Assembly: GCA_003427395.1 (NCBI GenBank)
Contig: BFEA01000032.1
Location: 1,720,931 to 1,784,930 of the forward strand
Direction: 5' to 3'
DNA length: 64,000 nt
From: Chara braunii
Lineage: Eukaryota > Plantae > Charophyceae
How positions within the stretch are numbered: the stretch's first letter is position 1; every line of letters begins with the position of its first letter. Position numbers and translations under genes: made by a program. Below are positions 1 through 64,000 of this stretch, piece by piece. The notes beneath the pieces were generated by a model, which worked only from the letters and a program-made list of their open reading frames with translations, ran no database searches and was not told where the DNA came from.

Positions 1-782
1 TTTTTTTTTTTTTTATTTATTTATTTATTTATTTATTTATTTTAAGTTAGATTCGTTTTTTTTGGATCCCGGGTAGTCACTTTCATAAGATTCACTTAAT
101 GAATCTGCCTCTGAAACTGGGGAAAATTCAGTGAAAGGAAACATGGACCATCTGTTGCAGTAGCCCCCGTGTTATCTCGATCTCGCTGGGTCTGGTTGCG
201 ATGTGAAGGAGATCGCTAGCAAGAAGAGCGGGCGTAGGGGTAGTGCATGCGCGGTTGACGGGCATGGCAACAGACACAACGCGCGTGAGCAGCTAGTGGT
301 GGTGCGTGCATTTGCATGTGACTATGGCGCGCGCGCAGGCGAAGCAAGGGAGAAGGCGATCTCGCAGGGGTAACGATAGCCGGAAGAAAGTGCGCGCAGA
401 GACAAGACGTGAGAGGGCAGAGATGGACCGCATGAAGGAGTGGGGGAAAGAAGCGCGAGGAAAGTAAGGAGGGAGATGACAACATAGAGTGGGAGAGAAA
501 GGGCGTGGTAGGAAGAACACAGACATGCGCAAAGTTACTAGTAGTAGTGGTAGTAGAAGACGAGGGCGCACAAAGAAGAAGGAGAAGGAGGAGAAGAAGA
601 AGAAGGAGATAGAGAGAAGGGGAGAGGAGTAGCGCGTGCGGGAGTGCTTGCGCGAAAAATCGAAGAAGTGGGGGCAGCGCACGCGAGAAGAGGAGATGGT
701 GAGCGGAGTCGCAGGCGGAGTGGCGCAAGCAGGGAGAAGAAGTAGAAGGAAGGAGAAGAAGTAGAAAGGAGAGAAGAGGAAG

Positions 783-783
<1 letters not shown>

Positions 784-847
<64 letters not shown>
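784..847 (+). repeat. poly(A) run of ~64 nt
   Basis: Read directly from the sequence. Confidence 0.95.
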
Positions 848-850
<3 letters not shown>

Positions 851-880
851 AGAAGGGAAAGGGGTCCACCGCGACGGGGA

Positions 881-1052
881 AGATTGTTGTAATTATTGAT
901 TTTGTAAGCGCGAGTCATCAGCTCGCGCTGATTACGCCCCTGCCCTTTGTACACACCGCCGTCCCTCCTACCGGTTGAATGGTTTGATAAAGTGTCTGGA
1001 TCGCGGTGGTCTCGGCAGTTTGCCGCTGGGGGCGCTGTGGAAAGTTCATTGA
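881..1052 (+). pseudogene. Degenerate 18S rRNA 3'-region fragment (helix 43 to V9/helix 44)
   Basis: GTAAGCGCGAGTCATCAGCTCGCGCTGATTACGCCCCTGCCCTTTGTACACACCGCC-GTC matches the universal SSU 3' motif. It carries substitutions, a 1-nt deletion in CACCGCCCGTC and a ~16-nt deletion before 904. No other rDNA flanks it. Confidence 0.9.
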
Positions 1053-1282
1053 TCACGAAGAAGAAGAAGAAGGAGAGAAGAAGAAGGAAAAGATGAGGGA
1101 AGGAGAGAAAAGAGAAGGGAGAAGAGGATACGTACCATTGCAGTCGGTGATGGCGATGTCCCAGGCAAGGGATCTTGTACTTGAGTCCCGACGTTGACGA
1201 TGACTCGAACGACGACAGAGAGAGAGAGGGCAGGTAAGTCTACGATCGTGCGACTTACCGCACGGTACTCCCGTCGAATAGG

Positions 1283-1319
<37 letters not shown>

Positions 1320-1394
1320 TAATAAATAAATAAATAAATAAGTAAAACCAAATGAATCTACCACTAGAATGTGGAAAGATTCAGTACACTAAAC

Positions 1395-1452
<58 letters not shown>

Positions 1453-1488
1453 AAGAAAGAGAGATGAGAAAGAGAGAGAGAGAGAGAG
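1283..1488. repeat. Microsatellite cluster (AAT)n/(AAAT)n, (GT)n, (GA)n
   Basis: Read directly; further (ATT)n tracts at ~1900-1950 and ~3553-3584. Confidence 0.95.
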
Positions 1489-1900
1489 AATGTGACTTAC
1501 CTGATAGGAATGCCTGCGCCGTCTGCAATCAGAGAGAGAGAAAAGAGAGATGAGGATGGTGATGTGAGGGCACATACCTGGTCTTGGTGATGGTCTACAG
1601 GGTCGACATCTTCATGTACTTCTGTTATTACTGCTGACATCAACAGGATGCATCATTGTCAATTCGTAGGCTGCTAGTAGCTGTGTGATAGTAGTCTGGG
1701 CGCTGAGCATGAAGTAGGAGGAGGGACTCGGGGTACATATGATGGTAATGGCGAGAGTATGCTCTCATAGGCAGCCGGATTCAGTGCTTGGTTCTCTGTT
1801 GGTGGAATATCAGTGCATACTGTTTTCTAAACAGTGACAGACTTCTGGGCTTTCACTGTGAGTTCTTTTTCATCTGAAGTATGTCATTTTTTCCCCCTTA

Positions 1901-1951
<51 letters not shown>

Positions 1952-3550
1952 GTGGTATTACTAGCACTACAGTAGCTTAGGCCCCAACAAGCCTCGTGTC
2001 CGCCCTAAGTGAAGGCGGACCTGCATATCTGCATGAGGCCTATTGTTTTTGTCATTTTTTCGTATGGAGGGTATCAGACAGTTGCAGTATACCCGTTGGT
2101 TACAGATCAAGTGTGAGTCATCCCTGGCTGCTTTCAGAAGCAGCAACTGCATCGAACAGTTGAAACCAGGGCTGATTCGGTTGAGGCCGGGACACATGCA
2201 CTCAGAGGCCGACAAGTCACTTGGTGGTCGCGGACCAATGAGGAAGCAGCTCCGTTGATACACGCATGCCATGAGCCAATGAGATCGTACAACATTAGGA
2301 ACACATCTGGGAGGGAAAAGTGGCCAACTTTACTCACACCACTCTTGCAATCCTTGCAGGCTTTCGATTCAAACCGCTGACGAGAATGACGATAAGACTG
2401 AGGAACTAGTTTGCCACAGCCATAAAACCCATTCTACGCACCCACATAGTCGTGTATGTGTGTGTGTGTGTACGTGTCTGTGTGTGTAATTGTGTGAGAG
2501 AAAGAGAGAAAGGAAGCAGGGTCTTAACAGTCTCTCCATGAGTGATGAAACTTTGACGAAACAATCTGTCATACTCACTGTATAATGTCCTCTTCTCCCT
2601 CTTTGCCTGCGTTTCACTCTGCGGGTTGTTCTCATTTCTCGCCCCCGCAGCCATGATTGGTCCCCGCCGATTCCCCGACACTGCCGTTTTTCTCTATACC
2701 AGGTCGGAAAGATAGCTTGTATATATGCATAAGTGTTTTCGTTACTACTATTTGTTATTATTATGTATATTATTATTATTAATACTATTATTTACTATTA
2801 GCGCTAGTATTATGATTATTATCCAAGATTTCAGCATGCAAGTACGAGAGGGGTGCGCATACACCTCCTGGCCGCTGAATTTCTCGTGTGGTGCACAGAG
2901 TCGAGGAAGAGTCAAACTCATCTTTGTTCATCAACGAAGATCCCGAGGTTTGGTAGGTGGGGTCAGTAGCACGCATGTATGAGTGTGTGTGTATGTGTGT
3001 GTGTGAGAAAGACAGACAGGCCAATCGATAGACAGACGGATACACACACACACACACACACATACAGATAGACCCAGAGACAAACTCAGACAGACACAGG
3101 CAAACAAACAGACACAGAGAGAGAGACAGTGAGATCGGGGAAAAGGAGAATGGGTGAATGGTACTCCTTGGGTGCATGTGGCATCTGTGAATAGGGAATC
3201 GAGGTTGTGAGTGATACGAGAGACATATCTGGTGCTTGAGGCGAACAACATTGGTCGAGGTCTGCTCGTACTTGGGAAACTGTTGACGTCATCAGCGACG
3301 TTGTAGTCTAGTCTAGATAGGATCTGCCATCTGTAATCTGGGCGTCGAGCGCCAGATAGGATATCAACATCTGGTTCTTCGTTGATGATGAAGGGACTAT
3401 TTCAACGTAGTCAATTTTTGAGCTTGTGTTGTGCTCTTATTTGGTGAAACTCGTGATGCAATTCTGCTGTTGGTTCGAGGTCACGACTATTTGGTCTTGT
3501 GTATATGATGTTCTTTGATTGTTGAAGTTCACTATTGCTCATCTTCCTTA

Positions 3551-3586
<36 letters not shown>

Positions 3587-3699
3587 TCTTACCTGCTTCG
3601 CTAATTACCGTCTACAAAGGCGGAGACTGACGGGATGTGAGATGCATCTGCTGTCGGCATCATGAGGTTGAACCCCGACAGTATGCTAGAAAACAGAGA

Positions 3700-5270
3700 A
3701 CTGATGAACTGGCAGACACGGACAGACACAATCAAAACCGACAGGGGGAGATATAGACAAACACATACAAAGCAAACGAAGACAGACAAACAGACAGACG
3801 GATGAACTGCAACACACAGACATAGTGAAACTGTGAAACACACAGTCCACAGTGAAACACAGTGCACAATGACACATGGTGCACAGTGAAAACACAAACG
3901 CAGTGGCATACACAGACACGGTGACAGGCAGTGCACTATGACACAGATACACAGTCACAGTGACACAGACGCGCTAAGACAGTCACACAGTCACAGTGCC
4001 ACAGATACACAGTGACGGACACAGTCACGGTGACAGACACAGTGGATACACAGACACTGTGACAAACACACAGATACTGTGACGCACACAGACATACAGT
4101 GACACTGTGACTCACAGTGAACCGCGCAGAGACAGAGTTACACAGTGCACCGTGACACAGATGTATGGGGCACAATGTTACACACATATACATAGTCACG
4201 CAAAATACAGTCACTGTGACACGCACATTGAAACAGACATTGTGAAATACACACAGGCACATTGACACATACGCAGTGACGCATACAGACACGGTGACAT
4301 GCAGTAAAACCACATACGTAGTGAAAACACAGTCACGCCGTGACAGTCACACACACAGAGATGGCGTGACACACGTAGTGACATACGTACAGACAGTGTG
4401 ATACGCACATGTGCACAGTGATGCGCTGATACACAGTGACTAACACACATGCACAGTGAAACGCTGTGAGCCTGTGACACACACAACACTGTGACATACA
4501 CAGTGACACAGACTGTGACATACACAAAGACACAGACTATGATATACACAGTGACACAGACTCACTCTCACATACACAGTAACACATATATACAGTCACA
4601 CACATGCACAGGGTCACACACAGACGTTGTGTCACATACAGTGTGACACAGATATGCAGTCACACAGATACAACATGATAGAGATACAGTTACGTGTGAT
4701 ACAGATACATAGTCACAAAGATACACGGTGACACGAATACACAGCGATGCAGGGTGATACACTCAGACACACGGTCCCACTGTGGTACACAGTCACGCTG
4801 CGACGCACAGTCACACATTGGCACACAACCACAAAGTGACACTCATACATACAAACACATAGATACTGTGACAGTCACATAGTGGCACGGACACACGGTG
4901 AAGACATACTTTGACGCAGACTGATACATCGTGACACACTGACTTAGTGTCACATATACAGTGACACACATGCACCGTACACAGTGAAAACGCACGGTCA
5001 CGGTGTGACACACACAGATACACACCTAGAGGGAAACAAGTGACACACATACACAGTGAAAACACTGTGACACACACACAGACTTAGTGTCACATACACT
5101 GTGACGCAAATACACAGGGTCACACACACAGACTCAGTGTCACATACACTGTGACGCAGATGTGCAGTCACACAGTCTCATACACACAGTTACACGGTGA
5201 CACACAAGTGCACAGTGACGCACACAGACACTGTGACAATCACACAAACGCAACAAACACAGTGACACTG
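3700..5270. repeat. Cryptic CA-rich low-complexity tract (CACAGTGACAC-like motifs)
   Basis: Degenerate reiteration of ACACAG/GTGACAC over 1.5 kb. Confidence 0.9.
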
Positions 5271-5760
5271 AGAGTCGGGGGTTCTTCAGGGCTAAACTTG
5301 AGGACGAAAAACAGACAATAATGCTTGAGTAAAGGAATAAAAGCATGATCTAACGAGGTGTATCTAACTGTTGTTGCAAAACGTAGCGAGAACGAGAAGT
5401 GTCAAGTCATTGTCTCGCTACGTGAATGTTTCTTTTGGGATGTGATGGCCAAGGGGATGGACTTCTGGCAGTCTTCCCTCGCTTATAAGTCACCTGACCG
5501 TGAGATAAGAGAGGGGGATCATAAGTGTATTGCCGAACTTATGAATGATATGATCAGATATTGAGATGATGGATTGCCTCAACAAACCTTTAGCCTATGA
5601 CTGACCTATGCTACGTATTCTCAAAAGTCCAAACTAACCCAACCAAGGGTGAGGCGGTCAATTTTAAGACATGAGGTACAAGTCTCGTATGACCTACCTG
5701 CATTGTCTTAAAGGCTTCCGGACGGTGTAGGACTTAGAGTGAGCGTCAAGGATAATAATA

Positions 5761-6450
5761 AGATTAGTGTGGTAAGAGGAGCGAGGCTCCGAGAAGCCTG
5801 CCTTACCACTATAGTAACTAAGATTAGTGTGGTAAGAGGAGCGAGGTTTCGAGAAGCCTGCCTTATCACTATAGTAAGATAAGTGTGGTAAGAGGAGCGA
5901 GGCTCCGAGAAGCCTGCCTTACCACTATAGTAACTAAGATTAGTGTGGTAAGAGGAGCGAGGCTCCAAGAAGCCTGCCTTACCACTATAGTAACTAAGAT
6001 TAGTATGGTAAGAGGAGCGAGGCTCCGAGAAGCGCAACTAAGATTAGTGTGGTAGAGAGGCGAGGCTCCGAGAAGCCTGCCTTACCACTATAGTAATTAA
6101 GACTAAGGTGATAAGAGTGAGCGAGGCTCCAAGAAGTCTGCCTTATTACCATAATAATAATAACTAGGTGATAAGAGTGAGCGAGGCTCCGAGAAGTCTG
6201 CCTTATCACCATAATAATAATAACTAGGTGATAAGAGTGAGCGAGACTCCGAGAAGTCTGTCTTATCACCATAATAATAATAACTAGGTGATAATGGTGA
6301 GCGAGGCTCCGAGAAGCCTGCCTTATCACCATAATAATAATAACTAGGTGATAAGAGTGAGCAAGGCTCCGAGAAGCCTGCCTTATCACCATAATAATAA
6401 TAACTAGGTGATAAGAGTGATTGAGGCTCCGAGAAGCCTGCCTTATTACC
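5761..6450 (+). repeat. 60-bp tandem array (~12 units, two subtypes); each unit is an imperfect hairpin
   Basis: Type 1 is GTGGTAAG-AGGAGCG-AGGCT-CCGAGA-AGCCT-GC-CTTACCAC. Type 2 is GGTGATAAG-...-CTTATCACC. Confidence 0.95.
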
Positions 6451-8268
6451 TCCTGACCTTGATCTAATGAAGGAAAGTGAATAGGAAGAGCAAGACCCTC
6501 GATGCCTTCCCTATCTCAAACAGACGCCAGTGAAGATCAGTAGATCCCGAGTGGTCTACTATACTGTTACTAACCTTCTCGATAGACAGGAAACAATGAA
6601 AACCCTGAAAAGAGATCGATCCATTACTGACAGACCGCTTCCTGATTCTGCTAAGGTGGAGGAAGAAGGAATGTGGCCCCGTGTGACCCGTCCTGCTACC
6701 TTAACCACTTGATTGATGACAATCTTATGATTCTATTCCAGATAAGATTGATGATGTTTTGTCTGTGCATGTCTTAAGTGGGGAATCGTGTGTTAAGGTA
6801 GAAAATATTAGTGATGTTAGCTTTATACTTCTCTCCCTTCAGACGACTATCCCTAGAAGTTGATCTGATAGGAGGTTAGAGAGGCTGCCTATAGGGAGTT
6901 ATATCGATGTAATATTATTCCGACTAAAATGAAGTTCACTATATTGAACTTCAGATAGGGTCATGTCGATGGCAAAGAGGTGTTGAGACAGTGTTGGTCT
7001 GTGTGTGATTGCAGGTCATCCTGATCAAAGAGACTCATTATGAGTCTATACAAGACTACATGATGTTGCCTTATGGTAACAGGTTGGTTAGCCAACGCAA
7101 CCCTCACTCACCCTCGACACCCCACACTTTGTATCAACCTTTGCACTAAATGACATTTTTGTTTCGGGTCATTGTTTAAAAGGTCTGTGTTTGGTCAAAA
7201 GAGGTTCTTGAATGACTAAGTCGAAAGGGGAATGTCTGGTTAAAAGGTTTGGAAGCATAAGTGTGATGTGTGTGAAAGTGAATGAATGGTTGACTCTGCT
7301 AGGATTGTGTAATGTGATTGACTTTGTCTGCAGGTCAGTAATACGACCAGCCACATGCTATTCACGACAACACACTGAGAAACTTATGTTACCGTGAACC
7401 TTGATCCACACATCTTGTCAGTGCGCGATTGGTTTGAGTACCCAACCTTATGCCTTTCCTTGATGTCAGGAAGATTAAGGTTATTGCTAAGGCTATGAGC
7501 CTTATTCAGTTCCTGATCATTTCATCTGTTCATGTTTCAAAGGTCAAAGACCTATGTTTTTCCCTTGATGAATTCGGACTGTTTATGTAAATGTGTTATG
7601 TATATGTGACATCTCCTTGCCTAATTACTCAACCTTATCTCACTTCACATGTATGTATGCTATGGTTAAAAGTTTTTTATAGAGAGATATATTGAATGGA
7701 TTTAATCACTAGGTACGATAGGGTATATAACTTAAAATCGATCCCTGATAATTCGAAGTATTGAGGGGATCATGCTTTAGAAAAAGGAGCTAGGTAATGA
7801 GTCATACCTGATGAAATTGTTTATAGGCAAAGCGTAGTATGCGCGAACGTTCGTCAGCCGAGTCGACCTGATTTGTAAGTCGGTCCGGGAGATTAGCGCC
7901 CCGATGCCCGACGCGTATACGGGTCAGTCTTAGGCGTTCAACCCCCTATATGCCTATGCTACGGCGATCGAGCAAACTCCCTCGGCTAGCTTACCTCTGC
8001 GATTGCAAGTAAAAGCCTTCGCATGTGAGTCAGTAGCTCAGCAAGGATACGCCCACCTAAGGGACGGTGACAACCCCCGCAGGTGGAGCTGAGTTGTACG
8101 TTGCGTAATCTCTAACCTGTCGTAGAGAACTGCGAGAGGTATAGCCCGCACGCACGGTCGGAGTTGGTCTTTTCGCTAAAACGGTTCTAAAACTCCTGCG
8201 TGATACGACCATGAGGTTCAACACGAAAAATTACTTTACATCTGGGTGTGGGACCGCCGCGCGCGACA

Positions 8269-10740
8269 ACGTGAAGTGGTGAAGATAGTGAATACCCTGA
8301 AACGACCCCTCCCAATCTGTGATGAAAGATATGAAATATGTGAAGTGGTGAAAATAGTGAACACCATGAAACAAACCCCCTCCCCTATCTGCTTGTCACT
8401 CAAACCTCTGATAAAATTTGTGAAATACGTGAAGTGGTGAAGACAGTAAACAACCTGAAATGACCCTTCCCCCTTCCCCGGTTTGCCAGTTCAACGTGTG
8501 ATGAAAAACGTGAAATACGTGAAATACGTGAAGTGGTGAAGATAATGAACACCCTTAAACAACCCCCCCCTACCTGTGATGAAAGATGTGAAATATGTGA
8601 AGTGCTGAAGATAGTGAACACCCTGAAACGACTCCCCCCCCCACCGGCTTGCCACTTAAGCCTCTGATGAAAAACGTGAAATACGTGAAGTGGTGAGAAC
8701 CATGAACACCCTGAAACGACCCACCCCCCTTCCCCGGTTTGTCACTTCAACGTGTGATGAAAAATGTGAAATACATGAAGTAGTGAAGATAGTGAATATC
8801 CTTAAACGATCCCCCCCCAACCTGTGATGAAAAATGTGAAATATGTGAAGTGGTGAAGATAGTGAACACCCTGAAACGACCCCCCTCCCCCCACGCACAC
8901 CGGTTTGCCACTTCAACCTGTTACGCAAAACATGAAATACGTGAAGTGGTGAAGACAGTGAACACCCTGAAACAACCCCCCCCTTTACCCGGCTTGCCAC
9001 TTCAACGTGTGATGAAAAACGTGAAATACATGAAGTGGTGAAAATAGTGGATACCTTGAAACGACCCCCCCCAACCTGTGATGAAAGATGTAAAATATTT
9101 GAAGTGGTGAAGATAATGAACACCCTGAAACGACCCCCCCCCATTTACCGGCTTGCCACTCAAACCTCTGATGAAAAACGTGAAATACGTGAAGTGGTGA
9201 AGACATTGAACAGCCTGAAACGACCTCCCCCCTTCCCCGACTTGCCACTTCCGCGTGTGATGAAAAACGTCAAATACGTGAAGTGGTGAAGATAGTGAAT
9301 ACCTGAAACGATGTCTCCCAACCTGTAATGAAACATGTAAAATATGTGAAGTGGTGAAGATAGTGAACACCCTGAAACGACCCCCCTCCCCGGCTTGCCA
9401 CTCTAACCTCTAATGAAATACGTAAAGTACGTGAAGTGGGGAAGAGAGTGAACACCCTGAAACGACCCCCCCCTCTTCTCCGGCTTGCCACTTCAACGTG
9501 TGATGAAAAACGTGAAATACGTGAAGTGGTGAAGATAGTGAATACCCTGAAACGACCCCCCCCAACCTGTAATGAAAAATATGAAATATGTGAAGTGGTG
9601 AAGATAGTGAACACCCTGAAACGACCCCCCTCCCCCACCGGCTTGCCACTCAAACCTTTTGTGCAAAACGGGATATACGTGAAGTGGTGAAGACACTGAA
9701 CACCCTGAAACGAACCCCCCCCCTTTCCTCGCCTTGCCATTTCAACTTGTGATGAGAAACCTGAAATACGTGAAGTGGTGAAAATAGTGAATACCCTAAA
9801 ACGACCCCCCCCCAACCTGTGATGAAAGATGTGAAATTTGTGAAGTGGTGAAGATAATGAACACTCTGAAATGACCCCCCTCCCCCATCGGCTTGCCACT
9901 CAAACCTCCGATAAAAAATGTGAAATATGTGAAGTGGTGAAGATAGTGAACAACATGAAACGACCCCCCCCCCCTTCCCCAGCTTGCCACTTCAACGTGT
10001 GATGAAAAACGTGAAATACGTGAAGTGGTGAAGATAGTGAATACCCTGAAACGACCCCCCCAACCTGTGATGAAAGATGTGAAATATGTGAAGTGGTGAA
10101 GATAGTGAACAACCTTAAACGACCCCCCCCCCCGCACTGGCTTGGCACTCCAACCAGTTATGGAAAACGTGCAATACGTGAAGTGGTGAAGAAAGTGAAC
10201 ACCCTGAAACGACTCCCCTCCTTTCCCCGGCTTTCCACATCAATGTGTGATGAAAAACCTGAAATACGTGAAGTGGTGAAGATAGTTAATACCCTGAAAC
10301 GACCCCCCCCTAACCTGTGATGAAAGATGTTAAATATGTCAAGTGGTGAAGATAGAAAACACCTTGAAACGACCCTCCCCCCCTACCGGCTTGCCACTCA
10401 AACCTCTGATGAAAAACGTGAAATACGTGAAGTTGTGAAAATAGTGAACATCCTGAAACGACCTCCCCTCTTCCCTGGCTTGTCACTTCAACGTGTGATG
10501 AAAAAGTGAGGTGGTGAAGACAGTAAATACTCTGAAAAGACCCCCCCCAACATGTGATGAAAGATGTGCAGTATGTGAAGCAGTGAAGATAGTGAAGCGA
10601 TGAAGATAGTGAACACCCTGCAAAGACTCCCCCCCCCCTCCCACTGGCTTGCTAATCAAACCTCTGATGAAAAACATAAAATATGTGAAGTGGTGAACAT
10701 ATTGAACACACTGAAACGTACCCCCCCCCCCCCCCCCCCT
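8269..10740. repeat. Satellite with ~250-bp higher-order repeat of three ~76-88-bp subunits (~10 HORs)
   Basis: Every subunit has the core GTGAAGTGGTGAAGATAGTGAACACCCTGAAACGACCCC. The ACCTGTGATGAAAG subunit recurs at ~8316, 8572, 8821, 9074, 9321, 9565, 9815, 10063, 10313 and 10551. Confidence 0.92.
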
Positions 10741-10899
10741 TTCCACTGCTTTTCCTACAGTAAAGGATGGTAGGTGTTCACCTTGAAACTTTTTAAAATC
10801 GTGATGAAAAGATGTCCTTGAAGTGAGTAAGAGCTTAATTGCTAATAGAGAACTGCTAGTAAAATGGAGGTATGATGAAAAAAAAAAAGTGTCGTTAAC

Positions 10900-13110
10900 A
10901 TACTCTCACTTGGTAGTGAATCTCAACTTTGGTTTGTGCGGATTGTAGTGTTTTGGATGATATTTCACTGTTGTTTTGTCCATTGTTCCACTTCCATGTA
11001 AATCATCACTTTTCATTTTGTGATTTCATGCATGAGAGTGATTTCACTTACTCTCCCGTCACTTTCTCTCTATTTCTTCATCTGGTAAACTCACTCTCCC
11101 TGCACTTTCTCTCAATTTCTTCACTCGGTAGTAAATTACAACTTTGGTTTGTGCTCATTCTAGTGTTTTGGATGATATTTTACTCCTGTTTTTTTTATTC
11201 CATCACTTCCATGTAAATCGTCACTTTCCATTTTGTGATTCCATGCATGAAACTCACTCTCCCTACACTTTCTCTCAATTTCTTCACTTGGTAGTAAATC
11301 GCAACTTTGGTTTGTGCTCATTCTAGTGTTTTGGATGATCCTTCACTCTTATTTTGTCCATTCCTTCACTCCTATGTGAATTGTCACTTTCCATTCTGTG
11401 ATTTCATGCATGAGAGTGAGTTTCACTCACTTTCCCTTCACTTTGTCTTCATTTTTTCACTAGGTAGTAAATCGCACATGTCGTTCGTGCTCATTCTAGT
11501 GTTGTGGATGATCTTTCACTTTTGTTTTGTTCATTCCTTCACTCCCAGGTAAATCACCAGTTTTCATTTTGTGATTTCATGCATGAAACTCACTCTCCCT
11601 ACACTTTCTCTTCATTTCTTCACTTTGTAGTAATCGCAACTTTGGTTTGCGCTCATTCGAGTATTTTGGATGATCCTTTACTCTTGTTTTGTCCATTCCT
11701 TCACTCCTATGTGAATTGTCACTTTCCATTCTGTGATTTCATGCATGAGAGTGAGTTTCATTCACTCTTCCTTCATTTTCTCTCAATTCATTCACTTAGT
11801 AGTAAATCGCAGTTTTGGTTTGTGCCCATTTTAAGTGTTTGGATAATCTTGCACTCATGCCTTATCAATTCCTTGCACTTGGTGGTAGTACGATTCATCC
11901 TTGGTTGTTCCACCAGTGTAATGTCTATGTTATCCCTTGTCAAACTCATGCTTTGTCAATTTCTTGCACTTAATGACAGTCCGATTCTTCCGTAGTTGTT
12001 CAACTTGTGATATGCACGAATTTTTCCTTATCACACTCATGTTTTGTCCATTCCTTGTACTTGGTGGTAGTCCGGTCATCCTTGATTATTCCACTAGTCT
12101 TATGCATGTGTTTTCCCTTGTCATACTCATGCTCTGTCCATTCCTTGCACTTAGTGACAGTCCGATTCTTCCCTAGTTGTTCAACTTGTGCATGAGTTTT
12201 TCATAATCACACTCATATTTTTGTCAATTCCTTGCACTTGGTGGTAGTCTGATTCATCCTTATTTGTTCCACTAGTTTTAGGCATGTGTTTTTACTTCTC
12301 ACACTCATGCTTTGTTCATTCCTTGCACTTGGTGATATTGTGATTCCTCCCTAACTGTTAACTTGTGATATGCATGTGTTTTTCATTGTCACACTCATGC
12401 TTTATCCATTCCTTGCACTTGATGATATTCTGATTCTTCCCTAGTTGTTCAACTTGTGTGGAGCATTTGTTTTCCCTTATCATACTCATGCTTTGTTCAT
12501 TCCTTGCACTCGGTGATAGTCCGATTCCTCCCTAACTGTTCAAGATGTGAAATGTGTGTGTTTTCCCTTATCACACTCCTGCTCTATCTGTCTCATGCAC
12601 TTGGTGATAGTCTGATTCTTCCTAGGTTGTTCAATTTGTGACATGCATATGTTTTCCCTTGTCACACTCATGCTTTATCTATTCCTTGCACTTGGTGATA
12701 GTCCGATTCTTTCCAAGCTCGTCAACTTATGATATGCATGTGTTTTCCCTTGTCGCACTCGTGCTTTCTCCATTCCTTGCACTTAGTGATAGTATGATTC
12801 TTCCTTAACTGTTCAACTTGTGATATGCATCTATTTTCCCTTGTCACACTCGTGTTTTGTCCGTTCCTTGCACTTGGTGATAATCCGATTTTTCCCTAGC
12901 TATTCAACTTGTGTGGAACATGTGTTTTCTTTGTCAGTCTCATGTGTTTTCTTTGTCAGTCTCATGCTTTTCTCATTCCTTGCACTTGGTGATAGTTTGA
13001 TTCCTCCCTAGCTGTTCAACCTGTGAAACGCATGTGTTTTCCCTCGTCACTCTCCTTTGTTTGTCTCTTGCATCTAGTGATAGTCCAATTATTCTCTAGT
13101 TAATCAACTT
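10900..13110. repeat. T-rich satellite inside the LTR: longer units at 10900-11850 grading into 90-bp units
   Basis: CTCATG anchor at 12036, 12126, 12304, 12394 and 12485; second copy at 22118-23990. Confidence 0.9.
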
Positions 13111-13949
13111 GACAAATATATGGTCTAGCGAGACCCCCGTATTCTAATCGAACGTGGAAAATAGAAGGAAGGAAAAACGACTGTGTTCTCTTTACTAGGA
13201 CTACTGTTGTTGTTGTTGCTGTTTATAATAATATTGTTGCTGTTGTTGTTGTTTATAATAATGTTTTTGCTATTGCTGATGCCTAACCAAGCCCCTTTCT
13301 AGTGCTGCTGCTGCTGAAAAGTCGACGACCGACCTCCGAAGCATGGCCCCGTCCGAAAAAAGGGACTAAGGGGCCAATGCGACCGGGGGACACTTCTTGC
13401 CAGTTCTGCCACACCAATGATATGGGGGTTGATAATTCTCAGACCTCATATCTTAAACACAGACAGATTACCTGCAGGACTTGCAGGTCATCTGAGTTTA
13501 TTTTCCTCCAAAATCGGAAAATGGACTTCACCAAACTGTTCGCCTTGAGACCCGAACGACGCCCGAAACGGACAAGTAAGGGCAAACGACAACGGAATCA
13601 CTTCAAATTTTAGAGGGGTCTCCCATAGAGTACAGATATAGAGTCCACCACATTTGGACTTATTCTGATATCGTTTGGGGTAGGAAAAGCTAAACTGTGC
13701 TTTTCGGTTTTCCCACCTTAGACTAAAACGACAAAAATCTGTAAAATCTACGAAATCTGCAAATTTGCAGATCTGCAAAGACTGTGTTTTCTGAAATCTG
13801 TGTTCTTTGCAAGTCTGCGTTTTCTGCATATCTGTTGTAGGATTAATTGCTGCAAGTCTTAACTTTTTAAACTCCGGAACTAGGGATAACTTAGGGAGGC
13901 GGAGGCGGACGCTTAGAGTAGGACGAAATATCTGGCTCTTCATTCAATT

Positions 13950-14400
13950 TTCCTCCTCCATCTTCTTCACCCCCCATCCATCATAGTCAACAACCTCACA
14001 CCACCTCCCTCCTCCATCTTCTTCATTCATCCACCATAGCCAATCGCCTCACACCATCTTCCTCCTTCATCTTCTTCATCCATCTACCTTAGCCGAACCA
14101 CCTCCCATCATCTTCCTACTCCATTTTCTTTACCCATCCACCATAGCCAACCAACCCACACCATCTCCCTCCTCCATCTTCTTTATCCATCCACCATAAC
14201 CAACCACCTTACACCATCTTCCTCCTCCATCTTCTTCATCCATCAACCATAGCCAACCACCTCACACCATCCTCCTCCTTCATCTTCTTCATCCACCCAC
14301 CATAACCGATCACCTCACACTATCATCCTCCTCCATCCTCCTCAACCATCCTCCATATCCAACCACCTCACACCCCCTTCCCCTTCATCTTGCTCAGCTA
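13950..14400. repeat. ~45-bp C-rich minisatellite followed by (CT)n at 14502-14575
   Basis: CCATCTTCTTCATCCATCCACCATAGCCAACCACC units; second copy at 24800-25250, related array at 56230-57900. Confidence 0.9.
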
Positions 14401-14512
14401 CCAAAGACCATGACCAAAGGGGCACAAAAAACTTAGGTGTAGGTAGAGAACCTTAGGTAGGACGGTGAGACAAGTCGGGGATAAGTTGATTAGGAGTAAG
14501 ATCTCTCTCTCT

Positions 14513-14577
<65 letters not shown>

Positions 14578-16178
14578 CATCTTTCTCCTTCATCGCCGCC
14601 TCCCTCTTCCCGTCGGCGCCCTTCTCCCACATTCTGAAGCCTTGGCCTTACCTTCTCCCCCTCCCCCCTCTTGGCAAATAACTAACTCTTCCTCCACTCA
14701 CTTATTACATTGTCAGGGAACGAACGGTGAAAGAGATTTGTCCTCACTTGGCGGAGAAAGTGGGCAAGGAGAGGGTTGCTGGTCCCTTGTGTCGTCAAGA
14801 AGGAAAGGAAATGACACTTAAGGAATTGGAAGGAGGCAAGTCCGAAAAGGGACTAAAGAAAGTTGGTACTTAAAGCAAGGTCAGTTGACTCAACCACTAT
14901 CCCGGTTGCATGACTAAGGGAAGAGATTGACCTGGAATAAGGAAATAAAATAAAAAACACAAAGGGCTAAGGAAAAGGTAAATTAGGATTGTAGGAGAGA
15001 TTGTGTGTTGACCCCATCTGGGGGATGCTTTGTATAAATTATGTTAAATGCGCAGGTGAGTGCCTAAGGAGTCATTGAACTGGATTGGGTCACGGGTATG
15101 CCGGGCGACAAAGAGAAAAGGAGGTTGAGGTCAAAAGGGTTAAGGAAAAGGGAAATTAGGTTTGTGGGAGAGATGGTGTGTTGACCCCATTTGGGGGATG
15201 CTTTGTATAAATTATGTCGAATGCGCAGGTGAGTAGCCTTAGGAGTCATTGAACGGAATTGGGTCACGGGCATGCTGGGCGACAAAGAGAAAAGGGGGTT
15301 GAGGTCAAACGGGTTGTGGACTTAACCCCTCGCCCTCGAATGAATTCTTGAAGCATGTCTGTGCAAAGCAAAGTCGGCTATAGAAAACTGTAAACACATA
15401 AGGCGGCCGAGAAGGCCGACTATATTAAAATGAAAAGTTTGAGCATATATGCCGGATGGGGCCCCGAAAAGACTAAGAGGTGTACAAGACGAATGCAAAG
15501 GACAAAAGAAAGACATGCATGATGTATGCGACAAAAGAAGTCACGAGTAGAATGGCTGTAGAAAGAAGCAGGCAAAACCTTAGGGAGGCGTAGGGGGATT
15601 ATGGAACATGGTCCGTGGGCCGAGCCGAAGGGTGGTCGGAAACCCAACAAGGCTTTAAGGACTCCCCACTTAGTGAATGCATGCGTGGCCCAAGGAAAAC
15701 GCTTGGCCTACGCATAAAAGAAGACAGAATTTCAATAAACTCTTTGGACTGATTGAGTATTGGAAGCAGCAATTGCATGATAACACCTCGAAGCATCAAG
15801 AAAACCCGCATTTTGACGAAACGATTGACGAGACTACCATCCGGCGAGAGGGCGGAGCTACATCCCCAATGTCAAAATCTCTCACAAAATGGTTCATCCC
15901 CATCCATCAAATAACACTAGGTGGGCTTGCCCTTGTGACGAATGCTCCGCACCCTGAGCATGAGTGTGGGGGGAGCATAGCCAAATGGGACCCGTAGTAG
16001 GGTCGACTCAGACTCGAAAGTCTAACAGGGTACAGTCGTACAGCGTCATCACATAGAAAGAACAGACGGTGAAGTTTAACTTAGTAAAACATCTGTTTCC
16101 TTGTATTTGCTTTCAATAATTCTTGTTGTAGAAGTTGCGTGCGTTGTTGAATTTATTTTTGTCTTCTAGTTTGATTTA

Positions 16179-16769
16179 TTGTGCGACATCTGCGCGTTTG
16201 TCAAAATGAACTCTCTTTGGAAATGTTTGCGTGCATCTATCTTGACTTGGTTCATACCGCTTATTTTTTCCCTCATTCTTCTTACCGTCTTTGCTGATCA
16301 AGAGGGAGTGAAATTGAAAACCCGTTATCAAATTGATGCAAGAAGGAAGACGTTGGTCAACCTCCTTCGCCAACTTCTTGGTGAGATACACGGTATTGGT
16401 CCAGATGTTGAACGACACGTTCACAAACAAATCAATCTGTGTGATGCCGAAAGAAATTTGCAGGTCGTTGAGACTGCCGTTCAGATGATGGAAACATGCA
16501 CGAGGGTCAAAAACCTCATTAAGCAAGGACGATTGATCCTTGATCAATATGTCGCCGAAAACTTTGAAAAGATGGACCAGAAAGGAAAAGAAGAAAAGAA
16601 GGAAGAAAGAGAAAAAAGAAAGGAACCACAATTGTCTGTGGAAATAATGGAGGAGAATGTCAGGCAGCTGGAAGATGCATTAAGAGAAGAGAAAAGGAAA
16701 ATTGAAGAGTACAAAAGATTCAAAAAACAACAACAACCACCAGAAAGAGAGATGAATGAATTAAGGTAA
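16179..16769 (+). pseudogene. Coiled-coil ORF upstream of (or N-terminal part of) gag in element 2
   Basis: 196-aa ORF with an E/K/R-rich helical C-terminal half. The start is uncertain: the hydrophobic N-terminus is encoded by T-rich DNA. Confidence 0.45.
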
Positions 16770-17099
16770 AAGTTTCATGACGAAGAAGCAACTTGTGAGA
16801 TTGCATCTATTCTTCAGACGATTATGGTCTACCTCATTCATCTCAAGAAGAAGATTGACAGTAACACCGCCGCTATGGAGACAATGATAAGAATGACGAA
16901 GGGAAAAAAAAAGGTGGTATATGAGGAGGTGGCCAAGGGCGGATAAGACAAAAATGAAGCCCCCAAAAAATTACTGAAGGATGCAATGAAACGAGTGACA
17001 CCCGAAAAACCCGAAGGTTCTTAGAAAGAACCGGGGAGACAACTTGAGAAGATAGAGTCAACCACCAAAAAGAAAGAAGAAAATGTGAAGGAAGCGAAA

Positions 17100-18286
17100 G
17101 AAAACAAAGAAGAAAGAAAAGGTTAAAATGAAACTGTCATTTACGTACAATAACAAGAAGGAAAAAAACTTGTTGTTGTGGATTGCGAAAATCCTGACCT
17201 ACGTCGAAACAGCATCCGTTGAGCCCGAGAGTCAGGTCGCTTTCTCCACGCCGTGTTCGGGAAGAGTGACTAAGGAGTGGGTATTAATCAAAGTCAACGT
17301 TGTTGGCTTTGAGGATATAGGTGAGTAGGCTAAGACCTTGACATTGAGACAATTTCTCCAAAAGATTAAGGAGAAATTTATTGATAAAACGACATCCGAT
17401 AAGGCATTCGACGAACTCACCACCATTGGCCAGAAGTGTTGGTCATCGGTTGATTCACTGTCACGTGAGGTTGATCTTCTTTTGTAGGTACCTGGACTTA
17501 ATCTGCAAGACAACCAGGTATTGTATATCTACTCACGTGCACTACCCGAACTCATTCATAGACAGTTCTTGGCAGAATCAAAGTCTGGCAAGTATGATTA
17601 TCGACAGTTCCACGATCTCACTGTGCAAAGAGAGCAGATGCCCACGCAAGTTGAAGGTACCAACGCTTAGGTAGTTAAATCGGGACCAGTTGGTGGGTAC
17701 GGCAAGCGGGTTCTCTGACGGTAAAAGCGTCATGATCATATGCTTGTTGTATTTGATGATGATACAGTAGAGAAGTTACCTCTCTTGATGAGTCTGAGGG
17801 AGGAGGAGGCAAAGGCAGCAGTGAGTCCGGGAAGGGTGACGTCACTGTTGTCATAGCCAATAAGAGAGGCCAAAGATAATGGAAGAAGAAGAGGAGGCCA
17901 CACTCGTTTTCCGAGCATCCTGGCATCACGTTCGGGAAAACTTGGGAGAAAATGAACATGACCCTAGAGGAGTGACAGTCCAAAATAGACAATCGCCAGT
18001 GCCTCAAACGTGGCACCGTGGGGCACGTGATATCCTGGTGCCCACTTATTCGAAACCCAAAAACGAGCAGTCGAAGGGTTTAAACCAAGAAAAAGGTAAG
18101 GTGCCTACAACCTCTTTTACCCTTTCGACTCTCAAAGCAGAGGATGGTTTGTCTTCCGACCGTCGTCCAGACCACCTTGACACAGTACTTTGTCCTGTCT
18201 CACTAGACGATTCCTTTGATGAGTTCGACAATGAACTGATAGCACTACGAAGCTCATGGACGAAGAAAAGAAAGACTAAGGGTTAG
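17100..18286 (+). pseudogene. gag: gag remnant of element 2
   Basis: KLSFTYNNKKEKNLLLWIAKILTYVE...QVAFST...KEWV is a retrotransposon capsid-like segment located before the protease; multiple stops. Confidence 0.65.
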
Positions 18287-18289
18287 TCG

Positions 18290-21200
18290 ATGATCGCGGA
18301 CATTGAGATTGCACACAGAAGAGGATGTGCCCTGTTAGATCCGGGATCGACGTGGTTTTGTATATCAGAGAAGGCAATTCGTAAGTTGCATCTGGGAATG
18401 AAGGTGAAGGATTTATCTAGACATATTACGTCTATCCTGGGTGACAAAAACACGATCACTGTCTCTCAATATATCGATCGTATTAAGTGTTATTTTAGAA
18501 CCAAGGAAGGTAATACACGAGATATCCTTACTAATAGAAACAAACCTACACTTTAATATGATTATGCGAATGGATTGGCACGAGAAAGCCAACCCAGAGG
18601 TCAGGTTCAATGATGGTGTCATACTGAAGAATGAGAAGTCTGAATCACGTGTTATAAAGTTATTATATGTTTAACTCTGACTCTACTCTGTCTTTCTGTT
18701 GTATGAGTTATCCAATTTTCCGCTCGATGGTAATATAAAAGAAGTTGGATCAGGAGGTGATGATGGTGCTTGTCAAGCGAGTAGGTGAGTGTTCCTCATC
18801 CTATCCACCTTCTATCGAAAGACTTTTCTATGAGTATAAGGACTTGCAAACTTAGCCGACGGAAATTACTGAGCATGCTATGAAGCACACAATCGAGATC
18901 ACTCCCGAAAACAAGATTCTCAAAGGTCTCATCTACCGAATGTCTCCAAGAGAACTTGTGAAACTTCGATAGCAGTTGCAAAAACTTACTGACAAGGGAT
19001 GAATTTGTCCTAGCTCATCTCCTTACGGTGCGCATGTCTTATTCGTGCCCAAAAAGGAAGGTGAACTTTGTTTATGTATTGATTATTGCGGGTTGAATTC
19101 CGTCACTACTAAAAACGTGGAACCTCTTCCTCGCATTGACAATCTATTGAATCAGTTGCAAGGGTGCAGATACTTCAGGAAGATTGATCTAAAGTCAGGG
19201 TACCGCCAGATTAAGGTGGCTCCTGAGGATCAACACAAGACGACATTCCGAACCAGGTATAGTCACTACGATTTCGTAGTTATGCCCTCCGGCTTGATCA
19301 ATGCATCTGCAACCTTGCAAAGGTCCGTGAACGAGCTGTTTCGACAATGACTCGATCAATTCGTAGTAGTCTATCTCGATGATATTCTAATGTACACTAA
19401 GACACTGGAAGATAATAAAAAACATCTATGAATAGTCTTGCAGAAGTTGCGAGAAGAAAATTTCAAACTGAATCCAAAGAACTCAGAGTTTGCTAGGCCT
19501 GAAGTTTTGTGCTTATGGCATACAGTAAACGAGGAAGGACTAAGGTCTGAAGAAAAGAAGATTACAACAATCAGAGATTGACCACAACCTAAGACTATAA
19601 CTGAACTAACATCTTTCGTAGGACTTCCTAGCTACTATAGGAAGTTCGTCAGATACTTCTCCTTGATAGCTGCTCCTATGAGAAGATTACTGAAAAAGGA
19701 AAAACCTTCGTTATGGGACAAAGATTGTTAGTCATCGTTTAGAAAGTTGAAACATATTCTAACTCAATACCCTTTCCTAAGGATTGCTGACACTTTTCTT
19801 TCTTTCATAGTCACGACTAACGCAAGTCAGTATGGGATTATGGTTGTGATACAACAAGATGACGGTAAGGGATATGGACATGTGGAGTTTATGTCCGAAA
19901 GACTTCCGTCAGGGAAAGTGACCAACTCCACCTATGAAAGAGAATTATATGCCTTAGTTGCTGCACTAGACACCTGGAAGCACTAATTGTTAGAGAGGCA
20001 TTTCACTGTTTATTCTCACCACTCTACGTTAAAGTGGATCAAGACTCAACCTAAGCTCTCCGACAAGTTGGTAAGGTGGTCCACATTCCTTGATAAATTC
20101 GACTTTGAGGTGAAAATCATCAAAAGAAAGTCTAACGTGGTTGAGGATGCTTTGTCCAGGTGTGTCGATTTCTTTAAAACTATTGTCTCTTATTTCGATA
20201 TTGCAAGTAAATTGAAAGAACGGATCCGCCAGGGTTAAAAGAATGATCCTATTTGGCGTGCTATCATTGAAACTTTGCGAAAAAACCCTGAATTGTTTCT
20301 ATAATATCGAATGACTGATGACTTACTCTTCTTGTTACATAAAATCGAAGAACGATTGTGTGTTCCACACTTAGAACCAATCAAAAGTTCAATTATTGGG
20401 GAATGTCATGATGCCAAAGGTCACTTTGGTTTCAAGAAAACGTACGCTGATGTGCGAGGACGTTTTGAATGGAAAGGAATGAACGAAGATGTACTAATAT
20501 ATGTCCGGACTTGTCTTGTTTGTTAGAGGAACAAGCCCACACTTGAGAATCCGATGAGACCATTGAGACCGCTGCCTATTCTAAGTGAGCCAGGTGTGAG
20601 CCAGTTGAGTCTATCTCTATCGACTTTATGAGTCTCACTAAGAGTCGAAACGACAACAGTCAGGTAATGGTCATTGTCAATAGATTCTCTTAGTATGCTA
20701 TGTTCATTCCTTTGTCTGATGAAGCTAGAACCGAACTCGTCATTCAAAAGTTTCAAATGTGATGGGTCTTTAGGTATGGATTTCACAAAACCATCGTATC
20801 TGATAGAGATGCTCGGTTTACCAGTCAACAATGACAAAAGTTAATGGAAGTCTATGGAACCAGGTTCACCATGCCGTAAGGGAGACATCATGAAACGAAT
20901 GGTCAAACTGAACAAATAAATCGTCTTTGCCAACAACTTTTGCGAATGTATGTCCGGCCTGATCAGATCGATTGGGATGAGAACTTACCTAAAATTGTTA
21001 GTGCTTATAATAATAGTATTCATACTGTTATAGGTAGAATGCCTAACGCACTACATAAAGGATGAAAGCCTAGGCGTCTCATTGATGCATTAATAAGAGA
21101 CTAGATTCACAGGCTACCCCGAGGTACACATGAATTCCCAGTGCTGTATGAAGAGGTCATTAAGAAGCTGAAAGAAAACATACAGAAGTCAAGTTACAAA

Positions 21201-21758
21201 TGATTGAACAAGTTAATAAACATCGTCGTCCTTTACAATTTGAAGAAGATGACTTTGTTTAAGTTAAGTCTAAAGAGTTTTTCTTAGAAAGAAATTTGTC
21301 TAAGAAACTGTTACCTGTCTACTATGTACCCTGGGAAGTTCTCAAAGTGATTGGAGGAGAAGATGAACCTTCCTATCGTATAGCTGTACCTCCATATCTA
21401 AAGACATACTCTTTCTTTCATGTGTCTAATCTGCTACCATATGAAGAAAGTGATAATTTTTTGAATGACCAAGATACTCTTTCTTTCATGTGTCTAATTT
21501 GCCACCATATGAAGAAAGTGATTACTTTTTGAATGACCATCTTCATTTCTACCCTCTATGAATGAAGGTTATGAAGTTGAAAGGATATTGGAACATGATT
21601 ATTTCTCTACAAGTGGCAGAGGACGACCTTGAAAGCAGTACAAGGTAAAGTTCAAGTCTCAACCTCCATCTGAAGCCATATGATTAGGTAAGAAATGACT
21701 TCTACCTATTGCTTCTGACATTGTTGCTGCTTATGAACGTGAGTTAAATGAAGATTAA
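18290..21758 (+). pseudogene. pol: pol remnant: aspartic protease, RT, RNase H, integrase, chromodomain
   Basis: ALLDPGS (PR). FVPKKEGELCLCIDY, KIDLKSGYRQI and YLDDIL (RT). TNASQYG and ERELYA (RH). CHDAKGHFG..CLVC and SDRDARFTS (INT). YEVERILEH..KQYKVKFK (chromodomain, ~21570-21750). Many stops and frameshifts. Confidence 0.95.
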
Positions 21759-24700
21759 TGTAATCCTGCAATGAAACTCGAAAATTGGGCTGACAGGAAT
21801 GTAATAACCCATGTAGTAAGCCTCGCTGAAGCTGAGACCCAGATCGAACACGGAAAAAAAAAACCCAACCAGGACTCAAGGCCTGGACGAGACACAGTTG
21901 ATAAAGTCAATTGTCGAAAATTCCAACAGTCAAAGGCCAAAGGTACCTAACCCGAACCGGAGGTCAAGCACACACACTAGTTTGTATGCAGGTACCCAGA
22001 CAACATCAGGTCCAAGAGTCTGAAAGAAGTCTGAAAGTGTACAATCCGGACCCTCAATTGTGATTCAATCTGGACGACTGTGGGGAAAGTATTTGAGGCC
22101 AGACAACCTCGACGTTCTAGTGTTTCGGATGATCTTTCACTCTTGTTTTGTCCATTCCTTCAGTTCCATGTCAATCGTCACTTTCCATTTTGTGATTTCA
22201 TGCATGAAAGTGAGTTTCACTTACTTTCCCTTCACTTTCTCTCCATTTTTTCACTTGGTAGTAAATCGCACCTTTGGTTTGTGCTCATTTTAGTGTTGTG
22301 GATGATCTTTCACTCTTGTTTTGTCCATTCCTTCACTCCCATGTAACTCACCGGTTTCCATTTTGTGATTTCATGCATGAAACTCACTCTCCCTATACTT
22401 TCTCTTCATTTCTGCACATGGTAGTAAATCGCAACTTTGATTTGTGCTCATTCTAGTGTTTTGGATGATCCTTCAATCTTGTTTTGTCCATTCCTTTACT
22501 CCTATGTGAATTGTCACTTTCCATTCTGTGATTTCACACATGAGAGTTAGTTTCATTCACTCTTCCTTCATTTTCTCTCAATTTCTTCACTTAGTTGTAA
22601 GCCGCAGTTTTTGTTTGTGCTCATTTTAAGTGTTTGGATAATCTTGCACTCACGTCTTGTCAATTTATTGCACTTGGTGGTAGTCCGATTCATCCTTGGT
22701 TGTTCCACTAGTCTTATGCATATGTTTTCCCTTGACAAACTCATGCTTTATCAATTCATTGCACTTGATGANGTGGTAGTCCGATTCATCCTTGGTTGTT
22801 CCACTAGTCTTATGCATATGTTTTCCCTTGACAAACTCATGCTTTATCAATTCATTGCACTTGATGACAGTCTGATTCTTCCCTAGCTGTTCAACTTGTG
22901 ATATGCACGAGTTTTTCCTTGTCACACTCATGTTTTGTCCATTCTTTGCACTTAGTGGTAGTCCGATTCATCCTTGGTTGTTCCACTAGTCTTATGTATG
23001 TGTTTTCCCTTGTCATACTCATGCTCTGTCCATTCTTTGCACTTTGTGACAAATCGATCCTTCCCTAGTTGTTCAACTTGTGATATGCATGAGTTTTTCC
23101 TAGTCACAGTCATGTTTTGTGAATTCCTTTCCCTTGGTGGTAGTCCGATTCATCCTTATTTGTTCCACTAGTTTTAGGCATGTTTTTTTCCTTCTCACAC
23201 TCATGCTTTGTTTATTCCTTGCACTTAATGATAGTGCGATTCTTCTCTAGCTGTTCAACTTGTGATATGCATGTGTTTTCCCTTGTCACACTCATGCTTT
23301 GTCCATTCCTTGCACTTGGTGATAGTCCGATTCTTCCCTAGCTGTTCAACTTGTGTGGAACATGTATTTTCCCTTATCACACTCGTGCTTTGTTCATTCC
23401 TTGCATTTGGTGATAGTATGGTTCCTCCCTAGTTGTTCGACCTGTGAAATGCATGTGTTTTCCCTTGTCACACTCCTGCTTTGTCTGTCTCATGCACTTC
23501 GTGATATTCCGATTATTCCTTAGCTGTTCAATTAGTGACATGCATGTGTTTTTTCTTGTCACACTCATGCTTTGTCTGCTTCTTGCACTTGGTGATAGTC
23601 CGATTCTTCCCAAGCTCTTCAACTTATGATATTCATGTGTTTTCCCTTGTCGCACTCGTGTTTTCTCCATTCCTTGCACTTGGTGATAGTCTGATTTTTC
23701 CTTAGCTGTTTAACTTGTGATATACATCTATTTTCCCTTGTCACACTCTTGTTTTGTCTATTTCTTGGACTTGGTGATAATCCGATTTCTCCCTAGCTAT
23801 TCAACTTGTGTGGAGCATGTGTTTTCCTTGTCAGTCCCATGCTTTGTTCGTTCCTTGCACTTGGTGATAGTCCAATTCCTCCCTTGTTGTTCAACCTGTG
23901 AAAGGCATGTGTTTTCCCTCATTACACTCCTGCTCTGTTTGTCTCCTGCACTTGTTGATAGTCCAATTTTTCCCTAGTTAATCAACCTGACAAATACATG
24001 GCCTAGCGAGACCCCCTTGTTCTAATCAAACGTGGTAAAGAGAAGGAAGGAAAAATGACTGTGTTTTCTTTACTAGGATTATTGTTGCTGTTGTTGTTGT
24101 TTGTAATAATGATGTTGCTGCTGCTAATGCCTAACCAAACCCCTTGCTGGTACTGTTGCTGCTGAAAAGTTGACGACCGACCTCCGGAGCATGAACCTGT
24201 CCGAAAAAAGGGACTAAGGGGTCAATGCGACCGGGGGACACTTCTGGCCAGTTCTGCCAAACCAAGGATATGGGGGTTGATAATTCTCAGACCTCATATC
24301 CTAAACACAAACAGATGACTTGCAAAGCCTGCAGGTCATCTGAGTCCATTTTCCTCCAAAAATGGAAAATGGACTTCACCGAACTGTTCACCTTGAGACC
24401 CGGACGACGCCCGAAACGGGCAAGTAAGGGCAAACGGCAACGGAATCACTTCAAATTTTAGAGGGGTCTCCCATAGGGTACGGACAGAGAGTCCACCACA
24501 TTAGAACTAATTCTAATGTCGTTTGGGGTAGGAAATGCTAAACTGTGTTTTTCGGTTTTCCCTCCTTAGGCTAAAACAACAAAAATCTGTAAAATCTACG
24601 AAATCTACAAATCTGTAGATCTGCAAAGACCGTGTTTTCTTAAATCTGTGTTCTTTGTAAGTCTGGGTTTTTTGCATATCTCTTGTAGGATTAGTTGCTG

Positions 24701-25351
24701 CAAGTCTGAACTTTTGGAAATCCGGAACTAGGGATAACTTAGGGAGGTGGAGCCGGACGCTTAGAGTAGGACGAAATATTTGACTCTTCACACAATTTTC
24801 CTCCTCCATCTTCTTCACCCCCCATCCACCATAGTCAACCACCTTAAACCATCTTCCTCCTCCATCTTCTTCATTCATCCACCATAACCAACCGCCTCAC
24901 ACCATCTTCCTTCTTCATCTTCTTCATTCATCTACTATAGCCGAACCGCCTCCTATCATCTTCCTCCACCATTTTCTTCACCCATCCACCATAGCCAACC
25001 ACCCCATACCATCTCCCTCCTCCATCTTCTTCATCCATCCACCGTAACCAACCACCTTACACCATCTTCCTTCTCCATTTTCTTCATCCATCCACCATAG
25101 CCAACCACCTCACACGATCCTCCTCCTCCATCTTCTTCATCCACCCACTATAGCCGACCACCTCACACCATCATCATCCTCCATCCTCCTCAACCATCCT
25201 CCGTATCAAACCACCTCACACCCCCTTCCTCCTTCATCTTGCTCACCAACCAAAGCCCATGACCAAAGGGGCACAAAGAAGTTAGGTGTAGATAAAGAAA
25301 CTTAGGTAGGACGGTGGGACAAGTAGGGAATAAGTTGATTAGGAGTAGGAC

Positions 25352-25410
<59 letters not shown>

Positions 25411-25752
25411 TCTTCCTCCTTCACCGCCGCCTCCCTCTTCTTGTCGGCGCCCTTTTCCCACATTCTAAAGTTGTGGCCTTACCTTCTCCTCCTCTCCCCT
25501 CTTGGCATATAACTAACTCTTCCCCCACCCCTTGTTACATTGTCAGGGGCCGAACGGTGAAATAAATTTGTCCTCACTTGGCGGATAAAGTGGGCAAGGA
25601 AAGGGTTGTTGGTCCCTTGTGCCGCCAAGAAGGAAAGGAAATGACACTTAAGCAATTGGAAGAAGGCAACTCCCGAAAGAGACTAAAGATAGTTGGTACT
25701 TAAAGCAAGGTCAGTTGACTCAACCATTATCCCGACTGCATGGCTAAGGGAA
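21759..25752 (+). repeat. 3' LTR of element 2, truncated or interrupted at ~25752
   Basis: Starts TGTAATCC immediately after the pol TAA. Similarity to the left copy stops at GCATGGCTAAGGGAA. Confidence 0.7.
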
Positions 25753-25899
25753 AGTTCTTTCTGAAAGCGCGTGTGAACTTGCCTGGATACGTTGTCCCGG
25801 GCTTGAGTGAGCACGATTTGTTGACGTTACAGTGACTTTGACGTTTGGAAGCAACATCGAGGGAGCGAAGCGGAGTGTAGGATTAGCCAGTGGGTAGGT

Positions 25900-26950
25900 G
25901 AACCGCGAGCATGGCGGATCGAAGGTCGAGAGAACCATCAAGGGATTAGGATAGAGACTGGAGGGACAACAGATATGAAGGGCGAAGGGAAGACCGACAT
26001 GAGGAGCACCGCCATGGTGAGGAACGGAAGAAAAATTCTTACGAATGCGGTTACGGCTCTGGCGATTACCGACGAAGAGGGCCGTCAACCTGCTTCGATT
26101 GCGGACAGGTGGGTCATTATCGCAATCAATGCTGGAAGTTAACCGGCGCAGGGACATCGAAGCAAGGGAGGTAACAGCCAAAAACAACAAGGAAGTGACT
26201 AAAGGGCTACCTGACAAAGAGATTTTGCTGAAAAAAATTGCAGACCTGGATACCTCACTAGCATCGGTCCAAGACTTCATTGCGAGACAGGATAAAAAAC
26301 TTAAAGAGAAGGAGCGGCGCAAGCAGCTGAAATTGCTTAAAAAGCAACAAGAGGCATAGGAAGAAGAAGCTCGTAAATCCCGAGAATGGGCTTACGAAGA
26401 GAAACAAAAGAAGAAAATTGCTAAGCTACGGGAAGCAGAGGAGGCGAGAATGCAAATGAGGAAAGAGATCATGATGGAAGCAGCAATGGCAGTCGGGGGA
26501 CTGGAAGACAAGTCTGCGGGAAGATTCTTCAAGCAATCGGGACAACAGCAGTACGAGGCAAAGGCAAGCAGCAAATGACCTCACCATCAGGATCACACAG
26601 TGGAAGCGGGAGTGAGGGGAGCGAAGTGGAAGAAATTAGTAAGCTAACGAGGAAGATGGTTATTACCGAAAAGTGAAAGCAAAGCGCTGAGAAGGCTATC
26701 GGGAATAGCCCGCCAATGGAGCAAGCGGCGAAGCGAACACCGAGGACACCGGGGGTAAGACCGGTGTCGGGACTGGTGTGTCCCGAATGATTTCCCGTCA
26801 CTCAAGAGACTGTATATGACCGATTTGTGCATGACAGAGAAAACCGAAGGCAGGAACGCTGGAAGAATCAGAAGCATGAGCACCGACAGTAGGAAACCAA
26901 AGGCTGCCTAGAGTCGTCAGGACCGCCAAAATAAAAAGAGACTGTCTAAA
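25900..26950 (+). pseudogene. Gag/ORF1-like remnant with CCHC zinc knuckle and coiled coil (unclassified element 4)
   Basis: 26091-26132 encodes CFDCGQVGHYRNQC in a frame not listed in the ORF track. It then frameshifts into a K/E-rich helical region with stops. Confidence 0.7.
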
Positions 26951-27204
26951 CAGGAAGCGGCGAAGGACTGTGAGAGGATAGCAAGGGCAGCTCTTTCCCT
27001 AAGAGCGAAGGAGGGCCGCAGGGAAGTTGGCAGCAGCATAGGAGGTGCCCTGCAGGGGAAGGAAGGAGAGTAGGAAGGGACAGGGCGCAGGTTGCTGACG
27101 CGACACGATGGCGGGAGGGCTAAGGAGATTGCAGGTTACGTGGAAACCGGTACCCGAAACGGAATAGCATGCGGGACGGAATAGGAGCAGAGAGCGGAGA
27201 TCGC

Positions 27205-27567
27205 TGTCGAGCGCATCGGTCCGACACCGCACGTGGCAGCGAGGGACCCTCTCGCGTGCCTACCGACACGCCAGTCCTACCGCCGGTCGCGTGGGCCAAC
27301 CAAGAACGGACTTTCGTTCCCTAACCAATCTCGTAACCTGGTACGGGTCGGTCGGCTACCCCAGCCGCCCACTCAATCAGAAAAATCACACGCGCACCAA
27401 AAAAATCGCGCGCCCTCATACTCCCTACTGGGACAAGGCAGACCTTTGCCCGTGCGCGGACGACCCTCACATTTCCTGCACGGGCACTCAAAATCCGGGT
27501 TAACCGAGCCTTTCTGTCACTTGCAAAAACCAGGGCGGATACCATTGTAAGGGTATTCGCGCCGACC
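27205..27567 (-). repeat. Short 3' terminal repeat (A+B fused)
   Basis: The first 50 bp match 40057-40106 (4 mismatches). The 321 bp from 27247 match 51466-51786 (~95% by eye). Confidence 0.93.
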
Positions 27568-29684
27568 GCTTACCGGACCATATTAAGCGACGTCCCCGTC
27601 GCGTCGCCAAATCAAAAGCTATACACTTCCTTACATTCCAAATGCTGACGAGATTAGAACCAATCCAATTAGCCGACAGACTCAGGGTTGAGGCCTCCAT
27701 CAAACCGTGCCAACACAACTATATGCTGCCAGGGTTTCAACCTGGGTCTCCATTGTCCTGACACAAGGACGCCAGTGTATTACGCATCAATACTACAACA
27801 TAAGTTCCAAAGGCCCTCAAACCATCCTCTTCCCCTTTCATCCTAGACAACCGCCGGCCTCTCATTGGGTGTCCCATTTAGTCTTTTTCTCGTAAGCAGA
27901 GCCATAACTAGGGACGCGGGCTTCAAATGGGACCTATGAAGACATTCTTTGCCTTCTTCCAACAAATTCCTCACAATCAAACAAAATATACACGTATAAG
28001 TTTGTAACCTCTCTCGGCCTTTTTTGCAGTCTAGTACAGAAATGCCAGGTCCCCTTCTGGGCCCACCGTAGCCTGGCTGATCGGGCCAGGTCTACGGCCC
28101 ACCGGGCTGTTACCTTAACGATGGTATCCCCCCGTTGGTTATACAACGATAGGCGTTTTTCCTGATAATCAGTATATCAGGACTTTCCAAAAGACTCGAC
28201 TCCTATTCCGCGGAGTAATTTCTCTGGGGCGGGCAACTCCCCTTAAACTCTTACCTCGCGGGCCCGCAGCCAGGTTATGCCGGCTAGCAGCCATCCACTA
28301 GGGGTTGCGCCCAGGTGGCACTAAACTTTACCGTTAGCTTGGTATTCCTTTAAATATGTCTCAGAGTTAGCACAGGTGGCCCGGCGGGGCATCACAAACA
28401 ATTCATAGGCCGCTGCGGGACTACGCAGGGGTCTGAAGGCATTTACCGGCCCTCCTATAATAAGCACGACATCCTTCGCTCAATCACAAACAGTCTCCCC
28501 GCCGGACCCACGAGGCCGCGGCCCCTGACTTGATCAGAGCCAGCAGTCGCTCACCCTGAGGCATCTCTCGCCTTTTTCAACCACTTCAAGCAAACATGGT
28601 TCCCTCTCGTCAGACTTTATCAACACAAGACAATGTTACCCACGCCATTCAATTTTTACCCACCCTTACTTGGTAAAGGGTGCCTCTCACAAAAGATTTC
28701 ATGACCATCCCCTTTTTGTATTGGATGACTCTTCACATGACCTCTTCCAACCATGAAGGGGCTTTGATAACAATGCAATTCCCTCCTCCCTGAACCATGA
28801 AGGGGGGTCTTAATCACCAAACAACTCAAACTGAGGGACCATCTTCCGGGTCCCCGTACAACTTAGACAATCAATATTTGGTATGGCCTAAACATGCAAA
28901 TTTTTAAATTCATCAATCCCGTAGGATTCTCACAATTTTTCACAAACAGACCGCACTCCCTCTCCTTATACTCTGCCCTCTCGCCCGTTTGTAGCAGACC
29001 GCACCAGTATACTGGAGGGTAGACAGCTTCATAGTTTACACAATCATACCTATGAGGTGTATCCTGTACACAGGATACACCTCCCACACAAAGCCAATCA
29101 TACATTAAGACAAAGCCACAAAGGTGAGAGTGATAGTAGTTGTCACAAGACAAGTCCCATAGAGTCTCAACTCATGATACACTCAGGGAGTAGAACGTCT
29201 CCCTCAAGACCCAAACACAAACACCCAACTCAAACTCTGTCCACCCGAGCATGGTTTCCGACCCCACTGTACACCCGCGGAATACACTCGGGGACACAAC
29301 ACCTAGCAAAGTCTAATGGGTGCCTAGCCCCCTGTCTCACCTAACTAGGGAAACTCATACCCAAGTCTCCCTTAACACTGAAGTAGTCTTTGCACCGCGA
29401 AATCAAAAGTGGACTGAATAGCCCCATGTGTCCTACGGCCGACTCTCATGCCCTAAGCCATAGCCTATAAAAGAAAAACTCAAAGAAGCCTCAATCAACA
29501 ATATGTGAACAAGCAGGCAGGGACTCATCCTACCACCTCTAACGTATGCACACATCTAGGGCCCCCTCAGCCAACTAAACATATGTACACCTCCAACCCG
29601 CCCCCCCTATGTGCCAACTACTCTGACCCTACTGACACATAGACATACCAGTCCCTACTTACACAATTCTTCCTGGTTCTGCCT

Positions 29685-32260
29685 TTACAACTGAGCCCTG
29701 CCCCCATCTGGAGCTCGCTCTACTATCCTGCCCTGCCTGTCGTAGAACTTGCTGTTGAACTCCGCAACTCGCTTCTCGGCGTTATCCTCTAGGAGTTCTG
29801 GGCAATCCACGACTCTATGCCCTTCCTCCTTGCACCAAAAGCAGGAGGTATCGTGCCACCTGACAGTCTTCTTCTTTCTCCCCTGCGAGCTCGATGTCGA
29901 AGGCGTCCCCATAGCCTCAGTAGTCACCTCATGACACGAGGACGATCCCATATGAGGTCCGGGCTCCATAGCCTCAGCACCCTCATCCCCTCGAGCGATT
30001 GTGCTCACTGGCCTGCATTCTGGCATATCCAACCCTCAGGGGCCCTCCTCATGAGGCCCCTCTGTCACCACCACCTCATCCCCACATGCTCCTGACGTCT
30101 GAGAGCCCCCTATGGCAGTGGGCTCACTCATGACCTCCTGCTGCTGCTGTTGCCGCGAGTCAGGCCCTCCTGAGTCCGTCCCCGTGGCCCAGGAGCCCAG
30201 CTCTGCTCTTAACTCTCCCAACCTCGGGGCATGCTCTGGGGCATCAAGTCTCTGAGGCCCCTCCTGTGGCGTGCCTATCCCCATGGTTGCGGCCAACTCA
30301 TGCAAACGCGAACCCCTCCTCTCCGTGGACATAGCCATAAGCAACTCTTGTGCGCCACCCTGCTCTTCGGCTGCGTCCAAGGGCACCTCCTGCATTGGCT
30401 CGGCCTGTCGAGGGACCTCCACTGCTGCTCCCTGGCCCGGCGAAGCCTGCCTCCCTCGGCCCTGGCCATTGACACCGGCTCGCCCCGCCTGGCTAGCCTC
30501 CCAGGCTGCCGAAAGCCTATCCACAACGACCCCCATCTCCCCAAATCTCCTCTCCCACTCAACCTCTCTGGCCTGGCTCCTCGCCCTCTCCTCGGCAAGC
30601 TGAGTAGTCAGGTGCTCCACCTCCAACTCCCTGATCCTGAGCTCATTGCTGAGTTGATTATACCACTGGAAGGATGTAACTATCATCTTGCATATCTTCC
30701 TGTCCATTCGCTCGATTGCCATTATAGTCGCAGAGAACCCCAAGTCCCCCATCTCCCTCAGCTCACTCGCCTCCTCGTCCGCCTGCCCCATCCCTCATGA
30801 CCTCTGGCGAGCCGCATCCCTCTGGCTCTCATACCTGGCCCACAACTCGTCGATCCTCTGCTCACTCGTCTTGGGCTCGACCGGCGGTGTCGGCTCTATC
30901 CCCGCCACCTCCATCTCAGCCTGTCTTGCGTGTATTTCGTCCAGACGAACCCTCACTCGGGCGGACTTCTCTTCGCGGGTTTCTCTTGGGGTTCTTTTCA
31001 CTCGCGGCCCCTGGCTCTCCAGAGTTGACGCCTCCGCCCCCATCCTCTCGCTCATGCATGGCACTGCCGGCGGTAACTCCGCTGGAACATGCTCCTCGAT
31101 AGCTAGGCTCTTGGTCACGTGAGTGGCCGATGGCAAATCAAGGGGCGTCTCCCCCCTCGCTCTCTCACACACGCCCTGACCCTCTGCCTCTGCCTCCTGC
31201 TCAAGCATAGAGGTGGCCTCAGGGGAAGACTCCGGAATCTCCTCGCTGTCTGGCTCAGGAATCCCCTTTGGCCATGAGTGTTGTGCTGGCTCTGGAACTG
31301 GGGAGCGTGGCGGGGTATCGTCTCCGACCGTGATTACCTTCCCGCCTTGAGGCCGTACCGGATCCGGCGGCCCGGCTGCCATCTCAGGATTCTGCGGCTC
31401 CTCTCGGTCTCGCATGTCTGTCTCCGTCTCGGGGTCCAAAGGCTCCTCCAATGTCACATAGCACGTCGGCTCAACTGAGCCCTTCCCCAGTCGTGAGGCC
31501 TCCTATTGAGATAGATCAAGATGAGTCGCTAAACTTTGGAATGGCGTCTCTCTTGGTATGTCCAGCTCCTGCGCTGATGGCAACGGTGAGGGCGATCTCA
31601 ACTCCTCGCTCATAATCCGTCGAAACTCAACTGCCCGGAGACCACAACCAGGGAACGACTCCTCTGCCAATGCGGGCCCTGCGGGCTCATCCTCCCGCTG
31701 TGCTGGGGCTCTCCTCCTCTCTCTGGCCAGCCCCACCTCTCTCGGTACCGGTTCCCTTGGCCTCTTGCTTCGCCGTCGCCTCTCAACCCTGGGCTCGTGC
31801 CCCTCGTGCTGTGGTCGTCCGAATGCCCTCCTGAGTTGAGCCTGGCAGTCCTCCCAATCTCGAGCCCGCCCCCGAATATGTTTGGCCACCGGCCTCTCCG
31901 CCCCCCTCGTCCAAATAAGTAGGGTCTGCACCCACTCCTCCCGCGCAATCCCCTGACTCAACATGTAGTGCTCGTATGCAGGAATGAACTCCTCCGCGTT
32001 CCCCTCCTCCAATCTAATGGGCATGCCATCACGCCCTCTAAGGGAAACTCTCAACCTCTGCATCCCGGCCTCCACATCCGGCCAAGTCAGGGCCTCCTCA
32101 CATATCTGTGCGACAGGCTCCTCGAACCGCCCTACACCCCTGAAGTGGTGAATCCTCTCTGCCACTGACCACCCTCTCTGTGTCGCATGATCCCGATATT
32201 CGTCCAAGAAGAGCTCAATGTTGTCGTCATCGAACTCAGGCGTAGGCTCCCTCCTAGGCG
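29685..32260 (-). pseudogene. Second gag-like ORF downstream of pol (~850 aa, broken by three in-frame stops)
   Basis: ORFs starting 32207, 31457, 30791 and 30032 share one frame. N-terminal capsid-like segments; C-terminal CFWCKEEGHRVVDC knuckle. Confidence 0.8.
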
Positions 32261-32540
32261 GCTCATGCTGCTCGCCTCTCCCTGCTGCTCCATCGGGCCC
32301 CTGCCGCGACCGTGTGTCCTCCCGCCCCTCTGTATGACTGCCTTCGAAAAGTCAGACCTGCACAACACGCGAGAGACAACAAACAGACACACAGCAGGGT
32401 CAGCAGCTGAGCCCATTGGCTCGGGGAAATCCCACACACACTCCACACCCATCCACCCCAATCACCCACCTATCCAATCATTCGACGAGGGTAGAGCCTA
32501 GGCGGGACTCTATTCCTAACGAGGTCTCGTGGTGCCTTAC

Positions 32541-35500
32541 CTATTCCCTGACCACGAACTTCTTCAGCCTTGTCCCTGATACCTTGTCCTGCGACCCTGC
32601 CCCATCCAGCTCTTCAATTTGGTAGGCCCCAAACTCGCCACACCGCACGATCCTATAGGGCCCCAACCATCGCTTATCTAGCTTCCTGGACCATTGTTTT
32701 TCCAGCGAGGAGTCATACAGCAGCACCACGTCTCCCACCTTCAGCAGGTCCTTCCTTATTCGGGCCATCTGGTCCCATCTCATCTTGTCCTCCATACGAC
32801 TTCTCTCTACCCGACCAGTGGCCTCTCGTAACCTTTCCTCAGCGGCTCCCACCTGCCGNNNNNNNNNNNNNNNNNNNNNNNNNNNNNNNNNNNNNNNNNN
32901 NNNNNNNNNNNNNNNNNNNNNNNNNNNNNNNNNNNNNNNNNNNNNNNNNNNNNNNNNNNNNNNNNNNNNNNNNNNNNNNNNNNNNNNNNNNNNNNNNNNN
33001 NNNNNNNNNNNNNNNNNNNNNNNNNNNNNNNNNNNNNNNNNNNNNNNNNNNNNNNNNNNNNNNCTCTACCCGACCAGTGGCCTCTCGTAACCTTTCCTCA
33101 GCGGCTCCCACTTGCCGCGCCCGTATATCGAGCAGTTCTTCAAAGGACAGGTTCACTTTCAGGTCCTGGCGCCTCCACGTCATGGAACTTTCTATGGGAA
33201 AGGTGGCATGCCTTCCGTACCATAGTGTGGCAGGCGCATACTTGGTAGTCCTTTTCATGGTAACATTTTCCACGAAAAATGCCGCTCTCAGGAACTTCGG
33301 CCACTGGTTAGGCCTCCCCTCAGTCCACTTAGCCAAGAGATTTGTGATGGTACTATGCCCTCTCTTCACAGGGGCGTTCGCCTGGGGGTGCGCGACAGTA
33401 GTATAGTTCGCTACCACGTCATACCCCGCAAGCAAGGTCTGTACCTCGTTACAGGTGAACTCTGACCCCCGGTCCATCACAAACTCTCTGACAAACGGAT
33501 AGCGCAGGTAGTACTCTTCGATGCATCTTGCTAACACTGGGCCAGTTTTCGTACGAATAGCCCGACTGTCCACGAACCCGATAAGGTTGTCCCGTGCGTC
33601 GAAGATATAGTTACTTCCATCCTCCCCGAGTGGCATGAACAACAGGTCCAAGTGTACGACTGCACCCACTTCCCTTTCCAGCCTGGGTTGCAGAGGCTCC
33701 CCAGGCCTTTGCGCTGACCTCTGTTGGCAAGGTACACAGGACTGGTAGTACTTGATGACCATAGTCAGCATTCCATCCCAATGGTATAACTCACTTATCT
33801 TTGCGCATGTGGCACTAACCCCTTTGTGCACCCCTGCTATACCATCGTGTAAGGCTGCTATGACATCGATCTGTCGGCTCCTCCCACATACGATCCTCTT
33901 GAGGTTCCCAACCTGTCGCTTTATAAACAGATGGCCATCTCTTACTACGTAGAGATGCCTCATCTTCTGGCTTTAGCACTTGCGTCCCTATCCCTTATCT
34001 TGCACGACAGGAGTAACCCCAACTCCCGATAGATCCCGTCATACTCCTCGGCACGAAAGACCTCTCTAATCTTCTCCTCTTCGAACTCGTCATCCTGGCT
34101 TTCAGGAATAAGAAGTTCGCTTTCTTCGGAACCGGTTGAGCTCCTCTGCTTAAAGTCCCCCTGCAGGAGCGTATTAGTGAGCAAGTACATCCCTCCCATT
34201 AGTTGCTCATTCTCCTCTACCTGGGTTGACCCTTCCTCTATCGTCTTGACCTCTTCGGCCAGGCTATCTGTGCCTGCCAATGCCAACTTCATCATCCAGC
34301 CAACATCCCTACTCCCCCATGGATCTTCCTCCTGAAAAGGTTTGAGGACCATCTCTTCCTTTCGCTCGTACCCCCTTGGTGCTGGCCATATGGGATGCGT
34401 GACGCAGCTAGGCACCCTCAGCGACCAGTCATTTATGTGGAGGCAGACATCCTCCTCCTGGTCTAAGAACCCGTTGACTGGTGGGGTATCTTCAGTTGAT
34501 TCTTGATTCGCCCTGTCCCAGTTGATACGGCTCAATCCATCTGCCCTATTTTTGTCCCCGGGAATCCTCTCAAATTCGAAGTTAAACATCCAAATGTAAG
34601 TCAACCACCTCGCGATGGTTGGGTCAGATGGAGTATAACTTTTCAGGGAACACGCAAGCACAGTAGGGTCCACCCTCAGAATGAGCCTCCTGCCAAAGAT
34701 ATAGTTCCGGAAGGTCCTCAGGCAGTGGAGTACCGCCAGCGTCTCCTTCTTGAACTGCGAATAGTTCCTCTCGGTCGTATTGAGAGTACGACTTTCAAAT
34801 CTTAGCGGCCTCTCCTTCCCATCTGCATCAGCCTGAATCAGGACCCCTCCTAAGGCAGTTGGCCCGGCGTCCGTCTCGACAACGAATGACTTTTCCTCCG
34901 TAGCCTCATTATTTGGCGCTCCCAGCACTAGGCCTCCTTCCCTGAACTCTCCCTTCATCCTTTCCACAGCCTTTTCCTGCTCTTCACCCCAGACCCATTT
35001 CTGATCCTGACGCACCAGCTTCCTCAAATGCTCCGTCTTGGTGGCGAAGTCCTTCACAAAAGTTCTCCAAAACCCACAGGTCCCAAGGAAGCTTCTCACG
35101 TTCGTTATCGACTGAAAGGGGACTGGCCATTCTTGGATCTTGTCCGTTTTCTTCACGTCTGGCCTCCGCCCCTTCTCATTACAGACAAAGCCCAGAATCG
35201 TGGTTTCCCTCATACAGTGCTTCGACTTGGGGCCGCTTGCCGTCAGGTTATGTTCTTTCAGCAAACCCAGGAATTGATCGATATCCTGGATGTGCTTCCA
35301 GACGAACCGCCTCATTCCTCTTCTCCTTTGGACCCTTAACCGCCAAATCATCAATGTAGGGCTGAGTGATCTGTGAACTAACCGTCTGCATGGCCCTAAT
35401 CATTTGCCTTTGCACCATTGCCACCACATTAGTCCACCCCTGAGGGCCCACATTCATGTGGATCAGCCCCCTTGGCGTATGCATCGCCGTCACCGGCCTA

Positions 35501-37432
35501 TCCGGCGGGTACACAGGAAACTGGTCATACCCAGAATAAAGGTCTATAAGTGAGATTATAAGCCTCCCTTCGCATGACTCTGGCAGGGCGTCCTCGTTCG
35601 CCAATCCTCCTGCGTCCCGCACCGTTACTGCATTCAATCGTTGCAAATTCTACACCCACCGTAGCGTTCCGTTTGGCTTGATAAAACAAAACCAAGGGGA
35701 GGCATACGGTTCACTGGAATAGTCTGCCACGTATGTCCGCATCTTCCCGTCCAAATAATCCACCACCTTCTTCTCTTCATCTGGATTTGGGTATCGCGCG
35801 CCCCTCAGGTTCCACGGCTCGTGTGGGGCGGTATGAATTCGTATCATTGAAATCTTATCTTCGTCCAACCTCCCACACTCGTCGTCATTAAACACATACA
35901 GCCTCCTCTTCATGATTTCCACCATCAAGGTCCTCTCATGGGGCAAAAGGAAGCCAGACTCGCCAATTATCAACCCTTCCTCATTCTCGTCATTGATGCG
36001 ACATGGCCCTGCCTGCGCGCGCTCCCGCATACGTCTTATCAGCCCCCGCTCTCGCTCGTAATAGGCTTCCTCATCCTGCATGGGGACCGGGCGGCGCTTC
36101 TTATCTGTAGTCTTGTACCGCCTTTGGGAGCCCTGCTTAAGCCCTCCCCTAAAAAAGGCCGACTTGTCGTTCGGGCCTGGGCCATCGCAGGGTCCCCTTT
36201 TCTCCCGGGAAGTCGATAGATCAGCTCCACTTCCCCCACCTGAGGGTTTTCCAGGACCTGCTCCCTCAATGCATTTATCGCTTCAGGGTCCGCCATATCA
36301 TGCGCTGCCACCACCTCCATTGCCTTATTCACATCGTTAAGGCTCAGAGACAACACCTCGCGTGCTCCTTCCTCCTCTTTCTCCTCCTTGAGTCTCCGTA
36401 GCGCGTGCTCAGACTCCTCGAAGGTAAAGGAGCCGAGGTTGAGCCTGTTCCTCCCACTTCCGGGCCCTGTGTTCCGGCACTTAATAATTTCGTAATTCCC
36501 GCAGACCGGATCAGATAGGGCTGGGATCATTGCGCCCTCATGCCTATTGAAGACCAAGGTCTCCGTTCGGCAGAGGAATGATCTTCCAAGAAGGATACGC
36601 GTGTCGACATCGGGCATGACGAAGAAACACGTATTTCGTAATTCCCGCAGGCCGGATCAGATAGGGCTGGGATCATTGTCCCCTCATGCCTATTGAAGAC
36701 CAAGGTCTCCGTTCGACAGAGGAACGATCTTCCAAGAAGGATAGGGTGGTCGACATCGCGCATGACGAAGAAAAACGTTCGCGCCCTTACCCTCCCGATC
36801 TCCACCATCACATTAGACGCGGTGCCGCAGAAAATGCCCTTGCAATTGGCGCCATGCAGCACACCATGGTCCAAGTGATCCACCTCCAGCCCTAGCATAG
36901 TCGCGTCCCGCTCCCGGATGATATTCGTCTCGGTGCCTGTGTCCACCATTGCGATGCTTGGCTGGTCTCTCACCTTCAGATCCACCAACCCACATGCCAC
37001 ACATTTCCAGTCGATCCTGGTGCCCACCTCTGTCCACTCTATCTCCCTGGGCAGAATTGAGCTCAGGTGGACGTTGGGCACTAGCCTCTGCGAGAGCCGC
37101 CCTTTCAGCTCGCCACGGAGTCTTGGCGCTGACGCCAGGATGTCTTTTAAATTCATCAAATCGTTGTGGCCTTCCAGGAGCTTATCTACCATCCGCTCCA
37201 CGTCAAAACCTTCCTCCAGCCAAACTGCGTACTTCTTCCTTTTTGGCACGCCATCGTGCAGGCTCGGCTCCGCTCCTCCCTGAATCCCTCTCTTCTTGGC
37301 CCTCTGCTCAGCTCGCCGATCTTCTTCCTGGCGGAGCCTCTCATCCTCTTCGTCATCACCCTCATCTTCCTCTTCTTGAACCTCTACCACTTCTTTCCTT
37401 CGTTCAGGCTCGGGCTCCTTTCGAGGAGGCAC
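32541..37432 (-). pseudogene. pol: pol of element 3 (PR-RT-RH-INT)
   Basis: AMVDTGTETN (PR). YASPWFCFIKPNGTLRWV, IDLYSGYDQ and PYIDDL (RT). ETDAGP and KKETLA (RH). HDGIAGVH..CVPC, VHLDL and MDRGSEF (INT). Stops, frameshifts and an assembly gap. Confidence 0.97.
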
Positions 37433-37444
37433 CCGACCAGGTGC

Positions 37445-39438
37445 CTAGCTGGGCCCTTGACTGGTGGTAGCCTTACTTTGGCCCCTAGTCTGCGCGGCCT
37501 GGGGCACCCTTCTATGTGACGTAGGGGGCTTGAAGGTCATCCCTGACCTAGGACCTGCCCCGACCGTCGCCACGCTTGGACACCCTTGCGGTCCTGATGA
37601 TGACTCCGAGCCGGACACATAGAGCATTACCTCAGGAAGATTCATTTCCCATTCCCGGGCCTCTTCGCACATCACCCTTAGCCGTTTCTGATATCTGCCG
37701 ACCTTTGCAAGCAGGTCCTCCATCCTTTTCAGGATGGTCGAGGATGATTCTCTCACCACCTCCCGTGCCTCGTCGCCGGACTCAACAACTATGGTCTCCT
37801 CCTTTATAGTCCCCGCTTTCAGCCGCTAAGTCACTTCCTCATTTTCATCCATAATCTCCTCGACTCTCACACCCGGGTCTTGCCTTTCCTGCCATATCCT
37901 GGACATTGTTGGGGCCGTTGGAGGCCCTGCTGCTGCTCGCCTGAGGGCTTCCTGCCTGATTCCTCCCGAGGTTTTGGGATCAATATGCTTTCCCTACCGA
38001 TCGTATATGTCCCCATCCATACAGGTGGATATTAGTCCTGCCAGTTCGTCGTCCCGCCGCTGTTGGGAGAATCATACGGTGTGGCCCACCTCGCCACAAT
38101 GCCAACAAGTTGCGTTCCGCCAGTGGAAGCGGGGCCTCCGATACCCTTGGCCCCCTCCCTGGCTGCCTTGGCCACGTTGGTTCTGACCCCCTTGACCATT
38201 CCAGCCTCCTCCACGGCCTCCACCATTTCCTCCTCGCCCCCGGCCGCCCCCTCCTCTACCCCCTTGGCCCCGGCCCCCATTGCCCTGCCCGCCTTGTCCT
38301 TGGCGCCCTCCCCCGGCCACACTGGCTTGCGAGGCCTGTTGGGAGGGCGGCAGTTGAGCCACAGGCTGTTTGATGGGCTCGAATAGGGGACTATGTGTCC
38401 CGTGTGGGCCTGGCTCCCTCCACACGAGACACAGTGGTTACAACTGGGCCAGGGAGCAGACTGACAATGCTGCACCCAGTGCCCACAAGCTGGTGGCGGC
38501 CCCATGTGTGATGGTCCTGCTGGCATCGGTGCGGCCGCGGCGACTGGCGGTGGTGGGGCAATGGCTTGGGGAGCCTGCCCCTTCCCTGACCCATGCCCTC
38601 CCTGCAGCAGATTGCGCTGCTTCCTCTGGGCCTTGGTCAGGACTTGGGAACCCGTCTCCCCTCCGCTGTAGTCTTCTTGCCCAGCCTCCTCATCCACTGC
38701 CCCTGACACCCGGCCTTGGGCCACTAGCACCCCTCTTTTTTGTATCTCTGCTTTGTTATCATACCCCAAGGCCGCCAACACGTCCGTGACGATTCTCTTC
38801 ACCCCTGGGGTTCCGTATGCGGTAGCATCCCTCTCGTTCCTCTTGCGCCTTTGCAGCCTCATTTGGTGTTGCTCCACCTGGTCCAGGCTCCCTTCTTCCC
38901 CTCTCTTGTCAATGGTTGCCCAGGTGAGCCTCTCACTCCCTTCCCCATACTTGGTCAGCTCTGTGGCCTCCGAGCCCGTAAGCAGCTCTGTGGCTTCCTC
39001 AGAAATCCCGTGCACTTTCCTCGCCTTTTTCTTGAACTCGTGCACAAACGCCCCAATAGTAGAGAAATCTTCCTTATTCATGGCCTCCAGGTCTGCCATA
39101 GTCAACAGGCCGTCCCCCAGCCTATACTTCCTTCGCATTAGGTCCCCAAACCTTGTCCAACTGGCACCGGCGCCATCCACGACCTTAGTTACTTCCCGAT
39201 GGTGACTATGCAGGACGTACCTCAGGACCCTCTAGAGCTTGACCTCATCTGACAATCCCACTAGCGCCTGCTCTGTCAGATCCAGCCAGTCAGATACCCG
39301 ATCCCCTTTGAAGTGAAATGTCTCGACCTTTGGGACATTGCTCGACGCCCTCTCGCGCTTGTCCAAGGCATCGATGAGGTCGTCGAGAGTCACAAGCCTC
39401 CTCCCACCATCCGCCATCTCCTCTGGCATTTTGGCCAA
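37445..39438 (-). pseudogene. gag: gag of element 3
   Basis: VPKVETFHFKGDRVSDWLDL capsid start, an RGG-rich tract and a decayed CWHCGEVGH knuckle, located between the PBS and pol. Confidence 0.9.
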
Positions 39439-39788
39439 CCGCCTTCGACTTCGATCTTCCTGTTATAAGAGACGATGGGACAAAGGACCCTACTCAGCGA
39501 CTCAACCCTTCATGACCCTATCGGGTTGACCACTTAGACACCCCATACACCCGGCAGACATTCCTTTTCCTATTTCCCTTAGGCTCACCTAGATAAGGCT
39601 TATCCTTACCATAGAACTTTCTCACCCACTTGCTTCATTCAAGCTGCCAACCAAGCCGCCAATCAATCAATCATTCAACCCTCAATCGTATAGGCCACCA
39701 TACAGTCCATCTCATAGTTCTTCTCTTACTCACTCATATGCCTAATTTCTCCCTCACTCCCATACCCGGACGTCGTTCCACCAGGGAC

Positions 39789-39826
39789 CTGTCTCTTATA
39801 CACATCTAGATGTGTATAAGAGACAG
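39789..39826. other. Nextera mate-pair junction adapter (two inverted Tn5 mosaic ends): assembly contamination
   Basis: Exact CTGTCTCTTATACACATCT+AGATGTGTATAAGAGACAG between two copies of a ~192-bp segment (39597-39788 and 39827-40018). Confidence 0.99.
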
Positions 39827-40036
39827 GGCTTATCCTTACCATAGAACTTTCTCACCCACTTGCTTCATTCAAGCTGCCAACCAAGCCGCCAATCAATCAA
39901 TCATTCAACCCTCAATCGTATAGGCCACCATACAGTCCATCTCATAGTTCTTCTCTTACTCACTCATATGCCTAATTTCTCCCTCACTCCCATACCCGGA
40001 CGTCGTTCCACCAGGGACAACGGTAGGCTTCTGTTA

Positions 40037-40054
40037 TCCCTGACAACGGCGCCA
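40037..40054 (-). promoter_or_regulatory. Primer-binding site, tRNA-Asp type
   Basis: Minus strand TGGCGCCGTTGTCAGGGA, 2 nt after the repeat's terminal CA; compare the plant Asp PBS TGGCGCCGTTGCCGGGGA. Confidence 0.9.
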
Positions 40055-42369
40055 CCTGTTGAGCGCATCGGTCCGGCACCGCACGTGGCAGCATGGGACC
40101 CTCTCGGCCGCGTCACGCAGGAGTTGAACCAACCTCGTCGTGAATACACCAATGAAGCTTCCTTAGGCCGGTCCGGCCGAGTGCGCCAGCCATACCTCTC
40201 GCGAGCCCCTACGGCAGGATAGGGCCTACGGGAGGCACGACTTACCTCCACCTTACGGGAGTTGTCACCTCCCATCGGTGGGCGTATCCCCGCCGAGCTA
40301 CCAGTCCACAGTACGAAAGCTGATCAGTTGCAATCGCAGAGGTGGACCAGCCGAGGGCGTTTCTCGTTCGCTGTAGCATAGGGGGTACTCGCGGTAATAC
40401 GCGTGTCGGACCCGCACACGAACCGACATCTTGGGGGGGCTGAAGTCCCAAGCGCGACTCGTCGTCGATCGTCTAGGACGCATCCCACACACCACGCGCA
40501 CAACACTCTAACAACCACATGAAAACAACGGACACGCATACACGCGGAACGACACAACGCAAACAACGTGACAATGCTCCTAGCCCCTCGGTAGCCGTCC
40601 CATAACTTCCCCATGCGGAAATCGAGTAGGCGTCGCGCGCGAAACTTAATATAAAACAGCGTCGACGCAGGGCTAACTCATATCGACTCGCAATGCAAGC
40701 GGTCGTAATGATGGCGTACCATGTAGTACCCATACTCATGCGGTCCTTGTTAATCTCGAGGGTCGCGTTCGACACTCAAGTGTCGGCTGACACGCGCCTT
40801 GAGGGTTAATCTCTTGACGCTGGACAACCGCCATGCGCGGTTGGAGACCACACACCCTCTTCTGCACCCTTATGCAGAGCGGGTGGTACACAGGTCCAAA
40901 GCCTGTGGTGGTCGTTGTCCCTCGCGACCTTAGAGGTAAGTCCTCCCCGGGCCTGGGCGAAAGTCAAGGGGTTTGACTTTAACGGATGCCACGGACTACA
41001 ACGTCCAACCGTAATAATCACCAACGAGCAAACAAGGCACACACGATACAGGAAGAGGGGCTTGGGCAAAGGCCCCCCCTTGCCTTAGAAAGGAATCGTG
41101 ACCTTGGGGTACCCTCCCCCTCTACGGTTGGTGCCGGCGGCCTACAATAATCCAAGCGCTGCACCTACGTGCGAGCCCGAAGATCCCATAACCTTTAAGC
41201 GCTGGGGCGGCGAGACGTCGCGCGCAGGGCTCTGATATAAAACTGCGCGGCCGCAGGCCAATCCTACACCAACCATTGATGCCAATCATACGTGGTAACC
41301 GCGACTCCGGCCTCGCTATATTGAATGGCTGAAGGAACACACCGCGAGGGGTTACCCCTCTCGATATTGAACGACTAAAGGACGCGCCGTTCGGCCCTCG
41401 CGACATTTTCGCTTTTCAGCTGGAGTGTCCCGCCGGCCAAAGTAAACAGGCTCTATGCGAGGGGAGACTCCTCCCCCTCAGGGCCTAGGGCTTGGGATAT
41501 CCTTGGACAAGGACCTTGAATCCCGGCCCAGGACCAACGCCCGACCAAGAAAGCCTCAAGATGCAAATAGGCAGAGGGGAGGGTCTTCCCTGTACTTCAA
41601 TCCCAACTTTTACGCGGTGTTAACATGGCCTCTTAGGCCTCCCGAACACTCATCGTACGTATACCCACACATACATACAGAGGGGGATAGAGTTGTGACG
41701 ATCACTTCTCACAGGCACAGTAGGACTCCTCACAACCATGTATACGTATATGGAGTCGCAGGCAGTCCAAATCCAAAATCCGAATCACAGGACATACCTG
41801 CAATCACACCAAGAATCAAACAACAAAGCACGCACTACACGAAGTCAACCCCAACCATTCTCTATGCTCATACCCCTTTGCTTTAGCCATGCAGGCCCCA
41901 ATCACCGACCCAACCAACCTCAATTAAATACTCAGTACCTTTTTAAATGACCATTCAATAAAAGTCTGGGTAAAAACCTTAACAAACAGTAAAACCACCA
42001 GGGCTAAAGCCTAGGTTGAGTATAGGGAGTGAGTTGGGATTGAGTCGAAGACCGACGAATCGACAACCGACCTGTTATCAGTGATAACAGGAGATGATCC
42101 TCAAGGGATCAAGTTGAATCTAGTCCTGATGTTGAATCGAACGATCAAGAGGACCTGTACACATGATAGGCCAATCCCCAAGCTGGAATCATAAGTGTAT
42201 GGAGAATACAACTCCATAACATATTCTCACTCAAATCCTCCTAGCTAGCTAGGCCTGAATCTACCTTTAAGCAGTGCCCAAAGCAAAGACAGACTCTGGC
42301 TGAATCTCCCTTATTCCGGGTGGATTGCCAAAAATCGCCACCTGTCAAAATATAATCTAACTCCTCTAA

Positions 42370-42820
42370 ATCCAGAAAATTTTGGCAGCGCTTCCCGTAG
42401 AAAAAGTGCCTTTTCCGAATTTATACAAGCCCAAATGTGAACTCAACTTCCAACCTTGAGCTCAACTTAGATAAAGTCTGGCTAACTACTTAGTTTTGCA
42501 GAAATTTCGGCAGCACCCCCCCTTTAGAAAAGTGCTCTCACAAAATTTATACAAAGCCAAGTTTAGAACCTAAAACTAATTCTGACATCTCAAAGCCCAA
42601 TTTTGTCTAACTCCCTGAATTAGCAAAAATTTGGGCAGCACTCCCTTTAGAAAACCTTTAGAAAAGGAGGCTTTCCAGATTTTTACTAAGTCAGATATGA
42701 CGAAAAGACAAGCTGAACTTTGACAAGTCAAAATTTGTCAAACTCCTTGAATCTGCAGAAATTTCGGCAGCGCTTCCCGTAGAGAAAGTAGCTTACCAGA
42801 ATTTATACAGGTCGAAGTAT
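42370..42820. repeat. Four diverged ~128-bp tandem units
   Basis: AAATTTYGGCAGCRCT(T)CCC..TAGAAAAG at ~42376, 42502, 42627 and 42759. Confidence 0.8.
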
Positions 42821-43104
42821 AATAGCGAGCCTCAGAAGATGTCAAAAATCGATCGAAGTAAAATAAAGTCAGCTCAGGAAATGCAGGAATTGACCTAACT
42901 CCTACCGCTCTAGCACGTGGCGAGCCTCTAAAGCAACTACCTGTCAACCTGAAACCAGACCAAGTAGTAATCTCACTCAGCCACATGCAGGCCAACCCAC
43001 AAGGGTAAGTACTCTCACCATCCCCAAGTCAATCTGAGCAAACAATAGTTCATGATCTTTCAGCGAGTTACCCCCTCATACCCAACTTACATAAGGCATA
43101 GGTC

Positions 43105-44040
43105 AGGGCACCTGAACTTACAGAGCGCGCCCAACTTAGCCAGGCCCAAAGTCAGAATACCCAAACTTATAGAGCGTTCTGACTTGGCCAGGTATACACG
43201 AACAGAGGGCACAACTACTTCTCTCTTCTTTAGGCGTATGACTAGATCACTCCAGTCGCACTGATCTGTTTAAATAGCCAATTTATATATACCTTTCTGA
43301 ACTTAGTCTTCAAAGGGGACGTAAGGCTGAGCCGCTCAACTTAGAACATTGCTCAGCCTGTCCAGGTTTACCTTCAGTTATATCTCTTAGTTATACTCTC
43401 TTCAGTTGTGATAAGCCATAATCGGGCTACCTAAACTTATAGAGCCGTTCGACTAGCCTGTTCTTAATAACATAGTAATATAGTATAGCCAAGTTATATC
43501 CATTGGGTTCCAACATTTGTAAGGCATTGGGTCAGGCTACCTAAACTTATAGAGCGGTCTGATCCTCAGCCAGGTTTGTTTCTCTCTGATCCAATCTGTG
43601 CGAGGCAATGGGATAGGCTACCTAAACTTATAGAGCGGTCAGTCCCCTGCCAGAATTATTCCCTCAGAACAAAACAGGAGAAGGGTTGAACCACCTAAGC
43701 TTATAGAGCGGTTCAGGCCTCCTTTTTCAGAACCAAAGAAACTGAGAGAACCCCAAATAAAACAAGGCAACCCAAGGTACCTAAACTTATAGAGCGCCTT
43801 GGGTCCCTGAAAATCACCTGCAGTCAAACCCTCACAAGTCAGAGCAGCCAGGACACCTAAACTTATGGAGCGTTATGACCCTCTATGCAATTCACAACAC
43901 TAGGTCTCCCCAAACTTATGGGGACATCCTAGCCCTCAGAGCTTCAAGCTACCTAAACTTATAGACCGGTCTGAGGCTCCATGCAATCCAAAAATAAACA
44001 AAGCGCTGAGCTTCCCCAATATTAAGGGGACCTCCCAGCC
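43105..44040. repeat. Array of ~11 hairpins with a conserved ACCTAAACTTATAGAGCG core and variable complementary arms
   Basis: Core at ~43110, 43159, 43429, 43539, 43620, 43693, 43779, 43855, 43908, 43951 and 44013. Confidence 0.9.
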
Positions 44041-47000
44041 TTAGTGACCCAGCCAGTCTGCACACAATACTACCTTTCTCCCAACCTTCCCCCAGATGCA
44101 ACCCATTTCATTCACAATATGCTTTCAGGCAATCAACAACCGAAACTGAGGTTGCACATATGTTCTTTTACTTCAATCTGGCTTATGTCCTGAAAGTCAA
44201 ACTCAGAACCAAGTACAGGATCCACACAATACACTCTCAAACATAGAGAGACGTATAGGTAGGGGTTATAATTGGGTCTATAGAGGGAGTCAAGGGTTTA
44301 CCACTCAGTTCCCTGCCTTTAGGACTCCGCCTGAGCCCCGACAGAGCTCCCGCAATCGGTGGGGCAACCTTCCACAAAGGCCTTAGCGCGGATTACGGGC
44401 CACACGCCCACCTGCCGCCTTCCTCTCAGAGCCAAAGGACCAGACTTTAGAGTAAGAAGGGCAGGATAAGAAGGAGTAAGACTCTCAGTTAGAAGGGCAG
44501 CTCAGACTCGCACGAGAGGGCCTTCAAGTCTTCAGCGCCTGAGGGCCCCGCAATGATGGCTGGAGAGTAACAGCTTGGCCCAGTCTCGAAGTCCGACGGT
44601 CGAAACTAAGCACCTAACACCCTCCTAACCGCAGTACCGGCCTCCCTACCCGTAAGGTCTGGTCACCGCACCTGGTCTCAGCACCCCTTCCCAATTCAAT
44701 TGCTGCCGCAAACTGCCTTCAGTCGTCACCAGTGGTACGCAGCAATAGCTAGCAACGGCAGCCCCTCCCTTTCCCCACGCAGTCCAGTCACCCCCCCCAC
44801 ATCACATCTTTGCCTCCTTTGACACGGCCCAACGGTCTTCTGACGATAAGTGTCTCGCAGAAGCGCGAAGGTCTCCCCGGTGACTTCGAAACTGCCCCCT
44901 TCCTCACGCCGGCGGACAGGGAACTCCGATGTCGGGGCGAGCCAGGTACCGACCACCGAGCAAGTTCCCCAACTTCGCGCCCGCGTACGCGCAGTTCCTT
45001 CCGACCAAATACGCCAAATCGACTGAATCTTTCGTCGATACGCGGCCACGTACATCCCTGCTTACTAACTTCGAGCCCCCTCCTCTTTACTGACTCCTTT
45101 TCCACTATTCTAATGTTAAATCTAACTCTACCCTGCAGTTCGCCCGGGCAAGGAACCCCCAGATCGATCCTTACCTCGTCCAATTCCGTAAGGAAATGGG
45201 GGAGATACTCTTCCTTCGCCCCCCTCCGTATCTGCTCCCGCCATCACTTCGCACAGCCCCTCACATTAGTACTACCCAAACTAACACTTTACTACTAATC
45301 CTGATACCGTCATCACACTTGCCTACCTAAAAAACGTCAGAAACGAGACTTTATTCACTCGCGTTTGTAGAGGAATCGGCGCGCAATCACCTTCCGCACC
45401 TTCACTCCGCCATATCCCCGACGCACCAGTTTCTGTACTAACTACTAAACTACTGACTTTCTTCTTAATCCGGCCTCACAGACATACTTGCCTTGGCTAA
45501 AACCCCTCAAGTGGAACTTCCACCACCCATCTTCGTCGAGGAATGGGCGCAAGCCACCCTTTCTCTCATTGCTACGCCCTCCCCCTTCTTCGCATGTATC
45601 TGGCGCGACTTCGCGCCTTTATCCATTCTCCTTCACCTTGCCTTGCTCCCCTCTCATCTTTCTCCCCGTGTTGAAGTCAACCCGAATCATGCTCTATAGC
45701 GTGGACACCACGGAAGCCAGGCCAGGAAAGACCAAAACAGCAGCAAGCAACGAGGGGGCCGCTCACAATTTATGCGTGTCGGCCTTGCGCAGGGACCGCG
45801 CTAATCTTCTCTGCATCGTCCCAGTTTCAATGGATGCCCTAAGGACTTCGACAGGGGTGATGCCTCGCGGTGCTACACAAGATCGCCCAACCCTTCCACG
45901 CTGGCGCTGTGCAGGTCTACTCTGTATCATCCCGAATCCAACGGATGCCCCCGGAGGACTTATCTGCGATAGCGCCCTTCGGCGCTTCTTCTTACCTCTC
46001 CTTTCGCACGCGCCTTCCTTGATTCCCGTCCGGGTTCACCCCCGGACTTTCGCAGCTGACCCGTGCGCCGTGGCCACACAAATCTTCCCAGCATCCTTCC
46101 TGTTTCGACGGATGCCTCATAAGACCAGGCCGGGGTTAACTCCTTACACAGACACCTGAGGCCACACAACCCACGCAGCCTCCTTTTAACACGTATCCGG
46201 CCCGGCCTGCGACCGGGTCCATTCCCGGCCTCGTGCTCACTGCTCTTGTACTGCGACTATACGGATCCCTCGATCCGATTTTACCGGCGCCCCAAAAAAA
46301 TCTCCATCGGCAGGGGTCTCCCAGCGCCTCCAAAGGCCATTCGGCCTTCTTCTCTTACTCTTTGGGCGCGCACCTAACTCGACTCACGTCCCGGTTCTTC
46401 TGTCCGCCCTTACCCCCGTTCTTCGCCCAGATCCGTCCTCGACACCCTTCTCTGTCCCTTCTCCTCTCCGTACCTCCCCTCTATATCGCTAATCCCGCGG
46501 ATCCTGCCTATGAAGATCCGATCTCTTGGGGGCACCGGAGAACTTCGTCGCGTTAGCGCTTCCGAGTTTTCACACACCCTCACGCCACCACTTCACCCAG
46601 GGCGAGTGTCCTGGCCGCCTCTTGCCTTCATTCCCAGCCCAGCGTCGGCCCGCCCCTTAGCCGTTCGTGGGTGTATTTTTCCGCTGCTCCGCCCCCCTAT
46701 ACGGGTGTGAGAGAGAACTAATAATAATAACAAAATTCCGAAGTAACATAAATTATTCACAAATAGGCGTATAGCACCCCACAACACGTACGACACTCGA
46801 GCGGGGACCCCGGCCCCCATAACTTGTAAAAAGGCGAAGGGGATAGTCCCATAGGCCCATTAACCCCTCAAGCCTCACCGCCGCGCTCCTCCGTTCCTTT
46901 CCGCATGCCGTTGGCCTCGATCCCTCTGTCCGCTGCACACCAGTCCGCCGCCGTAACCAATAGGGCTAAGCCCAAGCCTGTGACTGGCAGGCGCGACTCC

Positions 47001-50000
47001 CCATATAAAGTGGCGCCGCGTGGCGTTTCGAGCCAGGATACCACCCGGCCGCCCTTTCGGCCCGCACTTGTGCCCGCGACCCTTAAGCATCCGTGTCGGT
47101 GTGAGGAAACCCGGGGAGGGGTCGCCCACTGTTCGCTGAAGCCAAGGGCAACAACGCCTGTCACTCGCTGCGCCCGCTTTCGAGGTCCTCAGCGATCAGT
47201 AGGGGGTCGGGGTTTGCGTTGCCTGTCACGCTCCCCCTATCTGTACAAAACTTAGACTTCCCGTACGGTTGACAGGTGATGTTAAAATCCAAATATAAAT
47301 AAATTTCCGTGTATTAATTTGTCGATCAGCGATCAAGCCTCAACTTGTTCATACAGACTTCCCAGGAATAAATTGCAGTACAAGGCGAGACAATACCATA
47401 CTTCAGAAAGAGAAACTAGGTGTTTTTGGGTTTTACCTCAGCAAATGCCAACAGACACACCCTTCAGATTGCCAGTGCATTTCTAGTTGTCCCGAGTGGC
47501 TAGTTCTTCACTCGCAGTCTGCCCTTAGGGCTTCTGTTCCAAAGTTAGATGGCGGGGGTGGATGTGATACTGTTGGTAAAACCCTCAAGCCGACAACCCC
47601 AATCACAAAATTCAAAAATTTGCAGTGTACTTGTATCGACAAGGGCGACATCAAATCATCAGCCCTAGAGGATGGTCATAATCAATCCTAGTTGCCATGT
47701 TGTTTCGAGGCATTTTACAAGCTTTTTTTTTTTGGAAATTGATGACCGAATAAATTGAAGCACACCCAGTAAGTGGGTAAGGTCAAGGACAAGTTAGGTG
47801 ACGTTTCCTTCCATCCTCACCAGGCCAATAGATACCATTAGCATATACTTCCCATCTCACACCCTCTCGGACCTTCAGTCCATTCTCTTCCTCCCCATGC
47901 AGTTCCTGTCTCTCACTTTCAGTCTTTCTGTTTATTCTCGTCTTCCCCGTTCGTCCTCTGATTCTTACCGATCAAGGAACCTCACTTGAGGAGCAGCCAT
48001 GGGCTTACCCCCGAGTTCAGGTTTGGGAGGGGCATGAGTGTCAATTACGAGCTTTGTTTTTGGCTACACTGACATACTGGTTCGCGATTACCATCAGCGA
48101 TCGCCAGTTTGCCAGCGTCTAAACTCAACTCTTGTAAGAGTAATCGAACCGTCAGGCAGTTCGGGTTGAGTTTATCACCAATCCCACTTGAATCTCAGCG
48201 GTACTGAAGTGCTCAATGTTCTGTATGTTGACTTATCTGGACGACTGTCGTATTTGAGAAACTGCACGTTCGTGCCAGCGTTTTGATAAACAACTTTGTT
48301 AGTGTATCGGTTTCTTCTCCCAACTGAAACTTTTGTAGATCAGCGGATGTGTTCCCTTGATGAACCATAGGTCAGTTGAATTATAGTGCACCAGAGGATG
48401 ACTTCTCAATGCTCGTTGATTCAGCAGTCACTTACGTTTTAGTTGCTTGATGGTGCGCTCTGGATACTTGTGGGTTCAACAGTCACTTGAATTGTAGTGG
48501 GACAGCAGGTGTGTTTTCAATGGTTGTGGAACCTGCAGTCGCTTGAATTTTAGTAGAGCAGAAAATGAATTCTCTGTCTTTATTGAACCGGCATTCTCTT
48601 GAATTTTTCCGGGTCAGGGGAAGTGTCCTCTTGATGATTATCGGACCAGTTCTCTTTGCTTGCCCTAACTTTCCCAAGCACCGAGCAGGTCTTCACCCCT
48701 CATACTTCAACTGTTCCCTCACACACTCACCCCTCGTTAATTAGATCAAGAGGGATGGCTGCACTCTGCTGCCGTCTTCCCTCAACAGGCGTAAAGCCTT
48801 AGATAGGGGTCACTCAGAGTGCTCACCCAGCGAGCCCGCTCTCTCCCTTGTTGCTCCGGTCATTCCTCACTCGCGTGTCTTAGCTCGCCCCTTCTCTCCC
48901 CTCTCTCTCTTTCTCGCGCCGTCTCTTAGCTTTCCGGCCTAATGGCTGGTCACCCAGACATTGACAATCTGTGAAAGGACACTCTATGCACCTCAAAGAT
49001 TCAGGCTGCGTTGAGCTTGCCGTTTGTCAGACATATCATCTCGTCAATCTTCTGAGTAATGGCTGTAATCTTTATTTATGATTTAATTACTTCCGACCAG
49101 TTCGAACAGGCAACTGTAAAGGGTCGTCGACATATCATTTTCGCTTCGAAACAAAGCGGGTAGGCAGAATCCGAACGCGACTGAAGCCGGGATGCTTCCC
49201 ACAAGATGTGAAGGGCCATGTTTACCTTGTAGAAAGTACACTATTTTACCGAATTGTGTATGCGGCGCTAGCTGGTCTGGCGGTCGGCGTTGCTGAACTC
49301 CGATGAACCTGACATTAGCCAGTGGTCACTCCCCCTTTGAGAAGAGTGAGTGCCTTCGGATTCTCTCGCTGATACACTCATACACACTCTCTGGACCTCT
49401 CTACTCACACTCAGTCTCGCTCTCTCTCAATCAGACTTTGTCCTTCCTCTCTGTCTGTCTGTCTCTCTCTCTCTCTCTCGTACCTCCTAAGAGCGAAGGG
49501 GTATGGAAGTGTTTCAACTTCTCAGTTACGCTCACCTGGGGTTAGAGGCAGCGCTGATCGGGTACAGTCTCCCCTCCGCTCAAGCGGGCTTCTCGCCCGA
49601 TTGCCCTTGAGCAGCGCAGCGTTCCGCCGCTCCTTGCACGAGGCTCCTCTCGTCTTTCCCCTCCTCTCCTTGATGACTTCCGTAACCGCTTCCCCACCGT
49701 CGTGGCGAGGGCGAGGGACACCTTGCACGACTTTCCTAATCCCCCCCTCTGTCCACTGTCCCTGCCTGCATACGTACTGTGACGCGAGCTGGGTACACCG
49801 TGCATACCTCCCCTGCTCTCTAGTCCCCTTTCCCTTTATGGTTTTCCCGCACAGCTGAACGTGGTCCTTCCTCCTCCCAGGTCCAATCCGTAGGCCTTCG
49901 TAGGCTGAAGGTAAAAGCAGGGCCAAGCCCAGCGCTGGTGGAATGGAACCCATATACAGTCTCAGCGGAACCTGCCACTGAAACCTGCTGTAAAAATAAA

Positions 50001-53000
50001 GCCAGATACTTCCGTATGGCAGGTACTCATACCAAACCTGTCACTTTTGTGCTCCAAAGCCAACCACGGTACTTAAAAGCAATTGTATTATGCCAGTTAC
50101 CAACACAAAAGTCGAACTGCGGTCCAGCTGTTGCTCCCAACACCCAGTTACCATGCTTGTTCCGTGTCTGTCCCGGATCAGAATGTCGGGCCGAACCAGA
50201 AATAGCCTCTTGACAATTCTGAGCTGTCAACACTGAACTGAGAATAAATCACTGCGAACCTGAAAGTGATGTAGTGATGTGTATCATACCGATGCCGGAT
50301 ACCGTAGAAAACTGAAAAACCAGGGTAGTANCGAACCTATTCCGGACCTGAAGCAAACTGCNGCCAAGGTTCCAAACCTGGAAAAACTGTCGTAGTGGCC
50401 CCGGNCCTGAGAATAAATCACCGNAGCTGTCCCGAACCTGAAAATAAGTCACCTTAGTGAAACAGCTGTCACCGGGCCTATACCGTACCTGAAGCACGTC
50501 AGACACCGTAGGACCTAGCCACCCCGTATCAACCCTCGTATCCGTACCGCACCAAACGCCATAGTCGACCCAAGGCACCTGTCCATGCGACCCCCGCTCT
50601 CAGAACATCCCAACTGCGATAAGATTAGTAATCAATCAAACCAGCGAAAACGACGCAGGGAGCCTCGGTCATCGGCAGTAGTGAAAACTGATAAAATTCG
50701 GGGAAAATGCTCAATCCGGGGTCAGGGCTGATGGCGGGTGACCAAAGCGAAATTAGCCCAATCTCCCAATAGTCATGGGTTCCCGTCCCTTTTATCGTTT
50801 TTAATAATTCTCCCCTTCCTTAATTCTGTTGTCGGAAATAGTAAATTAATCGTAAGTTCCATAAACTTCAATCCTGGGAAAGTTTAAATAAATGACCGAA
50901 TTCTTTGTGTTTCTTTTGTCTTTTACGATTTTTTTTTTTTTTAATGTTTTTAATTTAATTGTCGGGAAAATAAAATAACAAAGGTATTCCCCCTAGAATT
51001 AAATGCTGTGAAAAAATGAAGAAATTAGGGGATATTATATCTTTTCCTTCTCGCCTACTGGTCCTAACCCCTCTTTCCACCTTTAATTATGGTGCTAAAA
51101 TAGACAAAAATTTGANGCCCCATTTCGCCCCGGTCGTATGCTGCAAAAACGTTGCGGCGAGGTCAACTCCCTTGATGCCTCTCCGCGGCAGGTCAATCCC
51201 GGTCTAACCCTCGGAACGGTCGGAAATGGCAGTCCCTAGACATGCCGAGTCCGGTCACCCATCTCGCCATCTTTGAAGGTTACTCATAAAGCTCAGTGCG
51301 CCCAAAATGAGGGGTGCCCTGAGTTCCCCTAATTTTTGTTGCCTGGTCATACGAGACTTCCATCAAAACACGGATTTGCCCCTGAGCCTAAGTCGCAAAA
51401 CTGCGGATCTCAGGCGGCGCACTCCCTGTGGCCTCCTGACACCGGTCCACCACTTCGCGTCGTGGCCCTCTCGCGTGCCTATCGGCACGCCAGTCCTACC
51501 GTCGGTCGCACGTGCCAACCAAGAACGGACTTTCATTCCCTAACCAATCTCGTAACCTGGTACGGGTCGGTCGGCTACCCCGGCCGCCCACTCAATCAGA
51601 AAAATCACACGTGCGCCAAAAAAATCGCGCGCCCACATACTCCCTACTGGGACAAGGCAGACATTTGCCCGTGCGCGGACGACCCTCACATTTTCCGCAC
51701 GGGCACTCAAAATCCGGGTTAACCGAGCCTTTCTGTCGCTTGCAAAAACCAGGGCGGATACCCTTGTAAGGGTATTCCCGCCGACATCGCTGTAAGACGG
51801 AAGGACGTCAGGAGCACCGAGGAAAGACGTGGGACGGGGCTGTACCGGCATGACAAAGTGTCGGGGACCACGCGGGACCAGGGGACGGCGTGGTGCCGAC
51901 AGGGCAGAGTACCAAGAACCGCGTGAGACCGAGGGAAAGGACGCAGTGTAGGCGGGCCGAAGTGTCGGGGACCGCGTGGGCCTAGATAAAATGTTGGCAC
52001 TAGCGGAACCACTAGCAGGACGGGTATCGACAGTATAAAGTGTCGGGAGCCGTCGACGGGGGCTGAAGGTCGGAGCAATCGGCAGAATAATCGACAAGGA
52101 GCCCAAGGAGGAGGGTGCGCGAGAGCGGGTTGTCAACCGGAATGCGCCGGGAAAATAGGGGGGGAACTAGGAACAATAAGAGAAAGAGGAGAAGTCGGGT
52201 GCTGATGAAAGTTGCCAACGGAACGGAGAAGACGGGCGTGAGACGATAAAGACGGAGGGTACCTGGAGCGACCCAGGGGGATCATGGATCAGACGCAACG
52301 ACAACAAAAATAAAATAGCCTGACGCCTGGTGGACGGGAGCGCTCGGGCCAGGAGTCCGGATGACAATAATGAGTGTCGCCGCGACAAGCGCCGACGGGA
52401 GGTGCCAAGGGGAAAAAGAGGAGGGAACAGTAGTAATGAGGAGGCCGACCGGCGGTCCGGGTTATTCGGGACCAGCCAGGTCGAGAGCAACGAACCGGGC
52501 AAGTTCCGAGGGCTCCACGTGGAGAAAAGGCTGGCCGGGGAAAATCGGAGAAAGGGGGTTTCAAACGGGAAGCGGCGACAGCAAAAAGGAGCTTCCTTGA
52601 ACCTTGGGGGTACCACTGCTGCAGTCCGAGGTGTGACAGCGATATGCCGGCTGCAAAATCAGACCTTGGGTAGGGTCCCACAGCTAGAAAGAGGAGACAT
52701 AGCTGTTAAACACTAGTCCCAACAGAGATAAAAGAGGGAGGAGAGGAAAAGGGGAGAAAAAGGGGGAGAATGAGACAAAGGAGGATGATTGGGTGGAGGA
52801 AAAACTGCCGCCAGGTTGGGACTGCAGCGGTAGGGACTGGCAGGTCTCAATAATGACCTCATCCCTCCTAGATCCTAGGCGGGCAGTCCGGATTGCAGAA
52901 GATAAGGTCCTTGGGGCATTATCTCTGCAATATCTGAATTTAAGCAGCAAAAATAAGGAAAAATGCTAATGTGATTTGGTCGGCTCATTTTTGGGCCTTA

Positions 53001-54178
53001 GATCTGATATCTGATCTTACGGAGGAGGAGATCTAGCTATTTTTTGTGGGCTGACACAAAACGGCTAGCTCCGGAATGAGTTGGCAGCAAAATGGAGGGA
53101 AAACGAAAAGAGGAACAAGACAAAACTGCGAATTTGGCGCAAGGTCTGGGCCAGGTACATCAAAAAAATTGAAAGTGGGGGTAAAAGACTCAAATTTGAA
53201 GCAAGGGGGGCTTGGGAGTAGCTCGGAATGACGAAAGTCATGGATCTCAGCCAAATCCAAGGATGAGATTTGTGCCGCCACTTGGGAAAATGTAACGGCC
53301 TGCTCACAAGAGGCCTAGACTAAAATATAAAAAAAAAAAACGAAAAACGGGCCTTTAGGACCTCAAATTTTGGTAAAGGCTGCATTTTGGGGTAGTGGTA
53401 CCCAAAAGGCAGCACTTTTTGAGGAGAAAAGAGGCCGGGGTAGGCCAAGGGGTAGTCCGAGAGGATACCAGCCTCACGGACTGCATGTACTTGGCCAAAA
53501 TGAGGCCCAGGTACCCCCGAGGAGACCAAAACCGGAATTTTGGCCTTTGGGGTACCTCGCTCCACCTAGAGGCACTTGGAGGGGCCTAAAGGTTGGGCGG
53601 TGCACCTGTTTCAGCCTATATAAGCTAGAGGTGCAGGCTGCAACTCTCATTTGAGCATGAGAGGTGCCCATGATGCCCAAATGAGTCCAGGAAAGAGTCC
53701 AAGTGAGAGAGAAGCAAGGGAGTGAGGGTCGGAGCTAGCCTGAAGCCTGACTATGGTGGTAAGGTTGATAAAGCAGACCTAGAGGCTAGGAGGGAGCAAG
53801 GAGAGTGGTCCGCCATAGCCCTCATGTGGTGAAGTAGGAGGAAAGGCTGAAAGGGGTCCCCATAGTCCTTCTAGAGGGAAGGACTCCACAGCCTTAGAGG
53901 TAGGAGTCCGCCATAGCTAGAGGAGAGGTGTGAGAGAAGGAGAGGATTTGGGGAGGTGGGAGAGCTATGCTCAGGGAGATAGAACCAAGCCTAGAAGACC
54001 ATTGACAAAAAAACCAGTGTGAGGTGAGTGAAAGAGGACGAAGTTTCTCCCTTCCCTCCTTCGTTTTCTTCTTCTTCTTCTTCTTCTTTTTTCTCTCTTT
54101 CCTCCTTTTCTCTTTCTCGTTCTTTTACCTCTCTTCCTCCCCTTCTTCTTCTCCCCCTTCCTCATCTTCTTCCTCCCT

Positions 54179-54545
54179 TCAAACTTTGAGTTTTCACGGA
54201 TTTGGGAGTCTGGGTAAGTTGCGATTCACCTTGTGAAAGTTCCGTGATGTTTCCCCCAGTGTTGATGCTTCAAACTTTGAGTTTTCACTGATTTGGGAGT
54301 GTGGGTAAGTTGCGATTCACCTTGTGAAAGTTCCGTGATGTTTCCCTTTGTGTTGATGCTTCAAACTTTAAGTTTTCACTGATTTGGGAGCCTGGGTAAG
54401 TTGCGATTCACCTTGTGAAAGTTCAGTGATATTTCCCCTAGTGTTGATGCTTCAAATTTTGAGTTTTTACTGATTTGGGAGCTGGGGTGAGTTGCGCTTC
54501 ACTTCGGGATACTTCGGTGATGTTTCCTCCTCATAGGATGCTTCA
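54179..54545. repeat. 91-bp tandem repeat (4 units)
   Basis: AAACTTT(G)AGTTTTCA at 54181, 54272, 54363 and 54454. Confidence 0.93.
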
Positions 54546-54998
54546 AATCTTACCTTTATGTTGTCCTTGATGAGTGTGTGTGTGGCGCNNNNNNNNNNNN
54601 NNNNNNNNNNNNNNNNNNNNNNNNNNNNNNNNNNNNNNNNNNNNNNNNNNNNNNNNNNNNNNNNNNNNNNNNNNNNNNNNNNNNNNNNNNNNNNNNNNNN
54701 NNNNNNNNNNNNNNNNNNNNNNNNNNNNNNNNNNNNNNNNNNNNNNNNNNNNNNNNNNNNNNNNNNNNNNNNNNNNNNNNNNNNNNNNNNNNNNNNNNNN
54801 NNNNNNNNNNNNNNNNNNNNNNNNNNNNNNNNNNNNNNNNNNNNNNNNNNNNNNNNNNNNNNNNNNNNNNNNNNNNNNNNNNNNNNNNNNNNNNNNNNNN
54901 NNNNNNNNNNNNNNNNNNNNNNNNNNNNNNNNNNNNNNNNNNNNNNNNNNNNNNNNNNNNNNNNNNNNNNNNNNNNNNNNNNNNNNNNNNNNNNNNNN

Positions 54999-56050
54999 TA
55001 GGCTGCTGTTCATCCGGTAGTACTTCGTTGTTCAACCCCTGGAATAGGGTGCTGTTCACATTGTTCTTTTGTTGTTCTATGTGCATGGGTAGGTTGCTGT
55101 TCACCCGGTAGTACTTCGATGTTAAACCCCCGCGGTAGTGTGATGTTCACATTGTTCTTTTGCTATTCTATATGCATGGGTAGGCTGTTGTTCATCCGAT
55201 AGTACTTCGTTGTTCAACCCCCGGGGCGGGGTGCCGTTCACATTGTTCCTTTGTTGTTCTATGTGCATGGGTAGGTTGTTGTTCACCAGGTAGTACTTTG
55301 TTGTTCAGTCTCCGGGGTAGGGTGCTGTTCACATTGTTCTATTGTTGTTCTATGTGCATGGGTAGGTTGTTGTTCACCCGGTAGTACTTCGCTGATCAAC
55401 CCCCGCGGCAGGGTGTTGTTCACATTGTTCTTTTGTTGTTCTATGTGCATGGGTAGACTGCTGTTCATCCGGTAGTACTTCGCTGTTCAACCCCCGGGGT
55501 AGGGTGCTGTTCACATTGTTCTTCTGTTGTTCTATGTGCATGGGTAGGTTGTTGTTCACCCGGTGGTGCTCCGCTGTTCAACCCCCGCGGTGGGGTGCTG
55601 TTNNNNNNNNNNNNNNNNNNNNNNNNNNNNNNNNNNNNNNNNNNNNNNNNNNNNNNNNNNNNNNNNNNNNNNNNNNNNNNNNNNNNNNNNNNNNNNNNNN
55701 NNNNNNNNNNNNNNNNNNNNNNNNNNNNNNNNNNNNNNNNNNNNNNNNNNNNNNNNNNNNNNNNNNNNNNNNNNNNNNNNNNNNNNNNNNNNNNNNNNNN
55801 NNCCCCGCGGTGGGGTGTTGTTCACATTATGAGTCGGTGTTCTATGTACATGAGTAGGGTGCTGTTCACATTGTTCTTCTGTTGTTCTATGTGCATGCGT
55901 AGGTTGCTGTTAACCCGGTGATGCCCCGCTGTTCGACTCCCGCGGTGAGGTGCTCTCCACATTGTCAGTTTGCTGTTCTATGTACATGAGTAGGGGGCTG
56001 CCTACACAGTGGTGCTTCACTGTTCAATCTCCGGGTAGGGTGTTAATCAC
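54999..56050. repeat. Second 91-bp tandem repeat (gapped)
   Basis: TACTTCG at 55021, 55112, 55203, 55294, 55385 and 55476. Confidence 0.93.
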
Positions 56051-56229
56051 ATTGCCCTTTTTATGGCTCTAGATGCTTGGGAAGGCGTCGACGGGTCACT
56101 TCTTGTTGCTTCCTCTTTTGGGAATCTACGGGGAGCGTGTGCGGCGAAGACCAACGACCTACGAGAAAAGCATAAGGGGTAGGGAGTTGGGCGGTAGAAT
56201 AGGATCGGTCGCGGACCAAGGGACAAGCG

Positions 56230-57920
56230 AGCCATCACCCACACCCATCCACCATAACCGGCCGCTCCTAACCCTTCTTCCTCCTTCATCACCCACACCC
56301 ATCCTCCATAGCCGAACACCTTCAACCCTCCTTCCCCCTCCATCACTCACGTCCATCCCCCATAGCCGGACCTCCCCAACCCTTTTTCTTTCTCCATCAC
56401 TCACACCCATCCACCATAGCCGGCCTCCCCCAACCCTTCTTCCTCCTCCATCACCCACATCCATCCACCATAGTCAACAACCCCCAACCCTTCTCCCTCC
56501 TCCGTCACCCACATCCGTCCACCATAGCCGACCTCCCCCAACCCTTCTTCCTCCTCCGTCACCCGCACCCGTCCGCCGTAGCGGACCTCCCTCAACCCTT
56601 CTTCCTCCTCCATCACCCACAACCGTCCACCATAGCCGACCTCCCTCAACCCTTCTCCCTCCTCCATCACCCACACCCGACCACCATAACCGACCTCCCT
56701 CAACTCTTCTTCCCCCTCCATCACTCACGTCCATCCCCCATAGTCTGACCTCCCCAACCCTTCTTCTTCCTCCATCACTCACACCCGTCCACCATAGCCA
56801 ACAACCCCCAACCCTTCTCCCTCCTCCATCACCCACACCCGTCCACCATAGCCAACAACCCCCAACCCTTCTCCCTCCTCCATCACCCACACCCGTCCAC
56901 CATAGCCAACCACCCCCAACCCTTCTCCCTCCTCCATCACCCACACCCGTCCACCATAGCCAGCAACCCCCAAACCTTCTCCCTCCTCCATCACCCACAC
57001 CCGACCACCATAACCGACCTCCCTCAACCCTTCTTCCTCCTCCATCACCCACGCCCGTCCACCATGGCCGACCACCCCCGACCTTTCTTTCTCCTCCGTC
57101 ACCCACACCCGTCCGCCATAGCCAACCTCCCTCAACCCTTCTTCCTCCTCTGTCACCCACACCCGTCTGCCATAGCCAACCTCCCCTTCTTCCTCCTCCT
57201 TCACCCACACCCGTCTGCCATAGGCGACCACCCCCAACCCTCCTTCCTCCTCCATCGCCCACACCCGTCCGCCATAGCCGACCACCCCCAACCCTTCTTC
57301 CTCCTCCATCACCCACACCCGACCACTATAGCCGACCTCCCTCAACCCTTCTTCCTCCTCCATCACCCATATCCGACCACCATAACCGACCTCCCTCAAC
57401 CCTTCTTCCTCCTCCATCACCCACGCCTGTCCACCATGGCCGACCACCCCTGACCCTTCTTCCTCGTCCGTCACCCACACCCGTCCGCCATAGCCAACCT
57501 CCCTCAATTCTTCTTCCTCCTCCATCACCCACATGCGTCCGCCATAGCCGACCACCCCCAACCCTCCTTCCTCCTCCATCACCCACACCCATCCGCCATA
57601 GCCGACCTCCCTCAACCCTTCTTCTTCCTCCATCACCCGCGCCTGTCCACCATGGCCGACCACCCCCAACCCTTCTTCCTCCTCCATCACCCACGCCCGT
57701 CCTCCATAGTCAACCACCCCCAACCCTTCTTCCTCCTCCATCACCCACACCACTCCGCCATAGCCGACCACCCCCAACCCTTCTTCCTCCTCCATCGTCC
57801 ACACCCGTCCGCCATAGTCAACCTCCCTCAACCCTTCTTCCTCCTCCATCACTCACGCCCGTCCGTCATAGCCGGCCATCCTTAATCCTTCTTCCTCCTC
57901 CCCCGCCCGCTTCCGTCCAT
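56230..57920. repeat. 48-bp C-rich minisatellite (~35 units) that creates a 635-aa Pro-rich ORF
   Basis: CCATCACCCACACCCGTCCACCATAGCCGACCTCCCTCAACCCTTCTTCCTCCT-type units; followed by (CT)n at ~58035-58121, as in the element 2 LTRs. Confidence 0.95.
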
Positions 57921-58030
57921 CCGAAAAAAATCTTAGGGGGTCGCAAGGGGGGCGCGCGGGGCCCGAGTAGGATCGGATAGGGTAAGTTAATAAGCAAGGT
58001 CGATTAGGATGTGAAGCTTCTTGTTTTTTT

Positions 58031-58122
<92 letters not shown>

Positions 58123-59370
58123 CGTCTTCCTCCATTTCTCCAAAATTCTTTAACCCTTAACCCTTCCGACACCCCTTCCCCTCCATAGCATGTGACTAAC
58201 CTCTACCCTNAAATTCTTTAACCCTTAACCCTTCCGACACCCCTTCCCCTCCATAGCATGTGACTAACCTCTACCCTCACGTGTTACATTGCCAGGGGAC
58301 GAACGAGAAGGAACTTGGTCCTCACTTGGTGGAAAGCGAGGGTGAAGAAAGGGTTGTCGGTCCCTTGTGCCACCAAGAAGGAAAGGATACGAGGCTATTA
58401 AGAACAATTGCGAAAGCGGAAAGAGGTTCAGATTTTGGACAAGGTCAGTTTGACTCAACCATCCTCCCGGACTGCATGACTAAGGCGATTGGGTGGCTTG
58501 CTTGCGGGAAAAGGGAAGGGAACTCTTGAGGGGAGTTGGAAGGCAAAGGGGACTTAGGATTGCGGAAGGGGCGATGTGTTGACCCCAACGAGGATCGTAC
58601 TTGGTCATTTGTCTTATGTGGTTTTGCGCAGGTGAGTAGCTTGGGACGAGTCGGACGGGGCTGGATCCACGGATGAGGACTAAGACGGAAGATTGGCTAA
58701 GGGAAAGGACTTGGACCCGGCCTAAGCCGTGAATACGGGTCGAGTTGTGGCCGGCGCTTGGGCGGGTGTTTGATGCATGGACTCGGCTTGTGTGGGGGTG
58801 GCGTGGAATGGCTCTCTCTCATGTGCAATGCGACGCTTGAAAAAACTAAGGGCGGTCTTGGGTAGGTGGATGTGATGTTAGTGGCTCTCGCAAAAACAAT
58901 ATACCGGCTCGGGGTCTGCGCGTCATCGCCTCACCCCAAGGATGTCGTCGGGGATGGCTTGAGCTACTCAGCTTAGTGAAAAGGTGCCTGGCCCAATGGA
59001 TGACGCTTGGCCTACGCACGGAAAGAAGACGAGACCCCAATGAACCTCCTGGACTGCTTGCGTATTGGAAGGAGCAATTTCCTGGTCAGACCTAATTGAA
59101 TCAAGAAAACGTCACGATTGCCCAAAGAGCTACCATCTTAACGCGAGAGCGGAGCTACATCCCCCAATGTAAAGCCCTCTAGTAAAAGGCCCACTCCCAT
59201 CCATCTCAAAGCACTAGGTGGGGGTGCCCCTGGGACGAACGACCCGCGCCCAGAGCGTGAGCGTGGGCGGGTCGAGCCACCGTGCCCAGAGCGTGAGCGT
59301 GGGCGGGTCGAGCCAAATGGGACCCGCAGCCGAGGCTTGAAAATCCTTCAGGGTAAGGCTCCGACAAAAA

Positions 59371-59388
59371 TGGTGGAGGTGTCGGGTA
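59371..59388 (+). promoter_or_regulatory. Putative primer-binding site, tRNA-Ala-like
   Basis: TGGTGGAGGTGTCGGGTA, 4 nt after CCGACA; resembles the complement of the tRNA-Ala 3' end (TGGTGGAGATGCGGGGTA). Confidence 0.7.
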
Positions 59389-61064
59389 ATGGGTTAAACT
59401 GACCCATACGGTCTCGAGGGGGGCGCCCGACACATGACTGCGGACATAAACATGAAGAGAAGGAATGAGGACTTGTGTATGCTCTATCCCTTGAGTGAAT
59501 CAGATTTGAGGGTGGCTGGGCGCATAGCAAGGTCAGGCCTCGAGGAAGAACATGCATGGTTGCACTTTTGATCAGCCATCTCCTTTGGAGATGACTCTAG
59601 TCCTCCTTCCCTTGAACTGATGTTCGTAAGGCCAGGGAAGCCTTGGGCGAGCCGCAGATCGACCCTTCCTCTTCATGCGAAAGAAAGGTTTCGGTTACCC
59701 GGTATGCGATTGGGATTCCGGGCTAAGCTCGGTTCTGATGAAAATCCCGCGGCGGAGTAATCCGACCGACACGGATGCTCTCCTTCTTTTTCTTCGGAGC
59801 CCAGCGGTCTCCATGCACCCCACTTAATGCCTGAAGGAACTTCATATGAACAAAAAGGGTAATCGAGAAGGAACAATCCTGCCCTATGAACGGATACACA
59901 AGCAAAGATAAGGGAAAGAAGGGAGTTGGTAGACTCAAAAAAAAATAAAAATTAGCTCACCCTTGAAGATGCTCACAAGAAGGAATCAGGCACTGTGTAT
60001 CGATGTTAGGGGAGAGTGGCACGCACTGTCCCGAGAGAAAAATTGTGAGCTAAGGGTAGGAAGCGTTGGGTGCACCAGGGGAAAGGCACTTGTGTTATGT
60101 GTGTCCCACTTGAGACTTGTGATTGCATGATTGGAATTTCGAGCGTCCTGCCATTTGGAAGGAAATGATCGGTTTGCACCAGCTGGTGCAGGTTGCAAAA
60201 AGTCGTTCTCTTTGAAGTTCGCCGGGTTCCGTGCGCGAGGGTCGGGCTACCAGGCTGTCAGGCAGAGGTTGGTCTCGTCGGCTGGTTAGCATGGCTCGAT
60301 GACCTTGCCCAGGCGGGGTGCGAAACACCTTCAGACGGGGCGGCTACTTGTCGGCAGACGGCAGGGGGACCACTGAGTATGGGATAAGGAGGGAGCCTCG
60401 GAGGCGATTAGTAGCTTCTCGTAGCTTGGTTTGGGATAGGTTGATTCTTATCGGACCGATGAAAGTGAATGCCTGGACGGCCGACTCCAATGGCCTCACC
60501 GAGATGTGCGGGGTGATTCCCGAGATTAACGGTGGGTACACGAGTGACAAGTCGGGATGGGGTATTCTGGGTAAAGAGGAAAGGGCGAATGCCTTGCCGA
60601 GACCTGGGTACCGCGCTCGCGACGGTTGAGCTGTGCTGGAGGTATGGGCTAAAACCCTGCCGATAGTAACAGTGGAGAGACCATTCCTGGGAAGAAGGTC
60701 GATGAGGAAATGACCGACCCTTGTGCGACGTTTGCCTGAGTTTTGTTTTTTGTGCCCTCCTCTGTAAAGTTGCTTGATGAATGTTGGAAGGGGAACTAAG
60801 CTTCTAGTCTATTCTCGACCCCTGCCTAAGTCTGCACGAGTGAGAGAACATGAGGGAGAGGCTGGATAGGAGTCGGAAGAAAGTGGAACTAAGAAAAGAA
60901 GGAATGCGAGCCGCATGTGATTGGGGGTATGGTAGGACAATGGTACCTGGGAATGGATAAGAGAGGTTAGGGAGACCTGGATGAGGGGAAAAAGCAAACC
61001 ATCCCACCATGAGGGGCCGTGTGGTGCTCTCATGTGAAAAACAGGACAGGCGCCGGGAAACAAG

Positions 61065-61868
61065 ATGGCGTGACGGTTGTCGTCTCCTGTCTACTCTAGT
61101 GGTCCGGAAATGCCCATAGAAGTAAGGGATGGGGTATCTGTTGTTCTCCCGGAAAAAGGGACATGGACCGACCTAGAACCAACCTATGAAACCGTGATGC
61201 TGGACAAGAGGGACGCGTTCCTCTGGATAGAGACAATCTGGATTAAGGTCAGCCTGACAAGACTTTCACCGAGCTTGATGGACCTAGAATTCCGGGGAAC
61301 AGTGGAAGCTCGAGGATGGATCTACCTATCTCAAGAGATGGAAAACGCAGTGGTAGTGGGACTAGTGTTGGGCACGGCACCGGACCAGCTGTTTGGGCAA
61401 GCGGAACGGGAAGTGGTATGGGCAGCATGTCAGCGGGCAGAAATGGAGATGGAAAGGATGGAGGTGCGAGTGGAACTCGGGGACTGGAAAAATATGCGAC
61501 GCCCCCTTAGGACAATGAGATGTGTGCTACCCCCATTCCTGGTGGATGCAGTCTTTGAAACCAGGGGTAGATTGGAGCGGATATGCCGGTCGATGACGCG
61601 CCTGAGGTTGTACCAAGGTGCTAGGCAAGACTTCTTTAAGCTATCGGTGGAAGCGGGGCCGTTCGAAGGAAACTGGGCAGAAGAATTAGCTGAGATATTG
61701 AACCTCCTCAGCGCGGACGAAGTCTTTGTTCCCAGCCCAGTGCATTGACAAATAGTTTACCGAAACATGGCAGCGGGGGAAACCTTCTTGGAAGGGGTGA
61801 AAGAGATGTTCCTAGACGAGGAGGAGGATTTCAGTGATGAGGAGGACGGAGACGAGATAGAGGACTGA
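61065..61868 (+). pseudogene. Unknown-function paralog A (~267 aa with acidic tail; two premature TGA stops)
   Basis: ATG GCG TGA CGG at 61065 is in frame with the 223-aa ORF. Reading through the stop at 61746 gives QIVYRNMAAGETFLEG..DEEEDFSDEED. Shares motifs with B, C and D. Confidence 0.75.
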
Positions 61869-61932
61869 GACTTTTGAAGGGGGAGGCTTACCTGGGGAAA
61901 ATGGGTTGTCGGCTATGTGCAGGTAGGAAACG

Positions 61933-62678
61933 ATGGCCCGTGATTCGAATTATGGGACTGCACATGAGAACCAAGATGAACCGGAAGGGGAGTAGAGATG
62001 TCGATACCGCCGAGCAATGAATGGAAAGGGACCACATGTGATTGGCGGGGGTATGAGATTGTGTCGGAGCTATCGTATCTTTGAATAGAGCATATCTGGA
62101 ATCCAGTGAGGGAAGAGGAAGGATGGGAAGAGATTGCGGAAGGAAGGGTGGAGTCAGTTGGGACGATCGTTCTCTCGAAACAGGGTTGGCACCTGTTCTG
62201 TACGACGCTTGCGGCAGGACAAAACCCGATGTGGCTTTTAGGGGACGCTGAGGCAAGGGCTCGGCAGGCGGGGGAAAACTTTGCTAACAAAGGTTGGGAT
62301 ACGGTTAGCAGTAGAGTCGTGATAGGAGGATGGAAGGAATTCAAACCGCCCGGTGCCCGAATCAAGACCTGGGTACCTAAGTTCGTGGCAGACTGGTTTG
62401 GGGGTTTTGATCATGTAACAGAGGTAGCCGACACGATGGAGCGAATACACGTGAATTGCACATGGCTGGCAGGGGAATTTTATAGGATGTCCTTGAAATA
62501 CGGACCCTTCCACGACGATAGAGCCCGGGAGGTCCTCATTATTCTGAACATCGAAAGGAATGACCGGCAGGAGGTGGCCCCGGAAACTAGGGAGGCCATA
62601 ATCCGCCGTGAGGTAGCAACAACACCTTGCTATGTGGATGATGTATTCAAACTGTTTGAAGTACTGTGGTTCGACTAA
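61933..62678 (+). pseudogene. Unknown-function paralog B (one frameshift, one stop)
   Basis: MARDSN.. then GVEMSIPP..SYL*IEHIW aligns with GVSVVLPE..AFLWIETIW of paralog A; GPF motif present. Confidence 0.75.
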
Positions 62679-62800
62679 GCGCAGGGAAGTTGTGGAGCCA
62701 GATAAATATGGCAAAAATTGCTAAGATAAGGGAATGGGATGTTTGGCCATTGTAGGGTTCAGCGCGGATCGCGAGCTGGGAGATCAAAGGCGAGTGCGCG

Positions 62801-63574
62801 ATGGCACGAAGAAGGACGTTCCTTGAGGAGCGCCCCTTGGGCATTGAACCGCCTAGGGAAGTACCGGGTGGGATAGAGGTCAGTTTGCCGGCAACAGGCG
62901 AGGGATGGCACCAGGTGGCAGATTGGGTCGGGATCGAGCTTGCGAAAAATATAGTTTATTTGGTGACGAAAGTTGAGTTACGTGCGGCTGAGAATGGGGA
63001 ATGGAACCCGGACCCACGGGGGCGCGTGCGTGCAGAGGGGCGACCGTATGTGTTAGAAAACGAATGGAGGGAGTTCGGACTTCGGCTGGCATCAGGAGAA
63101 GACCCGTTGAGCATGTTTGAAGGGGCATGGCAGTTAGTATGGTAAGTGGGATTTGAGTTCGCAGATCCGGGGGTTGACGATGTGACAGCAGACCTTAGGG
63201 TAGCCATGGTCGGGAGTTTTTAATTGCCTAGTGAAAACGTACGAATGAGGCTGTCGCCCTTCCTGCTGGAAAAACTGGGTGGGTTGGAACTTGTTAGACA
63301 AGCAGTAGCCGACCTCGCAAGCCTGACGTATGAAGAGGCAGTGGTACATCGAGAATACTATTGGGCCTTCTTAGAAATGGGGCCGTTTAATGGAGAGCAG
63401 AAGTACAAGGTGCTGCGCATCCTGCGTTCTGTGTTTAGTACCAGGCCGAGGGTTCCTGTCGTGGGAAGTGAGGTCCTGTGGGGTGCCGTCCGGCGGGAAA
63501 TAAACCAAGGGATGGCGTACGTAGATGATCTGTACCGATTGTATGAGCAGATGGAGGAGGGAACAGGTCGGTAA
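62801..63574 (+). pseudogene. Unknown-function paralog C (two in-frame stops)
   Basis: ORFs 62801-63145 and 63224-63574 share a frame; motifs GGIEVSLPA, GRVRAEG, GPFNG and RRE..YVDD. Confidence 0.78.
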
Positions 63575-63707
63575 TAGGGCCAAAAAGAGGGGAAAGAAGC
63601 GCCAGGCTAGGGATCGGAAGGTTTTTCGGGCGAAAAAATTGAAGACCAAGTGGAATAAATAAACTCGCGTGCTGTTTAAAACTGTGCAGGGGACTTCTAA
63701 GTCGGAA

Positions 63708-64000
63708 ATGGCGATGAGACGCGCCCGGACGCCGCAACGACCCATGCACCCTCGGCCATCCACGGAAAACGGAGGTGGATGGGAGGTGTCGCTCCCAGCA
63801 AGCTACATGATTCAAGGATTGAATACCGAGTGGAGAGTCGTGACCCTGGGAAGAGGTCAGGCATTCATGATGGTGGAATGTTTGTGGGATGGTATGAGAA
63901 TTAACAGGGGACCAGGGGACGATCTGTACACCGATCTAAGGGTGACGGGAAATGTATACCTACCAGAACTCGGGTGGCACATGCTAGGAACAGAATTGGC
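63708..64000 (+). CDS. Unknown-function paralog D (runs off the window end)
   Basis: MAMRRART..GGGWEVSLPAS..VTGNVYLPELGWHML, open to the window end; matches GGIEVSLPA of C and VGTIVLSKQGWHLF of B. Confidence 0.75.
   Translation, partial: MAMRRARTPQRPMHPRPSTENGGGWEVSLPASYMIQGLNTEWRVVTLGRGQAFMMVECLWDGMRINRGPGDDLYTDLRVTGNVYLPELGWHMLGTEL

Follow-up and report, generated by a model that had tools for sequence, protein, structure and literature searches.

Background

Internal deletions of LTR retrotransposons by illegitimate recombination reportedly occur in Arabidopsis and rice, in work attributed to Devos in 2002 and to Ma in 2004. Internally deleted LTR retrotransposons formed by illegitimate recombination between short direct repeats have been found in Oryza brachyantha (PMC3615480). 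The element presented here, which lies in a window of 64,000 nucleotides of Chara braunii DNA (the whole stretch that was analysed), resembles such deletions in its short direct repeat, found twice in the intact paralogue and once at the junction, and in being an old element whose relatives carry other deletions. It differs from them in that nearly the whole LTR was removed with both LTR ends spared, and in that the right edge coincides with an independent truncation in a related copy (L001).

Ogre/Tat-type plant Ty3/gypsy elements have LTRs of up to about 5 kb and reach about 24 kb (PMC6317226, PMC3485330). The Chara element shares with them very large LTRs with tandem repeats, an ORF after the integrase and large non-coding regions; unlike them, it has LTRs of 7-8.3 kb, full elements that would measure about 28-29 kb and a charophyte host, and the resemblance noted is one of size and of the extra ORF. 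No chromodomain was seen, and the element is a non-chromovirus-like Gypsy. Phygy of Physcomitrella produces a 4-bp target-site duplication (TSD) with NCGN preference (PMC6317226), and a 4-bp duplication with central CG was likewise found here at seven of eight family insertion sites (p about 6e-9 for NCGN), the TCGC of this locus fitting the pattern; unlike this family, Phygy is short and almost entirely coding, and the likeness noted is in the target site. Cassandra TRIMs carry 5S rDNA inside their LTRs (PMC10853983), and in this family, too, the LTR contains, and passes on, the sequence of a pol III small-RNA gene; the differences are that the sequence is U6-like, present as several decayed units per LTR of a giant autonomous element, and that pol III promoter elements were not apparent. 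The order B ... A ... internal region ... B-A, in which B is the first and A the last part of the LTR, superficially resembles the split repeats of DIRS/Ngaro/PAT elements, from which the locus differs by a DDE integrase (Integrase_H2C2 and rve) instead of a tyrosine recombinase, by making a TSD, and by a split limited to one copy.

Structure of the Element

The locus is one old, decayed Ty3/Gypsy insertion of a Chara braunii family with giant LTRs, for which literature searches gave no earlier account. The best protein matches were, without exception, to Chara braunii. It was compared with ten related loci from the same assembly (L001-L010, L003 being taken as L003a and L003b). The coordinates and the order of the pieces proposed in the initial annotation all hold, and the features outside the 5' LTR are as follows.

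27201-27204 and 51787-51790: TSD TCGC, 4 bp, left and right copies, flanking both element ends
27205-27566, minus strand: collapsed 3' LTR, 362 bp (B 27255-27566, junction 8-mer 27247-27254, A 27205-27246)
27567-40056, minus strand: internal region, 12.5 kb, with frameshifts and stops, colinear with L003-L010
29685-32207, minus strand: extra ORF region downstream of the integrase, CCHC knuckle at 29802-29843
32541-33963, minus strand: integrase with H2C2 zinc domain, rve core and GPY/F-like C-terminus, crossed by a gap
32805-33117, no strand: assembly gap 32859-33063 and its flanks, the same 54 nt on each side
33960-35354, minus strand: RNase H ORF (RT_RNaseH, 1.3e-24)
35248-35646, minus strand: reverse transcriptase fragment (RVT_1, 6.7e-9)
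36527-37432, minus strand: aspartic protease ORF (Pfam)
38032-39180, minus strand: gag-position ORF, homologous to N-terminal parts of P0217, P0159 and P0081
40038-40054, minus strand: candidate primer-binding site (PBS) TGGCGCCGTTG(TCAGGG), 2 nt past the LTR end, conserved in all copies

The Pfam domains follow one another on the minus strand as protease, reverse transcriptase, RNase H and integrase, the order required of Ty3/Gypsy, within a gene order of PBS, gag, protease, reverse transcriptase, RNase H, integrase and the extra ORF region with its one CCHC knuckle. The gag-position ORF gave no Pfam match in this decayed copy. The extra region, called gag2 in the initial annotation, is conserved in L003b, L004-L007 and L010, and its knuckle is borderline (zf-CCHC 20.5 bits against a cut-off of 20.8); its interpretation as a duplicate of gag1 was rejected, as the two show no similarity. 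The candidate PBS TGGCGCCGTTG presumably matches the 3' end of tRNA-Asp; no tRNA genes were found in the window or the loci.

Both flanks of the assembly gap encode GAAEERLREATGRVE, a stretch present in single copy, with nothing extra, in L004, L005 and L006, and when the overlap was merged (259 nt removed) the integrase was still in frame. The identity of the 54-nt flanks, the single copy in the relatives and the preserved frame indicate that the gap is an unmerged contig overlap with nothing missing, and as such spurious.

Direct terminal repeats of the form TGTCGG...CTCGACA, starting with TG and ending with CA, are present in all copies. The inner ends TGTTG and CGACC that had been pointed out at this locus are single point changes from this family sequence, and other copies retain the canonical inner LTR ends. 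The 4-bp TSD claimed earlier was confirmed at both element ends, and L008 shows a perfect 4-bp TSD, GCGC, on both sides. A 5-bp TSD (ATCGC) was rejected, since every copy has this terminal A at its 5' LTR/PBS boundary as well.

The reported lack of a polypurine tract at the 3' LTR is correct in that no purine run adjoins it. The adjoining non-purine GGTCCGGTAAGC is conserved across the family: ...GACGGGGACGTCGCTTAATATGGTCCGGTAAGC stands ahead of the 3' LTR in four aligned copies (the window, L003b, L004 and L005), and the same sequence with few changes in L006-L010. The missing polypurine tract is a family trait, not one peculiar to this locus.

The Giant LTR of the Family

The 5' LTR of the element was resolved into the following parts.

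40057-51786, minus strand: 5' LTR, 11,730 bp (7,384 bp native, a nested 4,342-bp element and its 4-bp duplication)
40057-40106, minus strand: A, last 50 nt of the LTR, with the sense 8-mer CGAGAGGG at 40099-40106
40107-44560, minus strand: conserved 3' part of the LTR interior, 70-89% identity to other copies
42377-42816 and 43093-43993, minus strand: tandem arrays in the conserved interior
44561-46747, minus strand: hypervariable part, alignable within an LTR pair only, not between copies
45748-46123, minus strand: three U6 snRNA-like units (46123-46043, 45958-45898, 45845-45748) within the hypervariable part
47100-51441, plus strand: nested 4,342-bp element TGTGAGG...CCTGACA, TSD TCGG/CCGG at 47096-47099 and 51442-51445
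51466-51786, minus strand: B, first 321 nt of the LTR, sense start TGTCGG, with the second 8-mer at 51466-51473

Judged from the related copies, the normal LTR of the family is giant, about 7-8.3 kb. The 5' LTR measures 8,324 bp in L002, about 8,226 bp in L003a, about 8,303 bp in L004 and 8,021 bp in L005, and complete 3' LTRs that end in A and are followed by unrelated flank were found in L006 (7,439 bp), L008 (7,605 bp) and L010 (6,832 bp); L008 is complete, with a 5' LTR of 5,720 bp. Identity within LTR pairs is 92-93% in L004 (1293-7201 and 22058-27821), 94% in L005 (1576-6724 and 21351-26896), 91-97% in L007 and 96.5% in L009. The common layout runs from TGTCGG through about 600 nt of conserved sequence, 2-3 kb of hypervariable sequence with U6-like units and about 4.8 kb of conserved sequence to CTCGACA. 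In L001, L002 and L003a the homologue of 40107-44560 lies directly upstream of A-PBS, with the same junction. The start of the 5' LTR of L001 is missing from the assembly. Further, unrelated internal deletions were observed in other copies.

The spacer between B and A (40107-51465, 11,359 bp) is on this comparison the LTR's own interior together with the later nested element, and not foreign sequence; the 5' LTR reaches 11.7 kb because it also holds this nested element. The latter is missing from other LTRs spanning the same site, and a second copy of it, with 93% identity and the TSD ACGT, was found in L007 (14116-18658). The initial annotation had also offered an insertion into a 363-bp LTR, that is, a later mobile element, for example hAT-like, with an 8-bp TSD. 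The 8-mer does flank exactly 11,359 bp and is single at the "empty" site, as expected of a textbook TSD, but sequence homologous to the interior is present between B and A in ten related copies, at the same place in both LTRs and with a divergence that parallels the coding region, and the empty site was found in 0 of the 10 other loci. Moreover, the other copies lack a duplicated flanking 8-mer, the segment has neither terminal inverted repeats nor internal LTRs, and its ORFs encode no transposase or other Pfam domain, all of which makes such an insertion highly improbable.

No Pfam match was obtained for the LTR interior (10 ORFs of the window and 4 long antisense ORFs of other copies), nor do its long antisense ORFs show protein similarity between copies; such frames arise because the sense strand is poor in C and rich in G. 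A spliced intron was likewise rejected for the spacer, no GT-AG or GC-AG pair occurring at any register of the 8-mer. The U6 covariance model RF00026 is matched over its full length with 59.8 bits. In the window unit the ACAGAGA box reads GCAGAGA, and by eye no upstream USE or TATA was seen; these features suggest that the U6-like units are most likely decayed and non-functional.

Origin of the Short 3' LTR

The 8-mer CCCTCTCG (plus strand) was confirmed at the three reported positions, 27247, 40099 and 51466; it has 12 matches in the window against 2.5 expected, 9 of them on the plus strand within the element. At the boundary between the LTR interior (X) and A it is conserved in nearly all copies, with the variants CGGGAGGG in L001 and CAAGAGGG in L010. 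At the B/X boundary the family consensus is CGGGACGG, other LTRs reading CGGGACGG, TGGGATGA and similar, and among the copies compared only this one has the perfect 8-mer there. The B part of the short LTR is identical to that of the 5' LTR at 295 of 313 positions (94%) and the A part at 38 of 42 outside the 8-mer (90%), values within the range of other LTR pairs.

The short 3' LTR is best explained, with a probability of about 0.85, by a one-off deletion between two 8-bp direct repeats, for which no new replication mechanism is needed. The 3' LTR would have lost all sequence between the two copies of CGAGAGGG in a single microhomology deletion, one copy remaining at the junction. The hallmarks of illegitimate recombination were found, as the undeleted state is ancestral and the repeat occurs at both breakpoints of the paralogue and singly at the junction. 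Of the options put forward earlier, the one-off microhomology deletion in an 11.7-kb LTR is thus the one supported, by the symmetric relatives and by the copy-specific 8-mer at B/X.

An assembly error, with a repeat collapsed or wrongly joined during short-read scaffolding, could in principle mimic such a deletion, and the assembly does contain unmerged overlaps and many Ns, one of them inside the element. The nearest N, however, is more than 5 kb away from 27205-27566, assemblers use k-mers much longer than an 8-bp overlap, and a matching TSD lies in the flank beyond the short LTR; the B and A of the 3' LTR are set apart from their 5' counterparts by 22 differences and therefore do not represent the same reads. 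An artefact is accordingly very unlikely. Similarly small is the chance that, in place of a deletion in situ, a long-LTR copy underwent ectopic recombination or gene conversion with a relative bearing short LTRs or with an aberrant cDNA. Such an origin would also account for the fixed position of the breakpoint, and conversion of resident elements by cDNA is known for yeast Ty1, but a short-LTR relative was found in 0 of the 10 loci and homology on the right-hand side would extend over just 50 bp.

The most far-reaching proposal was a non-canonical, family-wide replication that remakes a long 5' and a short 3' end in each cycle. In its favour, L001, L002 and L003a are long on the 5' side and no classical polypurine tract adjoins the 3' LTR. 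Against it, L004, L005, L007, L008 and L009 have two long matching LTRs, L008 as one complete element with a perfect TSD; eight other copies have readable long 3' LTRs, those of L006, L008 and L010 being complete to the terminal CTCGACA; the 8-mer required at B/X is missing from other copies; and the fused B-A junction occurs in this copy only, among it and the 10 other loci. The initial annotation had itself named symmetric LTRs elsewhere and a junction unique to this locus as the outcome that refutes the proposal, and since this is what was found, a family-wide mechanism is extremely improbable. Of the jump of an approximately 50-nt strong-stop DNA that had been suggested with it, the family-wide asymmetry falls, and A as the strong-stop segment may survive in view of the L001 breakpoint.

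As to the step at which the one-off deletion took place, about half the weight falls on a host event that followed integration, either illegitimate recombination or end joining, with such deletions occurring throughout the other copies, and about a third on template switching by the reverse transcriptase. Whichever step applies, the asymmetry is neither heritable nor characteristic of the family. A finding that runs counter to a host-side origin comes from the truncated L001, in which the integrase is joined straight to the first nucleotide of the X/A 8-mer; this right breakpoint is a coincidence that random host-side deletion does not predict.

The break of L001 at the same nucleotide is a hint that the genomic RNA begins at the X/A boundary, and it is tempting to speculate, at somewhat less than even odds, that both truncations arose during reverse transcription. 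U3 would then be about 7-8 kb, and R and U5 together only 50 nt. The nascent DNA strand would have switched onto the 3' end of the 50-nt minus-strand strong-stop DNA, guided here by a 7-8 nt GAGAGGG match, through either spare strong-stop DNA or an intermolecular plus-strand transfer. The product would have a full-length 5' LTR and a 3' end beginning exactly at R, and the short 3' LTR here and the integrase-A fusion of L001 would have the same kind of origin.

Significance

The rule that LTR replication yields two identical LTRs stands, and the asymmetry represents damage to one copy. LTRs of 7-8.3 kb exceed the maximum of roughly 5 kb in the published surveys that were found. Standard LTR finders often cap the LTR length at 7 kb or less, and those with such a cap would overlook this abundant family of Chara or split its elements wrongly. 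The U6-like arrays constitute a second case, after the 5S of Cassandra, of a small-RNA gene carried in an LTR. If the strand-transfer interpretation is true, a family whose U3 is giant and whose R is tiny would be intrinsically prone to shed 3'-truncated progeny, and truncation junctions would map the transcription start without RNA data. Should the breakpoint common to the two independent truncations hold genome-wide, it would provide a sequence-only locator of the start of retroelement RNA.

Layout and coding capacity of the element

The initial annotation had described the Gypsy element at 27205-51786 as carrying split terminal pieces at one end and a fused unit at the other, and this layout is real; its pieces, and a nested element besides, lie at the following positions (B denotes the first 321 nt of the LTR, A its last 50 nt):

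27205-27566, plus-strand coordinates, B-A unit of 362 bp
40057-40106, recurrence of the first 50 nt of the unit (A)
51466-51786, recurrence of its remaining ~320 nt (B)
47100-51441, plus strand (opposite to the host element), nested 4,342-bp element with TG...CA ends and the target site duplication (TSD) TCGG/CCGG

The A and B pieces are 90% and 94% identical to the intact 362-bp unit and share the 8-mer CCCTCTCG, which is present there as a single copy (27247-27254); in the whole window it was counted 12 times against 2.5 expected, nine of the 12 lying on the plus strand within the element. Pfam matches to protease, RT, RNase H and integrase, in Gypsy order, lie on the minus strand, so that in its own sense the element reads B, 11,359 bp, A, PBS, gag-pol, extra ORFs, B-A. 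The strong protein matches were all hypothetical proteins of Chara braunii from assembly GCA_003427395.1.

The tetranucleotide TCGC, proposed as the TSD, stands at both outer ends. The inner ends TGTTG and CGACC are also present as described, and are ordinary point changes, the canonical inner ends being retained in the related element L008. The missing polypurine tract was confirmed too, but as a trait of the family: no purine run abuts the 3' LTR at 27567-27610 or at the equivalent sites of the related loci L003-L010, where the preceding sequence is conserved, not purine-rich beside the LTR, and has its nearest G run ~30 nt upstream. Apart from a recognisable polypurine tract, the element has the features of a Gypsy element, its PBS being putative. 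A DIRS-like split-repeat element was excluded because an integrase is present and TSDs are made, and the element was also rejected as host of a hAT-like insertion.

The assembly gap in the integrase arises from overlapping contig ends left unmerged, with no sequence missing. The 54 nt preceding the Ns (32805-32858) are identical to the 54 nt following them (33064-33117), either edge being translated as GAAEERLREATGRVE; in related copies this stretch is single-copy with nothing intervening, and deletion of the Ns and one overlap copy (259 nt) brings the integrase core into frame with the C-terminal WLGPYRIV part.

LTRs of other copies

The other copies of the family have symmetric long LTRs. 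At L003 one copy, with a 5' LTR consisting of B, ~8.2 kb and A, is nested inside a second, whose 3' LTR opens with B and runs on into the same interior. L004 and L005 hold one element each, with LTR pairs that are 92-94% identical along alignments of 5.9 and 5.2 kb; long pairs were likewise found at L007 and L009. Such alignments stop at the end of the locus or, at L005, where the 3' LTR is interrupted. The element at L008 is complete and has a perfect 4-bp TSD, GCGC; its LTRs of 5,720 bp (5') and 7,605 bp (3') are set apart by a 1.8-kb indel. Complete 3' LTRs of 7,439 bp (L006) and 6,832 bp (L010) terminate in A and CTCGACA, beyond which the flank is unrelated. The 5' LTRs that are complete have lengths of 8,324 bp (L002), ~8,226 bp (L003a, one of the two L003 copies), ~8,303 bp (L004) and 8,021 bp (L005).

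Among the ten other loci, sampled through gene models and thus biased toward copies with readable ORFs, all eight readable 3' LTRs are long and the fused B-A junction is confined to the window. The check proposed initially, whether short 3' and long 5' ends recur elsewhere, thus returned symmetric copies. A family-wide replication mechanism preserving the asymmetry is refuted by these eight LTRs and by L008 with its two long ones; the ordinary alternative that was also listed, a one-off deletion, is supported.

Deletion in the 3' LTR

The 8-mer on both sides of 11.4 kb, and once at an apparent empty site, resembles the insertion of a transposon into a 363-bp LTR with an 8-bp TSD. This reading was rejected, since L001 and L002 carry sequence homologous to 40107-44560 with the same junction, immediately upstream of the A segment and PBS; the spacer thus belongs to the family. 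Terminal inverted repeats, internal LTRs and a recognisable ORF were sought in the 11.4-kb spacer and none was found.

The one-off microhomology deletion agrees with the 8-bp repeat at both sites and with the long LTRs of other copies. At the boundary of the LTR interior with A (X/A) the 8-mer is kept in nearly all copies, and at that with B (B/X) the family has CGGGACGG or variants, the perfect CGAGAGGG occurring only in the window copy. Two lineage-specific changes thus created 8-bp direct repeats separated by ~7 kb, or by 11.4 kb where the nested element is counted, and everything between them was lost from the window 3' LTR. Illegitimate recombination has reportedly caused deletions in plant LTR elements (Devos 2002; Ma 2004). 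Deletion between short direct repeats is the standard signature of this process in such elements (PMC3615480).

A breakpoint shared with L001

L001 is truncated on its 3' side, the integrase ...GAGATGAGGG being joined directly to TGGGAGGGTCCC... (the X/A 8-mer and A); its A ends in CTCGACA adjoining an NCGN flank. On the right the break falls exactly at nucleotide 1 of the 8-mer bounding the window deletion; about ten other deletions in family copies have scattered endpoints. Chance alone would, by a rough estimate, give an exact match of this kind ~1% of the time. The shared breakpoint would be explained if DNA ended physically at the X/A position; the obvious candidate for such an end, which we regard as possible though rather doubtful, is the 3' terminus of minus-strand strong-stop DNA. 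A would then be R plus U5 and the X/A boundary the RNA start, where C followed by G fits a pyrimidine-purine initiator. Both LTRs would become shorter in a simple ectopic first jump, so that spare strong-stop DNA or intermolecular plus-strand transfer would be needed, either of which would leave the 5' LTR at full length.

Anatomy of the giant LTR

Between copies the LTR is conserved over ~600 nt at its start and ~4.8 kb at its end, the middle 2-3 kb aligning solely within an LTR pair. A 210-nt piece (40172-40382, 65-275 nt upstream of A) is found in all copies; an inverted relative, 75% identical, lies at 7953-8164, adjoining a tandem array at 8.2-10.7 kb.

The window 5' LTR is longer because of the separate 4,342-bp element, without which it measures 7,384 bp. 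A second copy of this element, 93% identical, occupies the extra-ORF region of L007 (14116-18658, TSD ACGT). The nested element has no ORF and both copies have 4-bp NCGN duplications; it probably represents another family whose integrase is of the same type, either as a solo LTR or as a non-autonomous LTR element.

The hypervariable part of the LTR contains arrays of U6 snRNA-like units (45748-46123, minus strand, in the window; also L002-L008), with a full-length Rfam U6 match of 59.8 bits. Wherever a copy retains the region, each LTR contains 1-5 units, all in element sense and spaced ~110-600 nt; none occurs elsewhere in the window, and no pol III promoter was seen at them by eye. The arrays are reminiscent of Cassandra, whose LTRs carry 5S rDNA.

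Other repeats in the window

The window is nearly all repeats. A direct repeat pair of ~4 kb, 75-88% identical (10943-14922 and 22115-25752) and largely made of 91-, 53- and 163-nt tandem arrays, encloses sequence distantly homologous to RT (~19093-20160, plus strand), and the whole probably constitutes a further retrotransposon with large LTRs, directly upstream of the studied element. After two assembly gaps (54589-54998, 55603-55802), ~34 copies of a 54-nt unit occupy 56164-58023, and (CT)n tracts lie at 14.5, 25.4 and 58.0 kb.

Target site and relation to known families

Integration in this family targets NCGN and duplicates 4 bp. Eight insertion flanks were compared, from the window, L001, L002, L003, L005, L006, L008 and L010: seven are GCGA, CCGT, CCGG, CCGG, ACGC, GCGC and ACGT, and one is GCAG. 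CG is thus central in seven of the eight, compared with a CG frequency of 0.05 (p ~6e-9). This target recalls the Phygy elements (PMC6317226). In size and layout the family resembles Ogre/Tat, whose LTRs reach ~5 kb and elements ~24 kb (PMC6317226, PMC3485330), the Chara LTRs being 7-8.3 kb and intact elements an inferred 28-29 kb. The remaining interest lies in a family with LTRs of record size, U6 arrays and a CG-centred target, together with the shared breakpoint.

What the first reader, a model, noticed from the sequence alone, without database searches (positions are those of the whole stretch)
58629..64000. LTR element carrying a tandem cassette array of at least four diverged paralogous genes, each with its own splice acceptor, downstream of one conserved LTR donor
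Seen: after LTR5 and its PBS there is no gag in the window, but four same-strand ORFs (~250 aa where complete), all starting ATGGC (61065, 61933, 62801, 63708). They are mutually homologous at the protein level, with little evident DNA similarity: G(V/I/W)x(V/M)x(L/I)P in all four; GxVxxxGxxx(L/V), LxxGxxP and aromatic-pair..GPF in A-C; RRE..YVDD in B and C. Each ATG is the first one after a YAG|G site: AACAG|G 61044, TGCAG|G 61922, TGTAG|G 62755, TGCAG|G 63689. A consensus donor CAG|GTGAGT lies at 58629-58637 and is conserved in the related LTR (~15053 and ~15226). Known: Ogre/Tat elements carry a single extra ORF before gag, complex retroviruses use one donor with many acceptors, and VANDAL transposons encode anti-silencing VANC proteins. 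Inference: an alternatively spliced accessory-gene repertoire of an unrecognised protein family, possibly anti-silencing or host-conflict factors. This copy is decayed.
Basis: partly seen in the sequence, partly recalled or inferred. Interest (0 to 1): 0.9.

Follow-up and report, generated by a model that had tools for sequence, protein, structure and literature searches.

The report
Retrotransposon with four-paralog gene array
A jumping-gene family, likely from the alga Chara braunii, carries four anciently duplicated genes of an unrecognised protein family in a row ahead of its predicted core gag-pol genes, each likely expressed through its own splice site, an unusual layout that may help the element deal with its host.

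Summary
The anatomy is confirmed. Behind an LTR and a PBS-like site lie four same-strand ORFs, homologous as proteins but not as DNA. Searches found 72 relatives; 33 of 34 looked up are Chara braunii gene models. In 49 of 72, same-family gag/pol follows the last cassette, and 19 of 19 multi-cassette models keep the order Z-A-B-C-D. A, B, C and D each form their own branch. A second DNA copy gives dN/dS 0.13 (A) and 0.10 (B) and keeps both acceptors while adjacent spacers diverge. The gene models suggest gag has its own acceptor too. The splicing model is not shown: no junction from 58631 appeared in 8 runs, though power was low, and further donor-like sites exist. The B-type protein folds confidently (pLDDT 81) and lacks transmembrane segments. 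Function is inferred only: likely soluble, non-enzymatic accessory factors acting on host silencing or RNA handling. Verdict: a real, multi-copy, selected variant of Ty3/gypsy elements with 5' extra ORFs; this copy is decayed.

The parts
56232..59366 (+). 5' LTR, homology-supported part (54-bp array, TC microsatellite, conserved blocks, ending ...CCGACA); its 5' end was not determined and may extend through the 91-bp arrays at 54177-55911
   Evidence: About 70% identity to both LTRs of the gypsy element at 10.9-25.7 kb; end homologous to that element's GTCGTACA
58629..58637 (+). Predicted splice donor CAG|GTGAGT inside the LTR, upstream of the PBS
   Evidence: 16-nt block identical with the related LTR at 15226; use not shown
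59371..59386 (+). PBS-like site TGGTGGAGGTGTCGGG, 4 nt after the LTR end; tRNA-Ala-like (recalled, not tested)
   Evidence: fits the TGG-within-0-5-bp rule in PMC6317226; contig X5 record 12 bridges 59333-59553 in another copy
60187..60669 (+). Segment Z: acceptor-like TGCAG|G at 60191 and an ORF-like stretch of about 125 codons, frameshifted near 60595; status uncertain
   Evidence: Open frame of 105 aa in L001; present in 11 gene models; dN/dS 0.39-0.47, CI reaching 1; its ATG is not kept in L001; homology to A-D not significant
61040..61877 (+). Cassette A: acceptor AACAG|G at 61044, ORF 61065-61877 with an acidic tail, 3 internal TGA
   Evidence: 13 relatives at 65-89%; dN/dS 0.13; acceptor kept in L001
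61918..62678 (+). Cassette B: acceptor TGCAG|G at 61922, ORF 61933-62678, early frameshift and 3 TGA
   Evidence: dN/dS 0.10; acceptor and 10-nt leader kept in L001; model of relative P0033 pLDDT 81
62751..63574 (+). Cassette C: acceptor TGTAG|G at 62755, ORF 62801-63574, 2 internal TAA
   Evidence: 17 C-type rows form one branch; a 15-residue leader matching the 45-nt leader is seen in gene model P0032
63685..64000 (+). Cassette D: acceptor TGCAG|G at 63689, ORF from 63708 running off the window; gag-pol predicted beyond
   Evidence: 6-residue leader (18 nt) in models P0019, P0030, P0032; acceptor region 63661-63692 kept in an X7 contig; gag follows D in several models

Best explanation
This is a decayed copy of a multi-copy Ty3/gypsy LTR retrotransposon, likely of Chara braunii, with four paralogous genes under purifying selection (shown for A and B) between its PBS-like site and its predicted gag-pol; each gene, and likely gag too, is predicted to be made from its own spliced mRNA, and the proteins likely act as soluble, non-enzymatic accessory factors against host silencing or RNA surveillance. 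Shown: the paralogy, the order, the linkage in gene models, selection on A and B, and acceptor conservation. Inferred (about 60%): transcription starts in the LTR, a short non-coding first exon ends at 58631 and is joined to one acceptor per transcript. This puts a strong-context ATG near the 5' end and removes the PBS, so only unspliced RNA could be reverse-transcribed. Inferred (about 30-35% for this function against its rivals): the paralogs are protein-binding adaptors aimed at different host partners.
For: Paralogy; each type on its own branch, support 95-100; 49 of 72 relatives with gag/pol downstream, 1 upstream only, 19 of 19 colinear. Contigs bridge LTR-PBS-leader and B-C in other copies. 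dN/dS 0.13 and 0.10 with third-position excess; shifted frames give 0.8-3.1. The 60 and 27 nt around acceptors A and B are 90% and 81% identical between copies, against 50% and 54% in adjacent spacers. Unspliced RNA would put 66-133 ATGs ahead of the cassettes. All four ATGs are RnnATGG (37 of 123 background); the 3 exon-1 ATGs checked lack +4 G. B's leader has an in-frame stop in both copies, so B needs its own start. In 15 models gag starts at an MA[ST]xE-type motif after a 3-4 residue leader joined to different upstream cassettes. The related chromovirus-like element has the same donor and a pyrimidine-rich AG directly before its gag-region frame. No hydrophobic segment above 1.19; residues shared by A, B and C are mostly G, P and hydrophobic.
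Against: No junction from 58631 or into any acceptor in raw runs X1-X3, although X2 covers all 30 bins at about 10-80x. X2's both-strand, joint-free cover looks like DNA or pre-mRNA; X1 and X3 gave only 18 and 23 reads; 6-13% of each run was read. Contigs in X4 and X5 read through the donor, and X4 reads through acceptor C, unspliced. Other donor-like sites exist at 58441, 60578 and 60642, and 58631 also looks like an acceptor. Gene models are predictions, so their junctions are not independent proof. dN/dS rests on one pair of decayed copies and is not available for C or D; it shows no positive selection, which an arms race might predict. An ATG at 58616 is open at the donor and would overlap the cassettes out of frame.
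Confidence: 0.55

Rival explanations
1. Same architecture, but the proteins are Rev/CERV-like factors that export or protect the unspliced genome RNA, which must escape a strong donor and at least five acceptors.
For: Need implied by the anatomy; Arg-rich N-termini in C and D and a basic D (net +13); precedent of Cer1 CERV, made from a spliced mRNA (PMC10309623).
Against: A, B and C are acidic (-23, -11, -10). The neighbouring element has the same donor without cassettes. Four paralogs are more than this role needs.
Confidence: 0.2
2. The cassettes are translated from one unspliced polycistronic RNA by termination-reinitiation, as in caulimoviruses (recalled), or come from internal promoters; the AG motifs are incidental.
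For: Short spacers of 55, 122 and 133 nt; only unspliced cover seen.
Against: TGYAG|G enrichment, 3 of 4 vs 0 of 119; acceptors kept while spacers diverge; 66 ATGs precede A; donor block kept between distant LTR families.
Confidence: 0.15
3. Several donors are used (58441, 58631, and 60578 or 60642 in Z), so Z is a shared coding exon fused to some cassettes rather than one donor feeding all.
For: Donor-like sites in Z are kept in L001. Models P0006 and P0027 join Z to A through a 7-residue leader; leaders of A, C and D are open in frame.
Against: B's leader has an in-frame stop in both copies; selection on Z is not significant; the models are predictions.
Confidence: 0.15
4. The paralogs are structural subunits of a particle, shell or cell-to-cell movement complex.
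For: Strong purifying selection with deep divergence suits subunits of one complex. The N-terminal half weakly resembles chimallin in both models (Z 4.3 and 5.4, rmsd about 4, 102 aligned).
Against: Z under 8 may be a common arrangement. Contigs in X4 and X5 appear to join Z to D without A-C, so the full set may be dispensable.
Confidence: 0.12
5. The ORFs are a captured host or viral fragment, or an unrelated insertion, riding passively behind this LTR.
For: The LTR resembles that of a chromovirus-like element, while the linked pol belongs to another lineage.
Against:: selection, conserved order, linkage and the LTR-PBS-leader junction in other copies.
Confidence: 0.03

Closest known systems
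Ogre/Tat (OTA) Ty3/gypsy elements with extra ORFs
   Same: Long LTRs and extra ORF(s) of unknown function in the internal region: 1-2 in Ogre (PMC6431247, passages); eORF-5'F class defined in PMC6317226 (passages).
   Different: Four mutually paralogous ORFs rather than 1-2; no plant mobile domain or other Pfam hit; no second RNase H family in linked pol; each ORF has its own acceptor motif.
Complex retroviruses (one major donor, many acceptors; recalled)
   Same: Predicted expression logic.
   Different: Their accessory genes are unrelated to each other and lie after pol, and gag comes from unspliced RNA (PMC10309623 introduction passage, for simple retroviruses). Here the genes are paralogs ahead of gag, the donor is in the LTR ahead of the PBS, and no env-like segment is seen.
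C. elegans Cer1 CERV
   Same: LTR retrotransposon accessory protein from a spliced mRNA, lineage-specific, needed for genome RNA export (PMC10309623, abstract and passages).
   Different: Single gene built from gag exons plus a 3' ORF; no sequence link was tested or seen here.
VANDAL VANC anti-silencing proteins
   Same: TE-encoded accessory proteins acting on host silencing (PMC13547354, passages).
   Different: DNA transposons; VANC traced to a MAIN-related protein; no such match here.
Env-like or spliced ORF3 of Athila, Bagy2 and bdelloid LTR elements
   Same: Extra ORFs expressed from spliced messages (PMC7264820, main text; PMC5408684, passages).
   Different: [quoted passage not shown]

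Membership tests
Ty3/gypsy LTR retrotransposon | pol order protease-RT-RNase H-integrase downstream of gag | tested here: met
   In linked gene models, e.g. P0055 RT 360-484, RH 507-607, IN 820-982; P0070 gag, protease, RH. Not in the window itself, which ends in D.
Ty3/gypsy LTR retrotransposon | LTR ending CA followed by TGG PBS within 0-5 bp | tested here: met
   CA at 59365-59366, TGG at 59371; junction bridged in another copy.
Ty3/gypsy LTR retrotransposon | Paired LTRs, PPT and target-site duplication | not testable with these tools
   The 3' end lies outside the window and no genome is held.
Ogre/Tat clade | Additional aRH domain (between RH and IN in Ogre/Retand) | tested here: not met
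   No RNase H family other than RT_RNaseH and RT_RNaseH_2 in 58 scanned models, including those with RH and IN in one chain; chimeric models could omit it.
Ogre/Tat clade | Placement in the OTA clade by RT-RH-INT phylogeny | not tested
Ogre extra ORF / VANC | Plant mobile domain PF10536 (57% of Ogre elements; MAIN-related in VANC) | tested here: not met
   No such Pfam hit for A-D (E up to 5) or 14 relatives (E up to 1).
Chromovirus | Chromodomain after integrase | tested here: inconclusive
   Absent from cassette-linked models except chimeric P0048, where it belongs to other pieces; models may end early. Linked pol is only 24-31% like the window's chromodomain-bearing element.
Env-like ORFs | Transmembrane segment and position between pol and 3' LTR | tested here: not met
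   Maximum 19-residue hydropathy 0.69-1.19 in 8 sequences; position 5' of gag.
GAF domain proteins | GAF fold or profile match | tested here: inconclusive
   Atlas feature score 0.94 for A with 144 of 256 features shared; not repeated for B; no Pfam GAF hit.
One-donor many-acceptor expression | Junction reads from one donor to several acceptors | tested here: inconclusive
   None in 8 runs, but two raw runs had about 20 reads and the third looked unspliced on both strands.

The most novel reading that the evidence does not exclude
A retrotransposon lineage that expresses at least five proteins, gag-pol included, by choosing one of a row of acceptors from a single LTR donor, so that every mRNA loses the PBS, and that has grown an expandable array of paralogous host-conflict genes of a new protein family and possibly a new fold.
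Probability: 0.4. Interest if true: 0.88.

Novelty: new variant of a known kind. Interest (0 to 1): 0.7.

Why it matters
Extra ORFs of plant LTR elements are common but mostly of unknown function, and those described are one or two per element and heterogeneous (PMC6317226, PMC6431247, PMC7264820). An ordered array of four anciently duplicated, selected genes ahead of gag shows a retrotransposon evolving its own gene family, as large viruses do. It also poses the problem of how gag is translated behind 130+ ATGs, with a concrete, cheaply testable answer (acceptor choice). A confidently folding protein family of no recognised kind in a close relative of land plants is a direct handle on transposon-host conflict. 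It also explains dozens of 'hypothetical' Chara gene models as element chimeras.

Tried and rejected
No whole genome was held, so copies were studied through gene-model proteins, one contig and read lays. No RNA holder was listed; this is no evidence either way. Pfam gave nothing for A-D. A PDB sequence search with the family profile gave one hit at E 0.99; a tblastn of phage records gave none; Rfam gave one sub-threshold hit. Fold searches: Foldseek had no match at E<=0.001 for either model. VIA-align had none at Z>=8; best 4.8 for A and 5.6-5.8 for B; domains were not folded alone, and absence does not show a new fold. The GAF lead was not repeated. The dimer prediction for B gave no answer. 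Z as a fifth paralog: z at most 1.7 and the profile scored it below shuffles; one search was circular. No stable RNA structure at the acceptors (z -1.1 to +1.3). No self-priming site for either LTR. Antisense coding at 60344-60900: no frame significant, best p 0.051. The joints 60679 to 63691/63706 were first read as splicing to D and then rejected: record coordinates imply about 117 unaligned nt between, near the 115-nt spacer before D's acceptor (my inference). No relatives of P0046 at near length. The family profile found no cassette elsewhere in the window. Earlier scan notes were empty. SL trans-splicing was considered and set aside: not known in green plants (recalled), and a cis donor exists.
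Full report
Observation. The four ORFs, their ATGGC starts, the four AG|G sites and the donor are at the stated coordinates. All six pairwise protein alignments beat 1000 of 1000 shuffles (z 6.7-36.3), while DNA alignments score at chance. The stricter TGYAG|G, recalled as the plant consensus and chosen after seeing the sites, precedes 3 of 4 cassette ATGs and 0 of 119 others within 50 nt. Its only other occurrence, at 60191, precedes a fifth ORF-like segment, Z.

Host and family. Searches with C and A returned 1 and 13 proteins, all Chara braunii gene models. A profile search of 1.84 billion representatives returned 61 proteins, 72 distinct in all. Of 34 with names checked, 33 are C. braunii and one, P0046, is an unnamed, intact B-like protein at 36% identity from a Logan assembly; 38 were not looked up. 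The host of the window is therefore inferred, not given.

Element structure. Many hits are chimeric gene models that record genomic order. Same-family gag or pol lies downstream of the last cassette in 49 of 72 and upstream only in 1; all 19 of 19 multi-cassette models keep the order Z, A, B, C, D. Pfam finds RT, RNase H and integrase in gypsy order in these models. In the window the LTR ends in CA at 59366 and TGG follows at 59371. A contig from run X5 bridges this junction in another copy, and one from X4 bridges B to C. A tree of 52 domain rows (52 longer instances chosen; shorter fragments left out) puts A, B, C, D and a further type E each on one side of a branch, support 95-100. The duplications thus predate the spread of the subfamilies; long-branch joins between types are unsure. 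The linked pol is 37-49% like the minus-strand element at 32.5-36.1 kb but only 24-31% like the chromodomain-bearing element at 10.9-25.7 kb, whose LTR it resembles.

Selection and acceptors. L001 is a second DNA copy spanning Z, A and most of B. dN/dS is 0.13 for A (244 codons, CI 0.07-0.19) and 0.10 for B (219 codons, CI 0.06-0.18); shifted frames give 0.8-3.1; Z gives 0.39-0.47 with CI reaching 1. Acceptors A and B are kept, with 90% and 81% local identity against 50% and 54% in adjacent spacers. D's acceptor region is kept in an X7 contig whose upstream part does not align. Gene models enter D through a 6-residue leader (P0019, P0030, P0032), C through 15 residues (P0032) and A through 7 (P0006, P0027), matching the leader lengths. 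Fifteen models enter gag through a 3-4 residue leader ahead of an MA[ST]xE-type start. These are predictions: they show conserved sites, not use.

RNA test. Raw oligo-dT runs X1 and X3 gave 18 and 23 reads. X2 gave 2620 reads over all 30 bins on both strands (57% one way) with no splice-type joint; 6-13% of each run was read. Five contig sets gave 13 joints, none from 58631. Two join the end of Z to D's leader with unknown letters between, which I read as a variant lacking A-C. The splicing model is neither confirmed nor fairly refuted: the family looks silent in two runs and DNA-like or pre-mRNA-like in the third.

Mechanism. On unspliced RNA, 66 to 133 ATGs precede the cassettes, and the spacers are 55-133 nt. 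Scanning is implausible and separate promoters are cramped. Each ATG has a strong context, and B's leader holds an in-frame stop in both copies. The simplest reading is a non-coding LTR exon joined to one acceptor per mRNA, which also removes the PBS. The related element has the same donor and a strong AG before its gag-region frame. Against a single donor: donor-like sites at 58441, 60578 and 60642, and acceptor-like features upstream of 58631. I put the splicing model at about 60%.

Protein. A B-type relative folds at pLDDT 81, pTM 0.70: a three-strand meander with helices and a fourth strand, then a helical domain; the A model was poor (58). There is no transmembrane segment; A-C are acidic and D is basic. 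Conserved positions are mostly G, P and hydrophobic, with E31, S60, E178 and R204, which argues for a binding module rather than an enzyme. I commit to host-directed adaptors against silencing or RNA surveillance (30-35%), by analogy with VANC and from the variable cassette number. Rev/CERV-like export and structural roles are the rivals. None is shown.

Comparison. Ogre carries 1-2 extra ORFs (PMC6431247, passages). Plant eORFs are heterogeneous, and the words Klebsormidium and charophyte do not occur in the survey's main text (PMC6317226, passages). Most extra ORFs lie after pol (PMC7264820, main text read). CERV (PMC10309623: abstract, one section, passages), VANC (PMC13547354, passages) and bdelloid ORF3s (PMC5408684, passages) are single, unrelated accessory genes. 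Eight searches listed no paper describing this array or Chara LTR accessory genes. The Chara genome paper and the 2011 extra-ORF survey (both recalled) did not appear and were not seen; their supplements, and those of PMC6317226, may bear on novelty.

Verdict. A real, multi-copy, selected feature: a new variant of Ty3/gypsy elements with 5' extra ORFs. Its expression mechanism is likely but unproven, and its function is inferred. Interest 0.7.

Noticed in passing
window 10900-25750 vs 56232-59366: A chromodomain-bearing gypsy element and the cassette element have about 70% similar LTRs but pol genes of different lineages, suggesting LTR exchange between distant families.
   Followed up: partly
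window 58441-58449 and 58577-58637: AAG|GTCAGT is kept in all three LTR copies, and TGTTGACCCCA plus a U-rich tract precede each CAG|GTGAGT; 58631 could act as both acceptor and donor (a recursive site).
   Followed up: partly
window 14990-15300 and 16120-16210: The donor region is duplicated (173 nt apart) in the related 5' LTR, which has no tRNA-type PBS but a pyrimidine-rich AG just before its gag-region frame.
   Followed up: partly
window 60399-60900; L001 117-765: Z has low synonymous divergence, and the non-coding stretch 60670-60900 is 81% identical between copies, above synonymous sites of A and B; long antisense frames are open in both copies, without a significant coding signal.
   Followed up: partly
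window 60679 to 63691/63706 (runs X4, X5): Contigs appear to place D about 117 nt after Z, pointing to a subfamily with fewer cassettes.
   Followed up: partly
proteins P0073-P0076: A fifth, distant type E is attached to other gag types; P0076's gag is 40% like the window's minus-strand element at 38821-38985, which has no cassette hit.
   Followed up: partly
window 61815-61877: ORF A ends in an acidic tail with terminal DWDF, kept in most relatives; it may be a short binding motif.
   Followed up: no
window 58143-58277: A 67-nt exact duplication flanks a single N at 58210, likely an assembly join artefact.
   Followed up: yes
window 27247-27566 and 51466-51785: A 320-nt direct repeat at 95% identity flanks about 24 kb that includes the minus-strand gypsy element.
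   Followed up: no
window 53616-54030: A TATA-like motif followed by GAG|GTGAGT at 54022 and a pyrimidine tract, upstream of the 91-bp arrays; it may be another promoter and first exon.
   Followed up: no
protein P0054: This gene model joins the 54-bp LTR repeat, read in the opposite orientation, to Z and C, probably from a neighbouring inverted element.
   Followed up: no
window 58215-64000, run X2: Cover is about 100 times that of sister runs X1 and X3, on both strands with a 57:43 skew; DNA carry-over, intronic copies or derepression could explain it.
   Followed up: no
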